A stretch of DNA of 64,000 nt from Callorhinchus milii (lineage: Eukaryota). The stretch lies in contig NW_024704749.1 in NCBI RefSeq assembly GCF_018977255.1, positions 9,734,001-9,798,000 of the forward strand, in the 5' to 3' direction. The notes below the pieces were generated by a model. The model ran no database searches. It saw only the letters and a program-made list of their open reading frames with translations, and was not told the origin of the DNA. Both the position numbers and the translations under genes were made by a program. Of the stretch, positions 1 to 64,000 are shown one piece after another (positions within the stretch are counted from its first letter, which is position 1; each line of letters starts with the position of its first letter).

Positions 1-339
1 ATCAAATGCCAAGATTATTATTATATACAGATAAATGCTTATGCACACAGAACCATATATATGAATATATATAAACATATACACACATACGTACAGCACA
101 TACACACAGAACAGAGACAAACAGCACAACAAGAACTTGCATTTACATAGCGCCCTTTTTGTTTCATGTGATCACACGGACAAAAACAAAAAGACACAGA
201 CACACACAGCCAAAACAGAGACACACAGTATAAACACACAACCACAATACATACAGCACGGACATGTCCATACACACATATACATTGGACATACCTGGGG
301 CAGCAACTAATGCTTCAAGAATTGAAACAGGTGGAAGAT

Positions 340-1170
340 GATTGATTTATAGCTCAATGCAACGTAATGTTCTGATGACTAACCACACAATCACGCACGG
401 AACAAAAAGAGAACAATCACATAACTTTAAGGTTGAACCTTCCTTCAACTCAAAACCACCAAACAAGTCACAACCTGGCAACACCCTAGGCCTGTAAACG
501 ACCACAATAAAGCTCACCCCACCCGTTCCATTGCCCAGGGTCCCACCCAAACCTCTCCCATACCTGGCTCTGCCCTCCCACCGACCCATACCCCTGTCCA
601 CCCCCGCGATCCGACCCATTCCCCTCTCTCCCCTCCCCACCCCCACAACAACTTGCATTTATATAGTGTCCTTCGCGCCGGATGGTGTCTCGGAACGCTT
701 AGTAACAGTCTGAAGTACGGAAAACGTTTTGCCTCTGACTGTTTTATTAAAGACAATTTTCTGGGCAGGGTTGGCTGGAACATCTTGCCTGAGGTCCCGG
801 GAGGATTCAGGAACCTCTTTTCGTGGCAAGCGCAGGGATTTTTTCCTGCACCACCAATGCTCTCCCTGAGGAAGGCGGTTGCTTCCTCTTTCCTGGGGAC
901 AGTTCTACAGGCAGCAGAAAGACAGGCAGAGTAGAAGAGAACACACCTTGGGGGCAGAGAGCGGCGTGATCAAAGCTTGTGAAAGCCCACCCCAAGCGTG
1001 CTCCAAGCAGTTTATTCTCCGCAGATCAGCTGGTACAGAGCTTTACAGAAAGAGCTTCGCGTGTATCACTGCGTGAATCTAGCCGTGGAATCCAACCTGA
1101 ATCCAAAACGTTCCCCAGCTGAGCCAACCGTGGATACCCTTGTCACAAGTGTCCTGGGACGCTACCCTGC
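340..1170 (-). mobile_element. Possible highly decayed L1/Tx1-type LINE 3' remnant
   Basis: Minus-strand translations give broken fragments (EVWVGPW..., RVLPGCDLFGGF...LCDC) loosely like the C-terminal part of L1/Tx1 ORF2. There are many stops and frameshifts. Pattern recognition only. Confidence 0.2.
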
Positions 1171-2309
1171 ATGTGAGGGGTGCTATATAAATGCAAATTG
1201 CTGTTGTTTTTGTTAAAATTGTTACCCAATCTCACACACTTCAAACCCAATTAACAAGTAAACGAACACTTTCGTAGTTTCTGATCACGTTAAAGCATTT
1301 GAAAGCATTTACTGTTGATACGTCCTGTTTTGAGTGCAGTGACTGTTTTTGTAAGCCAATGCTGCAACCGTTTTGTGTACATCAAGGAACCCACAATCAA
1401 TCATGAAGCAAATGACACTTATCAGGAGAAATTGTCCAAGAAGCACGTCAAAAGCTCCCTTCTCTTTTCTCATAGTGTCACGGGACCTAACTGTCGACCT
1501 GAACGGGCAATTGGGAACTGGGTCTAACATTTCTCTGAACGATGGCGCGGCCACTCATATCACTCGAAAGGTCATCGACCTGAAATGTTAACTCACTTTC
1601 CTCTCTCCATAGATGCTGCCTGACCTGCTGCGCGTTCTCAGAGACTGTCTTTATCTCATACCACTGTACTTGCCTGTCAACTCAAGGTCCTGGTATGGGA
1701 CATGTATTCAGAGCATTCTGACTGAGGCGAGAGTCTTAACGACTGAGCCAGGCTGACACCTCAAAACAATTTGTCCCGAACAAAAAAAAGGACAGAGGGG
1801 AAACTTGACAATGCCTCAATAAAGGCAACAAAATGGGCTTGTCGTAACATGTTCTTGCGATACCTCAAACCAAGGGGATACTATGCCTTCTGTGCCTGGA
1901 GGTCATTAATTTGCCCTTTTAAAACGAGACCAAACTGCAAACAAGAGCCACGCACAGGACTGAAGGAAGCTTTTTTGTCATGAACATTGTTCAGAAAATG
2001 ATGGGCAATCATTTCATGCACAAAAAAAAATGAGAACCTTGAAGGAGAGAGGTTACATTGCAATAAATGACAGGAGCAGAGTCAGGGATTGAGTGAGTGA
2101 GTGAGTGAAACTCACACAATAAGTGAACAATAGCCAGTGCTCGTATCTCTATCTCTATCTCTACTCATCCCCGCAAACACCCACGCACCCACTCTCCCTT
2201 AACACATACCCTGAGCAACATTCGCAAATCTAAAGGCTCTGTGTCTTTAAATAAAAACCCTGGATCATTTTTTTCCCATTGATTTCCTGTTCAAACGAGA
2301 GAAAATCTT

Positions 2310-2680
2310 TCTCTTTAACCACACACACACATATATATATATATATACATACACATATATATGTATGCACACACACACCCCATCCAGCACTGCTCACTCA
2401 CTCACTCACTCATGTCCTACCCAAACCTCCTGCCTTTGCAATGTGCATTCAACGTAAGGACAAAGAGAAAAGGGCAACAAAAGAGAGGAAGAGAGGAAAG
2501 TTTGCCTGGAGCTGGGGGTGGGGGGGGGGGGGGGTGTAAGCAGCCCTGAGCTCCCTCTGCTCCTCTCCCCTCCCCTGATCTGCCCCACACAAAGAGCGAA
2601 GTCTCCCCCCAGGACTAATGAAAGCCACAAAAGGCGAGGTTTGTCCCGAAGAACAGAGAGAGAGAGAGAGAGGGGAGAGA
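2310..2680. repeat. Cluster of simple repeats: (CA)n, (TA)n, (CACT)n, poly-G, (GA)n
   Basis: Seen directly at about 2320-2380, 2392-2410, 2513-2535 and 2655-2680. Confidence 0.85.
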
Positions 2681-3534
2681 CGTCGGAATCACTGCCATTA
2701 ACTCGTGAGAAGGACAGAGCCTCTGTGTATAAAGCACAGACCCAATGCCACAGAGCAGCAGTTTGCAAACACCCACAACCCAAACCCTCATATTAATCTT
2801 AAACCAGACACAAAAGACAGATGGGGTTTTTTTTTGTTGCAAACTTCACTTCCTCGAAGGTCTATGAGAAAAAATGATGGAAAGCCACAAATCATCTCCC
2901 AATCAGCCACTGTTCCCTTGCAATCACAACCTCCTCTTTTTTATTTCCCCTCTCTCTTTATTCCCTTTACCTGAGTGAGAGACGTGGCCTTTCCCTTGGC
3001 TGGACCTGCCCAGGTCTGCCCTGGCTCCAGTCCCTGCTGAAAGAGGCTCCTTCCAGCTGCAGATCTCACAGCATTGCCACCTGCCTTACAGACCCTTCAC
3101 CTCCTCCCAGACTGGCCAAACTGGGGCAGAGCCTCCTGGTTCTGGGCAGCTGAGAGAGGGAGGGAGGGCCAGGAGGCCAGACAACACACACACACACACA
3201 CACAATGGGAAACACAGCTTTACACACAACAGGCTCTGCTGGAGCTGCCTAGAATTACAACCACATATTCCCCACAAACACACACACACAAGCCTCAGGA
3301 ACCTGCATGCTCAAGTCCTGCCAATGGTTCTTGACATCAATGCACCAGCGCTCTCTAGTGGACCTGAACGGGATGATTCCCTGCCCCCAGTGACCGGTCT
3401 GCCCTTCCACGTCCTGGCGGCGAGTCAGGTGTACACTGTGAAGCTCCTTGAAACAATCTCTCTACAATGTGATAAGGCGTTACGTCAAATGCAAGGCTTG
3501 TTATTATTAATATTAACCCTGCAAGCCAAAGGCT

Positions 3535-3870
3535 TAATGGGTAGAGCCATCCTCGCCGGACAAGCAGCGGGAAGCTTGCCAGACAGTACGTTCAATGGCA
3601 AGCTGTTTAAGTGCGTTAACCTCCAGTTACCTCAATCCGCACCCTGGGGTTCCGAAGCCTTGGCTCTTACAAACCTGTGCCTAGTTTCAGCCCCAAATGA
3701 TGTCAGAACAGCTACAATTGGAGCTCTCCGCCCATCATTTTGTGCTACTTCAACTCTCCTTCCCACTCGTATTCTGACCTCTCCATCCATGGTCTCCTAC
3801 GCTGTTCCAATGAACCACATCGCAAACTCGAGGAACAGCACCTCGTCTATCTGCTAATAACCTTACAGCC
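3535..3870 (-). mobile_element. Degraded RTE-like LINE 3' fragment
   Basis: The minus strand contains ...LKQLAIERTVWQA..., resembling the LAxDRxxWR end of RTE ORFs, and is interrupted by stops. Confidence 0.3.
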
Positions 3871-5321
3871 CTCTGGCCTCGATATTGATTTCAATAATTT
3901 CAGTCCGTAACAGCTCACCTTCCCCTGCCCCCCCCTCTTCTGTGATCATTACCACATCATCTAGGTCCCAGACACACCTTTTCTCTCTCTGGTCTGCCTG
4001 TTTTGCTCCATAGAAGCTGCCTGACCTGCTGAGTATTCCCAGCGAGTTCTGTTTGTGTTGCAGATTTCCAGCATCTGCAGTATTTTGCATTTTGACATCA
4101 TTTTGTGCATCTGCCCAAACTCAATGGTGTTTTTAAACTTGAGCCCCTAAATTTAAATTCCCCCAAATGTGTTCTTCTTCCACGGCCCCGTATAGTGCTG
4201 CTGTGAACAAACTCCTCGATGATTCTGCAAATAGGGAAGAGGGTTCGAACCTTGGGAGGAAATGCATTGAGAGAAACATGTGATGGTTCTTTTGCTCATT
4301 TCAGCAAAAAAAATCAACCAACGGACTGAGAAATTATTTTTGCACCTACATCTTTTTATTTATTAACATATGAACATCTCCTGTTGAATGACGAATGCTG
4401 TTGTTGCTGAATTAAAGTTTTGCTCTCTGAGTCATCATGTGCTTCTGATGGCTCAGTGAGTAGAGACAGGACCCCAGGGATGTTCAGATTCTCATCTGGG
4501 CACAGATCCCGTTCCAGCAGAATTTTTGAAAAAATATGTTCAGACGACTTGGTAAACGGCCATACACTAATAAAATGACATTGTTGTGATGTCTCCAGTT
4601 TCAAGGCTGAATAACTAAACCATTTTGAGCTGTCAAATTTAGAGATTAGATTTGAGGGTTATTTTCAGATAACCAATTACATTGATACAGTGTCTTTCCC
4701 TTGAAAGAGAACATCTCAAAGCAATTTACAAAAAATGGTTAATTAAAAAGTGAATGTTGCTAAAACACTGCAGTCAATTTGCACCAATAGCATCTGTAAA
4801 CAATGAGATTAGCCAATTTGTTTGAATTTGGATGAGAAGGGAATATAAACTACTCACTGCGAGAAAAACCTAGCTGACTCTGTATCTGGTAGAGTGTGGG
4901 TTTCACTTCCATTTCCTCTGTACTGCTCAAAGTCCTGAACCTGTAATGATCTGCAATATTAATCCTTGCACTTGATATAGCATCTATCATGTCAAAATGG
5001 CTCAAAGTGCTTTGGAGGTAATTGCTGTTATTTATAGGCAAATCTGGCAACAGTCTGTGCACAGCAAGGTTACACAAACAGGCATGAAGTGAATGAACAA
5101 TTTAACTGGAATATTGTTGGTTAGGACACCAGGAGAAACTCCCTTCTCTTTTAGTATAGTGGCATGGGGATTTTTAACATCCACCTGAATAGGCAGACAG
5201 GAGTTTTGGTTAACCAATTGTGCCAACACATTGAGCTGAGGGTAATGCAGGAAACAAGTCCCAAGACACAGTGACAGCTGGGATCTAGCTGCAAGGCTCA
5301 ATACCTATGGAAGTTGCTGCC

Positions 5322-7762
5322 CTACTGAATGCTGGTAAGGGAGTTGCTACCATAGGGAACACCAATGTCTTGGCTTCTTTCTGGCCGCTGGGGGCACTCT
5401 GAGTCCTGAAACTGCTGGAGGTAGAAGCGCATTGCCAGCTGGTTAGTCATCATCTTCAGAGCCTGGAAGCCAGCAACCACCTCGAACACCACAAAGCTGA
5501 GGTAGGGGATGTGAATGGCCCGCTCCAGGGGCAGAATGATGATGGCTTCATCAGTGAAGAGGAAGAGAATGATGGGCAGCTGGATAATAAAGGTCACCAA
5601 CCAAAACCCAGCTAGCTCTGGTACCTGCAGGCACAGACCAAATCGGAAAGACATCACTGCACTATTGAATGCACGGATCATTATTATGATTATAAACATC
5701 AGCCTGGATACAACGTATCTGCACAGAGGTAACATGGATGGAATATGCTGGTCCAAGTGGTGACGTTACATTAACAACTCTCCCTCTGGGGGCCTTAACA
5801 CCGAAAATAGAGCTTTTGAAAAGAGAGCAGATTTAACCAGGCGGAGAGTGGGTTGGTGGTGGGGGGATGTGGGGAATAGCATTACAAACGCAGCAGAAAT
5901 AAATAGAATTGCTTATGAAAAGTACAACTTAAAGGCAAAATACTTCAATTGTAAATTGTCATTTCCTTACAAATCTTACCTTTTCATGTAAATTTCCCAC
6001 ATATCCCAGGGAGAGGCGAACACATTCCATCAGTGTGAGGATTACCACTGCCAAAGTAAGCAGGCACTGGTAATATCCTGGTAACATGCTGTACTGTGGT
6101 TTGAGGAGAGGAAGCTTTAGTTAGTGATTTCCAGATCATCACCTCTTTGCTGACCTCATTAAATCATGATTTAATTGTGATTCAGTGGATGTTAAGGGTT
6201 CCCGTGTAATAATGTAATTATTATAAAATAATGTCTTTATTGTCAAGTAAAGTGGAGTTTTCTTCACTTGTTCTGCACCAAAGAGACGTGAGTCAACGAG
6301 TCCTCCTATGATGTATCCTCAGACCCTTTCCCTAACTTTTGAGATTTTTCAGGTGAACAAATTCCTACCTTCATCTGAAGCATGATCACTTCTGAGACCC
6401 ACCAGAAGGGGAAGAAGAAGGTGTTGAAATACAGAACTGTCTGCAGGGTGAGGCTGGACACCATCTCATTAACTGTCAACACAAAATGCCATAACTCAGC
6501 AAACCTCAAAAGACTCTTATAATTCATATAATTATAATTAATCCCCAAATAACTTCACGGTTATTTGTGGGACAGTGCTGTGCACAAATTGGCTGTCGTG
6601 TTTGCCCACAAATAAACACGTTCACTACCTTTCACTATAAATCCTGAGGAGAACATTTTCAAAAAAATCAAATACACAGGTCACTCCACTTCACACTAAA
6701 TCCCATGAAACACTTTGGAACAACCTCTGGACATGGAAGACAATATACCAAATTATTATTATAGGAACAGCACCTCCAACTGAAGATATTTCAAATGGAA
6801 TTTCGATTAAGTAGCTGATTTAATCACACTGTGTCCCCAAAGTGAGCAGTAACACATTCAGAGCCAAACAAATCAGATCAATGGAAAGTTAAACGCATTC
6901 AGTGACAGAATCTAGAAGGAAAAGTGCTTCCTTGTTTCTTTGCTCATTCCAAGTTATTAGATTCCATGTTCTGGTACTGGAGCAAATGGATATACTGTAT
7001 TTGGCTATTTAGTATTGAGGGATCTAGTAATCCACCTCTTTTAAGAAAAATTAGCTATGAAAAATTACTAGAAAACACTGACATTTCAGCTATGAAAAGA
7101 AAAAGTCTAAGACAATTATGGAAGTACATTAAGTGTTAAATGGGGTTTAGAAAGCAACCCACAAAATACTTTTGCACATGCCAAGGCAACAAGACAAGAG
7201 GTTCTAGGTTATCCAGGGCCATTTTATAGGACAAACAACTTGAAACATTTCTTCACACAGAGGGGAACCAACAGGTAGATGGGGTTAACAGGAAGGGTGA
7301 TTTAGGCCAGAACACTCAATTTATTTAATAAACAGATTTATGTTGAAATAGGAAGATGGTAAAATGAGAGTTTTGGAAGCATGTTATCAAATCACTGACA
7401 ACAACCCCGTCTACAGATATCATTGACTCACTGAAGGAGTCAACAATAATTATCTAGAGACATATTGCTGTTATTTTACCTTAAAACCATGCAAAGCTGC
7501 AGAGTACCTGTATAGGCCATGAGATGCAACTGGTACTGAAATGACTGCAATACAACAATGCTATTTTGAAATGTGTAGCTGTCTTAAGTTGATTTATACG
7601 TATCTCATAGTATTAGATGGTTCCTGTTGGAAAACTCTGCACCTCACCTGGTATATTGGTATATCCATCTCCGCAGTCCTGCGTTTTATTGCTGATGAAG
7701 AGCGAGCCACTGAAATTGGCCAGCCTCTGTCTGATATTTTGAGGTAGAGAATACAAAGACAT
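5322..7762 (-). CDS. TMEM17: Transmembrane protein 17-like (ciliary transition-zone family), 4 coding exons
   Basis: Exons 7762-7648, 6472-6369, 6093-5980 and 5624-5322, all GT-AG and in phase. Protein MSLYSLPQNIRQRLANFS...NEMVSSLTLQTVLYFNTFFFPFWW...YSMLPGYYQ...LGYVGNLHEK/VPELAGFW...LPLERAIH...NQLAMRFYLQ carries the TMEM17 family signatures. The paralog (e.g. 17A vs 17B) is not resolved. Confidence 0.92.
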
Positions 7763-9545
7763 GGCTGGTAAAGGGCTTGTCTCCACCCGTGCTAAATCCA
7801 CAGTAATCCCAGCACAAGCTGCTCGTAGTAATAGTGATCTTCCAGGTCAGGGGGCATTGGAGAGGTGTCATCATAACAGAAACATGTTATTCATATTCAT
7901 TAAGTCCCCACCGTAGGGCATCAACGCCTCAGATTTTCTGTTAAAAACTGTTTTTAAATTTGTAGAATAATTAAGGTCTTTCATAATCATTCATTGTCTG
8001 ATTTGCAAAAGGATTCTTATTTTCACATTATAATCATTCCAACCAAATCACTATTCGTTGGCTTAATCATCACTCCTGTAAACAGTAATTCTCTCACAGA
8101 ATCTGTGCACTAACTATAATTATTAACAATTCCATTCTCTCATCTAAATAATTTGAAGTAAACTTTATATTGAAACAATCAGTTTTATTTTGGCCCTCCC
8201 TCAATCTGCAGGTGTTCCTGGTGTTGCCCTAACAGCATGTGCTGAGGAGGCTTTGGCTGATTTGTTGGGATGAATCCAAGTCCCAAGGAAGCCACAGCTC
8301 CAGTCTCAGCTCATGCAGTACTTATACAGCTATACGTGAGCACCTTAGTCTTCTATAAGGAATGATTAAAAAAAGCAACAAATTACATTTGTATAGTGCT
8401 TTTCATGTCGGGAGGACATCCCAAGGCGCTGAAACTGAATAAACTGAAACAGGTCCACTGCTCATATTTATCAATTGAGATAAATATTTATGCAAATCTT
8501 TTGCAACACCTGTCCATGCGCTGAGACATGGTGTCTTGGTCAACGATTACCCGCAAATAAAAAAAAATGGCCATTCACTTCATGGTGGTTTGTTGTGTGC
8601 AAATTGGCTGCTACATTACGCTACATTCTGTGAAGCACTTTGAGACGCAGTCCCAAACATCGCAGCACTATCTCAAATGTAAGGATTATTATCGTTTTAT
8701 ACATTATTTGTAGAAAGTACTCTTAAGACCATACACAGCATTGACTGCCCACAAACGGCTCAGTTAGTAGCGCTCTTGTCAGATGTAATACTGCGCGCCC
8801 GCCTGGCTTAGGAACAGGGCTACTGAGGCCCTGCTTACCATGACATCGTATTGTTTTAAAATACTGTGTAACAAACTCAAAATACAACACTTGCATTTGA
8901 GGAAAACGTTTAATCAGTGCGACAACAAATCGTCAATATCATAAAGCAAAAGATGTCAAACGACATTTTTACAATTGGAATGACTCCAAATAAATAACTC
9001 TTTAGAATTTAACCTCGAGACAATTTTACCCTTTTTTCTCCCCCCCCCCCCACCCCCCACATGTTACAAGATCAGAGCATCGTCCAGACCCTTTTTAAAT
9101 CAACTCTAATCCGAATGAGTCAAATGTGCACTTTAACATTTATCTTCGAGGTTTCTACCAACGGGGGTTAACGTTAACGTTCAAAGAGAAACGAAGCATT
9201 ATAACAATTAAACCACGAGCATAACCTTCGGGAGTCGCCGAAGGCAGCGATTCCTCGCGTTAACTCGGTTTACACGTTGAGGGTGGAGCTGTCCATGGTG
9301 TAAGCGGTGGGAATCCGAGAGAGAGAGAGAAAAAAAAAGCCAAACGAACTGGAACGAAACAGGAGAGTCAACAACGTGCAATAACGATTAAGGTCATCAA
9401 CGGTACACATTGAACATCGAGGTGCAAGTGTTCGGGATGTATGTACTGTTGAAGACCAGTTCCCCGGGGCCGGGGTGGAGAGAGGAGGGGGGGGGGGTTG
9501 GGGTGTAAATGTCTCCCCAGCGCCGATCCCGGGCCGGGCGTTAGT

Positions 9546-9851
9546 TTACTTGATGATTCTGAAGTCCGAGTACTCGAGTCGTGGGATGCGCCTCTCTTCG
9601 CCGAAGAGCGCCTCGTCTATCCTGGCGCTGGGGCTGCCGGTGTGCCGGAGCCAGGCCTGCATGGCGCGCACACCGTCCTCGGAGCCCTGCAGCTGCCCCT
9701 GGACCGTGCCCCGCGGCGTGTTCTGCACCCAGCCCCTCAGGCCCAGGCGCCTGGCTTCCTTCTCCGTGTGTTTGCGGAAGAACACCCCCTGGACCTTCCC
9801 GAACACCTCGTAATCCACCGACACGAACAGGGCCTGGCCGCCCAACGACAT
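9546..9851 (-). CDS. ACYP: Acylphosphatase (101 aa), single coding exon
   Basis: GCCGCCATG Kozak at 9851. MSLGGQALFVSVDYEVFGKVQGVFFRKHT...GWVQNTPRGTVQGQLQG...WLRHTGSPSARID has the VQGVxFR phosphate loop with catalytic Arg and the WVxN Asn. ACYP1 vs ACYP2 cannot be decided by eye. Confidence 0.93.
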   Translation of the reverse strand: MSLGGQALFVSVDYEVFGKVQGVFFRKHTEKEARRLGLRGWVQNTPRGTVQGQLQGSEDGVRAMQAWLRHTGSPSARIDEALFGEERRIPRLEYSDFRIIK

Positions 9852-10260
9852 GGCGGCCCCGGCGAAGAGCGGCCGTCCCCCTTGGCAACCGGCCCCGGAA
9901 GGGACGCTCGCGCCGCGCCACAGCAACTGCCACATCCGGGGGACTCGGGGCGGGGGGGGGCCGCCGTTCAGGCGAGCACAGACTTCTGGGAGTTGTCGTG
10001 CGCTTCCGCTTGGGCGGGCGGAGAGCAACGGGCATTGGGAGGGGGTGGGGGGGGCGAGAACTACACGTCCCACAGTGCTTCGCGCCCAACCCAACCCGCC
10101 CGCCTACCCGTCAGGCTCTGCGGTGGCGCCTGACCGTTGCACGAAAGGCGGGAAAAAAAAAGCCCCGAAGCGTTTGAGGATTTGTCGAGTCGAGTCGGTG
10201 GTGGTCCCGGTGACTCTCGCCACTGAGTCAGGAGGTGGTGGGCACGAACCCGGTGAAGAT
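9852..10260. promoter_or_regulatory. CpG-island promoter of the acylphosphatase gene, with two ZNF143/THAP11-type ACTACAnnTCCCA motifs
   Basis: GC/CpG-rich. ACTACACGTCCCACAGTGC at 10060-10078 (+). Variant ACGACAACTCCCAGAAGTC at about 9981-9999 (-). GGGCGG boxes are also present. Confidence 0.65.
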
Positions 10261-10314
10261 GGCGGGACAGGTGGATACAGCTGTTTTATGAACAGCTGAG
10301 TTGGGCCTCAGCCA

Positions 10315-10655
10315 GAGACTGTGTTCAGTTCTGGGCCCCACACTTGAGGAAGGACGTCAAGGCCTTGGAGAGGGCGCAGCGGAGATTGACCGCGATGGCA
10401 CCAGGAACGAGGGGCTTCGGTTATCAGGAGAGGCCGGGGAAGCCGGGGTTATTCTCCCGGGAGCACAGAAAGGTTAAGAGGAGACTCGGTCGAAGTTTTC
10501 GAAACGATGAGGGGGTTCGATAGGGTGCGCGCGGAGAAAACCCTTTCCGCGGGCGGGCGGGCGGGCGGGAAACCCAAGGACACCGATTTAATATAGTTGT
10601 TAAAAGAAACAGGAAGGGAGATGAGGAGAAATTTTCCACGCAGCGAGTTGTTGGT
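10315..10655 (+). mobile_element. CR1 LINE 3' fragment
   Basis: Translates to CVQFWAPHLRKDVKALERAQRRLTAMAPG..., typical of the CR1 ORF2 C-terminus. It continues into TTTTCCACGCAGCGAGTTGTT. Confidence 0.75.
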
Positions 10656-10758
10656 AAATATACAGTCACTTCACTTTACAGTGTGTTCTGTGAAGCGCTT
10701 TGGGACGTCCTCCCGACGTGAAAAGCGCTATATCAAATGCGAGGATTATTATTATTAT
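10656..10758 (+). mobile_element. SINE 3' end (DeuSINE-like family with L2-derived tail), inserted in the CR1 fragment
   Basis: ...CACTTTACAGTGTGTTCTGTGAAGCGCTTTGGGACGTC...GCGCTATATCAAATGCGAGGA(TTA)n. The same unit recurs dozens of times, e.g. about 6570, 8590, 13180, 16640, 18000, 25335, 35575, 42866, 45830, 51545, 55860, 59705 and 61860. Confidence 0.8.
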
Positions 10759-11265
10759 CTGGAATGCGTTGCCTGAAAGGATGGAAGACAACAGGGCGAT
10801 TCTCCATACAACCCGGTCAACAGTCCTCCAGATTCCAGAGAGCGGGGACAGAATGGTGGATAATAATGCTCATTGCGTTTGATACAGCGCCCCATCACAT
10901 CTTCGAGATACCTCCCAAGCGCTTTAAAGAATATACTGTAAAGTGAATTAACTATTTTGTGGGTGGTGAAACATGTACATAAACTTATACTGGCTTAAGC
11001 AAGTTTTAACAATAATAAACTGGATCGGACACGGGCATGAAGCAGCCCAGTGTTAACCGAGCAGAGCGATTGCCCAGGCTGGTGGTGTCACAGAGGTAGG
11101 GTGGTGTGAGGCCTCGGAGGGATTTGAACATGAAGGAAAGGATCTTGAATTTGATTCACTGAGGGTGGGGAGCCAGTGGAACTTGGGTGTGATCGGCTCA
11201 CATAGCCTGGTGATGGAAGAGGACAAGGATTGGAGATTTGGGATCATTGTGTAGGGAGCTTGTGT

Positions 11266-11425
11266 AATAATAATAATAATAATAATCCTTGCATTTGATA
11301 TAGCGCTTTTCACGTCGAGAGGACGTCCCAAAGCGCTTCACAGAACACACTGTAAAGTGAATTGACTGTATATTTGTGGGCGAACGCGGCAGCCAATTGC
11401 GCACAGCAATGTCCCACAAACAGTC
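11266..11425 (-). mobile_element. SINE 3' half including the Deu-like core, nested in an L2 remnant (about 11060-11620)
   Basis: Reverse complement of the 10656 copy, plus CTGTTTGTGGGACATTGCTGTGCGCAATTGGCTGCC. The flanks translate to L2-like text (HWLP...). Confidence 0.8.
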
Positions 11426-13234
11426 GTAGATAGGAGCTGGGGAGGGAGTCCAGTAAGCAGGGCATTAGAATACAGGCCTGGAGACACGATGAAGGTATGA
11501 ATGAGGTTATTGGCAGACTTGGGGGAGAGATAGTGTGGAGGCAGGCAATTTTGTGGGGTGAGGGCAGGCTGAGCACGTGAGAGCTAGGATAAAGACTTGG
11601 AAGACAGTTGAGGGTCAAACCAGGTACCAAGGTTCTACCCCAGGTCTGGTTAGAACAGCAGTAAACCTGGAATTACGTTCATATGGAAGTGGACCCATGA
11701 TTGCAGATTATGTCACTGAAATTATTTATTACATAAAGATATTTAGTTCTCACATATCATCTAGAAGTATAGCATCTTTGTTCTTTAATACACTGGATCT
11801 CCTGAGAAGTGCAATTTCCAATAGAGTAACAAATAAGCACATTTATGGTTGCATATACCTGTACGTAAACTTACACTGTATTAAACATGTTTTAACAAAT
11901 ACAACAACAACAACAACAAGATTCCATTTATAAAGCGCCTTTCACGTCAGGAGGACGTCCCAAGGCGCTGCACAGTTGGGTCATGACCCGAGCAGGGGGG
12001 AAATGGTCAGGGTGAGGGGAGGGAAGGGAGGGAGCGAGGAGGGGGGAAATGGTCAGGGTGAGGGGAGGGAAGGGAGGGAGCGAGGAGGGGGAAGAGAGTC
12101 GAGAGGGGAGCTGAAGGCACGGTCAAAGAGAAATAAACTGGATAAATAGCGCTTTCCACACCAGGCATTATCCCAGAATGCTTAACAATGGTGGAACTCG
12201 ATGCCAAGCCAGGGGTGGTGGGGAAAGGTGACCGTAGGCGCGATCAAAGGGGAAGGTCTTCAGGCGCAACTTGAAAATACGCCAGTTTCTTTTATTGAAC
12301 TTTCTTAACTTCTGTTCAGAGTAGGCTTCCTCTGCTGCTGATGTTTCTACTCATCAACTGAGAATCAGAAAAAGTTTCTCCACAAACCCCTCACCCTCTA
12401 ACATTCACTGAATAATTCTGTTCTTTGGAATTGAGAAAATGTGATAATGTGAAGCCTGAACACATTATAAGGTTACTTGTATTACTGTAAAATTCGTATA
12501 AGTCTGATTTGATGCAAGTCACACATTTGCCCAAGTTGAATTTCCCATTAAATCCACTTCAATTTATCTGCATTAGTTGTACTAACAATCATACAACTCA
12601 TAACGCCACTGCCTCACTCGCCCCTACCAAATTTAAAGAGTCAAAACTTTGTTTTCTGAGCCATTTCCAATGATACACTGCACATTCGCACACCAATCCT
12701 CTCCATGTCCTCCTTGCTGGGGGTGTAACATCAACATCATCGCACACTGTAGCGGGGTGGGGGCGAGAGAGGAAAGAATCACCTGATTACGTGGAGGGGG
12801 CGAGGAATATCTAATCACTTGGAGAGGGAATTGAGGGTTTATGATTGACTTAACATTTTCTTAAAAAGTGATTGATAATTCTGTTGGTGTTAATACTGTA
12901 GTTCTTTGTAAGAGTTTATATTCTGCATTGTGACAACAACAAAATTACATTTATTGGGAGCCTTTCACATCAGGAGGACGTCCCAAAGCGTTGAACAGTC
13001 AGGGTTCGGGATCCGAGCTCAAACGTTGGAGCAAGCAAAGCTGCAAAGAGCCTCTGCTTATCTACCCAAACCCAACCCCAAGGAGTAGAGTCACTAGTTT
13101 GTCATTTGAGCCCTCACAAGATGGACAGCACAGGTTTTCTCTGTTAGGTTCCTGGTGAGTAGCACAGATTTGCATGAAATAATAACCCTTGCATTTGATA
13201 TAGCACCTTATCACGTATTGAAAACGTGTTTAAA

Positions 13235-13600
13235 TCCCTCCATTCCTTGGCACCCCCACTATCTCTCTAACCTCCTCTCTTCCCATCGCAGTATCCGTTG
13301 CATCTACTCTGCTAGGTCCGTCGTCCTCCGTGTCCCCCGAATCCTCTTCTCTTCCATCGGCGGCTGTGTCTTCAGTCATTACTCCCCAAAACTTTGGAAC
13401 TCCCTCCCTCAACCCCTTCGCCTCGCCCCCTCCTTCGCCAACTTCAGGTAGCGCCTGAACACCTTCCTCTTCGACTGCGCCTACAGTCACTTCCCCCCAC
13501 CCCCCACCACCACCACCGGCTTGGCATCAGGCTCCGCCATTGTGAAGTGCTCTGAGACATTGCTAGGCATGGAGGGTGCTATATAAGTACAAGTTGTTGT
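13235..13600 (+). mobile_element. L2-type LINE 3' fragment
   Basis: Translates to PHYLSNLL...LRVPR...GGCVFSHYSPKLWNSLPQPLRLAPSFANF, the typical L2 C-terminus, followed by a GCTATATAA...(GTT)n tail. Confidence 0.75.
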
Positions 13601-14049
13601 TGTTGAAAATGTCCCAAAGCACTTCACAGAATCTACTGTAAGGTGTATTGACATTTTGTGGGAGAAACGTTTGCAATACATAAAAGCAACCACACCGCCA
13701 CAAGTATGGATTGAAACTCTGTGCACTCTGCAATCTGCTACTGTACATTACATAAACATCCAGCAGAAGGAGCCAATTCTGGAGTAAAACCTGTTCAGTG
13801 GGATAGATTATAGTTAAGAAAGAATCAGGAAGTGAGGGAAAAATTGATAAGCGGGGAGATCTATATGAAAGGTGTGGCCTGTCTTCCTTGTCATTTAAAG
13901 AAAATTTCTTGCACACGCTAGTCTACACTGGATCTCCACATTCACTTGTACTTCATCAGTGGTGAGAAAGTGGAGCTGGAAGGGATGCTAAAAATTGGCT
14001 GGAAATCTGTGCTAAAGTTGGTTGGGAGAGAGTGAGTGTGAACAGGCCA

Positions 14050-14760
14050 AAAACTGTTTGTGGTTGTGATTGATCACTTCCCATTGCCTGAAAACCACCT
14101 GGTGTGGCTGATGAAATGGATTCTGTGCTGAGTTTAAACCTCAGGAGAGGTTTGATACTGAGCAGCTACTCTGAGTCTCTGCTGGCAAATTCCTGGAGGA
14201 CGGAAGCGAGGGATCCAACCCCAGTCTCCCAAGTGTTTACCGGGAACGGCTCTGCCTTTTTCCTGCGGGAAAACTATCTGCAGAAAATACAGAAAATATT
14301 GTTTTTCAACCTATGTTTCCATGTTGTTTCAGCCTCGACACAGAATGAGTTTCAGGTCAATGAGTGTCGTCGATTCGTTGGACGCACTGACTTTAGAAGA
14401 ACACTCAGCTAAAGCGAGTCAGCGTTGTAAGTAAATAAATCCATTTCTTCTAATTTCATCTCTCCAGAACAGGGAAAGGTTTGCTGTGTGACTCCTGTCA
14501 TTGCATTCCCCCAGGACAGAGCGAACCAAAGCAGTGATTTGGTTTGGTCTGCCAGAGCGACATATACCACTTATGTAATTCCAGAGTGTATTAAACGCAG
14601 GGTGGCAAGAGCCAAGGCCAGTGTCACCAGAGTGTGGGTTGGGGGCACTGCCAATCGAAACCGCAGAACTTGCATTGGAAGTACTATCTGGCGTGCTTCC
14701 TACTGCTTGTCCTGCTAAGGCCACCATTACTCCCAGGTGGTTTCACTTCCAACTGGGTTC
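14050..14760. promoter_or_regulatory. Putative immune-type promoter/enhancer of the FIIND-CARD gene
   Basis: TGTGGT (RUNX) next to CACTTCC (Ets/PU.1) at about 14058-14080. GGCAAATTCC (NF-kB-like) at about 14183. Perfect Ets-IRF composite GGAAGTGAAACC on the minus strand at 14739-14750. These are short motifs, so chance matches are possible. Confidence 0.35.
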
Positions 14761-17700
14761 TGAGTCTGCTGATAATCGAGATTGAACTGACCGGTGATGA
14801 TTTTCTTTGCGATTCGGAATCTTTCTCTTTCTTTCCACTTAAAACCTCAGTTAACTGACTCAAAAGAGAAATTCAGTCTTAATTTAGAAGCTGGATTTCT
14901 GCAGGGATGGTTGAAGGAGACCTTCATAATTCTGAAGGGAATAGGAAGAATCTATATCCACTGGTCAGCAAGTCAATGGGTTGAGCCCATTGATTTAAGA
15001 TAATTAAGAAATAAGCCGTAGCTTTTTTTACACAAGGGATGAATAGTATGTGGAGATCCCATGGCATGGTGATTAAAATAGGATCCATGTAAGCTTTCCA
15101 AGAGGGAACTAGATGGAGATCTAAATAGGAAGGTTTTGCAGGGCTTTGGGGAACAGCAGGCAAATGGGACTGGATGGATTTGTCTTTAAATTTTTTGAAG
15201 CTCGTCAGACAGACACAAAGTACGCCTCCTGCGGTCATGTTGGCTAGCAAGTTACAAAATTGTTTTCATACAGGTAACCTTCCATTTGCAATATTTATTG
15301 AAGACATGCTATCAAGCACATTGGCAATCACACACAAACTAATGTTTTTGCTAATATTTGCCTTGAGGACTTCATCAGCCACTCCATTCAGGCTGAACAA
15401 TTGATTGAGAATGAAAGAAGTTACTAATTCAATAGTCTGCCTGTTTGAAATAATTTACCCACAAGATAATAATAATTTAGGTGTTGTATAGTTGATGAGA
15501 GTTAAGAATCTGTGAATTGACCCTACCTAATCTGCTGTGTTTTGTTTTTCAGTCGTTGACGATGATGTCATATACTTAGGTAATAATAATAATCCTTGCA
15601 TTTGATAGAATGTCATATCAGCAGAATGTCTCAAGGCTCTTGACAGGATGTACTGGACAGTGTGGTTTCTTGGTAACGTGTGTGTTACATTTTATATTGG
15701 AAGTAAATTGAGAATCCTATTGTGACTCAAGCACCTCTTTATATAAAAAAAGGATTTCAAATCTTTTACCTGGTTCGATTCCCAAATGCAAATAAAGCTT
15801 CTTGAGATGCTCTCCACTGTTGCACGAGATCAGGTGCAACTGAGATGCAACCATTGCCCTATAATGGTGGTCTCTCTCTTGAAAGCTGATGTATATTGTG
15901 AAGGCTTTTGCATCACAGCGTGGGATGTAAATCTCCAGAAATCCTATATACATCTCAGTAAATAAGCAAACTTAAGCAAACTGTGTGTAAAGATCAACAA
16001 TTTGTTATTGTATGAGGAACATCATTAAAATTATTGACTTCTGAAAAATCTCTCAGAGCAAGGAAGTTTGAGGTAATTGAAGAGTGTAGTGACTGGATAT
16101 TTCAATTCCACTGCAGGAATGTACGATACAATCAATTTACATTTATGTAGACCTACCACATCAGGAGGATGGCTCAGAGAGTACAGTTATGAATGTAGAA
16201 CCTTGTGTTGTGCTGCTTCTTTGGAAGTGTGGTTGAGACAGTTGACATATCTCCATTAGCTTTAAACTACTTTTTATGGTAGGTCTTTTTCTGTTGCGGT
16301 GAGTTAGTCAAACATATAGCACTTCAGAGTAAAGATTATTGATTGAAGCTACTGATGTAACATTTTTTACTTGTTTATTTGAGGATTACCATTAAGATTA
16401 TATATGTCTGAAACATGTATTTGCCTCATGTGTAGGAAAATCCAAGTCTGCCAATCGCCATTCCAATACAGGTATTCTTTATTAATTATTTTTCAGCTTG
16501 TGCTCCATATCTGTAGAATCTTGCCATGGTAAATATCTTTACAAATGTTGCTCATGCATTGGATTTAAAATGCTTCTGAGATTACAGTATTTGATGATTT
16601 TTTTACTCATGGGATGAGGACTGTCACCCTGCTTTTCTGTGATAATAATCCTTGCATTTCATACAGCATCTTTTCATTTCCTCGAGACATCTCAAAGCGC
16701 TCCACAGAATATACTGTAAAGATATACTCTAATCACTGGGGAAAGAAGGGGTTTTCTGTGAGGAAACTGCACCCATGTTGCTCAGAATCTGTCCAATCAG
16801 TAGCCAAGGGAATCTCTGATTATCCATCTCTGTCGAGGTTGATGCTCCAGTGCAGTGCTGTTAAGAGGCTTCAGTCAAGAAAACTTGTCCGCTGATGAGA
16901 GCACTATTGTTTGTCTAACTAGGATTATCCTACCCTTTAGGGCTTCAGCTTGCGGGGTAGCAGGAGTGGAGTGGGAAGAATCCCTGCTCCCCGTCTGCCC
17001 CTCCCTCAGTCCTGCTGACAAGCCAGGCTGGACTTTCACCAGAGGTGCGGTGGATTACTGCTGACACGTCTGACTCAGCAATGTTTCAGTTTCATAGTCC
17101 AATATAATAAAATAATATTACTATTTTTTGTTACAGTGCCTTATCACATTGTCAAAACGCAACACAGAATGTATTGCAAAGTGTAATGATTGTGTGTTTT
17201 TAGGCAAACGTGGCAACCAATGTGCTCGCAGCAATGTCCCACAAACAGCCATGACGTGAATGACCAGTTTTTATTTGGGGGTTTGTTGAGCAGGACACTG
17301 GGAGAAATTCCCTTCTCGATTCGAATGGTGCAGGATTTTTAACGTCCATTTGACATTAGCAACGCAATGTCCTGGAGTACTGCAGCCCCGCTGGCTCTGG
17401 AATTTGGCAAGATGTCAAACAACAATCATATGAAGCCTATTAATATCCATTTCATCCACCAAGTATGAAGGAGTTGGGTTGACATTGGGCAGGACATTGT
17501 GTACAGCATCGACATCCCCTTGCACATTTTTCTTGTAGTAATTTGTATTTGTACTTGTACATCTGTACAAGATGATCAGAATTAATCCCCCGCCCCCCCC
17601 CCCCCAGCGCCTCATGCTATCACTACTGTGAGAACATGAAAGTTTTTGTTACTTTCTGTGCACATTGTTGGACACTAAAGTTAGTTTATTTTGATTCATA

Positions 17701-20700
17701 TTATTCTACTTTCTAAAGCCGGACGGGAGAGAAGACCAGTCAAGGAATTTGAGGAATACAAAAGAATTTCTTGTGAGCTTTGTGGGGAAGAGGTAAGTGC
17801 ATAAACAGCAAAGTCTTTTACTGTTTCCAGTTAACTGTGGTGGTGTTTCACGTCTCTCCATGTTACCTTCAAGGATTCATCAAAATGGATTATGGTGGAA
17901 CCCAAAGTTCATTCAGAAAATGAGATGATGTTCAGGTAAAATAAAGCAAAATCTAACACTGAATGATTAAGTTCTGACCTCTTCTCTCTCGGTTATATCT
18001 AATAATAATAATGCTTGCATTTGATAGTGTTCCTTATGGCGTTCAGACCTCGCAAAGCACTTCACAGAATATTCTGTAAAGTGAATTAATTGTGATGGAT
18101 GCTGACATCATTTTTGTGCATTATCAATCAGGCTCACTCCAAAGTCTCCCACAAAGAATAGACAGGATTGAGAATGTGTCTCTTTCAGAAAACAGAATAA
18201 CTTTTGTTAGTCTTTGAAGCAATGCAGGACTTGGCCAAAAAAAGGTAATTTGCGATTTGAGGCATGAGATAACAGAGCACAGTTGAACGCTGAGAAAGCA
18301 AGTGCCATACTGAAGGTCCCACAATATGCTCATCCTAGATAAAATTTGATCTGATTTAAGACTGTCCCCTCACAATGTGTTCGGCAGTGCCAAAGCTGTA
18401 TAGCTTTGTACAGTTCCGTTCCAATAGCAAATGGCCATTTTCCTTGCATACCTGATTTAACCTTGCCAGCCAACGGTTCAATCTGTGTCACTGTAAAACA
18501 GTGGCCATATACATAGGGGGCCAAGACCATTGTTTTTCACAGCTGCGTACAACATCTCCGCAAGCAGCAGTTTTCGACTTGGGTAAGAGAAATACATAAC
18601 CCCCTCTGAAAGGAAGCAGAGAAAAGTTATCGGTGGTCAAAATGGCAGGCAGTCTTAAGTGGAGTGTATGGGGTCTGTACAGACCCTCCTCCTTTTTGTT
18701 GTATATTTTAATGACCCGCAAGCTAAAGCTCTTCCTGCTGTCCTCTCTCAGCTTACTCCCTCTCTAATTTCTGCATGTAAAACATTTACAGTTTTCTATC
18801 TATCGTTGACAATTGGTTTCTTTTTTCCTGATCATTTGACATTTTCACATTTGCCTCTGATTTTCCTGGTTTAATTTGCTGACATTTTCTGCTATTCCTA
18901 AGGTATGTATAGTTGCTTGCTTATCCTGTTTTGGATGGACGAAGACTGATTTATGCTGCTGAAGTAGTCTGTTTGTGGTGGGTGGCTAACAAAGCTCATG
19001 AGTCTGTCTCCTTCCCCACGAAGAAGCAAATTAGTCTAGATTGAGAACTTGTGTCTTTCAGAATACAAAATAATTTGTTAGTCATTTGTAGCAATGCATA
19101 AATTGGCAGATAAATATTAATAGTGCAATATATTAGAATTGACAATTCACACCCTTTTTAATCATTTTTGTTTAGTGTTTCTCTTCCAGGTACAGGCGAT
19201 TATGAATGTTCTAAGACTGGACTGAGATGGGAAACCAATACAAAAACTATCATTTCCTACAGATATGGCTCATGGAAGAAAGATGTTTCTATGATGAATA
19301 GCGATCTGCAAATCTGTGGACCATTGTTTGATTTCCACGTAAAAGGACAGGTCACAGCTATTCACCTGCCTCATTTTTTATGCTTGAAAGGTACATTATT
19401 TTCATTATTTCCTCTTAATTCAAACTTTTCATTCGCAATCAAGTGTTTTGATTTTTAGTTCAAGCTGATAATTACCCACTAAAGGGTGAATCCAATCATT
19501 GGGATAAACGCAAGTCCCAATCCATGTTCCACTTGACAGCTGCAGCTGCCCTGTGCAACTGTTGGGACAGCTTTTGGCAGGAGCTCAAAATATGGAACAA
19601 CAACTGGAGTGGGACAGAGACTAATTGCAGAGGTGATAGGAGCAGTAGCTATTGTGCATGGCATACATTGCAACAGCTTCAATAGGTAACATGGCGCAAC
19701 TTCACTGTGGAACTGGGTTGTCCTGACTCATACTGGCAATGTTGAATATTCATTCTCATTGTATATGCACAGCCTGTTTACAGATTCCTTACTAGAGATA
19801 TAATAATAATCTTTGTATTTGATAAGTGTTGTTTGCCATTGTAATGTCTCAAGAACAAATGGAGTTTACATAGCGTGCATATATGTGTCTCGGAGAGCTT
19901 TATTGGGAGAAACTCCCTCATTTTTTAATAATACCATGGGATAAGATTAACCACTACCTAATCAGGCAAATGGGTCCTCAGTTTAATGCCTGATCTGAAG
20001 GAAGGCACCACTAACAATACAGCATTCAGAGGGTTGCCAATTCAAGCCACAAGTCAGGGACTTTGAGCTCACACCATAGGCTAATACTCCAGTGCAATGC
20101 TGGGGATGCACTGCATTGTCAGAGGTGCCACCTTTGAAGAAGGCATCAAACTGAGGTCCCACCTGTTCGTGTGGACGTTAAAGATCTCCTGACGTTATTC
20201 AAAAAGAGGTGTCCTCTCCAGCAATGTCCCAGATAAAATTGGTCATTACTAACATGGCTATAGGAAATTGCTGTACCACGTTTGCCTACTAATATACAGT
20301 CACTACATTTTAAAAGTTAAATCTTGTGAAGAACTTTGAGAGTGTGACGACATGATGTGATGCATTGTATGAAATGCAAGAATTATCATTTCTGAGAATA
20401 TTCTTCACTGAAGTATGGAAAACCACATTTTGTTGTGTAGGTTGCACACCTAAGGATGAATTGAAAATTATTCATGTGAAAGATGGGAACTATTCACTCA
20501 TGAACCCATCAGCAATCAATGGCAGCCATGTGGAACTGAAGGCACCAAGTTTTTCTCTGCTGAGTGTTGTTATTTCGAAGGTTTCCTCGCGGCTGTTCCC
20601 TGTTCACACTCTGGCAATGATTTATCGGACACGGATGGTTGGAGAATTAACCCTCCACGTCTACTTTGTACCGAATGAATGCTCAATAATAAAGGTAATT

Positions 20701-23582
20701 TCTCTCTACTGCTGAAACTCATCAAATCATTCAAGGTTAAAATGAATCTTGAGGATACTAACCACTGAGTCTCTTTGCAGGCAGTTAACGAGCAAGAATC
20801 AGGTGCTATGAAAATTGAGAAACCTCCTCAGATAAAATCACTCAGTTATGGCAAAACCTATTTCTTGACCAGCCCTGCCAACGTCAATATTCTTCCACCA
20901 GTAAGTGCTGCTACAGTGTGCGTGGATGGCTTATTTCAGAAACATCTATTGGTGTGAGGGACAGATTTGACCTGAAAAGAGAAATTGCATGAAAGGACAC
21001 TGATCTCAACCATATTGATTCTGTGACGGGCAGACTATATTCTGGAAGAATGAAATCAAAATTAGAAGGGCATTCTTCATCCAAACTAATCTTGTGAGAT
21101 CATCAATTTTAGTGGAATCAGCATGTTTGGCAATAGTGCCTATTTAATATTAGTATAATGTTGTTGATGAAGGTGAAACAGTAGGGGCCCCACATAGAAT
21201 CCAGGGAAACCTTTCAGAGCTACCCATTTCTTAGATGCAAGTTTCAGAGAAAGGGCAGCTTGGCCAGAGCTTTTGTACAGCCTCAGCCACTGCCCCACCC
21301 TCTGACCTGGCTATACCCTGATTGACTAGCAGCTGCCTGAAGTGATTCCACCCCTTCAGGGTTCTGTAGACACATGGTCGACTGAGCAGGGATTCTGAGA
21401 TAACCACCATCTTAGGCTTTCTCTTTATCAACCACTTCAGCGCTCCAAGACACTATTCCGCATGAAGGGTGCTATATAAATGCAGGACCTTGTCATTATA
21501 ACCAGTTGCCGATAGTTTGGCAGAAATGGCTGGGTTGAAAACCATCTTGTACCCAGGAAAATCTCCTGTCTGGATGCACCCAGGAGAATATTGCACAATT
21601 AAAGTCTTTTTTTGTACTTTTGTTGCAGGCTATCAACTTCTGTTACTTGAGGTCTGATCAACGCCAACAGTACTGTGAAGTACATAGCCAAGATGAGAAT
21701 GCCAGCATCGAGTTAAAACTACGGCCGGAAAAAAAGAGCGATCCTCTCTGGGTGACCTTGCTGAGGCCAAGTAAGCATTGAAATGATCCATCCATAGTGT
21801 AGCAGTTTAACATACCAATGTCCTATGGCAGGGGACTAGAAAATACTGTTATGGTCCATTTGGCTGACCCCAAAGTAATTTAATCCATGATTATGTTATT
21901 ATTTTAAATATACTTTGATGTTGTGATGGGGAGATGACAGGGGTGGATATTCTCGAAAGTTGAAATCAAATGGGCTGAAGGGCCTTCTTAATCTGAACCA
22001 ATCTTGATTTCAATCAAATTAGAATAAATTCTCAGAGAAACCTTTCTAATTGCCATGAACTACAATATATTTTTGTTTCCTTAGTGGAGCTTCAAGTTCC
22101 TCCCAAAGTACCTTTGACTGCAAACCTTGGTAAGTCTTGGAGATTTTCTGCAGGGTAATTGTTAAAGTCATCTTATTCTAGTCAAAAGCCCTGGTGTTGG
22201 GATGAGTGTTTTGACAACTGCAATGTCTGATTTGCTCAGAAATGGTTGACTTTTCAGACCTAACAATACTTGCTTTTAAATAGACATGAACAATCCCATG
22301 ACACATTTGAAAAGAGATTTCTACTGGTGTCTTGGTCCATGATCTTTCAGATAAATTGGTCATTCACTTTGATGTGAAGTGCTATACAAATGTAGTTTGT
22401 TGTTGTGCCAAATTGGGATGCAGCTCAGCTTTTATTTTGGACTCACAGTTCCAAGGAATATGGTAAACATTCCTTGTTCTGTAACAGAATTGCCATAAAC
22501 ACCAGTGGTTTCCAATCTGATTTGTTTAGATCTTTGAAGTAGATTATAGTGCTAGTGATATAAAAGCAGTGGAAATTGCCTCCAGAGGCTTGGGTTAATT
22601 TTACACACTCACACCAATGTTACGTGGCTCACTCTATAGCATGGGAATAAGTTTAAAATGCAGGAATTTAGGATTTAACAAAAGTATAGCAGGAACAGAA
22701 TGGTAACTTTATATCTCTGTTGGGAAATTTCACTGTTGTTATTAAGGAAAGTGGATTGCAATCCTAATTCCACTTGTTGCTGTTGCAGACCCCCTCTTAC
22801 TAATGTTTTAATTCTCAGGGCTCATCTTGGAGGCAGTGTAAGGTATCATTGGGGTATGAAATCTTAAGTGTTTTGTAGTCACTTATCTCCGAGGTGTTCC
22901 TCTACTGCAGTGGTGGCCAACCAATAAAATACAATTTTCTTGATTGAATGTTTCTTGATTTATGGCATAAAACGAAAAATATTCAATCAAGAAAAAAAAT
23001 GGAAATAAAATATAGCCTCGGCTAATGTGAATGTTGAGCGGGCCACTTCTTGACACCCCCCACGGACCATTTTGGGGTTGGCCACCACTGCTCTATTGTG
23101 TGGTGAGAACCAGAACTAGATGTACAGTACTCCTAATATTGTGCTGAGTCAAAAAGCAATCTTGTATCTCATCTACTGTGCAGATTCAGAGAATACTGTC
23201 AAAGACTTTTGTTTAAAAAGATGTTGTTTTACCTTTTAATTCTAAGCAAATTTGCACAAAAGACATTTTTTTAAATTGTCACAATATCTATACTCCTGGC
23301 TGTGTCTGATACAGAACTGTTTCTACAGCTGTGGAGTTCATTAATCGGCACAAAAAAAGTATCATTGAGAGACTTGGAGTAATTGACCCTTACCTTAGAC
23401 ACTTGCTCGAAGAAAAAGTGATCAACGAGGATGAAGAAGAGGAAATTCGTATCAATCCAAAACGTACGAGAAGTAATGAAACACTAGTGCGAATGGTAAT
23501 GAAAAAAGGGCCACATGCCCAAGAGCAGCTTTACAGAGCCATGGAGACACATGATCCCTTCCTTGTAAAAGATTTGCAGTAA
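14345..23582 (+). CDS. CARD8-like FIIND (ZU5-UPA)-CARD inflammasome protein, about 434 aa, 12 coding exons (gene A)
   Basis: Exons 14345-14355 and 15209-15273 (both tentative), then 15553-15579, 16436-16471, 17719-17792, 17874-17935, 19176-19390, 20441-20694, 20781-20900, 21629-21770, 22085-22129 and 23329-23582. Phases are consistent throughout. FIIND signatures: GDYECSKTGLRW, GPLFD, IHLPHFLC, IIHVK, HVELKAPSF|SLL, LHVYFVPN, KPP, LWVTLLRP. C-terminal CARD: EFINRHKKSII...DPFLVKDLQ*. Confidence 0.88.
17120..17350 (-). mobile_element. SINE (DeuSINE-like) fragment
   Basis: Contains GCAATGTCCCACAAACAGCC and GGATTTTTAACGTCCA, both shared with other copies. Confidence 0.65.
20045..20390 (+). mobile_element. 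Near full-length diverged SINE
   Basis: TTCAAGCC...CAGTGCAATGCTGGGGATGCACTGCATTGTCAGAGGTGCC...GGACGTTAAAGATC...AAATGCAAGAATTAT. Homologous to copies at about 27915-28270, 30520-30730 and 58600-58900 (-). Confidence 0.7.
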
Positions 23583-24753
23583 AAATTGACAAGCAACAGA
23601 CAAGGTGAGTTCCTGTTGACAAAGGTGTTGCAATTTTGTAAATTCCTCTGGTTTGAGCTTTAATAACCTGCTTAAGTATAGCTGAGTGCAAAGCAAGGTG
23701 TCAGGGGCCTTGGGACATTCTCCCAATGTGAATGATGCTATATAAATGTAAATCTGTATTGTAAAGAGGGCTACCACTTTCAACCTCACCCAGCCTTCCT
23801 GCTCTTGAGCCCATACAGTATGTGCTGATTTCCTATAGATACAAACAAGCCCAGAGTAGCCTGGAACAAACAGGCTTTCATTTCACTGTTTCAGGACAAA
23901 GGATTGTATACAATAGTTTTACTCAAGACAAAATATACACAACAAAATGGTAAGAAATAAGTAAACAAAATAAAAGAGAATATAGGGCAGATACAAGCCA
24001 GTATATGTTTTTCTCTACATTACACTGACACAGAGGCAAAATCAATATCACTGACCCTAACAAAACTTTCAATGTTTTACTTCACTTTTTAATTTGGCCG
24101 CCAACAATTTAAACTCTTTGAATTGTGCATGGACAGTGCAAATAAACTCTGTGACTTTCCCTTACTTAAGGCTGAATCTGTCTGTTCCGCATTTCTCCTA
24201 CTGCATTGTTTCCCTAAATTCCTCCTGTCTTCTGAGTCACTTTTGTAAAACAATTCATTTCACCCTATTTTTCTTGATTAAGTGTTGTCATTTCTTAAGA
24301 ATTTATTTTAAAAAATAGATCTTAAAGTTGGTTTGATATCCACAAAAAAAAATTTAGATCACAAGAAATTCCAAATCGGAAAAGTCTTTTAAAGTGTTTC
24401 TTGTGGCAGATTTTGTGGTGGTAAGGAGTTGTATAGACCTTCTTTAATGACTGAGTCATAGAAACTGAATATTCAAAACTAGGCAATTGCAGCAATTTTT
24501 TGCTATGCAAATATCCATGGAAAAATGCTAATAGCTATTAAAAAATGTTCACTATTGACAGCTTTAAAAATGCTCCATAGTATTATTTGCTTAACATGTG
24601 CAATATTAAATGCAAATTATTTCTTATTTCAGGAACAGAAAATTGAGGATCTAATAAGATTGTTTTCTGCTGAAGAGTGATTTGTTTCTCTGGTGAATAA
24701 AACTGTTTTGATGATTCTAATATGTTGTATTTTAGTGCAGCAGAAACCAACAT

Positions 24754-27700
24754 TTAAGAAAATCTGTAGCCAATTAGAAAACCTGAAATTATACCAAAAA
24801 TTATACAAACCACATGAAGAAACCACATTCCTTCAGTTCTACGTGTTGCAGAGAAGCTCCCTGGCTGTACAGTTGTTAAACCAAATTGTCTTATACAGTT
24901 ATTACATAATTTGTACGAGTAGTTAAATTCCAAGTTCTGCACAAAGTCAGAATTATTTTTTAGCAATGCTTTATACAGTTCATCTTCTGCATCTTCTCCC
25001 TTATTCATTACTAGTTGAAGCATGGCTTTATTTTGTTGAATTTCTACATTATGAGTGACAATTTCGGACTCTTCAGATTTAGTGATAACATTTGTATCTC
25101 GTAAATGCAACAGGATAGGTTGAATTGTTTTGAGACAACAAATTATTTCCTTTTTGTGTCTATGAACAAAGTCTACACATCTTTTCAACTTCTTAAACAT
25201 ATCTGAAAGAAAAGCACAATGGTTAGAGAACTGTAAATTATATTGTTTATAATGACTGCTGCTGTTTTAAAAGGATAAAAAGAAGCGTTTTAAACTAGTT
25301 CCAGATACCCATATGTGTCAAAGGTAACATATTATAATAATCTTTGCATTTGATATCAAGCCTTACCCATTCATCAAGATGTCTTAATGCACTTTACACA
25401 ATTTTTTTTGCAAAGTGCGGTGAATCTGTATTGGAAGGAAATATGGCAGCCAATTTGTACACAGCATTGCATTCTAATGAAATAGAATGAACAGAAAATA
25501 CAGATTTCTTTCCCCAAACTATTATTTTCTTTAAATGGTTATGCATGTTTATTTTATATCTGAGTTTAGGTACATTAGCACTGACCTGGTCGTAACAATA
25601 TTTCCCACAACACATTGAGCTTGCTTCTTTCAGTCAAACACAGCTTAATGCTATATTTCGACTCCTGGATATAAACCTCATGGAATGGTTGCTGTTGTTT
25701 ATACCTGAAGTAGCTGAATTTTATATCCTATAATAACAAGAATTTGAGAGAGTATAATGCACAGGAACATGTGTTCAATGAAGGTACAGTCGGTGTAGCA
25801 ATAACATGGCAATTATCTGTAGAAAACCGATAAACTGACTTTACAATGACAATTGTTTTAATAAAATAATGAAAATAATTATTTCCTTATAGTTTTGTAT
25901 TTGAATCAAGATTTTTTTTAATTGTTTCAAGGATCTATTCATTTTGAAGAATCTATCAATAGTAAATAAAAACTTATCACAATAAATTCTGATCTGTCAA
26001 TACGTTATATGCCTGAGTGACCAATTTTATTTGGAGGATTGTTGACCCAAGACGCTTACCAGTGGTTTTATAGCTACATTTGAAAAGGATGTCAGCCTAT
26101 ACTTCTTGCCATAGTAAACTGATGTTATTTGTGGAGGCTTTTGAATTTTCAGGGACCTTATTTCTTTTTCCTGCAAGTCAACTGCCTGAAAAGAGTTAGA
26201 AAAAGATAACTTTTGTTTCCTTATATGATTATATTTTAAAGCAAAATACAAAAAAAACACCACAATAAGTAATCTGCACCTAAATAGTTCTCAGATGCTC
26301 TATTCTAATTATCACTGACACTGACAGAAAAGCAACATTCATATTAATTAATTACATATTAATTAGATTCACATTCATATTCATTATTGGTCTGGCAAGA
26401 ACCACTGAAATCAGGGAGAATTAGGTTGGAGGGGATAGCAATGGTAGGGAGTGGTAAAACTTAGGGTTTGAAGATCTTGGTCTTTCTGTTGGGTTATTGG
26501 AAGCCGGTAGAGGCTGGCGAGGGTGCGTATGAAGTGTGCAAAAATTCCTGCTTATTTTTAGATGGATAACCGAAAGTGATTATTAATTATTTCTATTAGT
26601 TTGACAACTATAAACATTAAGGTTTTGTAGCAAAATCCACAAATATTTTCAAGTACAGTACAACGTCTCATTGTTACTGAAGTTTCATTTAAATGCACAA
26701 GCTATGTATTAACTTTGAAATATTTAACTTTCCATAGTTAAATCACACCTATCACTCCGCCTCGCCCCCTCCTTAGTCTCCTTCAAGTCCCGCCTCAAAA
26801 CCCTCCTCTTCGACCATGCCACCAGCCACCCCACCCTTTCCCCTCCCCTCCCTTCTCCCCCCCTGACCCCAGCTCGGGTCTGAAATGCTGTACACTGTCC
26901 AGTGCCTTGGGACATTCTCCTGATGTGAAAGACGCTATATAAATGTAATCTTATTGTTGTTGTTAAAAAATAATATAAAAATTGAATATTTTCAGTTACC
27001 TGTATTAATGAGCCATCATTTGGTAACACATAGACATGAAGAATTGAACAATCAGCTCGAAATGTTTGATATATCATTATGACAGCATGAATAGCCACCT
27101 GATGGACCTGACCAAGGATGACACCCATCAAGGTCAACGGTTGATTTCTTTGCACGACATGAGATAAATGGATTTCTGATGGATTTTCCAATACTAAGGT
27201 ATCATCTCTGAGGCACACAATACAATATCTCGCAGAATGTATTGCTTCCCCTGCACCTAAGAATATTCAAGTTTTATCAATTGCATCAATAAGGTATATT
27301 ACACCACATTCACAGTAAAATAAGTCACTTCACTTTGGAGCCTGAGGCTGCACCAGTACATATCAGGTGTATGGATGGCAATTAAGGCTCTTAAAGATTG
27401 TAATGTATCAAGGCCAGAAATGTAGTGCAATGCTTAATAATTGACTTCCCTAATAGAACTATTACTACTTGAAATATTTACATCCCATAATCAAGGTAAG
27501 GCTATCAAACTGGATTATAATTTATACAATTAATAGTCACAGGAAAGTGCAACCTGATCAGATACTTAATATCTGAATTCAAAGCTTTGAAATTTTCTGG
27601 GCTCATGCAACAATAGCAAGTTAGTTCTTTGATCAAACATGCATTATAAGGCATTGGGTGGTTGTGGCACTCTTTTGGAAAAGCAGCAAAGCAAAAATAA

Positions 27701-28890
27701 CAAATGGATAATCTTTGCTTTAATATAGTGCTTATAATGCTAAAACATTTCAAATTGCTTCACTGAGATTTGCTGTCAAGTGCAGTAATTGTTGGCAAAC
27801 GTGGCAGCCAATGTGCATACAGCATAATAATAGGCAAAATTTGGAAAACACCATAAAAGACCAAACAAAGCCTTTAGAAAGTCGTACTTCCTCTCATCAA
27901 CTGATTGTAATGCCCTTCTGGCTTAGTTAGTAACTCTTGTCTCTAGGTGATGAGGCTCTTGGTTCAAGCCCCCCGTCGAAAGCTCATGGATCTAGATTGA
28001 CACTACAGCGGTGCATGTGTGGGGGGTGGGGAGCACTGTATTTTTGAAGATAGTACCCGTTGCATCAATGGTTAAACTAAGCTCTGCCTGTTCAGGTGGT
28101 TATTAAAGATCCCATAACACTATTGTAAAATAATGTCCTGCCCAACATTCTTCCATTTAAATTAGTCATTCACTTCATGACTGTGGGACTCGAGGCAAGA
28201 CTACTGCGTTTTCCTACAAATAGTCATGATTTTGATAGCAATTCCCTGTGAAGCACTGGAGACATTTTTACCTTTTACTAATGTCAAACTAACGAAGTAA
28301 TATACAGCATGAGAAAACAGACCACCGCATGTAATAAACAATCAGAGAAATATTAAACATATACAACTTTACAAGATACCTGATTCACAAATGAAATGAG
28401 GAAGATGAACAGCAGCAATATCACCATAACTAACACGAATGTTGAACAATGGTCCTCCGATTATCCAACATTCTCTTTGCACATCAGAAATATAGTCATC
28501 CCAGGAGTTATACTCGTAAAAGATTCTAGCATTGGATTTCGATTCCCATCTCAGTCCTGTTTCAGCACATTCATAATTGCCTTTCTCTGGTAAGGTAATA
28601 CTTTCAAAGAATATTAAAAATGTTAATATGGGCACTGATTTTAAGTAAATAGAATCAAAATTCATACACAATACTTCTTATGATATTTGCAATTCCTGCC
28701 ATATTTTGTCCCATTTACAACAACTTGCATTTACATAGTGCTCTTCAAAAAGGTAACATCTCAGAGTATCGGTTACAAACTACAATGAATGGAGCTAAGA
28801 TTGCACAAATTTTACTTTCAGAACTTACCAGAATTTCCCATTTGCATCTTCTGGAATAGTCGGCTTAACAATGATCCACTTTAGTTTATC
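24754..28890 (-). CDS. FIIND#2-CARD-hydrophobic tail module of gene B
   Basis: GNYECAETGLRW...GGPLFNI...VHLPHFIC; LHVYVLPND; KPPQI; LWEILLRP. CARD DFVHRHKKEII...LYKALLKNNSDFVQNL. Tail MWFLHVVCIIFGIISGFLIGYRFS*. Exon sizes 62/221/257/126/142 parallel gene A (62/215/254/120/142). Confidence 0.9.
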
Positions 28891-31800
28891 CTGGAAACGA
28901 TGAAAATAATGTATGAAAGAATTCCAGCGTTAACAATGTATAAAGTTGAAAGTTTAAACACGGTGTAATTGTGTCACCTTTCTAATCTTGGGTATTCTAC
29001 AGGGACAGTGTTCCTTTTCAAAGTAACAGACTACATCTGTAATGCCTCTGCACACTGCTGTTGGAAATAGATACAATACAGTAAGCAATCAGACTATTCC
29101 CCCAAGAAAGATGCGCCTCATTCTGCTTCAACACATTAGCTGGATACATAGTGACCTTGGCTGAAGACGAGGAGTTCAAGAATCTTGCCTTTAATGGGGA
29201 TGCAAATGAGCAGTGTACTGTGGCAATAGCAGATGTAAGATATCATCCCCTCAATAAAAAGGGTCAAGGCAACAGTCAACAAGGAGCTGAAGTACCTAAA
29301 AACAATGGTGAAAGTCTCCAACGACGACAATATTGGTTGCCCGACATGCAAAGAAGCATTTAGCACAATCAGAGCCATTGAAAGAAATGGAAGAAGCAGC
29401 TAAGTATCTGGATAAGATACAACCACTAACTGTCCCTAACTGCAATATAAGAAAAACAGTGAAGGCTGCTCTTTTAAAGCAACAAATATTAAGGGTTTAC
29501 ATAATGAAATATCTTTCATGCACTGCTAAAGCAAAATAGTAAAATGTTACTGAATGAATTACCAGGAGCTTCAAGAAACTGCATTTGTACACAGATTTCA
29601 GGTCCCAGCGTAGTGCACTGCTGACCGGTTTTCACCGCTGAAATAAAGTAAAAGACATTTCACTAAAAAAATCAGAGTTGTGATAAGAGAAAGAAAAAAC
29701 CTGGAAATACAGTTGAGTTTGTAATGGTATTATATAATAATAATAAATCTTGCATTTGATATATTCTTCTAACTGCAAAACGTTAGCAGTTCCAATCTAG
29801 TCCAAGACTAAATGAGATCTACAAACACACTATATAGATGTATATCGTTTCTTTAGGACCGAGACACCACTAACCAGAGAGGATTGATAAATCCTTTATC
29901 CTGTTACACACTGCAAGGGACATCGCATAACAGCTTCTGCAGCTACTGATGCTCCCCTCCTTACAAAATCTGTCTACATTTTTCTTCAATGTGTGGACCC
30001 TGTTCGCACGAAGTATCACGTAGGAGCCTTTATTAATTACGAAGTGACCCAGACTAACAGGCCAGGGTGATTTTGTAATAAAGGAAGTGACCTAGACTTG
30101 TTAGTGTTACCTGAATACGAGGGTGAAGATTTCAAATTTTCTGTTTGTACCGCAATATCTGAGGCCACAATTCCCTGCTTTTGAAGAAGTAATTGATCTG
30201 AAATACAAAAGTAATAATAACTATGAATAACACAGTGCCAAATCATTAAGAGCTCATTCTTGCACTTTCTGGCTTTTTATATTTTTATATTTTAATAGCT
30301 ACTGCCTTAAATTAAGTGGTTGAACAAAAATAAATAAATATACAAGATATTTACCTAAATCAATAAAAGATTGTATATTGTCTGTTTCTGTAGCAGAATC
30401 AAGCAGAAATGCCCTGAATTCCTCTGGTGTATATTTACCTGAAAGATAAAAGCAACATCAATTATAAAGTACGTTGAAAAAGCATTTCTATCACCATCAA
30501 ACAGAGAAAACAATAAAGTAGAGTGGATCAATTGGTAGATCTCTCACCTCTGAGTCAATTCTCACAATTATGGGATTCAAGCCCCACATCATGACATAGA
30601 CAAAGTCTAAATTGAGATTCTAGTGCAGTGCTGGGGATGTATTGCATTGTTGGAAGTCCTGTCCTTTAGATGAGAAGTTGAACCAAGGCCCCAACTGTCT
30701 ATTCAAGTGGATGTTAAAGATCCCAATTTCCAACAGAAAGAGGTGGGCTGGGTTGCAAAGGAGCTAAGGGAAATGAATTAATGGCTTTATCGGTAATTAA
30801 AGATGGCTTTATCGGCGATGATAACTTATGAGATGGTGAGGCCCTGGTAATCACCAGATCAAGGAGGTGACCCTGGAAACACATCCCTCCTCCACCTTGC
30901 TAGAAAGGCATAAAGTAAATGGCTGATCAAAATGAATATATACAATATTTATTTAAATCAGCAAAATATTGTGTATATGTTTCTGTAGTGGTATCAGACA
31001 GAAATGCCCTTGGGGTTTTTTTTTACCTGAAATATAAAGTCAACACCGATTATAAACCACCCTTACTGGCAACTTGTTCCAGTCACTAATTACCTGCTGA
31101 TGATGTTTAGCACACCACATGAGCTATTAGTGTGATGCTTGTCTCCTTAAAGGACTATCCTGCACTCTGCTTTTACAGAGTTTTGACACAATCTATATAG
31201 GCCTCTAAGCATTTAAAATACTAATATACAGGCTTACATTAATGAAAAAGATTTTAAATGTACCTGGGTAAGGGGCTGAATAATGTAAAAATGTGACATT
31301 TAGTACTGACAATACACTGATGAGATTTTTAGACAAGTCTTTCAGGCCGACAAATTATTTTCAATAACAGCTAGAAGATAATTTGTTGCTGGTGCAGAAC
31401 AATTGCTGTGTTTATCTACATAACATTATACAGGATTTCTGTGTTTTGGTGTGGGAGGGGGGCAGAGTCTGAGTGAGGGGGAGCTCTGTAAAGAACGGAG
31501 TGCAGTCAGAGGGGTGGAAAGGGAGAAAGGAGACTGGAAGGAATGCTCGGGAACTCTGCTCTGGAAACTGGTAGAGACTCAAGACCTTTCGAACTGTAGC
31601 TGTGAAAAGAGCCGAAACAACATATTGACTTGTAACAGTCATTCTCTTTCTTAATAGCACTTGCATCAGCGAAGCGTGGTTAAATCTACAATCTTTAATT
31701 GCTCCGAGATGCTACCCGCATGAAGCAGACTATATTATATATATATACAGCAAGTTGTTGCTGTATCTCTGTGGGTAACTGGACTCTGTTAATTACAATT

Positions 31801-34800
31801 ACAACAACATCTGAATTAGACTGTCGCTGCGATTTCTTTTTTAAGAAGATTCTCAATCCTGTAGCATTAATATTATCCATGCAGGTGCCTGAGCTGAGCA
31901 AGACAGTTGGATACAACTCGTCCATTCTCAGGGGACAGAATTTGTGACACATTCATGTACAGATAGTAAATTACATCCCAATTTCCAATACCCCTAAATA
32001 GTTCTTGGACTTGAAGCAAATTAAGAGACCAGCGTAGTCACACATTTCAACATAAATGTACACAACATTTACCTAAAGCAGTGTGAAAAGATTCTATGCT
32101 GTCCATTTCTGTAGTAGAATCTAACAGGAGTGTTCTATATTCCTCCAGAGTTGCTTTATCTAAAATATAAAAAAACATCAGTTACAAAGCATACTGAAAA
32201 AGTATGAGTTTCAATCTCTCAAACCAATTCCATTGTTGCTAAATCAGTTGTAGTTTGTGTGTAGAGGAGCTGGGGGGAACGGCAAGGTGGGTATTGGAGA
32301 AATTCTTCTCATATCACTGCTGAAACAGATATAGATTTAATGAATAATTTTACTTAGTTGCGAAGTTGGAAATTTTAATCTTTCTGTTTCTTTACCCATT
32401 TTTTTTCCCAAGAGCTTGATTATCTGAAATGTAAAGGAATACCATGAAGAGAACTGACGGTTCAATGACATTGAAACAAAACAATGTTAAGATAAAACAA
32501 AAGTTAAAACAAAATAGTTTGTATCCATATATAAGTGAGAAACAAGCATGACCCTTCTCATGGCGTATTGAATGAAAAAGTTTGAAATGTTAGGTGATTG
32601 AGAATGAAAATTTTAATCTTTCTACTCTTTCACCTATGTGTTCTCCGAGAACTTCATTATCTGAAATGTAAAGATACTGGCATTTAGGGATAATAACACA
32701 ACAACAACTTCCATTTATATAGCACCCTTCATGCGGGTTAGAGTCTCAGAGTGCTTAATAGAAGAGACGGAAGATGTTTTTCAGACCCTTAAACCTTTTG
32801 TTATCAATGTTGAATCATTCAGTCCATATATTTGGCCAATTATGTTGTTAAACATGAAGCATTATGTGAGCTACCGTTCAACAAATATTTAAGACTGTTA
32901 ATATTCCTTAATTATAATTATGGTGAACATATTTATAGAAATAACTTATTTTGGGAAATGCACATAAGAGGTAGGAAATAAGGTAGGAGACATTGGAAAA
33001 GGACGGAGGAGGTGGAGGGGAAGGCATTGATATCCTCCATCCAGTACCAACCCTCATAACAGTCTAATACTGGATCTGGACTCCCCCTCTCATCCAGAAC
33101 TTCCACAGTTCAACCATTTCTGAGGTCTGCCCACACCTCAACAAAGACCTATGATCTTAATAACCCCATTCATTGAGGTCCAGATTGTTTAAAAGACTCA
33201 TCAAGGTGTTAAAAAAGTGCCCTTTGTCTTTGAAACAATATCTCTGACTATCTTAGTTCTCAACACATTTGTATCAGAATGTTTAGAAGACGATGCCTTT
33301 TTTAAAAAAATTCCATGAAGTGGCTTGACAGCTTTTGATTAAAGAACATAAAATGTTAAGTTCAAGAATAAATAAATTATCTAATTGGATATTATTCAGT
33401 GTTTTTCAGTTTTAGATATGATGCTAAAAAAAGAATAGACGTGTGTACATGTAGACACTGAACAACTTTTACCTGAATCAGTTTGAAATGGAGTTTCTTC
33501 CGTTTGTGTACCTATATAATTGAACGGAGCTCTGCCTTCCCCAAAAGCTTGTTTGTCTGAAATACAAAGTCAACCCATTTAGGAAATATGACCTAATTGA
33601 GAGATCCTCATGTGAAAGATCACTGGTGTAAGCAATCAATGCGTGGTTATAATATTGAAATAGAACAAAATAGATATTTCTAAAAGAAAAAATAAACCTT
33701 TTTCTGAATCAAGATGTTGAGATTCTGTTGTCTCTGTCTGTATACCGATATCACATAACACGGTACCTTGATCTCCAAGAGTTTTTATAACTGAAATACA
33801 AAGGCAAAAATATTTTTAAATAATTGCACTAAAATACCAAATCTTACTTAAAATGTCATACGAAAAATCTTTGCTAAAGCCTTTTTTCTCTTGGGGGGAA
33901 AAGTCAAAGGACCCAAAGTTTATTTGCATTCCCCAAGCTCAAAGACCAATGCCAGAGGGGCAGAACAAGAATAAAAGTACAGCTCTTTTACAGCGTCTCA
34001 GGTCTATGCTTACATATCTATAATTTAGCTGGACATTTGCAGCTAACAGTAACAACTTCAGTCGGAATTCAATGGCCACTAAAACATACACTATAAAATG
34101 AATACTGAATACAAAAAATGAATACAAAAGAATTAATAAAATAAATTCAGGAATGAAAGAGAAGGCAAAATACATCTTCTGAACCTTTACCTTTCTGAAT
34201 AGATAGAAACTGCTCTTGAATGGAATCAGGAATGGTTACTGGTGCTTTTAAGAAAAATACAGATTTGTTAGTTCTATTATAAACATCCAACTTCTTTTTT
34301 TGTGAATTTGAAAATTACAAACTAAATAAAAATTCTGTTCCAGCTGTCTGATTGTGAAGAAAGACCAATGAAGAGGTGGTCTCATCAAGAACTTGATTTG
34401 CATTGCTGTATAGCAATGACTTGGACTTGAATAGATTTTTCCATGTTTCATGGACAAAGATTGCTTCAAATCAATGACATGGATCAATGAGCAGGAACGA
34501 AAGGAGGGGAATTTCTGGGCGCTGACCAAAGGCACGGTCAAATAAATAAGATTTCAGAGGGTTTTGAAGAAAGCAGACGCAAAGTGAAGGGATGAGTTCT
34601 GGAGAATGAGGGCACAGTGACTGAAAGCTTGGTCGCTGATAAACGATAATCATTGTGTTTGATATAGCAGCTCATCACATTGTTGTGGCTAGGGAATTGA
34701 GCAATAGTTCAGGAGTGAGATTTTTGGGGCAGGTAGAGTACAACTGTGAGGAGATTTGAAGATTCGGACAAGGATCATGCATGTACTGAAGGTGCAGAAA

Positions 34801-37800
34801 TTATTTAACGGATATATTTCCAGGTAAAGCATTCACATATAGATATCCCAAATAAAATTAAATATGCATACCTATCTGATGACAAGATCTTTGGTCATCA
34901 ATTGAATCCACTTTTGCATCTTCACAAGGATCGGAAACACCTAAAATATTCTTGGCTTCTAATGAAAACAAAACTAAAGATTTTATTTGTTGTTTGACAT
35001 CAGTTTTTGCAACTTGATATGTGTGAACTCAAGCACTTGACTAGCAGCACAGTGCAGTCAGTGGGTTTATGCCAACAGACTGGCGAATCAAAAGCACATC
35101 AACAAGGGCCTAACCCTAACCCCAAGTAGACATCTAAAGACATTTCAATAAGACACTAACACAATCCTAAACAACTTTCTGTCAATGTATAGGATATAGC
35201 AGCAAGGAGATAAATAAGGCATTATTTAGGGTGGAGCATTCTTAAACATAGTACTAAAATACCTGGTTCTGATATTGCAGTTTCCAGCATTGATTTGACT
35301 TCGGCTAAAACGCTGCTATGTTTACATTCGATTTCTGCATCATGAACAGATTTACTTGTTACCACAATAATCTATAAAGATATTTCCTTTCCCACATACA
35401 AATAATATTTTTCAAGATATTAAATAACTGGATTAAATAGAGATGAAAACGGTTGTAATACTTCAAAAAGAAACTATCCAAAATTAAGGAGGAACCAACT
35501 CTAATTTCATTGTCAGATGTGATTCAAAACCAGACTGCACACCAGAGAAAATTGAACATTTCCTGAGGGCATGTTATAATAATCTTTGCATTTGATATAA
35601 CATTGAAACATCTCAAAGCACTGAATGCAAGGATTATTATATTACCCTTATCTACATGCACTGCCACTTTTAATGACCTGTACACCAATTGTGATTGGAA
35701 TTATTTTGAAAGGTATTATTGTTGGTAATAACCAAGCCTGCATAAAAGATGGACGAATGAAGTTGTTTTCATTATAAGATTACGACATTAAGATTTAGTA
35801 GCAACTGGCTTATATCAGAATGTTTTAGTTAAAGTAAGTACATACAAACAATTCTATAAACAAAAAGTTAGAAACGTACCTGACTGATTATCCATTTCTT
35901 CAAGTATATGTTTGCAAACATCATCTTCATCTGAAATACATTTAAGATGTAAAATGGTCATATCATGTCCCTGAATTGCATTAGGTACGTATTCCTCTCT
36001 ACTCAGTTACCAAGATATTTTCCTATTTATGTTTCCAATATACTTGTATAATTCACAAATAGCAATATAGATTATAATGAATGAAAAAAATTAAAATATA
36101 AATTTACTAAAATGTTTATGTCATAGATATTTGCTCTATATGAAGTATGACATGACTATTCTCATTATAAACATATACAGATTTGGCACAATGACATCTG
36201 GCAAAAATGGTGCACATGTCTTTTCCTTCCCCCAAAAAAAGTTTAGCCAAAAGTTGAATTTAAGAAAATAAGTAAATTTATACCTGATTGATCATGAGGC
36301 AATCCCAAATTTTCCAGTAACATTCTAACTTGGCATAAAAGAACTCTATATTTGCAGATACGCTTTGAACCTGGAGGAATACAAGAGTTCAAATATTTAC
36401 ATGAAATTACAAAGCAGGATGATTGACATAAAACATGATTTTGGTTCATAGCTAAGAAGAGATGACCAAATAAGTGACTCACAGTTTAAAGCGGTCATCA
36501 TGCACACACCACTAACTATACCTGATGGATGGGATGATACAAGGAAATTTGATTTCACAGATGGAGGTTTGCAAACATCTTCTCCATCTGAAATATAGTT
36601 ACAGTGTTTCACTTTACAGTATATTCCGTGAAGAGCTTTGAGACATCTCAACGACATGATAGTGCACTATATCAAACTCAAGGATTTTTATTATTATTAT
36701 TCTTTAGCTTTTCAATCTATTTCAACCAAAGCAACATACATTACAATTTGTTGCATCGATTAAATATGTTCAACATTTTTTGCAATTACTTAAATGTAGT
36801 GAAGAATATTATTTGAAGATGAGTATCCCTGAAGTAAAACACTAAAATTATACCTAGTTGATAGTGAGATGGTCGTACTTTTTCCAGTAGTGTTATGACT
36901 TCACATAATTCAGCTCTATGCTTACAAACTTCTGATTCTGAAAAAATGCAAGAATTATTATCATTAGATAAAAACAATTTTGCAATTCTGATCTTCACTA
37001 ATATTTTTTCTCACATTACAAATAAAACTATGATAATTCTTCACAACAGATATCTCTTCTAAGGACCTCTTCAGATTCTTTTCCCCAGTCCCACAGACAG
37101 CTGGAACATAGAAAGTGCTAAGTTCTATCCACATCAACATGTTAGACTGACTGTATATGCCACCTGAAAAGGATGGGGTGTCAAAATTCTGTACCATAAT
37201 CTCCTATCAGAGGGAAGCTTCATCCAGGAACAATGCCCTCTGCATAACTCAGAGATCAAGAAGTACAAAAAGAAAATAAACCTTACCTCCATTGGAATCT
37301 ATAGTTTCATGTTGTATAGCTTGTGTAGCAGCTGCCATATCTGTTTCTTCCTCAAAAGGTATCACATCTAAAAATGTATTTAAATGTTAAACACATTTAA
37401 CAAATACAGTACCGCAGTACCAATACTGTATACTATAACATATCAGGCTATGTTTCTGAAAGTTTGTTAACTGAAAGAAGAAATAAGTGATGAAGGTTAT
37501 AGCAATTAATTATTTAACTATAATCACATTAGTTTACAAAAGACAAATTGACTGCCCAATTCTCCGTAGATAGCAAAGAATATGATAGTGGTACTATGTG
37601 GGAAGAAACATTGGTAATCAATTTTCCAAGCATAATGCCAAAATTGTTGAATGTTATTGAATGTTCATAAATTTAATTACAAACAATACAGGATACATGA
37701 TAGTATATAAGGGTTTCAAATTCTTTTTTTATTGATTTTGTCTGAAGATTGCAATCCTGAAAATAGGAGCAATAGAATGCAGTGAATATTGATAAAAGTA

Positions 37801-40800
37801 GCTTACAAATATGAAATGGTTGTTAAATTAGTCTTGGATCAATACCCACCATATTCCACTGACCTTAGGGCCAAATAAAAGATTCTAAGATTACTATGCC
37901 ACTCAATAAATGTAACATATAACATTATAGGATATACTCTGCTGCATCTGCCCCTTTCCTATAGTTTACCTGAATGCAATAGTAGTAAACTTCCAGATGC
38001 AACATTTTTTTTAATGTTACAGATATTAATGTTTTACATGAAGTGGGTTAGTTTCATAAGGTCATGTAGTTCTTTGTTTCTTCTTTCAGTGGATAATCTT
38101 CATGTTTTGGATCTCGATAGTTAGTCTTGTCAGACTATTAATTATAATCCTTCAATCCTTCAATAATCAAAGCACTTTATACGATTTTACTGAGAACTAG
38201 AATGACTACATTTGTAGGCGAACGCAGCAATTTGTTGTGCATAGCAACGTCCCACAAACAGCCAAGACCAATGAATAACCAATTTTAATTGGGGCTTGTT
38301 GACTAGAACATTGGGAGAAACTTCCTTCTCTATTCAACTGTGGATGGTGTGAGCAGTTCTGTAAATCCTGTGAAGCATTTTGAGACATCCTCCCAATAAA
38401 AAGCATTTTCAATATTGTTTTATTTACCTGAAAACAATAGTGGTAAACTTGTAGCTGTAAAAAAGAAAATTTAACGTTAAAGACCATCATTTGTTTCCTG
38501 AAGCAAGTTAGTTCCACAAGGACTAACAGTTCTGTTATTTCACTCAGTTTAACTGTGGATTGTGCTAAAGCTCTGTTTGACCCCATCCTCACCAAATAGA
38601 CAAGTAGACTGGGTTAATTGCCATGTTTTTATTTATATCATCTAACTCAGCAAAGACTGAATCTTAGCAAAGACTGAACCAAGATTGAATCTAGGACCTT
38701 TCGTTGATTGGCTCCAAACAGTGCATTCATTCACCCAGTAACTCCACAATATAGTTTAATATGTTCTATCTTCATTCTCGCTTTCAACCGCCTTAGGGTC
38801 CCTCTGGATTTTAACCTGACAACCTTCTTTCTGCTAAAGTATCAAAAGATTCTGGGGGGCATTATGTAATCATTTACTCCCTTTCCTGTTCTCTCTATTT
38901 AATCTACATTGTTGCAGACGTTGGAGTAGTTGTTTATAGAGAAGGATACATAAAGTAGAAACATGTTCTCTTCACAAACAATGGATTCCTCACCTCGTTG
39001 CGGTTCAAATTCATCTAGCATAAAAAAAGGAAAAAAAATTAGGTATAGCTGTGCAAAAGGCGTTTTATTTGGTTTAAATTATATTTCCAGCACAACCTTA
39101 CATTAGGGAGATCTCTTTCACAGTATGTCATTAACAAAGCCCACTTAAAATTTAGGGTGCAACATTGTAAAAGGTATTTCTTGCTTTATAGTATTGTGTG
39201 AGATCTTTCCGAATAAAAGTATGGTAAGTTTTATAACGTTCATAAATTTAATTACAAATAATCAGAGCAGCAAAGTTCCTCCTGCCTTACGTAAATGGAG
39301 TAAAACAATAAAAATAGATATTTTTCAGGTAAAATAAAAAACATTGGATTTCTGTTCAGTACACACATGTTGAAAAAGGGTATAAACTCTCTCTTCGGAG
39401 TAATACTTTAAGAACCACATAAACCTCAACACATTTCTGGCTTGACCTGGCGTTATAATACAATGCATATAGTAATTTTTCTACCATTTCTCTATGCATT
39501 TTTGTAAATACACAGTTCAAGTTGAACGCAAGCCAAAGGGAATGGTTACACTTCTCATTGTTTATGGATTGAGAGAACAAACTAAAAAAAATGAAACATA
39601 CCTTCAGAAGAATGGTAAGGTTGATGAGGTATTGGCTGTATATTAGATGACATACTTCTAATTTCCTGTAAAGCTTCCACATCTGAAATTTTTAAAATAC
39701 TGTAGTAAGCAAATGTGCAGTATAAGCTAGAACTAAAAGATTCTATTTTCTGAAAGTGTAGAAATGTAAGCAGATATAGTTCCAGAATCACCATAGGTCT
39801 CAAATGGAAAAATCGAATAAAAAAACAATATATAGCATATATTACCAGAAAAGGTTCTATGCACATTGCTATCTGCAAAAAAANTCAGAAATAATTTTTA
39901 GAAATGTTATTTTTTAAATAGCGTGAACAATTGCATATCAAAAGGATTCTGCTCTGCAATATACAGGCTGCAAAAGTGCTAACTAAGTTTTTTGCCTCAA
40001 TTTTTACTAAGGAGGAGACAGGTAATTTATTTGATTATATTGGAAGGGGAACTCGAGAGTGTTGCAGAGATAAGTTGTAACATCATTCGCATCACTACCA
40101 GCATAGTTGCCCAAAAGCTGTACATAGGTAAATAAGTCTCAGGGACCAGATAAATTGCATCCCAGGATCCTTAAGGATCTAATGGAAGAAGTTGCAGGAA
40201 CTCTGGCACAAATCTTCCAGAAATCACTGAATACCGGAGAGGTGCCTGGAGACTGGAGAAAGGCAGATGTTACTCCTATTCTTTTTTAAAAACAAAAGGC
40301 AGCAAGAATGACCCCAAAAACTACAATCCAGTGCGTTTGACCATTGTGATGAAGCTATGCAGACCCTTATTGATGATACGATCATGAAGCATCTGGACAG
40401 AAACAAAATCATAAAAGATAGCCAATATGGGTTCATGAGGGGGAGATCTTGCCAATCTAATTCACTGTTTTTTTTTGACAGTGAGCTTGATAAGGTTAAG
40501 ACAGTGGATGTTGTATATTTAGATTTCAGTGAACTCAATATTCAGAACTTGAATGTACAATCTGATAAAGACACAAGAGTTCTGAGCGGCATGCACAATG
40601 ACAACGGCACATGAAATCTGATTGGGTGTCTTATATTGTCCATTGCAATTGGATTTCATAGATGGAAATCTTATACATCATAATCTCTAAATTACCAGAT
40701 TTTATTTTTGCAAATTAGTGAAATAACTGTTCAAAATAATTTCTGCTTATTTGTAGCAAGCAAAAGTAGTAATTACCTGAAACGGAAGAACGAATTCCTG

Positions 40801-43800
40801 CAAAATATGAATAAATTATAAATATTAGCATTCTCAATCTAATTTATGTCTCAGACATGGACAATATATTGATCAGAGTATTTGAGATGTTATTTTTCCC
40901 CTTGCTTGTGTATCTTGTAATTATCAACTGGTGTACCACATACTGTTGACAATTTTCTGCAATAATAAAATGTTGCTAAAAGGTCAGAGCTTGGGAATGT
41001 GCTTGTCAGTTTGTTTTTGACAAAAAACAAATGAAACAAAAAAGGAAATAAAATTGTCAAGCTAACACTACCTGAGGGGCTTGAGGGGATAGCACGGAGA
41101 AAGGGCAGTAGGCTGAGGAAGCATTCAAAGAATAAGGAAGACTGCTTGGTCAGGCGATCAGAACATGGGTCAGCAGACGTAGCATGCTGCTGCCTAAAAG
41201 CTTTTAAAGCAGTGTGGCCTCTTTAGCTATTTTTCATGTTGGCATTTAACCAACAGTATTAGGAGTATGTGGAATCAGGAAGAATGAGACATACATACAA
41301 CAAACATCCACCCAGCCCTAACCCGTAAGATGGTTTTGTCTTCAAATTTAAGATGACACAAAAATGCGGAAGATGCTTGAATTCAGTTTTAATTTGGAGG
41401 CCGGTTCTCTTTAAAGATTGTGGAAAACCATCTTCCAGATTAAGAATGTATTTCAGTTTTTCACAATTCTGGACCATCCTAAATTTTAAGTATGACAGAA
41501 TAAGATTATTTAGTACAGCATATCCGGCCAATAGTATTTGAAATATACCTGATTTTGAGTGTAAAAAATCATCCGTTACATTGTTACGCTCCATGCTCCT
41601 AGCTGCTTCCACTTCTGAAATATTTAACAAGTACAATACTGATAAATTTAAGAATATAAAGATGACAACACTGTACTAACATTCAATCCATAAAGTATGT
41701 CAAATTCAAGTAATTTAGAATCCTCTCCAAAATCTGCAATTGTACCCACATGGTAACACTTCCAATTAAATTACTAAAATGCTGTGCAAAAATATACCTG
41801 CTCCAGTTGTCCCATCACTTAAGACTCACAATCTGGAGAACAGAAAATCAAATCCTAGGTGGCAGCCATCCACCATTGCGCTCAATATGACCCTGTAAAG
41901 CAGTTAGCAATAGAAGGGATATAAACACTAAATCTGGAGGATCTCAAACATACACACCGGGCTTTGGCATTGTCTTTTCATCCTCATCATCCTCAACGAT
42001 GGCATCTACAGTACAAAGGCAAAAACAAAATCTCCAAGATTAGGTGCCTTATAGGATCATCATCATTATGCCCTTGACATATTTCAGGAATAAAATCAGA
42101 TTGACAAATACAAAAAACTAGCCTGATTTGACAACTTACTGAAATTAGGTAGGGTACACATTCAATGAAGCTAAGTCTGCCTGAAGAACTGCCAATGTTG
42201 TACATTGGATAAACACTGAGGCCGAATGTGCAATCTTCACACATATTTTCATTGCTAGCGAGTTCTATATTAATCAACTCTATTTTTAATCATGAAATGA
42301 ATGCATCTTTTTCTCCACAGGTTACATTCAACAATCAAGGTGAAATAAAGTGCAAGCCAAAGCCCTAATGGGTACGGTGATCCTAGCTGGACAAGTATCG
42401 AGAAGCTTGCTAGACAATGTTCTCAAGGCAAGCAATGCCGTTTTTACTGCTGGTTAAATTCCAGTAGTATCCCATTGCACACTCTGGGCGCCCATTATGG
42501 TTTACATATTTAACCTATACGTACCTTTGGTACAAACTGAGTCGCTGCTTTCTGATGATGAAAGTTCCACTTCATCATTATCCACTTCATCATTATCTTT
42601 CCAATATAAATGAACATCATCAAAATAAGATTAATTAGTTCAACTTTCCAAACCCATTCACGTTGTTCTGCAACTTTTCTAACTGAAAACATAGGAAGGT
42701 TTGTTTTCTTTTAGGTTAATAAAATAAGTTTGGGATAAGAAGCACTTCAAGGCATACCTACTAAAGCAGCCGCAGCAGAAACTTTACCATCTTCTGGGAA
42801 AACAAAAAACAATATTCATTTAAGCTATTGATCAGTAATTGTCATCGCCCCCCCCAGGGTCTATGTAATAATAATCCTTGCATTTGATATAGTGCCTTAT
42901 CATGTCTTCGAGACGTCTAAAACTGCTTCATAGATATTCTGTAAAGTGAAGTGACTGTATATTTTATGGACGAAATACAGCAGCCAATTGCCATGAAGAT
43001 TTGTATGAGTAAGGTTGTTATTTTTTCAATACTCACTGGATCTTAACAAGATATTCCATAAAGCATCATTCTTTTTTCTCTTTGTCAGTTTTAACTCAAA
43101 TAAATCATTTTCTTTTTTAATAAATACTTCATAAAATGGCTGTTTTAAATCCATATCAATGTAATGGAATTTCATTTCCTGTAATAAATATAAAATTATT
43201 ATTTTTCTTAAAATGCAACAGTATAATGAACTAAAAATAAACACAATTTCCACAAATACAAACAGAAGTACTTCTCCATTTCCTACTTGATTTACTATCA
43301 AAACTTCTCTCTTTCGCTGCAATATATAAATTCTTCCAATATGGCAAGTAAGCGTGGTTTGAATAATCAATGTTCATTTGCTTTGTGTATTCAGAAAACA
43401 TAGGTCCCTCCAGTAACAGTCTGTTCCTTTATAAATGTTGCTTTATAACTGTTGACTTAAATTTGTATTTTTTATATAATGTGTCTCATTCAATGGTTTA
43501 ACATACAGGTGACATATTAAATAAGATTTCAGTTAGATGAAAAGTACAACAGGAGTGAATTTATCATCTAATTATGACTATAAAATAAGATGAATTTGTC
43601 CCATTTTTTGTTCCAAAGCTTTAATATTAATTAATAATAGATTCGTTCTTAATAATATGGCATTAACACTTTCTGAAGTTAACTGAATTTTAGCAGTACA
43701 TACATATTTCTGCTTACTTCTGGTATGATCTGAATATCTGAAGAGCTAATTAGAGAATACTTTCTACCAAAGTAGAGGGACCTTGTGGGTGAGGGACGTT

Positions 43801-46800
43801 TAATCATAACCGATTCGGATTCCTGCAAATGAACTGCCTGCAAAATAGTGGAGAAGCACAACTTTGTTTTGCAATGCACTCTCATATCATAAGGTAGTCA
43901 CAGAATAAAAATTGAATTAAAACAAAATTACCTGCATTATTGAAAGGTCATTTGGTATAACATAGACATGAAGAATTACAGCAGCTGGGTTTGCAGTTTG
44001 ATAAATCATTGTCAGACTATAAAATGAAAACCACGAGTTTCTGTCAACAATAACTCCCATAAGCGAAAAAGTTGGCATTTGTAATTCAGCATGAGCTTGA
44101 TGAATTTCTGATGGCTTCAGTACACTATAGGAGCTTTCTTTAACATGGAAGATGGCAAAGGTATAATCTATTTTTCTATCTGTGCCTGCAGAAGAAAAAA
44201 AACATGTTTATGCATAGTTGTAGTTTTCTATAAACGAAACACGTCATAGGAGAGAACCCTGAAAATTTCAACCACAGGAAAAAAAATTAATTGATGTTTC
44301 CCTGGAGGATTGTTCGTTATGTATCAACCTTCGGAACAAAAAAGGCCATACAAGCATTTTAAAGTCATTATCTGAAATATTGTCTCTGTGATTTTATCCT
44401 CTCAAAATGTCAGCAAATGTTGGCACCCAATTCTCTGTGGATGGAAATGTGAAATGTTTTCCTTTGGGTGGGAACAATGTGTGTAAACATACTTAGTTTA
44501 TTATTTATTATTATTATTAATGTATCAGGCTATTTTTCAACAAGGAACAGTGACAGTTTTTCTGTAATATCAAACAATACAATTGAACTATGTATACACT
44601 ATCAACTTAATGGGAACTACTTCCCTAAAAAACATTGTAATACCAATTGGAACAATAATTTAAACACAGTATAATGCATGTGTACAGTCAAGCGCAGAAA
44701 TAAAGAAAATATTTAAAGATACCTTTTAAACAAATAAAATGAGGAAGATGAATAGCTGTAATAACACTGTCTTCTGCCAAAATATTAAACAATGGACCTG
44801 AAAATTCTGCTTTCTGTATCACAATAATAGGAGCATATTCACGCCACGAGCAATATCTGTAATCAATAGTTGTTGATTTTGTGATTTCCCATCTTAGTCC
44901 AGTTACAGCACATTCATAATTGCCTTCATCTGGGAGGGAAATCCTGCACAGAAATGTGAATATGAGAATGTAATATAGAACAAAAAGACATAAAATGATT
45001 GGGTTTCTAATCATACTTTACCTAAAAAATAACTCATGATCAGAGACATCAGGCTCTATCACTGTCCAGTTTGTTTTTTCCTACAGAGGAACAAAGAAAG
45101 GGAATATATCAGATTTTGGAGTAAATCAGATTGTTCCTTAGTATCCTATTTTTACTACATGAAACACATTTCTAGCCAATTACATTTAAATCAAAACTGT
45201 TACCTCTTCATTCTCATACATGTTAGAAATAGTCATCTTTTGGTGACTAAACTCACAAAGTATCCTCATCATTCCTGTGCGAAAAGATAAATAGGAACAG
45301 GTTTATTTTTTCTCTCTACTTTTTCATAAGAATTATTTATTACAATTTGTAGAATTTTGCAGCTACAGTATTTGGATTCACCAAGACTCATCAGAATCGA
45401 GTACAGTGGGAGTTACTGCAGTAAGTGCACTACAGTTACATTAATAGCATAACTGGATTATATGACACATTACGCAATTTGGTCAACTCCCAAGTAGTCC
45501 AATGTTACAACAGTTTCCCTACTATGTCAGCATGACAGATTTAGTAATCCAAGTGGTGTAATTAACAAAGCTGTGAGTTTGTTTAGAAACATGATGACAT
45601 ACATCCATTTGTCCACATTAACCAGATATAGACACATCATCTACTGTAATTCCAGTATCATATCTATTTGAACTCATATAATTCACTCATTGTGTATTTG
45701 TTCAATATACATTTAGAAATAGCTAATCTGGCTATAAAGGAAAAGGATGCCAGTTCCTGTAAGAGACTTTTCCAGGTGAAATTATATAACATTCTTCTTT
45801 CTGCGCTTTACAATAATACTTTCAACTATAATAATAATCCTTGCATTTGATATAGCGCCATATCACATTTTCGAGACGTCTCAAAGTGCTTCACAGAATA
45901 TACTGTAAAGTGAATTGACTGCGTTTTTAATTTACGTTATATGGGAACACTCCTTCCAAGGCAAGGTTTCCCGATAAATTATCAAAAAAGATTGTTTAAA
46001 TAAACAGATATTTAAAAAAACATAGAAACTTGAGAAAAAGGTTGTTACTTCTAATTTATATATTTTTAAAAAAAGTGGCATTAGCTATTTAAAACAATGA
46101 AGGCAGATAACGTACTTCTGTGCCTCTCAGTAGTTTCTGAAGTCACAGGTTGAAATTTAGCAGGCGGGCTCCAATCTAAAATATATTTAAAAAGATATAT
46201 TTTAATATTATCACAATTAAATATCAGAAAATAACAATAAGAATGTAGTATTAAAATTCTACAAATAGTGTTACCTGCTGATGTACCTTTGGGGAATTCG
46301 CCTGCAACTGAAACAAAAAAGATTGTGAAAATCTGTTCACAATTAACTAGTGTTAAAATACACAAATATTTGAAATTTTGACACGTTAAAAATACCTGTG
46401 ATTTTAGCTTAAGACTATCGAGTCCACTCAAAGTCTTCCAAAAGAAAAGCCAAGAAAAGCAGCAAATCTGAAGATTGGGAGAGTTTTAGAAACCAGCAAA
46501 AAAAAACTAAAAAACTCATTAAGAGCGAGAAAAAGGAGTATGGGGGTAAGCTATCGAGGAACATTAAGTCTGATTGTAAAAGTTTTTACAAATATATTAA
46601 GAGGAATAGTCGAGTGAGGGTAAATGTAGGTCCACTTCAGTCAGAGACGGGAGAAGTTGTAATGGGGGATAAGGATATGGCAGTGTCCCTAAATGGGTAC
46701 TTTGCATCTGTCGTCACCCTAGAAGACAAAACAAGTCTGCCAACAATAGAGATGCACCAAGTGGATAAGGACAGGGAGCAACTTAGGGAAATTTTCACTC

Positions 46801-49574
46801 ATGGAGAATTGGTGCTCGGGAAACTGTTAACACTAAAAAGTGACAAATCCCCTGGTCCGGATGGCTTGCATCCCAGGGTTTTAAAAGAGGAGCTTATGAG
46901 ATAGTGGAGGCCTTATGTCTGATCTTCCAAAATTCCTTGGATTCTGGAACAGTCCCCATGGATTGGAAGATCGCAAATGTCACACCACTATTTAAAAAAG
47001 GTGGAAAAGGAAAGATAGGGAACTATAGGCCAGTTAGTCTCACATTAGTGATAGGAAAAATTCTAGAATCGTTGATTAAGGATGTGGTAGTGCGGTATTT
47101 AGGACACAATATAATTAGGCCAAGTCAACATGGCTTTACAAAAGGGAAGTCATTTTTGACAAATCTCATAGTTTTTTGAGGATATTTTGAGTAAACTTGA
47201 TAAGGGTGAATCAGTGGATGTAGTCTATTTGGACTTCCAGAAGGCATTCAATAAGGTGCCGCATAAAAGGTTAGTCCAAAAGATAAGGGCCCATGGAATT
47301 GGGGGGAAGCATATTAACGTGTATTGGGGAATAGTTAATGGGTAGGAAACAAAGAGTAGGGATAAACGGGTCCTTTTCAGATTGGAGGGATGTGACTAGT
47401 GGAGTACCACAAGGCCTCAGCTATTTACCATCTACATCAACGATCTAGATGAGGACATCGAAGTTAAGATATCTAAATTCGCGGATGACACAAAACTAGG
47501 AGGAAGTGTCAACACAGAGGATGACATTAAAAAAATGCAGCGAGACATAGATAGGTTAGGTGATTGGGCAGGTAGGTGGCAGATGAAGTATAATGTAGGG
47601 AAGTGCGAAGTCATCCACCTGGGTAGCAAAAACAGTAGATCGGGTTATTTTTTAGAAGGGGAGAGATTGGAATGTGTTAGCGTCCAGAGGGACTTGGGTG
47701 TCCTTGTACACCAATCACAGAAAGTTAGTCTGCAGGTGCAGCAGCAATTAGGAAGGCGAACGGTATGTTAGCATTCATTATGAAAGGATTAGAGTATAAG
47801 AGTAGGGAAGTCTTGCTGCAACTGTATAGGGCCCTGGTGAGACCACACCTGGAATACTGTGTGCAGTTTTGGTCTCCTTATTTAAGGAAGGATGTACTTG
47901 CCTTGGAGGGGGTGCAGCATAGATTTACTGGGTTAGTACCAGGGATGAAGGGGATGAGTTACGAGGATAGGCTGACCAATTTGGGCCTTTCTTCTCTAGA
48001 ATATAGAATTAGAGGGGATCATCAAAGAGCATAATCATCAAAGGGTATGGCTTACTCCTGCTCCTACATGTCATGTTATGTTATGAAATTTCAACTGCTG
48101 CTTAACTATGGCAATCATTGAAGTGTTTAACTGAAATGACACCATTTCCATTTCCGTTAAAGAACAAACACAAAATTCTGTGCAATCTGCAAACCTCATA
48201 CCCGGAAATCGAATTACTGAGGTGATTCGCTTTCCCAGACAGCAATATCACATCCCGTGAACCTCAGAAACGTGTCGGCACGTCTAATGCGCGTCGAGTA
48301 TGCATTTACTTTAAAAGCTGCCACAGAATCTAGTGCTACTTGTGCGACTGTAAGGTCCAATCCCATTAAGGGTGTAAAATATTAAAAGGCAAATTACTGG
48401 TATAGTCAATGACTCCAGATCCATCTGCACCTGCAAAGAGAGAAAAAAAAAGAGGAGCCTTTTATTTATTTATTTTTTTTAAAAAAAAAACAACATTTCG
48501 ATCCACGGCGCTTGTCCGAATAATAAGAACCACCGCCGCCGCCGCCACAAGACGCCTCTTGCCTCTCGATGTGGCGCTTTCCGCGCCGTCGAGACGTCTC
48601 GAAGGCGCTCCGCGGGCGGATCGTGCAACCAAATTATTGTGGGTTTTTTTTTCGGTCTTGAGGGACTATATGTGCAATAATAATAATAATGTGTGGTGGG
48701 GGTGGTGGTGGGTTGGGGGGTGGGGGGAGGAGGAGGAGGGGGGGGAGGAGGAGGAGGAGGGGGAGGAGGGGTGGGGGGGGGGGAGGAGGAGGAGGGGTGG
48801 GGAGGAGGGGGGGTGGGGGGAGGAGGAGGAGGGGGAGGAGGGGTGGGGGGAGGAGGAGGGAGGAGGGAGGAGGGGTGGGGGAGGAGGGGAGGGGGGGGGG
48901 AGGGAGGAGGAGGGGTGGGGGAGGGGGGAGGGTGGGGGAGGAGGGGGGTGGGGGGGAGGAGGGGTGGGGAGGGGGGGGTGGGGGGAGGAGGGGTGGGGAG
49001 GGGGGGGAGGGGGGTGGGGGAGGAGGGGGGGGGGGTGGGGGGGGAGGAGGAGGAGGGGTGGGGAGGGGGGGGTGGGGGGAGGAGGAGGAGGGGTGGGGAA
49101 GGGGGGGGGGGTGGGGGGAGGAGGAGGAGGGGTGGGGGGGGGGGGTGGGGGGAGGAGGAGGAGGGGTGGGGGGGGAGGAGGAGGAGGGAGGGGTGGGGGA
49201 GGAGGAGGAGGGGGGGGGGTGGGGGGAGGAGGAGGAGGGGGAGGGGGGGCTAGTTCTAGCCATCGAGAAGAGTCAATGGCGCTGCACGTACTCCTCTCCT
49301 GGTAAGTCACGATGGATTCCAACGCGAGACCACACTCCCCCACCGTCAGGTCGTCCTCCAGCGGCTGCTGGGCCGCCAGGAGCCTGAGCCGCTCGGGGCT
49401 GACGGGCTCGGGGTTGCTCGGGTCCGCGTTCAGCAACGCCGTCAGGTTCCGCTTCACGTCCTCGATGGTGTCGCCCAACTTCACCCCCACACGGAATTGC
49501 CTCCCGTCGACCCGCAGGACGTTTAAGTCGAAGGTCGCCTCGGCCCCGGCGTCGGCCATTTGCTGTGAGGCCAT
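24754..49574 (-). CDS. UBL - FIIND - micro-exon linker - FIIND - CARD - putative TM tail protein, about 1345 aa (gene B; NLRP1/CARD8-related)
   Basis: Exons 5'->3': 49574-49292 (UBL), 48430-48398, 46307-46275, 46175-46116, 45274-45204. FIIND#1: 45080-45022, 44943-44723, 44185-43932, 43837-43718, 43178-43037. Then 22 phase-1/1 micro-exons from 42793 to 29563, and 29057-28978. FIIND#2: 28890-28829, 28600-28380, 27256-27000, 26185-26060, 25727-25586. CARD plus tail: 25202-24754. The total is 4038 nt with no internal stop. The domain calls are firm. Whether this is one transcript, and the exact linker exon set, are less certain. Confidence 0.7.
29563..42793 (-). CDS. Array of symmetric phase-1 micro-exons (21-93 nt) forming the linker of gene B
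   Basis: 42793-42758, 42596-42525, 41614-41549, 40797-40777, 39872-39846, 39682-39602, 39014-38994, 38454-38428, 37367-37287, 36937-36854, 36587-36522, 36370-36284, 35930-35880, 35334-35263, 34940-34872, 34244-34191, 33790-33698, 33556-33473, 32159-32073, 30438-30355, 30197-30111 and 29637-29563. Each has AG/GT ends, a length divisible by 3 and an open frame. Confidence 0.65.
39975..40530 (+). mobile_element. CR1 LINE internal RT-region fragment, degraded
   Basis: KSQGPDKLHPRILK..., GEVPGDWRKADVTPI, SQYGFMRGRSCQSN, VDVVYLDFS. Confidence 0.85.
43037..45080 (-). CDS. FIIND#1 (ZU5-UPA) module of gene B
   Basis: GNYECAVTGLRW...GPLFNI...IHLPHFIC; IFHVKE...HAELQMPTF|SLMGVI...LHVYVIPND; LWNILLRS. 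Exon sizes 59/221/254/120/142. Confidence 0.92.
46435..48085 (+). mobile_element. 5'-truncated CR1 LINE (ORF2 reverse transcriptase, frameshifted), antisense in an intron of gene B
   Basis: KSPGPDGLHPRVLKE, WKIANVTPLFKKG, NYRPVSLT, QHGFTKGKS, YLDFQKAF, KFADDTKLG, LVRPHLEYCVQFWSP. It ends in ...CTCCTGCTCCTA...(TATGT)n. Confidence 0.95.
48692..49249. repeat. G-rich low-complexity tract (GGA/GGGGTGGGGG units) in intron 1 of gene B
   Basis: About 550 bp made almost entirely of G and A with periodic T. Confidence 0.95.
49292..49574 (-). CDS. Ubiquitin-like domain exon (first coding exon of gene B)
   Basis: MASQQMADAGAEATFDLNVLRVDGRQFRVGVKLGDTIEDVKRNL...PERLRLLAAQQPLEDDLTVGECGLALESIVTYQER follows the ubiquitin pattern (DTIExVK, QRLxxxGxxLEDxxTLxxYxI). 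There is no C-terminal diglycine. The phase-1 donor A|GTACGT is at 49291, and the exon lies in a CpG island. Confidence 0.85.
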
Positions 49575-49675
49575 CTCTCTCTCTCTCTCTCCCTCCCTCT
49601 CCCTCACTGGGGGGTGTGTGTGTGTGTACGAAGCTCCTCTCCCGCCCTCCCGCCCCCCGCGTGTCGGTTCAAATC

Positions 49676-49774
49676 GGCCACGTGGTTCCAACGGTCCAAA
49701 CGCCCTGCGCTCGTGCGCACCACGTGCTCAAACCGTCCACGTGCTCAAACCGTCCACGTGCTCAAACCGTCCAC
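49676..49774. promoter_or_regulatory. Four CACGTG E-boxes, three of them in a 17-bp tandem repeat (CCACGTGCTCAAACCGT x3), upstream of gene B
   Basis: GGCCACGTGG at 49676-49685. Repeat units at 49720-49736, 49737-49753 and 49754-49770. Confidence 0.6.
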
Positions 49775-49834
49775 CTGCCCCCCCCCCCCCACAAGCCAAC
49801 CATGCGGGAAGCGCGGGCACCGCCGCAGGCGACG

Positions 49835-50328
49835 CGGGCACCACAGGTAATGTGTAACATGGGCACCACAGGTAACGTGTAACATGGGCACCACAGGTAA
49901 GCCATAGGTAACGTGGGCACCACAGGTAACGTGGGCACCACAGGTAACATGGGCACCACAGGTAACATGGGCACCACAGGTAACATGGGCACCACAGGTA
50001 ACATGGGCACCACAGGTAAGCCATAGGTAAGATGGGTACCACAGGTAATGTGGGCACCGCGCAGGTAACGTGGGCACCGCGCAGGTAACGTGGGCACCAC
50101 AGGTAACGTGTAACATGGGCACCACAGGTAAGCCATAGGTAACGTGGGTACCACAGGATTACATGGGCACCACAGGTAACATGGGCACCACAGGTAAGCC
50201 ACAAGTAAGATGGGCACCACAGGTAACATGGGCACCACAGGTAAGCCACAAGTAAGATGGGCACCACAGGTAACATGGGCACCACAGGTAAGCCACAAGT
50301 AAGATGGGCACCACAGGTAAGCCATAGG
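49835..50328. repeat. Minisatellite, 18-bp core GGGCACCACAGGTAACAT with variant units
   Basis: About 20 copies of GG(G/T)CACC(A/G)CAGGTAA, with short inserts GTAAC(G/A)T or GCCA(T/C)A(G/A)GTAA. Confidence 0.97.
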
Positions 50329-52576
50329 GAGCATCGCCCTTTTAGTGACAATATAATGAGTACTTGGCCTGCTTCGTGCTCCCTGCTCGATCCACCCCAC
50401 TGTTGGCGAAGGAGCTCTCAGCCATTCTGCCCCTGTTGTCTGGAACTCCATCCAGGGGGTTCCTGTGACTCACTTTCATCCTGCCCACTCTAAAGGACCA
50501 TCTTCAGATGGTCATCTGTCCGGCCCCCAACCCTTCTTCAGCTCCCCTGCCCAGCTCAGGTGCTCAACCAGATGTTCCAAGTGCTTTGAGACATTTCCCT
50601 CCCCCACCTCCAACGCGTGAAAGGTGCTTTTATTGTATTGTAAATTGTATTGTATCACATAATGACTCCCTAATATGTAGCGGTACATTGAAAATAAGAT
50701 ACGAGCAAAAAGCTGTACAATTTTGGCAATTTTATTTTGCTGTCAACATCAATACAACTATACGCATTTTTTTTTCTGAAAACTGAATAATTTTCTGAAG
50801 GAACATTTGAGGTTTTGCCCTGCCTCATGCTATCCATTGATGTATTGCTTCTGGTTAGACCAACCCACTAAATTTCAATGTACACCTGCATCATGAACAT
50901 CGGGCGGGATGTGATATGACAAACATTGATAACCAAACCAGGTTTATTTTCAATCAGAAATAAATGCAAAACATATTTTTTGATCATTCACACTGGAGAG
51001 AGAAAATGGTGTTGAGGAAATGTGCAAAAATGTTTTGTTTAAAAAAAAGTTAAAATCATCGTGAGCAATCATCCTCTAACACAGTGTAAAACAGCACTAG
51101 AACTTGAAAAAACACTGCCTGTGATGAATTGGATGCTTATAGGATGCATTTATGTAAGTTTAAATGTGAAATACGGTAAACAAAAAACTGTTTTAAAATT
51201 AATGTTCCAAATTTTTAACCAGGATTGAATTTTTGCAGAAAAATTATAACAGTTTGGTTTGGGGGCATTCTTTCCTGTGCAGAATTTTGTCTCTTCCCAC
51301 CAACATCCAGCCAGCAATTTCTAAGGTACTTTTACCTTTAATTGATTATACAAAGTTAAAGACATAGAGACAAATTTAGCAGTCTTCAGTCTCAACCAGC
51401 ATTACTTGAAAGTCACTCATTTTATGAGCAGATAGAGTTAGATTCACATGACATACTGGAGAGCAGAAAAGCCACTTGTAAGCTGGTCACAGGTCCTGAG
51501 CAAAAGACCAACCCTTTGACATGTAATTAGTTTTGTTTTTAGTAACAATAATCCTTGTTTTGATATAGTGCTTTATTACTTCTTCGAGACGTCTCAAAGC
51601 GCTTCACAGAATATACTGTAAGGTGAATTGGCTGAGTATTTTGTGGGCAAAATGTTAGTTATTTAATAACTATACATCTGTTCCATAAACAAATTGTTGA
51701 ATGATGAATTGAAGAAAAGCTTGTCTTAATCTGCTCGTGAAGACTCACTTATAACTATATCTGCCCTCTTCAGCTAAAAAATAAACTGCATTACAGCTCC
51801 CCATTGCATATCCTAATAACATCCTTCTCAGTGCTAGAGAGGAACTGTGAACTCTGAAGCCCTTTGAATTAAACACGTGTCTGCAGAACATTCATTAAAT
51901 TTGTTATTAAACACTTTTTAATGCTTCAGATACATCTGTATTACTAACAAATTGTGAACTTAATAAAACATTTATGCAGAGCTTTGGCTTGAGTACAAAC
52001 AAACAGGATAACCATATTATTGGCCATCTCCTTCAAGGGAGAGGGGAGAGATGCACATTTAATTCAAACAGAACATAAAGAATGGTACTTCATTCTGCCT
52101 ATTTATGCTATTCACAGGAGGTGTTTCTTTATAACCCACCCTGAAATCAAATACCATCGCAGTTGCATGGCTAACCAGTGCATTTATCAATCATGCACAC
52201 TTTAAGAGCTAGCCATCCATTTTTAACATAATCCAGCCCATTTATCCTGTATAAAAGCATCTGTGTCCTGAACATCAGTGAAGAAAATTATGAATCTAAG
52301 GAACTGACAAATGTTCAGTAGTGATGTGTTAAAGAAAAGATTTTGTCAACACTTTTTTCAATACGACAAATAATGTTGTATCACAATGTTTCAGGAAAAC
52401 AATTAACTTCACAGTTCATTTTTAAGTAGGTCGTCCAGTGGCTGTCTTGTGGAAATATAGAAAACTGTAGGGTTTGGCCAAAGTCAGTTCATTGAATCCT
52501 TCCGATGGAGTCAAAGTTATTTCCAGGTTGGAAGGAACCATTCGAGGCAGAGACCAACACTATCGAAGGAATGCCA

Positions 52577-55500
52577 CTATCTCCTGATGGAAGCCAGGTA
52601 CGCGTACCAGAACAGAGCTACCAGATTAGCGAACAGCACCCGGAACTGAAAAGAGGGACAGTAAAAGGATCAAACCAAACAGGAGGAAAGGAAACACAGA
52701 CTTTGATCTTAGCTATAGAGAACTCCATACTAGAATCCACAATGATTTTATCTTTGAACTTGCAGCAACCCAGTAGCATTATTGGAAGCAAAATCATCTG
52801 CAAACAGAAGCACTGTAATTCTATCGGAAATGCCTGGATCAGACATACTAAATCCCTCTCTCTCAATGCCATTCAATACATTATTGATGAATACTGTGAA
52901 TAAAGTGGCGGATAGACAAATTTGCAATATCCCCCTTTTTAGAGACAAATGTTCAGTCAGTGTTCCATCAACCCTTAGCACTGATCTTAGATTTGGAATA
53001 CCTATCCTAGGTAAAACATAAGAGCTGACCATGCATTCCCATAGCTTTTAGCTTCTTCACGAGCTTCTTGAGGCACTAGTCTGAAATCCTTACAGAAATC
53101 AATGAACAGAACTTAATTGGGTTTCCGAAGTCTTACGAAGCTCTGAGACCTCATACAAAGCCACGAGGTGCCCCACACATTTCATTCACCTTGAAAGCTT
53201 TACATACTGGTTTTGTCTATACAGATATGTGTTGAAGAAGCATCACCTGCTTGCTAAAGGGTTACATAACACTCAGGCTGCAGATTTATTCCATCATTAT
53301 GCATAAATACTGTAAAACAACTTGTTACTTTAACTAAGGATAGGTCAGTGGCAGTTAAGCACCATGAGCAATTCCAAGATGAAATTTTAATATTAATCCA
53401 TGCAACCAGTGAATATACTGTACCTGAGGAGGAACGTAATTGATGTTAATGTATTGAAATATTGTCCAAACTTTCCAGTTCATTTTCAGAGCTATCCAGT
53501 AACTGGTCTGCATTTTATCCTTCAGTGCCTTCATTTTCTTCCCCTGTCATAGACAAAGTAATACAACATTCAGATCAACGGATTGCCTCAGACCTCCCAG
53601 CCCAGGTGATTGTATGGGACAGAATCCCTTCCATTAACCCTACTTTAATCACTCTGAATCAAAGATGATTATTAGAACTACTCCAACTCATAGACGAAAA
53701 CACGCTCCTTAGCTGAGCCAATCACGGGTACCATTGTTACAAGCACTCTGGGATGCTATCCTGCATGAGGGGCGCTATATAAATGCAAGTTGCTGTTGGA
53801 TATTAATAGCACCATAGCATTGGTTAAAATGATACGAGAGTATGTCCCAGTGCGCTGGCGAACAATCCTCCGATAAATTGGTCATTCACGCTGTGGCCAT
53901 TTGCAGGAACTTGCTGTGCTCCATGAAATAAAAGCAACCTTCTGAGCCAGGGGTAAGAGTGTTGCCAACAGAGCAAATGGATATTCACTGTGACCCACCT
54001 CGAGCATACTGATAACGAAGAAGAAAAGAGCCAGGAAGGCTGGAGCAAACACCAGACGATCTACAAGCAGTCTCTTTATTTGTGAGAATGCAACATTGGA
54101 TGGGATATACTTGTCCAGAAACTGATAGAAGAAGTGACTTAGAGGCCCTGTGAAAACCAGCCTGAAATCAAATAAAAATAAAGCAATGCATTGTAATATT
54201 TTGCAGCACAGAAATATGCCATTAGGTCCATCAAGTCTGTGCTAGTGTTTTTCTCCACATGAGCCAAATAATCTATTAGCACTCTCCTACTTGCTCCCAA
54301 TACCATTTAACATCCCTATATTTTTAATTCCTTAAGCATCCTTCAAAAATCTAATTCAAATGCACTTACTATTATTATTATAATTCATTATTTAGAGACT
54401 AAGGAATATGAAGTAAAAATTCTGTTCAGTGTTATACATTGGCGATACACCTGTTAGTGGCCACTGAGTTGATCATCAACAGTGCTCTGGAATATTACTG
54501 ACTGCCTGGCTCAGGTATCAGACTTCTGACCTCCATAGAGTACCTACTTGATTCTATTCTTCCATTACCATTTTGTATCCTTCCTTTATCAGGGTCCAGC
54601 AAACTGTACCAAATACTCAAAATATATGACCTAACTATAACTACGCCCTTGAATGTAAGTCTCCAGTCTGCTTACCCAAATACTCCAAATCTGATCGGAC
54701 CTCCAATGTCGAGACTCGTTCCTGTGTTTGGTTGCTTGCCCCTTCTCTCAATAACTTGGGACAGAATGTTTCCAAATCCTGAGAGGATTCCACTGCGAGG
54801 AAAATGAAATAATGAGTACAGTATTCTTATAAAACTATATTTGGGTGGGAGGAGTGGGGGAAGAGGAGTCAAGAAATTGTACTGGCAGTTTAATTTTAAA
54901 AGCTGTGGGATGTGGGTACTGCAAGATATTCCTAGTTTAAATACAGCAATATCCGAAGAGATTCCACTTGCAGATTAGGATAATAAGCAAACATGGAGCA
55001 TCTCCACATGTATTAGATTACACGTAGTTGTTTCGGCCACCAAATACATAGACAATCCACTTTTCAGTATACCCTTTGAGGCATTCTCCCAACATGAAAG
55101 CTGCTATATAAATGTAAAATTATTGTTGATTACATGCTCAATGTTAACAGCCATTTCATTCAAGGTTATTAACTCAAAAGGCAAAACTAACTTTGTGATT
55201 TGATCTAAACAACAAAGAAAATCGACTGCCCATGGAATGTTTGCATTTACAGAAATTCAAACTATTTTGAGTGAGTGAGAAGTTCCCTGATTCAATCGCA
55301 GTCTGTGCTGAGTTAACTCATTTCAATCAGGGCAATAGAATGGGTGCTATAGTTTCCTCAAAGTCCTGGGAAAGTGAACAATCACAATGGTTCCTGCTAC
55401 TGATTGATTTCAATGGACTCCTGCTAAAAATGCGCATATTGGTGATGGATGAAGATAGGATTCCAAGTTGGGTTCAGATGTAATTCTGCCCACAGTCAGC

Positions 55501-56862
55501 TAACATTCAATGCTAAACTCACAATGAAGAATTGCCACTAGGGTGAGGCTTACAAAAATACAAAAGATACCTGAAATGTATTAATAAGTGCAGTGACTGA
55601 CATATTATGTAAGTCTGTTCAGTGAAGCAGGCAGATCGCAAGGACAAAGTTGATGTTGACTACTGTTAACTTTTGTGTGTTCAAGTTACATATAATGTCA
55701 ATTTCACTTCAGCAAACTTTGCCCTGTTCAGTGTTTCTTGGGTAAATGATAAACCACTAGATTAACAGTGAACCCTGTGATCTGCACCTTCAATTAAAAC
55801 AAACATCTGGTTTCAGTGAGACTCAAGTGCCTTCTCCCTTAGGATCAAAATTAGCAAAATTAATAATAATCCTTGTATTTGATAAAGAGCTTTTCACGTC
55901 ATTGAGTCGTCTCAAAGTGCTTCACAGGATATACTGTAAATTGGATTGACTGTGTATTTTGTGGGCGAAACTCCGCAGCAACAACAACAACAACATTACA
56001 TTTGTATAGCGCCGTTTTCGTCGGGAGGACGTCCCAAAGCGCTGGACTGTCAGAGTTTCGGACATGAGTTGGGATTGGGGAGGGCAGGGGGGGGAAGCAG
56101 GTGATCAAAAGCACGGTCGAAGTGGAGGGTCTTGAGATGGGTCTTGAAGGAGGCAAGGGAGAGGGCAAGGCGGAGGGACTGTGGGATGGGAGTTCCAGAG
56201 GGGGGTGCAGAGTGCCCGCCCGCCAATGGTGGGGCGGGCGAGGTGGGGAACATGAATCAGGCTGGAGCCCGCTGAGCGGAGGGAGCGGGCAGGATGGTAG
56301 GGGGTTAGGAGGTCACAGAGGTAGAGTGGAGCAAGGCCAAGGAGGGCTTTGAAGGTGAGGACCAGGATCTTGAACTGTATCCTCGGTGTGATGGGAAGTC
56401 AGTGGAATCGGGCGAGGATGAGGGTGATAGGGTCACGGAGGCCCGGTGCCAGAGAGGACACAGGCTGCAGAGTTCTGGATGATCTGCAGCCGATGGAGGG
56501 AGAAGTTGGGGAGGCCGACACGCAGGGAGTTTGCATAGTCGAGCCTGAATGTAGTGAAGGCGTGTATGAGGGTTTCGCCGGCCAGCGGTGTGAGACAGCG
56601 GCGGAGGTGGGGGAAAGCATAGCTGAGGGTCAAACAAAACGCCAAGGCTCAGCCCGGCGGAGGGTGCTTCTGTGGACGGTGATGCCGTCTGCGCCCGAAG
56701 TGCGGAGACACTGACGGGAGCCAAACAGAAGGGGCCTCAGGTCCTGTTGGCGTTCAACTGAAGAAAGTTAGCGGTCAAACAGGACCTGGGGTCTGACAGA
56801 CAGTCTGTCAAGGAGAGCAGTGATCCTGGAGTCCAGGGGGGGAGGATTACATCATCATCTCT

Positions 56863-56893
<31 letters not shown>

Positions 56894-57275
56894 CATTTGA
56901 GGCTAAATGCAATTTGGGGCCTTGAGTCAAATACCTATACATTCATTGTGGGGGGAAGAGGAGAGAGGGGGTACGCGGGTCAAACCAAATCACCAGAGAC
57001 AACCAACGCACCGAAGGGAATAAGGATTTTTTTTTTTTTTTTTGCAATGCAACTCCTGCTTCAAACTTCCCGGAGCAGCTGCAGTGCCGGATTTCCCGGC
57101 TGTGGGGGGGTGGGGTGTGGGGGGTGAGGGGCCGTTTCCACGTTGGGCCGTCGCCGGTCGGTGCTCACCTGGTGACCGACTTGGTCGGGATCGGGTACTT
57201 CTTGAGCAGCAGCAGGTACTGTTGGAGTAAGAGTCGGTCGAAAGACCGCCCGGGCGCGGTGTGCCCCGCCATCAT
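52577..57275 (-). CDS. PXMP2: Peroxisomal membrane protein 2 (Mpv17/PMP22 family), 191 aa, 5 exons
   Basis: Exons 57275-57169, 54792-54676, 54161-53999, 53543-53424 and 52645-52577. Protein QYLLLLKKYPIPTKSVTSGILSGFGNILSQ...GPLSHFFY...DRLVFAP...KMNWKVWTIFQYININYVPPQFRVLFANLVALFWYAYLAS. It is head-to-head with POLE, as in human. Confidence 0.96.
52740..53110 (-). mobile_element. Decayed non-LTR reverse-transcriptase fragment in the last PXMP2 intron
   Basis: LKRGILQICLSATLFTVFIN...LLFADD corresponds to degenerate GVxQG..LS..LF and FADD motifs. An upstream FIDF motif lies near 53100. Confidence 0.7.
56040..56850 (-). mobile_element. L2-type LINE 3' portion
   Basis: AETLIHAFTTFRLDYANSL..GLP....RLQIIQNSAA, DPITLIL..FHW, SLASFKTHLKTLHF. 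Confidence 0.88.
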
Positions 57276-57786
57276 TCAATCACTGCCGACGGTAGGGGGG
57301 TGAGGGGGGGGGACGGACAGCTCCCGCTCCCCGAGAGCGACGCGCGCTCTCAGCGCGGCCGTAATTACCCGAATAGGAGGGCAGACGCAAATTTTTTTTT
57401 TCTCCACCGGAAGCGTTTTATTTCGGCGCTGTTCGGTCCATCACCAAACTGCGGTGCGGGAGTTCCTTGTATCCCTCCCACCCCGTGAGGGCTCACAACC
57501 CTTTATAGTAGTAGTAGTAGTAATGATGATGATGATCACCACAGGAGGGGTTCCGGTCCCGGTGCTCTCCGGCAGCCCCTGTTTATGATGTGCTCGCGTA
57601 CTCGGGGGATTACAGTAACACGGTGACGAGGAGGGAGGCGGGACTCCAAGCCCCGCCCCCGCCCCCCCGAGCATCCGACCAATCAGCGATCGGTCTCGCG
57701 GTGACGTCGGGCGACTCTCGCGAGAGCTGACGGCGGCGGCGGCGGCAGCGCGGGAAGGCGAAGCGGTCGGAGAGAGCAGCGGAGAC
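57276..57786. promoter_or_regulatory. Bidirectional CpG-island promoter shared by PXMP2 and POLE
   Basis: 511 bp between the divergent ATGs. GC boxes at about 57650-57667, CCAAT at about 57679, TGACGTC at about 57702, palindrome CTCTCGCGAGAG at 57715-57726, E2F-like GGCGGGA at about 57637. Confidence 0.85.
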
Positions 57787-63752
<5,966 letters not shown>

Positions 63753-64000
63753 TAGGATTTAATTCTTAACTGTTTTTATTGGTTCTTTGATCATTACTCT
63801 TATCTCTCCCAAGCTTCAAATGCATCATTCTTCATGCTCTTTCTCCTTCCTGCAGTTGACCTACAATAAGACTCCTTCGCTTGCTCTTAACTTAATCCTT
63901 CCCATGTCTACCTCATTATTCTCTTGTTCCTGCAACTTGCAAGTGTTTTTAAACACTAATTGTGGTGACACCTAACCACTTATTTTCCTGCTGTTTTTAA

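Follow-up and report, generated by a model that had tools for sequence, protein, structure and literature searches.

NLRP1 and CARD8 are usually seen as soluble tripwires with a single FIIND. In the window, i. e. the whole stretch of 64,000 nucleotides from the chimaera Callorhinchus milii that was analysed here, a chain of exons links two FIINDs to a ubiquitin-like domain (UBL), a CARD and a hydrophobic tail. This raises the question whether the chain is one gene and what its product might do.

One gene or two neighbours

The chain runs on the minus strand from 49574 to 24754; all features below lie on this strand unless given as unstranded. It comprises 41 exons (E1 to E41) and encodes 1376 residues. 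AG/GT is present at 40 of 40 introns and the sole stop codon is the terminal one. Single-exon Pfam searches and the translation give the order UBL, FIIND#1, an acidic linker of 510 residues, FIIND#2, CARD and tail. An earlier note on this DNA had described such an unbroken, in-phase chain with two ZU5-UPA modules at about 1345 residues, and apart from this length the description was right. Not included in the model are a duplicate microexon of 28 nt (32423-32396) and the decayed copy of an exon near 31025, since they disrupt the frame or have no donor.

In RefSeq the locus is split. XP_042193315.1 (P0002) diverges from our model after 502 residues and ends after E15 with a terminal exon within intron 15 (40381..40392), and a separate model begins downstream of this end, in E31. 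Further half-length models exist (P0008, P0018 and P0005). Two neighbouring genes, one for UBL, FIIND and an acidic tail and one for linker, pseudo-FIIND, CARD and membrane tail, could have been joined by prediction error or rare read-through. The RefSeq end after E15, the model start in E31, the half-length P0018 and P0005 and the joints E21 to E34, which have no direct RNA sighting, would suit this explanation. Other findings argue against it. Putative RNA contigs bypass the RefSeq terminal exon and continue to E20-E21; E21/22, E23/24 and E25/26 are copies of one exon pair with all splice sites intact; there is no CpG island internal to the locus; and in two relatives (P0007, P0009) both halves lie in a single ORF. 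Hence we consider two genes very unlikely and hold with high confidence that the chain from UBL to tail is one gene and the RefSeq split, corrected here, is wrong. Short isoforms with an internal start or an early end may exist alongside the long gene.

The RNA runs are putative, i. e. guessed to be RNA, and a single study supplied the three (X2, X3 and X4) that show the central joints. The joints from E11 to E19 were found in contigs (8 of 8 in X4, 7 in X3 and 4 in X2), and loose contig ends show E10>E11, E15>E16 and E19>E20. The E15>E16 joint (40777>39872) is spliced in X3 and X4 and appears as a loose end in X2. The joints E37>E38 and E38 to E41 were present in a first RNA alignment; this was dominated by SINE matches, with a further 175 joints and 11877 pieces beyond those listed, and joints missing there are uninformative, as are the empty FIIND#1 bins in X1, X3 and X5 and the lack of any match in X7. 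Direct coverage of joints by RNA thus comprises E10-E20 and E37-E41, with E1-E10 and E21-E34 outside. Contigs of X1, X2 and X3 stop at 24624-24631, a weak hint of a likely short 3' UTR (24624..24753); a search for the 3' end found no AATAAA in 24700-24615.

Three junctions had been singled out in the earlier note, and all are in our model, with differing backing. The UBL junction (49292>48430) is based on RefSeq models and an identical junction peptide in three relatives instead of RNA. For 43037>42793 (E10>E11) there is an RNA loose end, and for 29563>29057 (E34>E35) the sole RNA support is depth arithmetic. The absence of an internal CpG promoter was confirmed: no CpG island was found in 29.5-48 kb, where the density is at most 10 CpG per 500 nt, compared with 22-40 in 48.5-50 kb. 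The CpG-rich region (48501..50000, unstranded; GC 0.63-0.72; at most 13 CpG per 500 nt elsewhere in the gene) covers exon 1 and the likely promoter. Part of its GC richness is due to a stretch of intron 1 that is rich in C and of low complexity.

In the ray Narcine, XP_069792258.1 (P0007), an automatic model, has all parts of the architecture, collinear and in a single ORF, with 56-69% identity over the FIIND halves and the CARD. P0009 is a single ORF from the UBL to ZU5#2. Very likely this is a cartilaginous-fish gene, a single unit matched end to end in the ray. An rve integrase match and repeats in the first 215 residues of the ray protein and at the start of the catshark P0006 look like artefacts of annotation; nothing in the window model corresponds to them. 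The lineages of chimaera and ray split about 400 million years ago, and the architecture, with its UBL head, disabled second FIIND and predicted membrane tail, has been kept since before then. It had been put forward as one without a described protein. In our literature searches no paper describing it was found, but it already exists as a database model, namely the ray protein. In the ESM Atlas, only CARD8-like clusters and not this architecture were found among the three families listed.

The ubiquitin-like head and the linker

E1 (49292..49574) holds the start codon and the UBL (Pfam PF00240, 30.5 bits, cut-off 25.4), and has a single match in the genome. The predicted model is a beta-grasp fold, and Foldseek places it on ubiquitin with an rmsd of about 1-2 Å. 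The UBL is the least conserved folded part of the protein (39% identity to ray) and has no C-terminal GG, a feature of non-conjugated UBL-domain proteins such as proteasome shuttles. At the columns of ubiquitin L8 and I44 it has Val and Leu; the V70 column lies beyond the alignment and is Gln by extension. The relatives have Leu, Phe or Met in the I44-region column. Pfam scans of P0002 and the ray P0007 gave no UBA or STI1 cargo-binding domains. Judged from the sequence, the missing GG and the low conservation are compatible both with a putative role as proteasome handle and with one as decoy. The UBL is followed by a conserved spacer in E2-E4 (46116..48430; exons 48430-48398, 46307-46275 and 46175-46116), which is identical to RefSeq P0001/P0002 and conserved in the ray.

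Besides the full layout in the ray, there are UBL-FIIND fusions in eight others among the 150 representatives listed (P0012, P0020, P0059, P0077, P0136, P0152, P0052 and P0093, from separate lineages). In these, one to three UBLs precede the FIIND. However, these proteins have a single FIIND and no hydrophobic tail, and several of their UBLs end in RGG-like tails. The AU test rejected a common origin of the UBL-FIIND proteins as a whole (p 1e-4, for a group set by domain content and a test run after the fast tree had been inspected), i. e. their FIINDs form no single clade with FIIND#1. P0012 and P0020 are UBL-FIIND-CARD proteins with an intact cleavage site. Together with the chimaera gene, the eight fusions are test cases for the question whether sensors serve as decoys for pathogen ubiquitin-system enzymes. 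New here are these fusions, the enriched LC8-type motifs and, likely, the circular RNA described below.

The acidic linker is encoded by 24 microexons of 21-93 nt (E11-E34, 29563..42793), with RNA joints from E10 to E20. All 24 are of phase 1-1 with lengths that are multiples of three, and E21/22, E23/24 and E25/26 are duplicated pairs. With an equal splice filter, 22 of 62 candidates were symmetric and open on the gene strand, and 2 of 15 on the other strand. Identity to the ray linker is 32% with conserved islands, one of them across the E14-E16 joints; the start of the linker has a pLDDT under 50 in the predicted model. Skipping or back-splicing of the symmetric exons would alter the length of the linker and keep the frame.

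Three LC8/DYNLL-type motifs (pattern [T/V/I]-Q-[T/V]-[D/E]; definition from PMC3078936) lie in E28 (33732..33752, opposite D-K-G-T-Q-T-E of the ray in the alignment), E29 (33498..33518) and E33 (30139..30159). Compared with expectations of 0.14 in the chimaera and 0.16 in the ray, three motifs are found in each (p about 5e-4 each); these p values are optimistic because the pattern was chosen after the QT repeats had been noticed. The partial catshark sequence has one. Known LC8/DYNLL clients such as ASCIZ and the KANK1 linker likewise carry several [T/V/I]-Q-T-[D/E] motifs in a region that is acidic and of low complexity, whereas the candidate motifs of the chimaera lie between two FIINDs.

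A permuted contig of X3 with 594 nt (564 + 30) points to a ring of E11-E21, 564 nt long, with a back-splice from 36854 to 42793 (36854..42793). This is likely a circular RNA flanked by SINEs; it was seen in one run, and E20-E21 within the ring are deduced from its length. A SINE-like repeat in intron 10 forms the upstream arm (42866..42950, unstranded). It is 81% identical over 86 nt to an inverted copy in intron 21, the downstream arm (36608..36693, unstranded), and the pair scores 94 compared with at most 34 for the other 24 introns tested (introns 11-35). The duplex has -127.7 kcal/mol compared with a mean of -63.5 for 30 shuffles.

Two FIINDs, a CARD and a tail

FIIND#1 is encoded by E5-E10 (43037..45274; exons 45274-45204, 45080-45022, 44943-44723, 44185-43932, 43837-43718 and 43178-43037; Pfam FIIND 119.7 and UPA-FIIND 82.9 bits on P0002). 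FIIND#2 is encoded by E35-E40 (25586..29057; exons 29057-28978, 28890-28829, 28600-28380, 27256-27000, 26185-26060 and 25727-25586), with Pfam FIIND and UPA-FIIND matches and RNA pieces. Both modules have the six-exon layout of a CARD8-like neighbour gene, and each forms its own 100/100 clade across chimaera and ray. Tandem FIINDs as such are not distinctive: seven others of the 155 proteins compared have two, some of which are probably fused models.

The catalytic positions of FIIND#1 (44064..44147) are His267 (44147-44145) and Phe293 and Ser294 (44069-44064), aligned to H1186, F1212 and S1213 of NLRP1 and to CARD8. In the reference set of 149 aligned FIINDs, 123 have His, Phe and Ser, and 130 have the helper Glu. 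The F,S site is retained in four of four FIIND#1 sequences. The catalytic His is found in the chimaera only and is Tyr in the other three (the ray and two further relatives), and the helper Glu column (CARD8 E279, NLRP1 E1195) reads Leu, Gln and Gln in the three rows compared. In NLRP1 and CARD8 no cleavage takes place once the His is mutated (PMC8081665). In the chimaera module the two conserved His residues and the F,S are all present, and the new N-terminus after a cut would read S-L-M-G.

In FIIND#2 the corresponding positions (27132..27215) are Cys1067 for His and Leu1093-Thr1094 for Phe and Ser. All four sequences have Cys and Leu there, the last position being Thr, Ala, Ser and Ser, so that the CARD-adjacent site reads L-T, L-A, L-S and L-S. 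A pseudo-FIIND in second place had been predicted, and the loss of the catalytic His and Phe in four of four sequences agrees with this; FIIND#2 is likely unable to self-cleave. It keeps Glu at E1195 and E1322 and hydrophobic residues at the L1193/L1194 columns, which contact DPP9.

The CARD in E41 (25202-24754) spans 24931..25176 (Pfam PF00619, 35.9 bits), is 56% identical to that of the ray and has the CARD8 CARD as its best PDB sequence match (E 7e-4). CARD19 and MAVS were absent among the 18 PDB matches of the CARD at E up to 1. The chain closes with a hydrophobic tail containing GxxxGxxxG, a predicted tail anchor, and the stop codon (24754..24828). The GxxxGxxxG is present in four of four sequences, and the Kyte-Doolittle 19-mer reaches 2.40 in the chimaera, 1.77 in the ray and 1.55 in both catsharks. 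Only in the chimaera is the tail the hydropathy maximum; in the ray and the catsharks an internal UPA strand is higher. Among the 155 proteins compared, a hydropathy above 1.4 within the last 45 residues was found only in the three named relatives. The structure models cover the UBL and FIIND#1, and a single-sequence fold of P0005 (catshark FIIND#2 side) has a pLDDT of 33.

CARD8 (human, PDB 7jkq/7jn7) likewise has a FIIND followed by a CARD and no NACHT-LRR, and S-L-M-G after F,S as in the chimaera FIIND#1. Here, however, there are two FIINDs, of which the CARD-adjacent one is disabled, a 510-residue linker, a predicted membrane tail and a folded UBL where the N-terminus of CARD8 is disordered. 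With NLRP1 (human 6x6c, rat 7crw) the protein shares the FIIND fold, and S1213A is a working model for FIIND#2. Unlike NLRP1 it has no PYD, NACHT or LRR, which Pfam scans of P0002 and P0007 found neither in the exon chain nor in the ray protein; the RefSeq name 'NLRP1b-like' is based on the FIIND alone.

The predicted model of FIIND#1 matches the rat NLRP1 FIIND (7crw) with an rmsd of 2.3 Å over 264 columns, and it also matches the ZU5-UPA of UNC5b and ankyrin-B at about 10% identity in structural alignments. In PIDD1, ankyrin-B and UNC5B, too, a death-fold domain comes after the ZU5 and UPA folds, and UNC5B and ankyrin are not known to self-cleave. PIDD1 and ankyrin differ in that the chimaera protein has two complete ZU5-UPA units about 550 residues apart instead of ZU5-ZU5-UPA, and a CARD instead of a death domain. 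The match to UNC5b and ankyrin-B and the retention of fold residues where cleavage residues were lost would be in line with a membrane scaffold outside the inflammasomes, i. e. a closed ZU5-UPA-CARD supramodule opened by a partner, which signals from an organelle to apoptosis or NF-kB/IRF as CARD19 or MAVS do. These two likewise combine a CARD with a membrane tail at the C-terminus; to our knowledge neither has a FIIND or a UBL. We regard such a scaffold as unlikely: in sequence, exon layout and tree both modules group with the FIINDs of the NLRP1/CARD8 type, the best solved relative of the CARD is CARD8, and the tail-to-tail neighbour of the gene is CARD8-like.

Brake or sensor

Activation by degradation of the N-terminal part, as had been proposed for a new sensor, would require a self-cleaving FIIND#1 and is doubtful because the His is Tyr in three of four sequences; the Leu or Gln at the helper Glu weakens it too. 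A freed UPA-CARD is not supported as it was proposed: the UPA that neighbours the CARD is part of the uncleavable FIIND#2, and no oligomerisation via the UPA is possible for an intact FIIND (10.1101/2020.08.14.246132). The sole UPA that could be freed, UPA#1, ends about 810 residues ahead of the CARD. After cleavage at 293|294, what remains would not be a compact UPA-CARD but about 1080 residues with an intact FIIND ahead of the CARD.

The interpretation that we favour, though tentatively, is that the product is a membrane-bound brake on inflammasomes of the CARD8/NLRP1 type. The tail would anchor it on an organelle, with the remainder in the cytosol, and the glycine zipper and LC8 on the QT motifs would pair two chains. 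FIIND#2 would stay uncut and FIIND#1 would be cut poorly or only in the chimaera, and intact ZU5-UPA modules would therefore persist. These would occupy the 'full-length' seat on DPP8/9, of which family the genome has two loci, and hold stray UPA-CARD fragments, e. g. from the CARD8-like neighbour. That gene, with His and F,S intact, ends 1171 nt away on the opposite strand, tail to tail. The brake is an analogy to NLRP1-S1213A, which together with DPP9 captures the C-terminal fragment, and cell death falls in a dose-dependent manner (10.1101/2020.08.14.246132). The UBL would set the proteasomal turnover of the brake or its cargo, so loss of the protein would reduce the firing threshold. If this is true, the gene would be a dedicated pathway regulator and the equivalent in nature of the uncleavable NLRP1 made by engineering, which quenches inflammasome fragments.

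The following points speak against a brake. In FIIND#1 of the chimaera His, Phe and Ser are all present, and all four FIIND#1 sequences retain F,S, in contrast to its drift in FIIND#2; this could mean that cleavage is still important. Neither a CARD conserved at 56% nor two FIINDs would obviously be needed by a brake. In addition, FIIND#1 has no contact residue of the L1193 type.

A sensor triggered by degradation, a refined form of the idea in the earlier note, seems rather improbable to us. FIIND#1 would cut at F293|S294, the UBL-ZU5 part would undergo degradation or become the target of a pathogen's ubiquitin enzyme, and the freed, membrane-tethered UPA#1 would oligomerise and cluster the CARDs, restrained by FIIND#2 on DPP8/9. 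The complete residue set in the chimaera with a start as in CARD8, the invariant F,S, the fact that FIIND#1 is the part best conserved relative to the ray (66-69%) and the intact sites of P0012 and P0020 fit this well. Mammalian NLRP1 detects pathogen E3 ligases by functional degradation (PMC7483925; 10.64898/2026.10.24.761588). Against such a sensor stand, besides the Tyr and the altered Glu column, the distance of UPA#1 from the CARD and the masking of the CARD-side UPA by its own ZU5; moreover, a constitutive proteasome handle would require an extra trigger. A sensor of this kind would be a new layout for functional degradation.

Brake and sensor could also be combined, which again seems unlikely to us. 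The protein would then be the first membrane-anchored FIIND sensor with its own inhibitor, in which self-cut UPA#1 is captured by FIIND#2 on DPP8/9 across an LC8-stiffened linker tunable by splicing; destruction of the ubiquitin-mimic bait would fire the CARD on the organelle. It is equally doubtful whether the gene is one case of an undescribed vertebrate pattern in which UBL baits were fused repeatedly to FIIND sensors. A fourth FIIND of the genome lies at another locus (contig C11) and is, by eye, combined with a death domain.

Gene model and transcript evidence

In our analysis the exon chain that the earlier note had read from the sequence, leading from a ubiquitin-like (UBL) exon through two FIINDs to a CARD and a hydrophobic tail, was borne out: 41 exons (E1 to E41) run along the minus strand from 49574 to 24754 and encode 1376 aa with one stop (splice-candidate listing and translation), and all 40 introns are GT-AG. 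Pfam, applied exon by exon, found ubiquitin in E1, FIIND and UPA-FIIND in E7-E10 and again in E37-E40, and CARD in E41. Between the FIINDs lie 24 exons, all of phase 1-1 and with lengths that are multiples of three. With an identical filter, symmetric open exon candidates made up 22 of 62 on the gene strand versus 2 of 15 on the opposite strand. The sole CpG-rich region of the gene lies over E1; none lies between the FIINDs.

Exon 1 has a minisatellite upstream of it (49730-50330), and intron 1 contains a low-complexity tract rich in C (48700-49250). Decayed LINE-like reverse-transcriptase fragments are located at 46.4-48.1 kb (intron 2; weak RVT_1 match) and 40.2-40.7 kb (intron 15; no RVT_1 match), the latter containing the RefSeq terminal exon.

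The locus is very probably one gene, as putative RNA contigs cross the RefSeq split and a ray ORF is collinear with the model. Two adjacent genes, divided as in RefSeq, would fit the fact that RefSeq XP_042193315.1 agrees with our model over 502 residues and then ends in intron 15, and that a second database model, agreeing over 342 residues, starts in E31. This reading is contradicted by three putative RNA runs of one study and is very unlikely: joints within E11-E19, with GT-AG ends, were present in contigs of X4 (8 of 8), X3 (7) and X2 (4). Loose contig ends coincide with the end of E10 and the starts of E16 and E20. Further downstream, an X3 contig carries the E37-E38 joint, and an X1 contig leads from E38 to the CARD exon with 268 nt between them, the exact length of E39 plus E40. 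A bin depth of 2.14 equals 16.7 x 85/664, as expected of one contig with E34 and E35. RNA support for the joints thus spans E10-E20 and E37-E41 directly, and E34/E35 by depth arithmetic.

One X3 contig of 594 nt contains the end of E12, E13-E19, 165 nt (the length of E20 plus E21), E11 and E12. Exons E11-E21 total 564 nt, and a closed ring of 31-letter words would give 564 + 30 = 594 nt. Exactly these exons are bracketed by two SINE-like repeats, one in intron 10 and its inverted copy in intron 21; the score was 94 for intron 21 and at most 34 for the other 24 introns tested. A circular RNA is the likely explanation of this contig, which comes from one run, the alternative being a tandem duplication in that animal. 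If the ring is real, a transcript extends to intron 21, 3.5 kb beyond the RefSeq stop. The putative 564-nt ring (36854-42793, minus strand) has a coding frame with four Met codons and no stop; rolling translation would be possible in principle. A linear transcript without E11-E21 would keep the frame.

Relatives and catalytic state of the two FIINDs

Of 8000 candidates scored in a search of longer proteins, one matched: Narcine bancroftii XP_069792258.1, whose single ORF encodes a UBL, a pair of FIINDs, a CARD and the same tail. This ray protein is collinear with the chimaera model, with identities of 39% (UBL), 69% (ZU5#1), 66% (UPA#1), 32% (linker), 61% (ZU5#2), 63% (UPA#2), 56% (CARD) and 52% (tail). 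Database protein P0009 also extends from the UBL through ZU5#2, with whole exon blocks skipped, and two catshark models span the 3' half. In a tree of 28 rows picked out of 147, FIIND#1 and FIIND#2 each formed a clade of chimaera and ray (both 100/100).

Self-cleavage of NLRP1 and CARD8 requires a His as well as the F|S motif and is aided by a Glu, according to the accessible parts of PMC3210808 and PMC8081665. In our alignment of 149 FIINDs (four redundant chimaera rows left out, two model rows added), His, Phe and Ser were all present in 123. Judged by its residues, FIIND#2 is a strongly conserved pseudo-FIIND, because Cys replaces His and Leu replaces Phe in all four sequences and the nucleophile column reads Thr, Ala, Ser, Ser. 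FIIND#1 retains F|S in four of four sequences. In its His column only the chimaera has His; the ray and two further relatives carry Tyr, and these three are the only rows of the 149 with Tyr, Phe and Ser. The Glu column is substituted in the three rows examined. Given these substitutions, the function shared by the lineage cannot be assumed to depend on canonical autoproteolysis; with F|S retained, cleavage may still occur. A degradation-triggered sensor, which the retained F|S could serve, seems rather unlikely to us.

An AlphaFold model of UBL-FIIND#1 (65-row alignment) reached pLDDT 79, the acidic tail being of low confidence, and superposed on the rat NLRP1 FIIND at 2.3 A and on ubiquitin at 1-2 A. 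Of the new immune sensor suggested earlier, the gene and its architecture are real and conserved, with a pseudo-FIIND in second place, but its membership among canonical sensors fails. The protein is a variant of the CARD8/NLRP1 kind.

Linker, tail and a possible inhibitory role

The UBL has no C-terminal GG and keeps the hydrophobic patch of ubiquitin in part only. The linker has a net charge of -56 (533 residues counted). It contains three [TVI]Q[TV][DE] motifs in the chimaera versus 0.14 expected, and three in the ray versus 0.16, the patterns having been picked post hoc with the repeats already seen. The pattern agrees with the LC8/DYNLL motif as found in the accessible portion of PMC3078936, and one ray QT site meets the published LC8 consensus at all positions. 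The tail carries GxxxGxxxG in four of four species; in the chimaera no other segment is as hydrophobic (2.40), and in the ray and the catsharks a strand inside the protein scores above it.

Exons E21-E26 (36937-34872, minus strand) form three duplicated pairs; the repeat they encode, about 50 aa long, begins with C-K-H/Y and has a stretch predicted to be amphipathic. Microexon E30 has a 28-nt duplicate (32423-32396, minus strand) that is one base too long, in an A run and possibly through an assembly slip; a decayed E32 copy without donor site lies at about 31025-30950 (minus strand). As far as sequence can tell, these copies show exon duplication still under way in the linker.

In the accessible part of 10.1101/2020.08.14.246132, uncleavable NLRP1-S1213A occupies DPP9 site A, captures the UPA-CARD fragment and reduces death dose-dependently; UPA, while in an intact FIIND, is unable to self-oligomerise, and L1193/L1194 of NLRP1 are part of the DPP9 contact. 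At these two columns FIIND#2 is still hydrophobic at both, and FIIND#1 lacks the first. The genome has two DPP8/9-family loci. A CARD8-like gene (14360-23582, plus strand), whose promoter region is near 10.2 kb, is convergent with the target gene, its 3' end 1171 nt away. Its product, modelled in the database as P0010 (436 aa), has a short N-terminus, a FIIND in which both His and F|S are intact, and a CARD. A six-exon FIIND cassette is common to this neighbor and both target modules. P0010 is a candidate partner of the target protein.

Because of the NLRP1-S1213A precedent, the FIIND#2 contact columns, the DPP8/9 loci and the adjoining CARD8-like gene, we tentatively favor a membrane-bound brake, which would restrain inflammasome fragments in the manner of uncleavable NLRP1. 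We rank this brake ahead of the degradation-triggered sensor, of a scaffold that would act outside the inflammasome, which we consider unlikely, and of two separate genes.

Other UBL-FIIND proteins and neighboring genes

No paper on the target protein or on UBL-FIIND fusions was among the matches listed for the literature searched (main texts, mostly outside subscription journals). The phrases 'Tandem FIIND' and 'FIIND-FIIND' were absent from the FIIND papers searched, in which 'two FIIND' and 'second FIIND' do occur; 'ubiquitin' and 'ubiquitin-like' had no match in the accessible parts of the comparative papers PMC11258412 and PMC12436146. The protein is apparently undescribed, as the earlier note had supposed for its architecture; in databases, however, that architecture already exists as the uncharacterised automatic ray model.

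UBL and FIIND occur together in 10 of 150 listed representatives, two of the target lineage and eight others (P0012, P0020, P0059, P0077, P0136, P0152, P0052, P0093), on which no paper was found in the same literature. These eight UBL-FIIND(-CARD) proteins have one FIIND each, one to three UBLs and no tail; some have RGG-like UBL ends and intact cleavage sites. A single clade of the eight with FIIND#1 was rejected by the tree data, which place them in separate FIIND lineages. The Atlas 'CARD8-like' cluster (148 members; score 0.98 with P0012) may be the UBL-FIIND family of P0012.

Exons at 53.8-59.4 kb presumably belong to genes resembling PXMP2 (minus strand) and POLE (plus strand), head to head, going by their translations; Pfam gave no match for two ORFs of this region. 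An intronless acylphosphatase gene (9546-9851, minus strand; Pfam 82.9 bits) and the CARD8-like gene are arranged head to head and share a CpG island. A fourth FIIND gene, on a separate contig of the source genome (G000:C11:17316500-17326400, L001), has L|S at the cleavage site and apparently ends in a death domain, judging by eye from its ORFs.

Follow-up and report, generated by a model that had tools for sequence, protein, structure and literature searches.

Does a FIIND-CARD gene of the chimaera Callorhinchus milii end in a genuine tail anchor, or does its reading frame simply run on by chance beyond the CARD? The question arises from two genes that lie tail to tail in the window, as we call the whole stretch of 64,000 nucleotides that was analysed. 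Gene A ends right at its CARD, its last ORF (23310-23582, plus strand) closing KDLQ*. Gene B, on the minus strand, stays open for 57 codons past its CARD (24927-24757). The ending of gene B that had been quoted from the letters alone was confirmed, as was the spacing of four between the glycines of its hydrophobic stretch, which are residues 137, 141 and 145 of P0001, the product of the last exon. The parts that bear on the question are the following:

14345..23582, plus strand: gene A (P0007/P0157), which faces gene B tail to tail and is an ordinary FIIND-CARD gene of the soluble, CARD8-like sort.
25202-24754, minus strand: last exon of gene B, encoding the 149-residue P0001, with a Pfam CARD at residues 11-92.
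24928..25173, minus strand: CARD (Pfam PF00619, E 7.5e-9; best phmmer matches CARD8, E 7e-4; Foldseek match of the catshark model to 6xkj, rmsd 0.6).
24883..24927, minus strand: conserved post-CARD segment with a CxxC, 11 of 15 residues identical to the ray.
24829..24882, minus strand: variable spacer from the post-CARD segment to the helix, 3 of 18 residues identical to the ray, with pLDDT below 50 at residues 388-402 of the catshark model.
24766..24828, minus strand: predicted C-terminal transmembrane helix (residues 1346-1366 of the modelled protein), with an invariant Trp and GxxxGxxxG.
24754..24765, minus strand: three-residue C-terminal element plus stop codon; the element has 3-8 residues in the four species, with net charge +1, 0, 0 and 0.
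24828 (Met), 24759-24757 (last Ser) and 24756-24754 (stop), minus strand: landmarks of the tail as read from the last exon.
24624..24753, minus strand: 3' UTR, to the limit of the spliced RNA contig (record 9 of run X2 starts at 24624).

The original prediction came with a caveat, that AT-rich read-through can look hydrophobic by chance. In six frames of the window between 24 and 46 kb, 43,396 start positions were counted: 4.3% of them remain open over at least 57 codons, and 0.26% combine this length with an equally hydrophobic end, in a region that includes gene B itself. Additional evidence came from four sequencing runs that were compared with window 24400-39880. No run is on record as RNA; X2 was taken as RNA because its contig skips introns. 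The 1009-letter contig of X2 covers 24624-25202, breaks exactly at the exon acceptor and resumes at 26999-27161, with 267 contig letters between the two pieces; the two intervening FIIND2 exons measure 142 and 126, one base being shared at the boundary. Since the spacing fits these exons, the tail lies in a spliced FIIND2-CARD mRNA, as seen in one run from one study. Run X3, from the study of X2, covers parts of the last exon; the main contig of X1 (24631-25846) is unspliced and could be DNA or pre-mRNA; and X8 shows genomic contigs. No AATAAA was found in the gene B 3' UTR as far as the contig reaches.

If the tail were an accident of C. milii, orthologues would be expected to stop at the end of the CARD, but the ray and catshark proteins continue through the tail. 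Proteins of Narcine bancroftii (ray, P0002) and Scyliorhinus torazame (catshark, P0003) cover the whole of P0001 at 51%, and S. canicula P0159, from a cluster look-up, has the same tail; elsewhere, gene B is matched by fragments from S. torazame, two skates and a stingray. In each of the four species (chimaera, ray and two catsharks), 57-66 residues with a hydrophobic helix follow the CARD. The C. milii tail aligns with a score of 144 to the ray tail and 117 to the catshark tail, compared with shuffle maxima of 47 and 45, so that none of 2000 shuffles reaches the real score in either case. In the CARD, 54% of residues are identical to the ray, and in the 15-residue post-CARD segment 73%; the figure falls to 17% for the spacer and rises again to 52% for the helix. 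P0001 residues Trp127, Gly137, Ile139, Gly141, Leu143, Gly145, Phe148 and Ser149 are invariant in all four species. These identities have the pattern of a helix under selection that follows an unconstrained spacer. The chimaera and elasmobranch lineages split about 400 million years ago. Because the tail is conserved across species, the question of read-through is settled: a chance origin of the tail is ruled out by the spliced RNA, the conservation, and the shuffle and ORF controls.

These results also correct the annotation, as the retrieved C. milii database models have neither the tail nor the N-terminal half. Database protein P0004 (UniRef) is 100% identical over the CARD and loses the frame within it, before the tail, and the RefSeq model (P0006/P0156) ends two exons early, at window 26060 on the minus strand. 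The CARD of CARD8 is the nearest solved relative of the gene B CARD. Two cysteine motifs, the CxxC just after the CARD (24883-24927) and a CC in CARD helix 1 (about 25140-25165, minus strand), are invariant in all four species; a metal site, a disulfide or redox switch, or palmitoylation near the membrane are possible roles.

The helix itself was assessed on simple hydrophobicity scales only. In all four species, 20 residues are free of charge and 3-8 residues then lead to the C-terminus. The best 19 residues of the tail have a Kyte-Doolittle mean of 2.4, while no other window of the modelled C. milii protein exceeds 1.67, and the 20-residue helix gives 2.1, 1.62, 1.32 and 1.41 (1.32-1.41 in the catsharks). 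In the catshark, the best 19 residues of the tail reach 1.55, against 2.31 for a beta-strand window of the same protein. By insertion energy, the tail is the lowest window in each of three proteins scored. The N-terminus is a polar ubiquitin-like domain (UBL), and the remaining hydrophobic windows lie inside FIIND2, where they are strands in the catshark model. AlphaFold2, from an alignment of 42 rows of which 2 include the tail, gave the catshark FIIND2-CARD-tail a pLDDT of 85.7 with a loose spacer and a terminal helix (residues 398-429, pLDDT 84 at 411-420).

A tail that stays out of the membrane has to be weighed against these data. The conserved segment would then serve helix packing or dimerisation, either folded back against the CARD or bound to a partner in the cytosol. 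The moderate hydrophobicity of the 20-residue catshark helices is consistent with such a segment, and the likewise conserved CxxC segment ahead of them hints at a folded element, but the uncharged stretch, with a free spacer before it and a few residues after it in all four species, has the layout of a tail anchor, and the insertion energy is lowest at the tail in every protein scored. We regard a non-membrane tail as very unlikely, and expect with good confidence that the predicted helix inserts as a tail anchor; the protein of gene B would then probably sit in an organelle membrane rather than in the cytosol. The comparison first drawn with the layout of MAVS and the BCL2 family holds insofar as a tail anchor is the best reading, but the positive flanking that went with it is not conserved. 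The helix is flanked by Arg in C. milii, whereas the Arg after the helix is Asn in all three elasmobranch sequences, and the charge of the C-terminal element is zero outside one species.

Which organelle is concerned can be judged from published means (mitochondria 1.12, ER 0.21, peroxisome 6.03; PMC5450235), which were set beside the helix hydropathy of 1.3-2.1 and the tail charge. The comparison argues against the peroxisome, which is an unlikely destination, and leaves mitochondria and the ER as candidates; we give the mitochondrial outer membrane an even chance and the ER slightly less than that. When the last 40 residues were modelled as a pair, without use of the alignment, the score was 0.14, which speaks neither for nor against a complex. 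His173 of BNIP3 is a polar residue of its dimer motif. The predicted tail helix of gene B has a His or Asn seven residues ahead of its first Gly. The glycine zipper with this polar residue resembles the tail anchors of BNIP3/NIX, in which dimers form through GxxxG and polar residues precede it by about two helical turns (S172, G180; PMC10883272). The comparison is one of analogy only, and the rest of the protein is unrelated.

The tail belongs to a much larger protein than was first seen. The CARD-tail end stands as originally described, but the gene B that was first seen is only the 3' third of a longer gene encoding UBL, FIIND, linker, FIIND, CARD and tail. The model joins 40 GT-AG exons, beginning with an ATG at 49574 and closing with the stop at 24754 (minus strand), into a single open frame of 1369 amino acids, laid out as UBL (14-94), FIIND1 (161-425), an acidic linker (426-925, net charge -57), FIIND2 (951-1220), CARD and tail. 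The parts upstream of the last exon are:

49292..49574, minus strand: first coding exon, ubiquitin-like domain (Pfam PF00240, E 1.2e-6).
45204..48430, minus strand: four small exons between UBL and FIIND1, 40% identical to the ray.
43037..45080, minus strand: FIIND1 (ZU5-UPA), in five exons whose phases match those of FIIND2.
44064..44072, minus strand: putative autoproteolysis site TF/S of FIIND1 (residues 292-294), kept in all four species with the domain.
28978..42793, minus strand: acidic linker of about 500 amino acids bearing three [TVILA]QT motifs, built from 23 symmetric phase-1 exons and one phase 1-0 exon.
25586..28890, minus strand: FIIND2 (ZU5-UPA), five exons (28890-28829, 28600-28380, 27256-27000, 26185-26060, 25727-25586).
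27132..27140, minus strand: degenerate cleavage site of FIIND2, PLT (SLA in the ray, PLS in the catsharks).

A single HSP spans the modelled protein and the ray protein (14-1369 to 222-1596, 43%), and the ray orthologue contains two each of Pfam PF13553 and PF23679. The first 216 residues of the ray model consist of an integrase-like piece and repeats, and are probably a gene-model fusion. The UBL is also present in the ray, stingray and skate proteins. A separate "gene C" at 45080-43037 was dropped as the main reading, since its frame runs on into gene B. A related alternative is that UBL-FIIND1 is apart from FIIND2-CARD-TM, through two genes or an internal start; the anchored product would then be short, CARD8-like and cleavage-dead. 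In C. milii, two catsharks and two skates the database models are split or partial, and none of the listed contigs, in the compared region of 24400-39880, joins FIIND1 to FIIND2 across the linker. However, the frame is unbroken through all the exons, the ray model has all parts, the stingray model joins UBL, FIIND1 and FIIND2 pieces, and C. milii has Ile where the short catshark model starts with Met. We give this alternative, which is partly independent of the others, a slim chance.

Four exon-like copies were excluded from the model for a frame break or stop (39014-38950, 37756-37697, 32423-32396, 31026-30944), and the other linker exons are as predicted. Linker exons at window 30355-32660 (minus strand) are local tandem duplicates, and some copies break the frame (32423-32396, 31026-30944), a pattern that suggests exon birth and death in the linker. 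Directly after the donor of the UBL exon, about 600 bases at window 48660-49250 are nearly pure C/T (G/A on the plus strand); this tract could be real or an assembly artefact. Counted with our own pattern for the LC8 motif, [TVILA]QT motifs number 3-7 per linker, above shuffles in five of five linkers (118, 1, 0, 1 and 9 of 5000), with a weak excess in the C. milii linker, the one with 118. They may be LC8 sites of the multivalent-client (ASCIZ) type. In a quick tree of 53 rows (8 chondrichthyan domains and 45 of 116 others, a partial catshark FIIND1 being omitted), the chimaera and elasmobranch copies of FIIND1 come together in a single group, and so do those of FIIND2 (SH-aLRT 100 for each). 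Both copies therefore predate the chimaera-elasmobranch split.

The two FIINDs differ in the state of their cleavage sites. Self-cleavage of CARD8 depends on a Phe-Ser pair, His252, His270 and Glu279 (PMC3210808). The FIINDs of genes A and B were aligned with 116 other FIINDs, among which His270 is present in 108 and Glu279 in 108. The TFS of FIIND1 is the second commonest site among these (28 of 116). After the FIIND1 site stands Ser-Leu-Met-Gly, matching the CARD8-like reference row. His270 of FIIND1 is found only in C. milii, with Tyr in all three elasmobranchs, and an equivalent of Glu279 is absent in all four species. In FIIND2, Leu replaces the buried Phe and Cys replaces His270 in all four species, and the nucleophile is Ala in the ray. 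From these residues, FIIND1 may cleave and FIIND2 is probably uncut. The CARD stays joined to the tail whichever FIIND cuts, and therefore no soluble UPA-CARD would be released.

The same residues bear on a scaffold of the UNC5 or PIDD/ankyrin kind. Both FIINDs would then stay whole, and binding of a ligand or partner would open ZU5-UPA-CARD so that it brings apoptotic or NF-kB machinery to the organelle. Foldseek finds the ZU5-UPA-DD modules of UNC5b and ankyrin (E 1.6e-10 and 4.5e-11), the helper residues of FIIND1 are eroded, and Leu stands at the Phe position of FIIND2 as it does in non-cleaving UNC5b (PMC3210808). Against this, every FIIND1 keeps Phe-Ser, and sequence and fold are much nearer to NLRP1/CARD8 (E 6e-42 and 3e-38; Foldseek 2e-23). 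A conformational scaffold appears unlikely.

The neighbourhood of gene B suggests a further alternative. The gene A protein is short (436 aa), with about 70 residues ahead of the FIIND, and it keeps SF/S and His270, with Met at the Glu279 position. No decayed tail was found behind the gene A stop, where scores of 23-28 are at shuffle level. Gene B could encode a membrane-bound decoy or brake, anchored and non-signalling, whose uncut FIIND2-CARD traps the UPA-CARD of gene A (or a caspase, or DPP9) while the UBL sets turnover. Its position tail to tail with an intact soluble CARD8-like gene and its apparently cleavage-dead FIIND2 are consistent with such a role, and in mammals full-length and N-terminal FIIND pieces hold back C-terminal fragments (PMC11760013). 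This model leaves unexplained the TF/S of FIIND1 in all four species and the conserved 500-aa QT linker, and the adjacency of the genes is expected from local duplication alone. We consider a decoy somewhat unlikely. Other genes flanking the pair include an acylphosphatase and a Transmemb_17 family gene (Pfam); flanking exons without a Pfam match resemble what we take to be a PXMP2/MPV17-type gene. The flanks lie at window 9546-10103, 5322-5765 and 53330-54160, all on the minus strand.

Gene B is the only CARD with a tail found in the genome. The single other FIIND locus found there (G000:C11, about 17317800-17323500, L005, minus strand) has SL/S at the site and, in place of a CARD, a death-domain ORF end (Pfam E 7e-8) that stops about 12 codons past the Pfam match, without a tail. 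Among 152 retrieved proteins (the best 150 of 689 matches with E up to 0.001, plus two earlier ones, a set in which close relatives are hidden behind representatives and truncated models are common), a C-terminal hydrophobic helix by our threshold occurs in two, the ray and catshark orthologues, and a UBL match in three chondrichthyan orthologue models only. The tandem FIIND was rejected as a novelty: all nine other matches picked for two FIIND stretches show two in Pfam, although some may be fused gene models. Since two-FIIND proteins occur elsewhere, what sets gene B apart is its tail and its UBL. Four unnamed FIIND proteins (P0012, P0067, P0087, P0128) carry long arrays of up to ten CARDs. 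Searches for homologues of near length (none of four candidates) and for long proteins (the query itself and one NLRP1, nothing else) yielded no counterpart, and the ESM Atlas gave generic CARD clusters only, at 0.78 or less. Searches of the open-access literature on FIIND, CARD8/NLRP1 and sharks brought up no description of the protein in the titles and passages that they covered; subscription journals and supplements are outside this scope, and the supplementary species table of PMC11258412 could list its shark accession as CARD8/NLRP1-like.

By homology, the product of gene B is a FIIND-CARD protein, yet it fails the defining features of CARD8 proper and of NLRP1, and it is neither MAVS nor CARD19. 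NLRP1 and CARD8 are its best sequence matches and, for the catshark model, top the Foldseek list (fold matches 7crw, 7jn7), followed by ankyrin and UNC5b; the likeness, which for NLRP1 concerns its C-terminal half, is a ZU5-UPA (FIIND) followed by a CARD8-like CARD. Gene B differs from CARD8 in its N-terminal UBL, two FIINDs, 500-aa QT linker, degenerate site beside the CARD and C-terminal hydrophobic helix. CARD8 proper has an intact xF/S and His270 beside the CARD, whereas gene B has PLT, SLA, PLS and PLS with Cys in the four species. Neither NACHT nor LRR turned up when the ray, stingray, skate and catshark proteins were scanned with Pfam. MAVS has a C-terminal anchor and an N-terminal CARD far from it, and is without a FIIND. 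Its likeness to the predicted gene B protein is a cytosolic CARD on an integral organelle-membrane protein (PMC8997538), and it is not among the 20 PDB sequences matched by P0001 (E up to 10). CARD19 (BinCARD-2), of the outer mitochondrial membrane, also has a transmembrane helix soon after the CARD, but this is central, a long C-terminus is needed for targeting, and there is no FIIND (PMC8997538). CARD19 gave no match to P0001 in the PDB-sequence search. UNC5 is a receptor with its transmembrane segment ahead of the ZU5-UPA module. UNC5b, PIDD and ankyrin share the fold of the ZU5-UPA-death-fold supramodule, but with a death domain instead of a CARD; PIDD, which has two self-cleavage sites (PMC3210808), and ankyrin repeat ZU5 alone, not the whole ZU5-UPA.

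Starting from the architecture, the expression and conservation of the tail, and the state of the two cleavage sites, we propose insertion, an organelle, cleavage and partners that together make gene B a CARD8-derived UBL-FIIND1-linker-FIIND2-CARD-TM sensor of cartilaginous fish, tail-anchored and clustering its CARDs on a membrane. As a whole this reading is possible, somewhat short of an even chance. The tail helix would insert in an organelle membrane, leaving the rest of the protein in the cytosol. FIIND1 would cleave itself at TF/S, perhaps slowly, a step we favour by a narrow measure, and FIIND2 would stay uncut, keeping the CARD in a ZU5-UPA-CARD pack. After attack by a pathogen or stress, or loss of a UBL partner, the proteasome would destroy the N-terminal UBL-ZU5 piece, freeing UPA1 on the still-tethered fragment. 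UBL-ZU5 is cast as a degradable tripwire by analogy with functional degradation, the established mechanism of NLRP1/CARD8 (PMC7483925). The glycine zipper, together with LC8 binding at the QT motifs of the linker, would help tethered fragments to cluster, and the clustered CARDs would be shown on the membrane to an inflammatory caspase or an ASC-like adaptor. The net result would be a CARD8-like tripwire with a MAVS-like, membrane-bound output. Several points stand against the sensor: cleavage may fail in a FIIND1 without Glu279 and, in elasmobranchs, with Tyr for His270; the catshark helices are marginal, the C. milii QT excess is weak, and most database models are split or truncated; and filament formation may be out of reach for a CARD that lies only about 35 residues from the membrane.

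NLRP1 and CARD8 act by releasing a soluble UPA-CARD, and according to a 2022 paper only two CARD proteins, MAVS and CARD19, are integral to the mitochondrial membrane (PMC8997538). More tentatively than for the sensor itself, gene B may represent a class of organelle-tethered FIIND sensor that has existed since the chimaera-shark/ray ancestor, with its own UBL degradation handle and a CARD that is never released, an inflammasome-type tripwire wired as in MAVS. If true, a FIIND-CARD protein that combines a tail anchor with a further FIIND and a UBL of its own would show the module working, or restrained, on a membrane, and would allow release and mere clustering to be told apart as the requirement for activation.

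Follow-up and report, generated by a model that had tools for sequence, protein, structure and literature searches.

FIINDs are understood as self-cutting switches, and the uncleavable forms known are laboratory mutants or, in the mouse, a dead allele. The ZU5-UPA domains of UNC5b and ankyrin, the latter with ZU5 in tandem, have structural and not cleaving roles, and MAVS and CARD19 are tail-anchored adaptors with a CARD and a C-terminal membrane helix and no FIIND. The catalytic triad of the FIIND is named as E1195-H1186-S1213 (PMC9700037). Replacement of Ser by Ala abolishes the cleavage of CARD8 and NLRP1, and Phe to His cripples it; in CARD8, H270 is crucial and E279A lowers cleavage without abolishing it (PMC3210808). 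Mutation of H942 in rat NLRP1 led to a complete loss of cleavage (PMC8081665). Tests of Phe to Leu or Ser to Thr were not found in the excerpts of the openly licensed FIIND literature. CARD8-S297A, which cannot be cleaved, occupies site A of DPP9 and has a dampening effect on freed CARD8-CT (bioRxiv 2021.01.13.426575, excerpts), and the engineered uncleavable forms, CARD8-S297A and NLRP1-S1213A, suppress the freed UPA-CARD. In mouse Nlrp1b, an uncleaved FIIND-CARD self-associates and recruits caspase-1 poorly (PMC3334886, excerpts).

A window of 64,000 nucleotides of the elephant shark, Callorhinchus milii (contig NW_024704749.1, positions 9,734,001 to 9,798,000), harbours a minus-strand gene, here gene B, which is convergent with a plus-strand CARD8-like gene, gene A. 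Gene B is predicted to encode two FIINDs, the CARD-distal FIIND#1 and the CARD-proximal FIIND#2. It resembles CARD8 (PDB 7jkq/7jn7) in the ZU5-UPA-CARD order and fold, in having no NACHT-LRR and in a disordered region before the FIIND, but differs in a Cys for H270, in L|T for F296|S297, in an extra upstream ubiquitin-like domain (UBL) and FIIND, and in a hydrophobic tail after the CARD. NLRP1 (rat 7crw/7crv, human 6x6c) shares the FIIND-CARD module and is the best structural and sequence match, whereas the gene B model has no NACHT or LRR, and neither of its FIINDs has the full E1195-H1186-S1213 triad. CARD8-S297A, NLRP1-S1213A and mouse NLRP1B allele 3 are like FIIND#2 in being a full FIIND, in its case most likely also without a cut; NLRP1B3 is, however, one polymorphic allele regarded as non-functional (PMC6683174, excerpts), whereas FIIND#2 is fixed in the lineages of chimaeras, rays and sharks. 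UNC5b and ankyrin ZU5-UPA share the fold family with FIIND#2 (Foldseek 3g5b 1.8e-5, 4d8o 5e-3) at approximately 10% identity, FIIND#2 being, unlike these, a recent FIIND derivative that shares 42% identity with FIIND#1 and likewise with gene A. The CARD with a C-terminal hydrophobic tail recalls MAVS and CARD19, a likeness of layout and not of compared sequence.

A UBL before a FIIND is also found in proteins of tortoises and lungfish (P0007, P0036, P0083, P0096), and UBL-FIIND proteins were observed in several jawed-vertebrate lineages (P0036 and P0096 in lungfish, P0007 and P0158 in turtles, and P0083). In contrast to the chondrichthyan proteins, none of the UBL-FIIND and tandem-FIIND proteins of tortoise, lungfish, teleost and reptile matched gene B in its linker motifs or its tail. 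Tandem FIINDs, UBL-FIIND proteins and a natural uncleaved allele (PMC6683174, excerpts) are thus already known. No description of gene B or its architecture was found in the openly licensed main texts of PubMed Central and bioRxiv, among the best 20-25 matches of several listings, nor is the architecture described in the excerpts of PMC13159474 or PMC11258412. The phrase "ubiquitin-like domain" together with FIIND was not found among the openly licensed literature matches listed.

Gene organisation

The gene B model consists of 39 exons encoding 1,343 residues, all with GT-AG boundaries and an open frame throughout, in the predicted order ubiquitin-like domain, FIIND#1, acidic linker, FIIND#2, CARD and hydrophobic tail. 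It is collinear with the Narcine protein P0003 (UBL, FIIND, linker, FIIND, CARD) in an end-to-end alignment, 43% over 1,433 columns. The first ~220 residues of P0003 include an integrase piece, probably a modelling error. No NACHT or LRR was found in a Pfam scan of P0003, the gene B model of the window having been scanned in pieces.

The first coding exon (49292..49574, as all gene B features on the minus strand) encodes the ubiquitin-like domain (Pfam ubiquitin 3e-7; 38-43% to ray proteins), and intron 1 carries a long C-rich low-complexity tract (48670-49270) right after the donor of this exon. Four short exons between 45204 and 48430 lead to FIIND#1 and have a counterpart stretch in P0003, P0009 and P0022; a frameshift suspected upstream of FIIND#1 was ruled out by exon 45274-45204. 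A broken LINE-like reverse transcriptase lies on the plus strand in a gene B intron (46413-48034; Pfam RVT_1 1.8e-6, below the family cut-off). FIIND#1 is encoded by five exons (43037..45080), keeps the His (44147-45) and F|S (44069-64), and has Leu (44120-18) at the triad Glu.

The acidic linker of ~475 residues is spread over 22 predicted short phase-1 exons (29563..42793), several of them picked by eye, the last of which are present in P0001/P0167, and it is collinear with Narcine P0003. Candidate exon 32423-32352 carries a stop and the neighbouring copy 32660-32634 was used instead, and candidate 35373 was replaced by 35334. Linker exons appear duplicated, with 32660-32634 and 32423-32396 as one set and 32159-32073, 31027-30960 and 30438-30355 as another; one copy per set looks unusable, owing to a 28-nt length or a lost donor. 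Two short exons upstream of FIIND#2 (29057-28978 and 28890-28829, together 28829..29057) are present in the elephant shark RefSeq model P0001.

FIIND#2 starts with a ZU5 exon (28380..28600; Pfam FIIND 2.2e-23), continues with the exon spanning the ZU5/UPA junction (27000..27256), identical to part of P0001 in a protein search, and ends with two UPA#2 exons (26185-26060 and 25727-25586, together 25586..26185). The last exon (24754..25202; 51% to ray and catshark proteins) encodes the CARD (about 25170-24925; Pfam CARD 1.3e-8), a CxxC spacer and the hydrophobic tail. The RefSeq model of gene B in elephant shark ends before the CARD.

The FIIND#2 catalytic site

At the position of the catalytic His, FIIND#2 has a Cys (TGC, 27215-27213), a replacement that requires two base changes, and its junction reads Pro (27140-38), Leu (TTG, 27137-35) and Thr (ACC, 27134-32), that is P-L|T in place of S-F|S. 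The triad Glu is kept (27188-86). Between the His and F|S, FIIND#2 aligns with rat NLRP1, human NLRP1 and CARD8 without a gap, which fixes the register. The initial annotation had quoted the catalytic stretches of FIIND#2, FIIND#1 and gene A and claimed His>Cys, Phe>Leu and Ser>Thr for FIIND#2 in an exon with intact frame and splice sites. All three quoted readings match the codons, the alignment with human NLRP1 and CARD8 bears out the three substitutions, and 27000-27256 is exactly one GT-AG exon.

Besides these residues, the domain has the marks of a FIIND. In P0001, Pfam FIIND and UPA-FIIND scored 109.4 and 56.1 bits against cut-offs of 25.8 and 27, respectively. The AlphaFold blocks of the FIIND#2 domain are mostly 83-98 with a lowest value of 71, in a model without the last third of UPA, and the best Foldseek matches of this model were rat NLRP1 (2.7e-13) and CARD8 (7.4e-9), the top five all being NLRP1 or CARD8.

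Verification of the substitutions

Contigs of four runs from three studies, one run perhaps being the source of the assembly, were compared with 25000-44999, a stretch that does not reach the tail on one side or the UBL exon and the four exons after it on the other. In the pieces listed, the Leu and Thr codons were covered in all four runs and the Cys codon in three of the four, with zero differences. The sole variant listed in the FIIND#2 exon, at 27228, is synonymous, and a variant of run X1 in the FIIND#1 His codon still encodes His. Runs X5-X7 are only presumed to be RNA, no run being recorded as such. In record 26 of X7 the ZU5 exon runs directly into exon 27256-27000, and in record 9 of X5 the latter exon is followed after 267 nt by the CARD exon, a spacing that fits the two predicted UPA exons (126+142-1); both joints look spliced.

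In the UniProt model A0A4W3JMI4 (P0002), this FIIND#2 position reads His and the tail is missing. This His appears to be a patch made of pieces of the intron around 27947 and 27715 (minus strand). A splice variant with the His back in place, as P0002 and a candidate acceptor at 27207 might suggest, was rejected, the intron pieces having no proper donors and being skipped in X7 record 26. The concern that the substitutions are private sequencing errors can be set aside, as independent runs agree and the orthologs carry the Cys. The substitution cannot be seen in the UniProt model, and gene models of the locus in public databases are fragmentary.

Orthologs of FIIND#2

The lineages of chimaeras and elasmobranchs split roughly 400 million years ago. 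Beyond elephant shark itself, word-based protein searches retrieved Narcine alone. The Cys, Glu and Leu of FIIND#2 are common to all four species compared, elephant shark, the ray Narcine, Scyliorhinus torazame and S. canicula, which count as three independent lineages because of the 95% identity between the two catsharks. The models of Hemitrygon and Amblyraja end before the catalytic exon and were left out of the count. The residue at +1 is Thr in elephant shark, Ala in Narcine and Ser in both catsharks. An invariant loss of the base combined with a drifting nucleophile is the pattern predicted for a dead site, and in the ray, with its Ala, a hydroxyl nucleophile is excluded. The identity between elephant shark and elasmobranchs is 61-63% for FIIND#2, similar to the 60-67% for FIIND#1, and FIIND#2 is therefore not decaying. 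In the FIIND tree each ortholog group was supported at 1.0, while the order of duplications was weak (0.16-0.26).

FIIND#2 is thus most likely a folded, non-cleaving FIIND, judged from its sequence across these lineages. The proposal of an uncleaved FIIND#2 made on elephant shark alone gains from His>Cys and Phe>Leu in 4/4 species and from the Ala at the nucleophile position in Narcine. Cleavage through Thr, offered there as the lesser option, is not the conserved mechanism, as the +1 residue drifts.

FIIND#1 and gene A

In FIIND#1, TF|S is invariant in 4/4 species. The His is present only in elephant shark and is replaced by Tyr in 3/3 elasmobranchs (Narcine, Rhinoraja and S. torazame), and the triad Glu position holds Leu in elephant shark and Gln in the same three elasmobranchs. 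The Rhinoraja FIIND#1 model has a confident predicted fold. The initial annotation held that the distal FIIND keeps its catalytic residues, which is correct for the His and F|S in elephant shark; the Glu is absent, however, and the elasmobranchs have both His>Tyr and Glu>Gln. The contrast of a live distal and a dead proximal FIIND is, on these residues, seen only in elephant shark and is not conserved. The conserved function of gene B probably does not depend on canonical cutting.

Gene A encodes a CARD8-like FIIND-CARD (14345..23582, plus strand; P0005/P0160 mapped by tblastn) with His (20473-75), F|S (20551-56) and Met (20500-20502) at the triad Glu, and has no hydrophobic tail. Two UBL-FIIND proteins of lungfish fall into one clade with FIIND#1 and gene A (support 0.905); their sites read His-Leu-F|T and Tyr-Gln-W|S. 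The clade of FIIND#1, gene A and lungfish UBL-FIIND may tolerate the loss of Glu, and elephant shark FIIND#1 may for this reason still cut, if weakly. The locus offers a natural triad series, His-Leu-Ser, Tyr-Gln-Ser, Cys-Glu-Thr/Ala/Ser and His-Met-Ser, which can be used to weigh each residue.

Catalytic residues among related FIINDs

As background, the 7 gene B and ortholog proteins were removed from the best 150 of 681 relatives, leaving 143 proteins with 157 FIINDs, 150 of which had all three positions aligned. At these 150 sites from the best relatives, the His was present in 139, the Phe in 140, the Ser in 143 and all three in 128, and the triad Glu in 129. At least two residues were lost in 5/150 and all three in 1/150. 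His together with L|S was found at seven sites, and Thr at +1 at a single site, where the His was present. Altered FIINDs are consequently not rare among the best 150 of 681 relatives (22/150), but the triple change is. Tandem FIINDs were found in 8 of the 143 proteins drawn from this set, some with one or both sites altered. In P0008 (Astyanax), a FIIND-FIIND-CARD protein, the first site reads Cys and F|I and the second Asp and F|S, the His being absent at both. P0136 (Alosa) is modelled as FIIND-caspase-FIIND-CARD with a Cys at the His position of the first FIIND, and may be a fused annotation.

Linker, CARD and tail

The modelled part of the gene B linker has low pLDDT throughout (AlphaFold). 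It contains three matches (33732..33752, 33498..33518 and 30139..30159) to the LC8 motif [TVI]Q[TV][DE], a consensus taken from PMC3078936, and three matches were found in each of three linkers (p 0.0002-0.0008 versus 5,000 shuffles). The motif was sought after having been spotted by eye, and the matches in the ortholog linkers weigh more.

The CARD is spliced to FIIND#2 (X5 record 9), and beyond it follows a hydrophobic stretch of 19 residues with GxxxGxxxG (24772..24828), ending 5 residues before the stop, which is a predicted tail anchor. The GxxxGxxxG motif is present in the tail of 4/4 species, and the CxxC spacer separates CARD and tail in elephant shark. The mean hydropathy of the tail is 2.4 in elephant shark and a moderate 1.77 and 1.55 in orthologs, and in 3/3 orthologs a beta-rich FIIND stretch outscores the tail on the same scale. 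The best ESM Atlas score for CARD plus tail was 0.76, a lead only. The picture of an uncleaved FIIND#2 joined to a CARD given in the initial annotation is probably right as far as FIIND#2 is concerned, but the UBL, the LC8-type motifs and the hydrophobic tail went unreported there.

Proposed role and alternatives

The explanation we favour, and consider probable, is a chondrichthyan protein of ~1,340 residues, UBL-FIIND#1-LC8-motif linker-non-cleaving FIIND#2-CARD-tail anchor, that serves as a membrane-tethered dimeric scaffold or brake. A FIIND conserved at 61-63% with a long-lost His argues for a cleavage-independent job. Lacking the His base, ZU5#2 would very probably stay covalently on UPA#2, closing the release of UPA-CARD of the NLRP1/CARD8 type. 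The tail would then plausibly hold the CARD on the membrane, and retain it there even after any cut, while LC8 and the glycine-zipper helix would pair two chains. More tentatively, the protein could act as a brake similar to engineered uncleavable CARD8, helping DPP8/9 to trap freed UPA-CARD, for example from gene A, and the UBL could set the turnover of the protein.

The equivalents of L278 and E279 of the DPP9 interface are both kept by FIIND#2 in 4/4 species, and FIIND#1 has neither in any of four. Against the brake step, FIIND#2 of 3/3 elasmobranchs has Asn in place of the Tyr of the UPA-UPA interface (CARD8 Y406). A complex prediction of FIIND#2 (P0002 4-253) with the gene A UPA (P0160 204-338), made without alignments, reached a score of 0.02 against a threshold of 0.34 and speaks neither for nor against their binding. 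A bolder version, which we regard as unlikely, is that a membrane-anchored, LC8-dimerised double pseudo-FIIND CARD protein has been a built-in brake of the FIIND inflammasome since before the chimaera/shark-ray split, with the UBL setting turnover so that loss of the brake could be a danger signal for gene A.

It is improbable that the locus holds two genes, one for the UBL and FIIND#1 with a short tail, the other running from the linker through FIIND#2 and the CARD to the hydrophobic tail and transcribed from a promoter of its own within the linker. Models are split in S. torazame, end early in Rhinoraja and are split or truncated in S. canicula, Amblyraja and elephant shark as well, the lungfish UBL-FIIND models have no CARD, and no contig among the joints listed bridges FIIND#1 to FIIND#2. 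The split models start or stop in intron-looking sequence, however, both halves are joined in the Narcine and Hemitrygon models, and the donor of the last FIIND#1 exon is in phase 1 and leads into an open series of phase-1 exons. We give similarly little credence to FIIND#1 being the working cut site of an activating sensor, in which degradation on the UBL side would strip ZU5#1 and free a membrane-bound UPA#1-linker-FIIND#2-CARD that clusters and signals, with FIIND#2 as a spacer. The His>Tyr and Glu>Gln in 3/3 elasmobranchs speak against this, as does the poor caspase-1 recruitment by an uncleaved FIIND next to the CARD in mouse Nlrp1b (PMC3334886, excerpts); on its side are the TF|S, invariant in 4/4 species though the His is not, the His of elephant shark, the merely lowered cleavage of CARD8 E279A (PMC3210808, excerpts) and the UBL-FIIND-CARD of tortoises with a complete triad.

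Cutting by FIIND#2 through an altered chemistry, in which the invariant Cys, assisted by the kept Glu, attacks a bond between Leu and a small residue and +1 may be Ser, Thr or Ala, would fit the constancy of Cys, Glu and Leu and the always small +1 residue in 4/4 species, and the His position adjoins the scissile Ser in rat NLRP1 (PMC8081665, excerpts). The Cys is, however, shorter than His and probably cannot reach the bond, the backbone-straining Phe is lost, and the excerpts of the FIIND papers cited here describe +1 nucleophiles only, which leaves this chemistry very unlikely. Slow cleavage through Thr in elephant shark is just as hard to credit with no His base in FIIND#2, and Narcine has Ala at +1, although N-O acyl shifts can generally use Thr (PMC3210808, excerpts), the FIIND#2 Glu is kept and the one background site with Thr at +1 (1/150, from the best 150 of 681) occurs with a His. 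Assembly errors or a decaying pseudogene piece have a negligible chance of explaining the substitutions: the His of A0A4W3JMI4, which would point that way, is apparently intronic and spliced past in X7 record 26, the independent runs match the window and the orthologs share the Cys.

Neighbouring genes

The convergent pair of gene A and gene B is accompanied in the window by a member of the Transmemb_17 family (5325-5765, minus strand), an acylphosphatase (9549-10103, minus strand), a member of the Mpv17/PMP22 family (53358-54241, minus strand) and a family B DNA polymerase exonuclease domain (59476-63153, plus strand). The latter two are presumably PXMP2 and POLE, respectively.

What the first reader, a model, noticed from the sequence alone, without database searches (positions are those of the whole stretch)
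29563..42793. Linker built from about 22 duplicated, symmetric micro-exons in at least three families
Seen: all exons are phase 1/1 and skippable in frame. Family I (30111, 30355, 32073, 33473, 33698) shares a CTTTGTATTTCAG-type acceptor and a D-x-x-T/I-Q/E-T-E/D pattern. Family II (35263, 35880, 36284, 36522, 36854) shares a V/I/E-C-K-H/Y/P motif. Family III alternates 21-27 nt and 66-81 nt exons (DVEA/EVEA). Inference: an exon-accordion disordered region that could supply a combinatorial, fast-evolving library of protease baits or binding motifs.
Basis: partly seen in the sequence, partly recalled or inferred. Interest (0 to 1): 0.72.

Follow-up and report, generated by a model that had tools for sequence, protein, structure and literature searches.

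The report
LC8-motif exon array in CARD8-like gene
In the elephant shark, a run of short, in-frame, partly duplicated exons encodes the long floppy middle of a CARD8-like immune protein, and its last third repeats a short motif, kept in sharks and rays, that likely binds the dimerising hub protein LC8 rather than acting as a shuffled library of protease baits.

Summary
The exons are real. 23 candidate phase-1/1 exons (21-93 nt, minus strand) lie between two FIIND domains of one Callorhinchus milii gene: ubiquitin-like, FIIND1, linker, FIIND2, CARD, predicted membrane tail. RNA contigs support 10 of 23, eight of them spliced in order. 15 of 23 have a paralogue, and four dead copies lie among them. 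Corrections: only 4 of 23 are 27 nt or shorter, Family I duplications are old, and the one exon seen skipped (35263-35334) has lost its ancestral acceptor. It follows a conserved heptad helix, recurs 3-7 times in ray, skate and catshark orthologues, and one copy models in the LC8 groove (0.76, best control 0.53). A CARD8-type protease tripwire fits poorly, because the linker lies after the FIIND with the cleavage site and before one that lacks it. Verdict: new variant of the CARD8/NLRP1 kind with a likely multivalent LC8 zipper; the exon-duplication mechanism is ordinary. An earlier scan note covered FIIND2 of this gene; none covered the LC8 motifs.

The parts
49290..49559 (-). First coding exon, ubiquitin-like domain
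   Evidence: tblastn of RefSeq model P0010, 100%; Pfam PF00240 E=1.1e-5
43037..44945 (-). FIIND1 (ZU5+UPA) exons at about 44723-44945, 43926-44190, 43697-43849, 43037-43178; keeps the F|S site and the His aligned to NLRP1 H1186
42758..42793 (-). Linker exon a, 36 nt, no paralogue
   Evidence: in RefSeq model P0010
42525..42596 (-). Linker exon b, 72 nt, acidic
   Evidence: P0010
41958..42005 (-). Linker exon c, 48 nt
   Evidence: P0010
41549..41614 (-). Exon d, 66 nt, Family III long
   Evidence: P0010
40777..40797 (-). Exon e, 21 nt
   Evidence: P0010
39846..39872 (-). Exon f, 27 nt (predicted)
   Evidence: splice sites; only a length match
39602..39682 (-). Exon g, 81 nt, Family III long
   Evidence: exact piece inside a 543-nt RNA-type contig
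38994..39014 (-). Exon h, 21 nt (predicted)
38428..38454 (-). Exon i, 27 nt (predicted)
37970..37996 (-). Dead copy of exon i; acceptor reads AT, not AG
37287..37367 (-). Exon j, 81 nt, Family III long (predicted)
   Evidence: z=14.5 with exon g
36854..36937 (-). Exon k, 84 nt, Family II (predicted)
36522..36587 (-). Exon l, 66 nt, Family II (predicted)
36284..36370 (-). Exon m, 87 nt, Family II (predicted)
   Evidence: z=15.4 with exon k
35880..35930 (-). Exon n, 51 nt, Family II; spliced straight to exon p
   Evidence: loose end in run X1
35263..35334 (-). Exon o, 72 nt, Family II; ancestral acceptor lost, skipped in the one spliced contig that crosses it
34872..34958 (-). Exon p, 87 nt
   Evidence: RNA joints in X1 and X7
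34191..34244 (-). Exon q, 54 nt; with the start of r encodes the best-conserved linker stretch, a predicted heptad helix
33698..33790 (-). Exon r, 93 nt, Family I, LC8-type motif CDIGIQTE; orthologous to the ray motif CDKGTQTE
33473..33556 (-). Exon s, 84 nt, Family I, motif YIGTQTE
32637..32693 (-). Decayed Family I fragment, skipped
   Evidence: nhmmer E=0.018; s to t loose end
32349..32444 (-). Decayed Family I copy, skipped
   Evidence: nhmmer E=2.3e-5
32073..32159 (-). Exon t, 87 nt, Family I, anchor degenerate (TEM)
30931..31059 (-). Dead Family I copy of exon u: frame broken, donor lost, skipped
   Evidence: nhmmer E=9e-13; t to u joint
30355..30438 (-). Exon u, 84 nt, Family I, anchor degenerate (TET)
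30111..30197 (-). Exon v, 87 nt, Family I, motif SDIAVQTE
29563..29637 (-). Exon w, 75 nt, Family I, weak anchor VQM
25587..28600 (-). FIIND2 exons at about 28378-28600, 26999-27254, 26057-26188, 25587-25727; L|T at the F|S site, Cys at the His site
   Evidence: (26999-27254 spliced to 28378-28600)
24754..25206 (-). Last exon: CARD followed by a hydrophobic C-terminal tail (predicted membrane anchor)
   Evidence: Pfam CARD E=9.7e-9; hydropathy 2.4 over 19 residues, tail kept in ray and catsharks

Best explanation
The exons encode the roughly 470-residue, predicted-disordered linker of one cartilaginous-fish CARD8/NLRP1-like protein (ubiquitin-like domain, FIIND1, linker, FIIND2, CARD, predicted membrane tail), built partly by old tandem duplication of phase-1 exons, and its distal third likely works as a multivalent LC8 (DYNLL) binding site. 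Shown: exon structure, splicing order of the eight distal exons, paralogy, dead copies, domain order, and motif conservation in rays, skates and a catshark. Predicted: the q/r helix self-associates weakly, and LC8 dimers bind the canonical anchors (three in this species, 3-7 in relatives) and zip two chains in parallel. Inferred: FIIND1 self-cleaves; the N-terminal ubiquitin-like/ZU5 piece is the part removed by the proteasome; the remaining UPA-linker-FIIND2-CARD-tail stays on a membrane, where the LC8 zipper pre-pairs and spaces the CARDs and so sets a signalling threshold. Because each Family I exon carries one motif slot and is frame-neutral, exon birth, decay and loss would change valency over evolutionary time, not chiefly by splicing. 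The proximal exons (a-p) are likely a tolerant spacer.
For: One gene: Narcine model P0002 holds all domains in this order; split models of other species break at different places; RNA chain p-q-r-s-t-u-v-w. Motif register: Q or E at codon 17 of all 6 Family I exons without gaps; codons 13 and 16-19 are among the best-kept columns. Enrichment of [TVI]Q[TV][DE] against shuffles: C. milii 3 vs 0.12 expected (p=0.0006), Narcine 3 vs 0.17, Hemitrygon 3 vs 0.12, Amblyraja 2 vs 0.10, Rhinoraja C-half 5 vs 0.10; 5 of 8 sets tested, the 3 without being models that end before this region. Only 2 of 166 other proteins retrieved (mostly FIIND proteins) have two or more such motifs, and one of them is the skate orthologue's C-half. 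The motifs follow the rules in PMC6607443 and resemble its validated binders: nNOS/53BP1/DLGAP1 GIQ types, BIM CDKSTQTP, FAM83D IDAATQTE. Of 24 peptides compared, only q, r and (with one skate) v match orthologues; the skate model gives one long linker helix, 730-769, just before the first motif, the layout of Swallow and rabies P (PMC12017986 passages). Complex model, LC8 dimer plus two exon-r peptides: score 0.76, best of 3 controls 0.53; the mark was reached by 51 of 78 solved complexes and 2 of 108 mismatched pairs; runs agree in at least 92% of contacts; partner pLDDT at least 54; interface residues 9-19, with the Gln beside the residue equal to LC8 Gly63 (Gly63 as anchor marker from PMC12057147).
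Against: No binding was measured. LC8-peptide complexes are solved textbook pairs, so the model may pass from memory; one control scored 0.53, and peptides were not in the calibration. PMC6607443 states that many anchor-bearing peptides do not bind, and its non-binder list holds similar IQT motifs. Three of six Family I exons here have non-canonical anchors (TEM, TET, VQM), and t/u model as low-confidence helices (pLDDT about 50-64). The search pattern was chosen after seeing the motifs, and orthologues are not independent. No single contig spans FIIND1 to FIIND2, and RefSeq splits the C. milii gene (P0010, P0018). FIIND1's His is Tyr in Narcine, skates and catshark, so its cleavage is uncertain there. 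The signalling role is inferred from domain likeness alone.
Confidence: 0.66

Rival explanations
1. Protease-bait or tripwire library: the linker offers varied cleavage sites; a cut by a pathogen protease activates the CARD, and splicing varies the repertoire.
For: Linker identity of 27-29% against 64-67% in the FIINDs; lineage-specific repeats in skates, stingray and catshark; one skipped exon; two pairs with dN above dS on small counts (g/j 0.64 vs 0.34, l/n 0.92 vs 0.52); CARD8 precedent (PMC10249858 passages). C. milii FIIND2 keeps a Thr at the nucleophile position.
Against: A tripwire needs a self-cleaving FIIND between the cut and the CARD (PMC12575685 passages). FIIND2 has L|T, L|A, L|G or L|S at the F|S site and Cys for His in C. 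milii, Narcine and catshark. Distal exons were spliced in order; t/u and k/m show dN well below dS (0.36 vs 1.01; 0.46 vs 1.95); run X2 shows no exonic difference in 29990-35560.
Confidence: 0.12
2. Neutral spacer: symmetric exons duplicate and die because disorder tolerates it, and the TQT-like words are incidental.
For: Four dead copies and one dying exon; proximal exons match no orthologue; such duplication is common in disordered proteins (PMC3632108 passages). This probably does describe exons a-p.
Against: Motif enrichment and register, conservation of the q/r helix and first motif between a chimaera and rays, and 71% identity of the motif block between Narcine and Amblyraja against 55% for the linker before it.
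Confidence: 0.13
3. Two separate genes, as annotated: a ubiquitin-like/FIIND gene and a FIIND-CARD gene whose N-terminal disordered region is the distal exon set.
For: RefSeq models P0010 and P0018 are separate, and P0010 ends in a terminal exon near 40392; skate and catshark annotations are split too.
Against: The Narcine and Hemitrygon models are fused; split points differ between species; the 270 letters 5' of exon g in an X1 contig equal the summed lengths of exons a-f (a length match only); no start exon was seen inside the array.
Confidence: 0.07

Closest known systems
CARD8 / NLRP1 FIIND-CARD inflammasome sensors (PDB 7jkq, 6x6c, 7crw)
   Same: FIIND (ZU5-UPA) and C-terminal CARD; FIIND1 aligns with rat NLRP1 (E=1.7e-38), human NLRP1 and CARD8 and keeps F|S; a long disordered segment.
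   Different: Two FIINDs; an N-terminal ubiquitin-like domain; the disordered segment lies between the FIINDs, on the C-terminal side of the cleavage site; LC8-type motifs; a hydrophobic tail after the CARD; no NACHT/LRR.
Multivalent LC8 clients: ASCIZ/ATMIN, KANK1 L2, Swallow, 53BP1, Nup159
   Same: Several TQT-type anchors spaced 20-31 residues apart in disorder, mixed strong and weak sites, a self-associating helix just upstream (PMC5963919 and PMC12017986 passages; PMC12803091 abstract).
   Different: No sequence homology was sought or claimed. Here there is one motif slot per duplicated exon, inside an innate-sensor architecture; binding is predicted, not measured.
Disordered regions built from tandem symmetric exons (PMC3632108; titin PEVK and CD44 variable exons, recalled)
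   Same: Runs of same-phase exons, internal duplication, repeated short linear motifs.
   Different: PEVK and CD44 arrays are extensively alternatively spliced (recalled); here only one skip was seen, over a decayed exon.
Other ubiquitin-like/FIIND fusions (lungfish P0148 and P0151, tortoise CARD8-like P0157)
   Same: Ubiquitin-like domain(s) N-terminal to a FIIND.
   Different: A single FIIND, no long linker or LC8 array; whether the fusions share one origin was not tested.

Membership tests
CARD8/NLRP1 FIIND-CARD sensors | FIIND (ZU5+UPA) followed by a C-terminal CARD | tested here: met
   Pfam; PDB sequence matches
CARD8/NLRP1 FIIND-CARD sensors | Self-cleavage site (F|S plus upstream His) in the FIIND next to the CARD | tested here: not met
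   FIIND2 has L|T and Cys; the site is kept only in FIIND1. The role of the His is recalled; the Ser is from PMC11760013 passages
CARD8/NLRP1 FIIND-CARD sensors | Disordered tripwire N-terminal to the cleaving FIIND | tested here: not met
   the linker lies C-terminal to FIIND1; the N-terminus is a ubiquitin-like domain
CARD8/NLRP1 FIIND-CARD sensors | Functional degradation releases a UPA-CARD that activates caspase-1; DPP9 restraint | not testable with these tools
   needs cell assays
Multivalent LC8 clients | Two or more [TVI]-Q-[TV] anchors with favourable -4 and +2 residues and no upstream Pro | tested here: met
   3 in C. milii, 3-7 in orthologues; rules from PMC6607443; LC8Pred itself was not run
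Multivalent LC8 clients | Motifs lie in intrinsic disorder, often beside a self-associating helix | tested here: met
   pLDDT under 50 at 767-926 and helix 730-769 in the skate orthologue; C. milii v/w region under 50, t/u weakly helical
Multivalent LC8 clients | Direct binding in the LC8 groove | tested here: inconclusive
   the model supports it (0.76 vs best control 0.53; mark reached by 51 of 78 solved and 2 of 108 mismatched pairs) but may pass from memory
Alternatively spliced micro-exon arrays | Most exons very short (about 27-30 nt or less; threshold recalled) | tested here: not met
   4 of 23 are 27 nt or shorter; range 21-93
Alternatively spliced micro-exon arrays | Combinatorial skipping in mRNA | tested here: inconclusive
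   one skip, over a decayed exon; the other junctions seen are in order; single contigs at depth 2.8-5.8

The most novel reading that the evidence does not exclude
An LC8-guarding innate sensor: a membrane-anchored CARD whose pairing is set by LC8 occupancy of an exon-encoded motif array, with a built-in ubiquitin-like handle for proteasomal removal of the N-terminal brake. Viral proteins that bind LC8 (several are listed as binders in PMC6607443 Table S4) would shift occupancy and trip it, and exon birth and death would tune each lineage's threshold.
Probability: 0.13. Interest if true: 0.82.

Novelty: new variant of a known kind. Interest (0 to 1): 0.5.

Why it matters
It gives a testable regulatory input (LC8) and an unusual layout (ubiquitin-like domain, two FIINDs, membrane tail) for the FIIND-CARD family in cartilaginous fishes. 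No paper in the held library joins FIIND with DYNLL1, or with a ubiquitin-like domain in fish (four terms required). It also offers a natural series for studying how linear-motif valency evolves: one motif slot per exon, with live, degenerate and dead copies side by side. It corrects an annotation that splits the gene in most species. The exon duplication itself is ordinary.

Tried and rejected
The look-up of sequencing runs listed no holder on record as RNA; runs guessed to be RNA were laid, and their spliced joints show transcript origin. The first lay (26650-46600) was swamped by abundant short repeats: all 15 joints listed involve repeats and 293 more were not shown, so exons a-m could not be checked. 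Run X8 showed no informative piece among the rows listed; X6 showed only unspliced or repeat pieces. A homologue search with the stingray linker region returned only 2 proteins. Two candidate exons were rejected or left out: 41798-41832 (35 nt, stop in phase 1, read) and the truncated 27-nt reading of the 32637 copy (skipped in RNA). A shared origin of Families I and III was considered (E=0.024 and 0.15) and not accepted. A likeness of Family II Cys motifs to a Cys-bearing stretch in Narcine and skates was seen by eye but failed the shuffle test. FoldIndex was near zero for Families I and II (0.03, 0.06), so disorder rests mainly on the models. The regular expressions for the catalytic sites matched nothing; those sites were read from alignments. 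The DNA around exons r/s has one match in the genome, itself. LC8Pred-type matrix scoring was not run. Genomic DNA of other cartilaginous fishes was not available, so exon boundaries in orthologues and cross-species dN/dS are untested. Literature: searches (6 papers; 0; 0; 12 of 18 listed; 10 of 385 listed, none with 'elephant shark') showed nothing on this gene by title or abstract start; the library is open-access only. Supplementary Tables S1 and S3 of PMC6607443 could not be read.
Full report
Context. The window is from Callorhinchus milii: an exon at 44724-44945 is 100% identical to a named C. milii protein. Pfam finds FIIND, UPA-FIIND and CARD pieces on both sides of the finding. Mapping stored proteins back gives a minus-strand gene: ubiquitin-like exon (49290-49559), FIIND1 (43037-44945), the 13-kb array, FIIND2 (25587-28600), and a last exon with a CARD and a hydrophobic tail (24754-25206). 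RefSeq splits it into P0010 and P0018. The Narcine model P0002 carries all domains on one chain, plus a probably spurious integrase piece in front; the Hemitrygon model joins both ZU5 halves through the distal linker; skate and catshark models are split at different points. Among the 150 best of 406 representative hits to the ubiquitin-like/ZU5 half, the three strong full-length hits were cartilaginous fishes.

Observation. I find 23 candidate exons, a to w, all multiples of three, phase 1/1 and open, 21-93 nt long. A uniform rule gives 18 phase-1/1 segments here against 2, 2 and 3 on control strands (rule set after viewing). In RNA-type contigs, run X7 has joints p-q, q-r, r-s and t-u, and loose ends for s-t (8 letters), u-v and v-w; run X1 has p-q and n-p. 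X1 also has a contig whose piece is exactly exon g, with 270 letters 5' of it, the summed length of a-f (a length match only). So 10 of 23 have direct RNA support, 5 more (a-e) are in a RefSeq model, 7 rest on splice sites and paralogy, and 1 (o) was skipped. All are single contigs at depth 2.8-6, which show presence and drop rare forms.

Duplication. 16 of 276 pairs reach z of 6 or more, all inside the families; 15 of 23 exons have a paralogue. A Family I profile finds three further decayed copies (30931-31059, 32349-32444, 32637-32693), all jumped by the RNA joints; a twin of exon i has lost its AG; exon o aligns with its ancestral acceptor changed. Family I copies are old (dS 0.7-2.5 or saturated). 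t/u and k/m show dN well below dS, while g/j and l/n show the reverse on 16-26 codons. DNA run X2 covers all 30 bins of 29990-35560 with three substitutions and one 3-base deletion, all intronic; four DNA runs of one study hold 0.90-0.94 of the words of 35100-45050. This is slow birth and death, with no sign of current copy-number change. Runs of symmetric exons in disordered proteins are a known pattern (PMC3632108, passages).

What Family I encodes. Without gaps, all six exons have Q or E at codon 17: CDIGIQTE (r), YIGTQTE (s), DSTTEMD (t), DSATETD (u), SDIAVQTE (v), EICVQMQ (w). This is the LC8 anchor as defined in PMC6607443 (passages; Table S4 read whole): r, s and v fit; t, u and w have anchors absent from its binder list. 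Orthologues have 3-7 anchors of the broader pattern: Narcine 6, Hemitrygon 5, Amblyraja 3 in the N-half model and more in the C-half, Rhinoraja 7, catshark 4. The strict pattern is enriched over shuffles in 5 of 8 sets (p 0.0002-0.004; the other three models end before the region) and is rare in other FIIND proteins (2 of 166 with two or more, one being an orthologue). Of 24 exon peptides compared with 7 orthologous linkers, only q, r and v match. In the AlphaFold model of the Amblyraja protein the linker is below pLDDT 50 except one helix, 730-769, which is the q/r stretch; it has a heptad of hydrophobic residues (read) and ends a few residues before the first motif. A self-associating helix just upstream of an LC8 site is the Swallow and rabies P layout (PMC12017986, passages); arrays of weak and strong sites occur in ASCIZ (PMC5963919, passages) and KANK1 (PMC12803091, abstract). 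C. milii has LC8 genes. A catfish LC8 that differs from one of them at 3 of 89 residues was modelled as a dimer with two exon-r peptides: score 0.76, best of 3 controls 0.53; the mark was reached by 51 of 78 solved complexes and 2 of 108 mismatched pairs; runs agree in at least 92% of contacts; partner pLDDT at least 54; interface residues 9-19. Such complexes are solved, so this shows likeness, not binding, and the paper warns that many anchors do not bind.

Mechanism. CARD8 and NLRP1 are activated when a fragment N-terminal to a self-cleaved FIIND is degraded and UPA-CARD is freed (PMC12575685 and PMC10249858, passages). Here FIIND1 keeps F|S and the His aligned to NLRP1 H1186 (Tyr in several sharks and rays), whereas FIIND2 has L|T and Cys, and A, G or S in relatives. 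The linker therefore travels with the CARD. A cut in it would expose an end on a chain still joined to the CARD, so it is a poor tripwire unless FIIND2 cleaves after all. The better reading (0.66): an LC8 zipper that pairs and stiffens two chains of a membrane-tethered CARD fragment, with the ubiquitin-like/ZU5 piece as the degradable part. Exon structure, splicing order and motif conservation are shown; LC8 binding is predicted; cleavage, membrane location and signalling are inferred. Rivals: protease bait 0.12, neutral spacer 0.13 (probably true of exons a-p), two genes 0.07.

Comparison and novelty. It works like a multivalent LC8 client grafted into a CARD8-like protein. It fails two defining tests of CARD8/NLRP1 (cleavage site in the FIIND next to the CARD, N-terminal tripwire), so it is a variant, not a plain member. 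It fails the size test for a micro-exon array. Ubiquitin-like/FIIND fusions also occur in lungfish and tortoises. Five searches of an open-access library found no paper on this gene or on FIIND with LC8; subscription papers were not searched. An earlier scan note on FIIND2 of this gene agrees with my alignments; a word search of the scan found nothing on the LC8 motifs. Recalled, not from a call: the role of H1186, micro-exon size limits, titin PEVK and CD44 splicing, and the CR1 label. Interest 0.5: real and mechanistically suggestive, with an ordinary evolutionary mechanism and no experiment yet.

Noticed in passing
window 49290-49559 (-): N-terminal ubiquitin-like domain without a C-terminal Gly-Gly, fused ahead of FIIND1 in all cartilaginous-fish orthologues seen; lungfish (up to three domains) and tortoise FIIND proteins have similar fusions. 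Could be a built-in proteasome handle or a decoy for ubiquitin-directed enzymes.
   Followed up: partly
window 24754-24830 (-): Hydrophobic tail after the CARD, kept in Narcine and two catsharks; likely a tail anchor.
   Followed up: partly
window about 40392 (-): RefSeq model P0010 ends in a terminal exon whose acceptor lies in what looks like a CR1-type LINE remnant (read by eye); if real, it gives a CARD-less short isoform.
   Followed up: partly
window 14345-23582 (+): Convergent paralogue, an ordinary CARD8-like FIIND-CARD gene (P0143) with F|S and His intact, tail to tail with the gene studied.
   Followed up: partly
window 34233: An X1 contig differs by one base in exon q, giving Phe for Ile; rays have Phe nearby in this stretch. 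One contig at depth 3.1, may be an error.
   Followed up: no
FIIND1 of orthologues, alignment A1: The His aligned to NLRP1 H1186 is Tyr in Narcine, skates and small-spotted catshark but His in C. milii and bamboo shark, while F|S is kept in all.
   Followed up: partly
P0001, P0006, P0012, P0013, P0016: Stingray, skates and catshark each have their own near-perfect 13-40 residue repeats in the linker, suggesting more recent lineage-specific duplications than in C. milii; exon boundaries unknown.
   Followed up: no
window 35880-36937 (-): Family II exons carry one or two Cys each (VCKH-type starts); batoid linkers also have a Cys-bearing stretch at the same place, but similarity was not significant.
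   Followed up: partly
G000:C11:17323241-17323456: A fourth, distant FIIND ZU5 exon elsewhere in the genome (E=1.1e-4).
   Followed up: no
window 9546-10103 (-), 53882-54241 (-), 62932-63156 (+): Neighbouring ORFs that by eye resemble acylphosphatase, a PXMP2/Mpv17-type exon and a DNA polymerase epsilon exon (labels recalled, not tested).
   Followed up: no

Follow-up and report, generated by a model that had tools for sequence, protein, structure and literature searches.

Why does a gene of the CARD8 family in Callorhinchus milii begin with a ubiquitin-like domain, and what might that domain do for the protein behind it? The exon that raises the question, exon 1, occupies positions 49292..49574 on the minus strand of the window (by which we mean the whole stretch of DNA analysed, 64,000 nucleotides). 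It encodes an acidic ubiquitin-like (UBL) beta-grasp domain with 2 lysines and no di-glycine, and ends in a phase-1 donor, A/GTACGT, after 49292. Two start codons lie in frame, an ATG at 49574 and a second at 49559, the latter being the RefSeq choice. The initial annotation had described an integral UBL without LRGG, carrying an insert behind its helix and fused to a FIIND gene; that description stands, coordinates included, and exon 1 is the ordinary first coding exon of a CARD8-family gene common to chimaeras, sharks, and rays.

The fold is well supported. Pfam ubiquitin (PF00240) matches exon 1 with 30.5 bits (cut-off 25.4), and the orthologous UBLs are 21-30% identical to ubiquitin. Given a 70-row alignment, AlphaFold2 models a beta-grasp with the order strand-strand-helix-strand-strand and a pLDDT of 84-97 over residues 11-90, and VIA-align places this model at Z 11-14 (13.8 at best) and an rmsd of about 1-2 A from ubiquitin and many UBLs; the beta-grasp proposed for the exon has thus passed its structural check. 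A single-sequence AlphaFold2 run of the exon was poor and uninformative (pLDDT 49). The post-helix insert appears as an 8-residue gap in the alignment to ubiquitin and forms a loop in the model, at residues 46-54; its sequence varies among orthologues, and in two of them it is 4-5 residues shorter.

Which UBL is this? Foldseek agrees with a ubiquitin-like fold, but ubiquitin, UBL5/Hub1, OASL, ISG15, Rad23, Dsk2, FAT10, FUBI, and SUMO all score within about 2 Z units of one another, and therefore no nearest class can be named. FUBI was considered as the closest relative (E 3e-04 in one search) and set aside, the catshark orthologue matching ubiquitin and its variants only. Feature searches of the ESM Atlas gave no usable match for residues 1-175; with protein P0038 they returned CARD8-like clusters, the ubiquitin family not being among those listed.

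Some functions can be narrowed from the residues themselves. Neither LRGG nor GG follows the last UBL strand in any of the five chondrichthyan sequences compared (C. milii and four orthologues), and a UBL of this kind would qualify neither as a conjugatable modifier nor as a cleavable fusion. Proteasome-shuttle UBLs of the Rad23/ubiquilin type carry a hydrophobic patch at ubiquitin positions 8, 44, 68, and 70, together with Gly47. With positions assigned from the ubiquitin repeat in protein P0103, all seven UBLs examined have a polar residue at 70 and a residue other than Gly at 47, position 68 is Thr or Val, and position 44 is Leu in four of the seven. Positions 47, 68, and 70 are not kept, which makes the canonical proteasome handle suggested earlier doubtful. 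These UBLs have a net charge of -4 to -13 and one to three lysines.

What does exon 1 belong to? In RNA contigs it is spliced to exons 2-6 and through to the FIIND exon, at odds with the independent gene that the initial annotation had allowed for. These UBL-exon junctions are read from the ends of contig records and from depth arithmetic (SINE/LINE contigs swamped the joint table): the X1 and X2 contigs follow the genome as far as 49290 and then continue for another 255 and 125 letters. None of the sequencing runs behind the contigs is recorded as RNA. On the minus strand, exons 2 (48398..48430) and 3 (46275..46307), of 33 nt each, encode the first and second halves of a 22-aa motif; both are placed by mapping of the RefSeq model and by conservation, and exon 2 also by depth arithmetic. 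Exons 4-6 (45022..46175, minus; depth arithmetic) hold a variable spacer and the start of the ZU5 domain.

The gene is probably longer than annotated, with 40 exons and 1,335 aa, in the order UBL, 22-aa motif, FIIND1, acidic linker with LC8-type motifs, degenerate FIIND2, CARD8-type CARD, and predicted C-terminal membrane anchor. Every junction in this model is AG/GT, a single frame stays open throughout, and the model is colinear over every domain with that of the electric ray Narcine (P0018); the Hemitrygon and Amblyraja models also span the annotation break. The first 216 residues of the Narcine model are integrase-like and correspond to nothing in the window; we excluded them as probably an error of gene prediction. 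Exons 7-10 (43037..44943, minus) encode FIIND1. The acidic linker, all phase 1-1, begins with exons 11-21 (36854..42793, minus), which have nine GT-AG joints and a junction 12-13 taken from a loose end, and continues with exons 22-33 (29563..36587, minus), which have matching segments in the Narcine, Hemitrygon, and Amblyraja models and junctions predicted from AG/GT and the open frame. FIIND2 follows in exons 34-39 (25586..29036, minus; Pfam, site table, and RNA joints). Exon 40 (24754..25202, minus) carries the CARD, then a hydrophobic segment and the stop, and the joint 25586-25202 leading into it is present in both X3 and X5 contigs.

It is very probable that all parts, from UBL to anchor, belong to one protein. 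As annotated, there would instead be two genes: one product would consist of UBL, FIIND, and an acidic tail and would lack an effector domain, and the other would be a separate FIIND-CARD-anchor protein. RefSeq does end its protein at 504 aa, and C. milii and both catsharks have models that cover the C-terminal part separately. The 13 junctions across exons 21-34 are predicted rather than displayed in contigs, and a further 5' end could be marked by an X3 contig (depth 15.5) that lies in the intron immediately before exon 29. Against this, contigs run past the exon with the RefSeq stop (about 40392, within an RT-like repeat fragment) without including it, and 16 of the 29 junctions among exons 11-40 are observed; the chain of phase-1 exons is unbroken, Narcine has a single model, and between 24.7 and 48.4 kb there is no CpG-island-like window. 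Two genes are accordingly improbable, and short isoforms may possibly accompany the full-length form. The X3 contigs have zero cover over several linker bins; we draw no conclusion from this gap, nor from the lack of runs recorded as RNA.

Was the UBL exon, then, recruited together with its own CpG promoter, as first proposed? The single exon is indeed GC-rich against an AT-rich remainder (GC 0.66 and CpG o/e 1.02, versus 0.34 and 0.33 for 24754-46307), and its phase-1 donor would suit such a capture. This contrast is real yet ordinary: elsewhere in the window, a coding exon for acylphosphatase shows GC 0.66, o/e 0.86, and GC3 0.90 (exon 1, GC3 0.92). The 5' island, at 49575..49850 on the minus strand (GC 0.67, CpG o/e 0.96), contains the 5' UTR and the likely promoter, with X1 contig depth upstream of the ATG, and is the gene's normal 5' island, like the other 5' islands in the window. 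Four CACGTG E-box sites lie in it, at 49678-49760, and a 17-bp tandem repeat contains three of the four; all five CCACGTG matches in the window fall in it, although five per window is not above chance (reached in 15 of 100 shuffles).

Orthologues settle the matter of age. UBL-FIIND proteins occur in Leucoraja, Amblyraja, Rhinoraja, Narcine, Hemitrygon, Chiloscyllium, and two Scyliorhinus species, their read-through products part ways at the same exon end, and the FIIND1 tree follows the species tree, so that the fusion is common to C. milii and elasmobranchs. A retrocopy is equally unsupported: searching genome G000 with the UBL exon gave one match only (one of two candidates scored) and no second copy as parent, and the exon end carries no poly(A) run, although the age implied by the orthologues would erase such marks. 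Recent capture or retroposition is thus refuted as a recent event and has next to no probability; ancient exon shuffling is a possible source.

Within the family the parts have evolved unevenly. Among orthologues the UBL is 38-54% identical, against 60-77% for FIIND1; this faster divergence may reflect relaxed constraint. The 22-aa motif just behind it, on which the initial annotation was silent, is the most conserved element (77-91%); compared with solved structures, it returned nothing meaningful (one row, E 0.67).

Pfam finds FIIND and UPA-FIIND twice in the protein, and the FIIND1 fold matches those of CARD8 and NLRP1 (FIIND Z 24.6 to CARD8, 7jkq). By alignment, His262 and F288-S289 of FIIND1 correspond to H942 and F968-S969 of rat NLRP1, and the histidine to H1186 of the human protein. 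The available text of PMC8081665 and PMC3210808 describes this catalytic His as essential for cleavage, and C. milii FIIND1 can probably still cleave itself, judging from its residues. The F-S site is kept in all eight species, but the His, present in 133 of the 155 FIINDs scored overall, is Tyr in six of the eight; C. milii and Chiloscyllium retain both, and therefore cleavage may matter in them. FIIND2 has L-T, L-A, or L-S at the cleavage site (Leu-Thr in C. milii) and Cys at the His position in four of four.

These residues bear on the most direct immune function, the one by which the initial annotation likened the protein to NLRP1B. FIIND1 would cleave itself, attack on the UBL would lead to degradation of the UBL-ZU5 piece, and the freed UPA1-linker-FIIND2-CARD-anchor fragment would cluster on the membrane and recruit caspase-1. 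NLRP1 offers a precedent, its functional degradation and E3-ligase sensing being described as established in the available part of 10.64898/2026.10.24.761588, and the C. milii residues and CARD8-type CARD suit the analogy; across the family it is weakened by the loss of the catalytic His. Moreover, in four of four the CARD-proximal UPA remains covered by its own ZU5, the cleavage site being degenerate, and about 900 residues separate the CARD from the UPA that would be released. We consider such a sensor a doubtful but serious candidate.

At the far end of the protein, Pfam recognises the CARD at 9.7e-09; the nearest solved CARD is that of CARD8 (E 7e-04), and the CARD groups weakly with CARD8 CARDs (SH-aLRT 86). 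The full-length Narcine model contains neither NACHT nor LRR. The membrane anchor is predicted from hydropathy alone, the best 19-residue window scoring 2.4 at residues 1312-1330 and ending 5 residues before the stop (1.8 in Narcine), and the C-terminal ends in two catsharks are similar to this segment. Using the LC8 motif as described in the available text of PMC12057147, we counted 3, 7, 6, 4, and 3 xQT motifs in five linkers, values reached by 43, 0, 0, 1, and 11 of 5000 shuffles, with a pattern that was picked after the sequences had been seen. In the C. milii model all xQT motifs lie in the linker, three of them in exons 22-33. With several TQT-type anchors in a disordered region, the linker resembles a multivalent LC8 (DYNLL) client and is predicted to bind it.

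Such a linker could also serve a non-immune scaffold, in which ZU5-UPA, LC8-bound linker, and tail anchor would tether an organelle to dynein or the cytoskeleton and the UBL would be a plain interaction domain. ZU5-UPA folds also occur in ankyrin and UNC5, each linker has 3-7 xQT motifs, and the single copy and species-like tree are unlike those of expanded immune families. We nonetheless judge this unlikely: FIIND and CARD are closest to CARD8 and NLRP1 in both sequence and fold, and the gene adjoins a CARD8-like gene.

That neighbour, a conventional CARD8-like gene at 14345..23579 on the plus strand (XP_007900105, P0020, maps here), has a CARD and a FIIND with His and F-S, and stands tail to tail with the 40-exon gene. 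Its protein is a possible partner of the 40-exon product, although FIIND trees do not tie the two firmly (SH-aLRT 94 or lower) and their adjacency may be local duplication only. The genome's fourth FIIND, on contig C11, belongs to a FIIND-death-domain gene, and the 19.8 kb examined there contain no UBL.

Given that the FIIND1 His is Tyr in six of eight species and FIIND2 has no His in four of four, we prefer a membrane-tethered brake to a plain NLRP1B-like sensor. Tentatively, the protein would restrain CARD8-type inflammasome signalling from a predicted membrane anchor, and the UBL would be its handle or bait, a leading proposal at somewhat less than an even chance. The predicted tail anchor would hold the protein on a membrane, LC8 bound to the xQT motifs would pair the linkers, and the uncleaved FIINDs and CARD would hold active UPA-CARD fragments, for example from the neighbouring CARD8-like protein, much as full-length NLRP1 and CARD8 do with DPP9. 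The available text of PMC8081665 and PMC11760013 reports that cleavage-resistant NLRP1 and CARD8 still bind DPP9 and that full-length protein joins the C-terminal fragment in autoinhibitory complexes. The brake would be released once the UBL-motif end is bound, modified, or destroyed; in C. milii, since FIIND1 is probably self-cleaving, the UBL-ZU5 piece may act as a separable lid. We count in favour of the brake the xQT numbers, above shuffles in five of five linkers, the intact CARD8-like gene next door, and a fast UBL beside a conserved motif.

Is the arrangement peculiar to cartilaginous fishes? Predicted UBL-FIIND(-CARD) proteins also occur in lungfish (XP_043928969), pheasant (XP_031448037), and six further representatives; our literature search found no description of UBL-FIIND fusions. 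Here too the UBL is N-terminal to the FIIND, in one to three copies. However, these UBLs are only 15-29% identical to the chondrichthyan UBL, no 22-aa motif, second FIIND, or anchor was seen in these proteins, and in the pheasant-related group five of six have a di-glycine after the UBL and the FIINDs branch apart. A deubiquitinase decoy, as first suggested, hence suits the pheasant-related homologues better than the C. milii protein, which has no di-glycine.

It is conceivable, if rather unlikely, that on more than one occasion in vertebrates a ubiquitin-fold bait came to stand before a CARD8-type FIIND switch, where it would report tampering with the ubiquitin system. In cartilaginous fishes this would be an uncleavable bait on a membrane-anchored brake, paired with the adjacent CARD8-like protein as executor. 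The pheasant-related form retains a di-glycine, so that cutting by a deubiquitinase would expose a new N-terminus and lead to functional degradation. If true, such proteins would form a class of inflammasome tripwires that mimic ubiquitin and have yet to be described. NLRP1 and CARD8 serve as models for "integrated decoy" sensing in vertebrates, and the identity of their baits is under active study; the chondrichthyan protein and the lungfish and pheasant-related fusions offer natural tests of whether ubiquitin-fold baits report interference with the ubiquitin system. FIIND proteins can evidently persist once the cleavage His is lost, which suggests that they act as brakes or scaffolds. Even should the bait idea fail, the gene model is corrected and a known family gains a new domain architecture.

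How does the protein compare with known systems? With human CARD8 (PDB 7jkq, 6k9f) it shares a ZU5-UPA FIIND followed by a CARD8-type C-terminal CARD, and neither has NACHT or LRR. CARD8, however, has a disordered N-terminus where the C. milii protein has a confidently folded UBL, and it lacks the second FIIND, the 500-residue acidic linker, and the C-terminal hydrophobic predicted anchor. In the C. milii protein, moreover, the FIIND next to the CARD is degenerate, without F-S and His. The protein is thus of the CARD8 family in its FIIND and in the CARD after the UPA, but not in autocleavage residues before the CARD or in a disordered tripwire. NLRP1 and mouse NLRP1B, with their functional degradation and IpaH7.8 decoy, have the His and F-S found in C. 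milii FIIND1, and an N-terminal bait is plausible for the C. milii protein; unlike NLRP1, the C. milii protein has no NACHT-LRR, its His is lost in six of eight species, and its freed UPA would be far from the CARD. The integral-UBL proteins Rad23, Dsk2/ubiquilin, parkin, OASL, and midnolin also place a beta-grasp at the N-terminus (Z 11-13, effectively tied), but the C. milii protein has no UBA or ligase domain and does not keep positions 47, 68, and 70. PIDD1 has a ZU5-UPA-death-domain architecture with tandem ZU5-type modules. Ankyrin and UNC5 likewise combine tandem ZU5-type modules with a death-fold domain, and match the C. milii protein in fold at 9-11% identity; unlike all three, the C. 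milii protein has two complete ZU5-UPA units and a CARD.

The UBL exon, which is read on the minus strand, encodes a ubiquitin-like domain. Its ATG is at 49574, with another in frame at 49559, and a phase-1 donor follows position 49292. Its product scores 30.5 bits with the Pfam ubiquitin profile (cut-off 25.4), gains 8 residues after the helix when aligned to ubiquitin, and has no di-glycine in the sequence after the last strand, so the initial annotation was right to describe a single exon encoding a UBL without LRGG and with an insert after the helix. That annotation would have been refuted by a failure to fold as a beta-grasp. Folded from a single sequence, the UBL gives a poor model (pLDDT 49); with a 70-row alignment, a confident beta-grasp is obtained (pLDDT 84–97 across residues 11–90), the insert being modelled as a loop. 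All 10 structural rows from the ESM Atlas are clusters containing a UBL. The proposed Foldseek-type search gives a UBL but no single nearest class: ubiquitin, SUMO, ISG15, Rad23, and other UBLs are near-tied. The exon has a single match in the searched genome. Two public Callorhinchus milii models with ubiquitin and FIIND domains, XP_007900135.1 and XP_042193315.1, begin identically to the exon product; the fusion was therefore already present in automatic annotations.

Contigs assembled from sequencing runs X1 and X2, presumed to be RNA, track this exon to 49290 and continue for 255 and 125 more letters. Repeats crowded the table of joints, and the link from exon 1 to the FIIND was checked by contig-length and depth arithmetic instead. 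The UBL piece plus exons 2–6 comes to 516 nt against a contig of 517 nt, and predicted and observed depths agree to two decimals in five of six repeat-free bins, the sixth being off by at most 0.03. For run X3, which comes from a second study, fitting the depth to a single bin predicts the other three exon-only bins; after this fit, 44 nt remain for the UBL exon and 29 nt for the first FIIND exon. Joints in the runs are GT-AG introns. The UBL exon is part of the FIIND gene, by a link drawn from depth rather than from a displayed joint, and not the independently transcribed gene that had been considered.

Very probably, everything from the UBL exon through the CARD-anchor is one gene, much longer than annotated. 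Its 40 exons run from 49559 to 24754 with AG/GT at every end and give a single open frame of 1,335 aa, colinear with residues 217–1596 of a Narcine model (identity 38% in the UBL, 67% in FIIND1, 34% in the linker, 62% in FIIND2, and 53% in the CARD-anchor). At least 16 of the 29 junctions of exons 11–40 appear in contigs (14 in the joint table, one in the contig table, and one as a loose end); the other 13, from exon 21 to 34, are not among the joints listed. In the chimaera and both catsharks, the locus is broken up in RefSeq and other models, and one X3 contig sits in the intron before exon 29. We nevertheless consider two genes improbable, given the single frame, the Hemitrygon and Amblyraja models that bridge the annotation break, a contig chain that runs past the RefSeq stop exon near 40392 (itself within an RT-like fragment), and no CpG-island-like window seen between 24.7 and 48.4 kb.

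Reverse-transcriptase-like LINE fragments occupy introns at 46400–48030 (plus) and 40227–40611, the second enclosing the RefSeq terminal exon. Linker exon duplications and decayed copies, ~74–80% identical, lie at 30308–30485, 30911–31056, 32052–32205, and 32367–32760; a copy near 32423, one base out of frame, was excluded from the gene model.

UBL-FIIND models were found in Leucoraja, Amblyraja, Rhinoraja, Narcine, Hemitrygon, Chiloscyllium, and two Scyliorhinus species, and the orthologues' read-through models diverge from the alignment at an identical exon end. A tree was built from 41 of the 155 extracted FIIND domains after removal of isoforms, duplicates of the window's genes, and any domain that covered fewer than 170 profile positions; in it, FIIND1 forms a single clade (SH-aLRT 100) in the order chimaera, (sharks, (ray, skates)). 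Chimaeras and elasmobranchs diverged more than 400 million years ago. On these sequence comparisons the fusion is old, and a recent recruitment is not borne out.

The CpG island of the UBL exon is ordinary. With GC 0.66 and CpG o/e 1.02 against 0.34 and 0.33 in 24754–46307, the exon does contrast with the AT-rich remainder, as described; the claim that it was recruited with its own CpG promoter is not supported, as the island resembles those of the acylphosphatase gene (0.66, 0.87) and of 57.0–58.3 kb (0.60, 0.91). GC3 is 0.92 for the UBL exon, against 0.90 for the acylphosphatase exon. Because a 5′ island is expected around a first exon, it does not indicate capture, and with a fusion common to chimaera and elasmobranchs, recent capture is extremely improbable. 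Local GC is raised by a G-rich simple repeat that opens intron 1 (48700–49250, 535 bp) and by a GC-rich minisatellite upstream of the island (49836–50328, 490 bp).

Four FIIND domains were found in the genome, three of them inside the window. Among the neighbours at 9549–9830 (minus), 5325–5765 (minus), and 62932–63153 (plus), Pfam identifies an acylphosphatase, a Transmemb_17 family gene, and a DNA polymerase B exonuclease; the exon at 53885–54241 (minus), without a Pfam match, we take to resemble PXMP2. Contig C11 (17316000–17325900) carries a FIIND and death-domain gene with no UBL nearby.

Beyond the chondrichthyan set, UBL and FIIND occur together in eight proteins among the best 150 representatives of a profile search, including the lungfish (P0027) and pheasant proteins. 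P0048 groups with the lungfish protein in the tree, and this group has two to three tandem UBLs, followed by a FIIND whose cleavage site reads W|S or F|T. Five further proteins are nearest the pheasant one (57–70% identity). Among the pheasant-related UBL-FIIND(-CARD) proteins of the representative library (P0038, P0040, P0047, P0091, P0159, and P0029), a di-glycine follows the UBL in 5/6, with the full RLRGG in P0038, and His and F|S are kept in all where read. The UBLs of the three groups are 15–29% identical mutually, no closer than to ubiquitin. The tree and these identities would fit either UBL-FIIND fusion on repeated occasions or an ancestral UBL-FIIND-CARD that was lost many times. One clade of all UBL-bearing FIINDs, a group named after seeing the tree, was rejected (p-AU 2e-05); FIIND1 plus FIIND2 as one clade was not (p 0.52).

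Our literature searches turned up no description of a UBL-FIIND fusion, in sharks and other cartilaginous fish or elsewhere; subscription papers and bioRxiv supplements were mostly outside this scope, and a prior mention is possible. The available portions of PMC8195603, 10.64898/2026.10.24.761588, PMC11258412, and PMC12436146 describe no UBL-FIIND fusion, and “ubiquitin” and “ubl” each occur 0 times in the PMC11258412 supplement. Its NLRP1 sheet lists great white shark XP_041065155.1, noted “guard like,” which might be an orthologue. The UBL-FIIND gene is a real, ancient, and apparently undescribed architecture within the CARD8/FIIND family.

The orthologues' UBLs are acidic, with net charges between −4 and −13, and contain 1–3 lysines. 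The ubiquitin hydrophobic patch includes Gly47 and residue 70; that glycine and a hydrophobic residue 70 are absent in 7/7 orthologues. Between species, identity is 38–54% for the UBL, 60–77% for FIIND1, and 77–91% for a 22-residue motif directly behind the UBL, which is better conserved than both folded domains. Encoded by two 33-nt exons (48398–48430 and 46275–46307, minus), it has 16 of 22 positions invariant in six species and found no match among solved structures.

A direct sensor, working as a plain NLRP1B-type switch, would suit the chimaera's FIIND1, whose His262 and F288|S289 align to rat NLRP1 H942, F968, and S969. The catalytic His is essential for FIIND cleavage according to the available parts of PMC8081665 and PMC3210808. 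It is present in 133/155 FIINDs, but the FIIND1 position is Tyr in six of the eight species scored (Hemitrygon, whose model is without that exon, is not counted). In FIIND2 the cleavage site reads L|T, L|A, or L|S and the His position is Cys (4/4). Cleavage has mostly been lost across the chondrichthyan family and the UPA beside the CARD is never free; because such a switch needs both cleavage and a UPA beside the CARD, we think it unlikely. The linker is 20% Asp+Glu, and its xQT motifs (3–7 per sequence) exceed shuffles in 5/5, a pattern picked after inspection. LC8 sites are defined by TQT anchors (PMC12057147, available part); a nonimmune LC8 scaffold would be a still less likely role.

Our tentative preference, in which we infer every functional step, is that the long gene's product may act as a membrane-tethered brake on CARD8-type signalling, with UBL and motif as handle or bait. 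Its CARD is closest to CARD8, and a hydrophobic stretch then ends the protein. A possible target would be the product of the conventional CARD8-like gene lying tail to tail with it (14345–23579, plus; intact cleavage residues), and the brake might be bound or destroyed through the UBL and 22-residue motif. A brake is favored by the family having mostly lost cleavage, by a UPA never free beside the CARD, and by comparison with known systems: in the available portions of PMC8081665 and PMC11760013, DPP9 binding persists in NLRP1 and CARD8 that resist cleavage, and full-length NLRP1/CARD8 molecules join the C-terminal fragment in autoinhibitory complexes.
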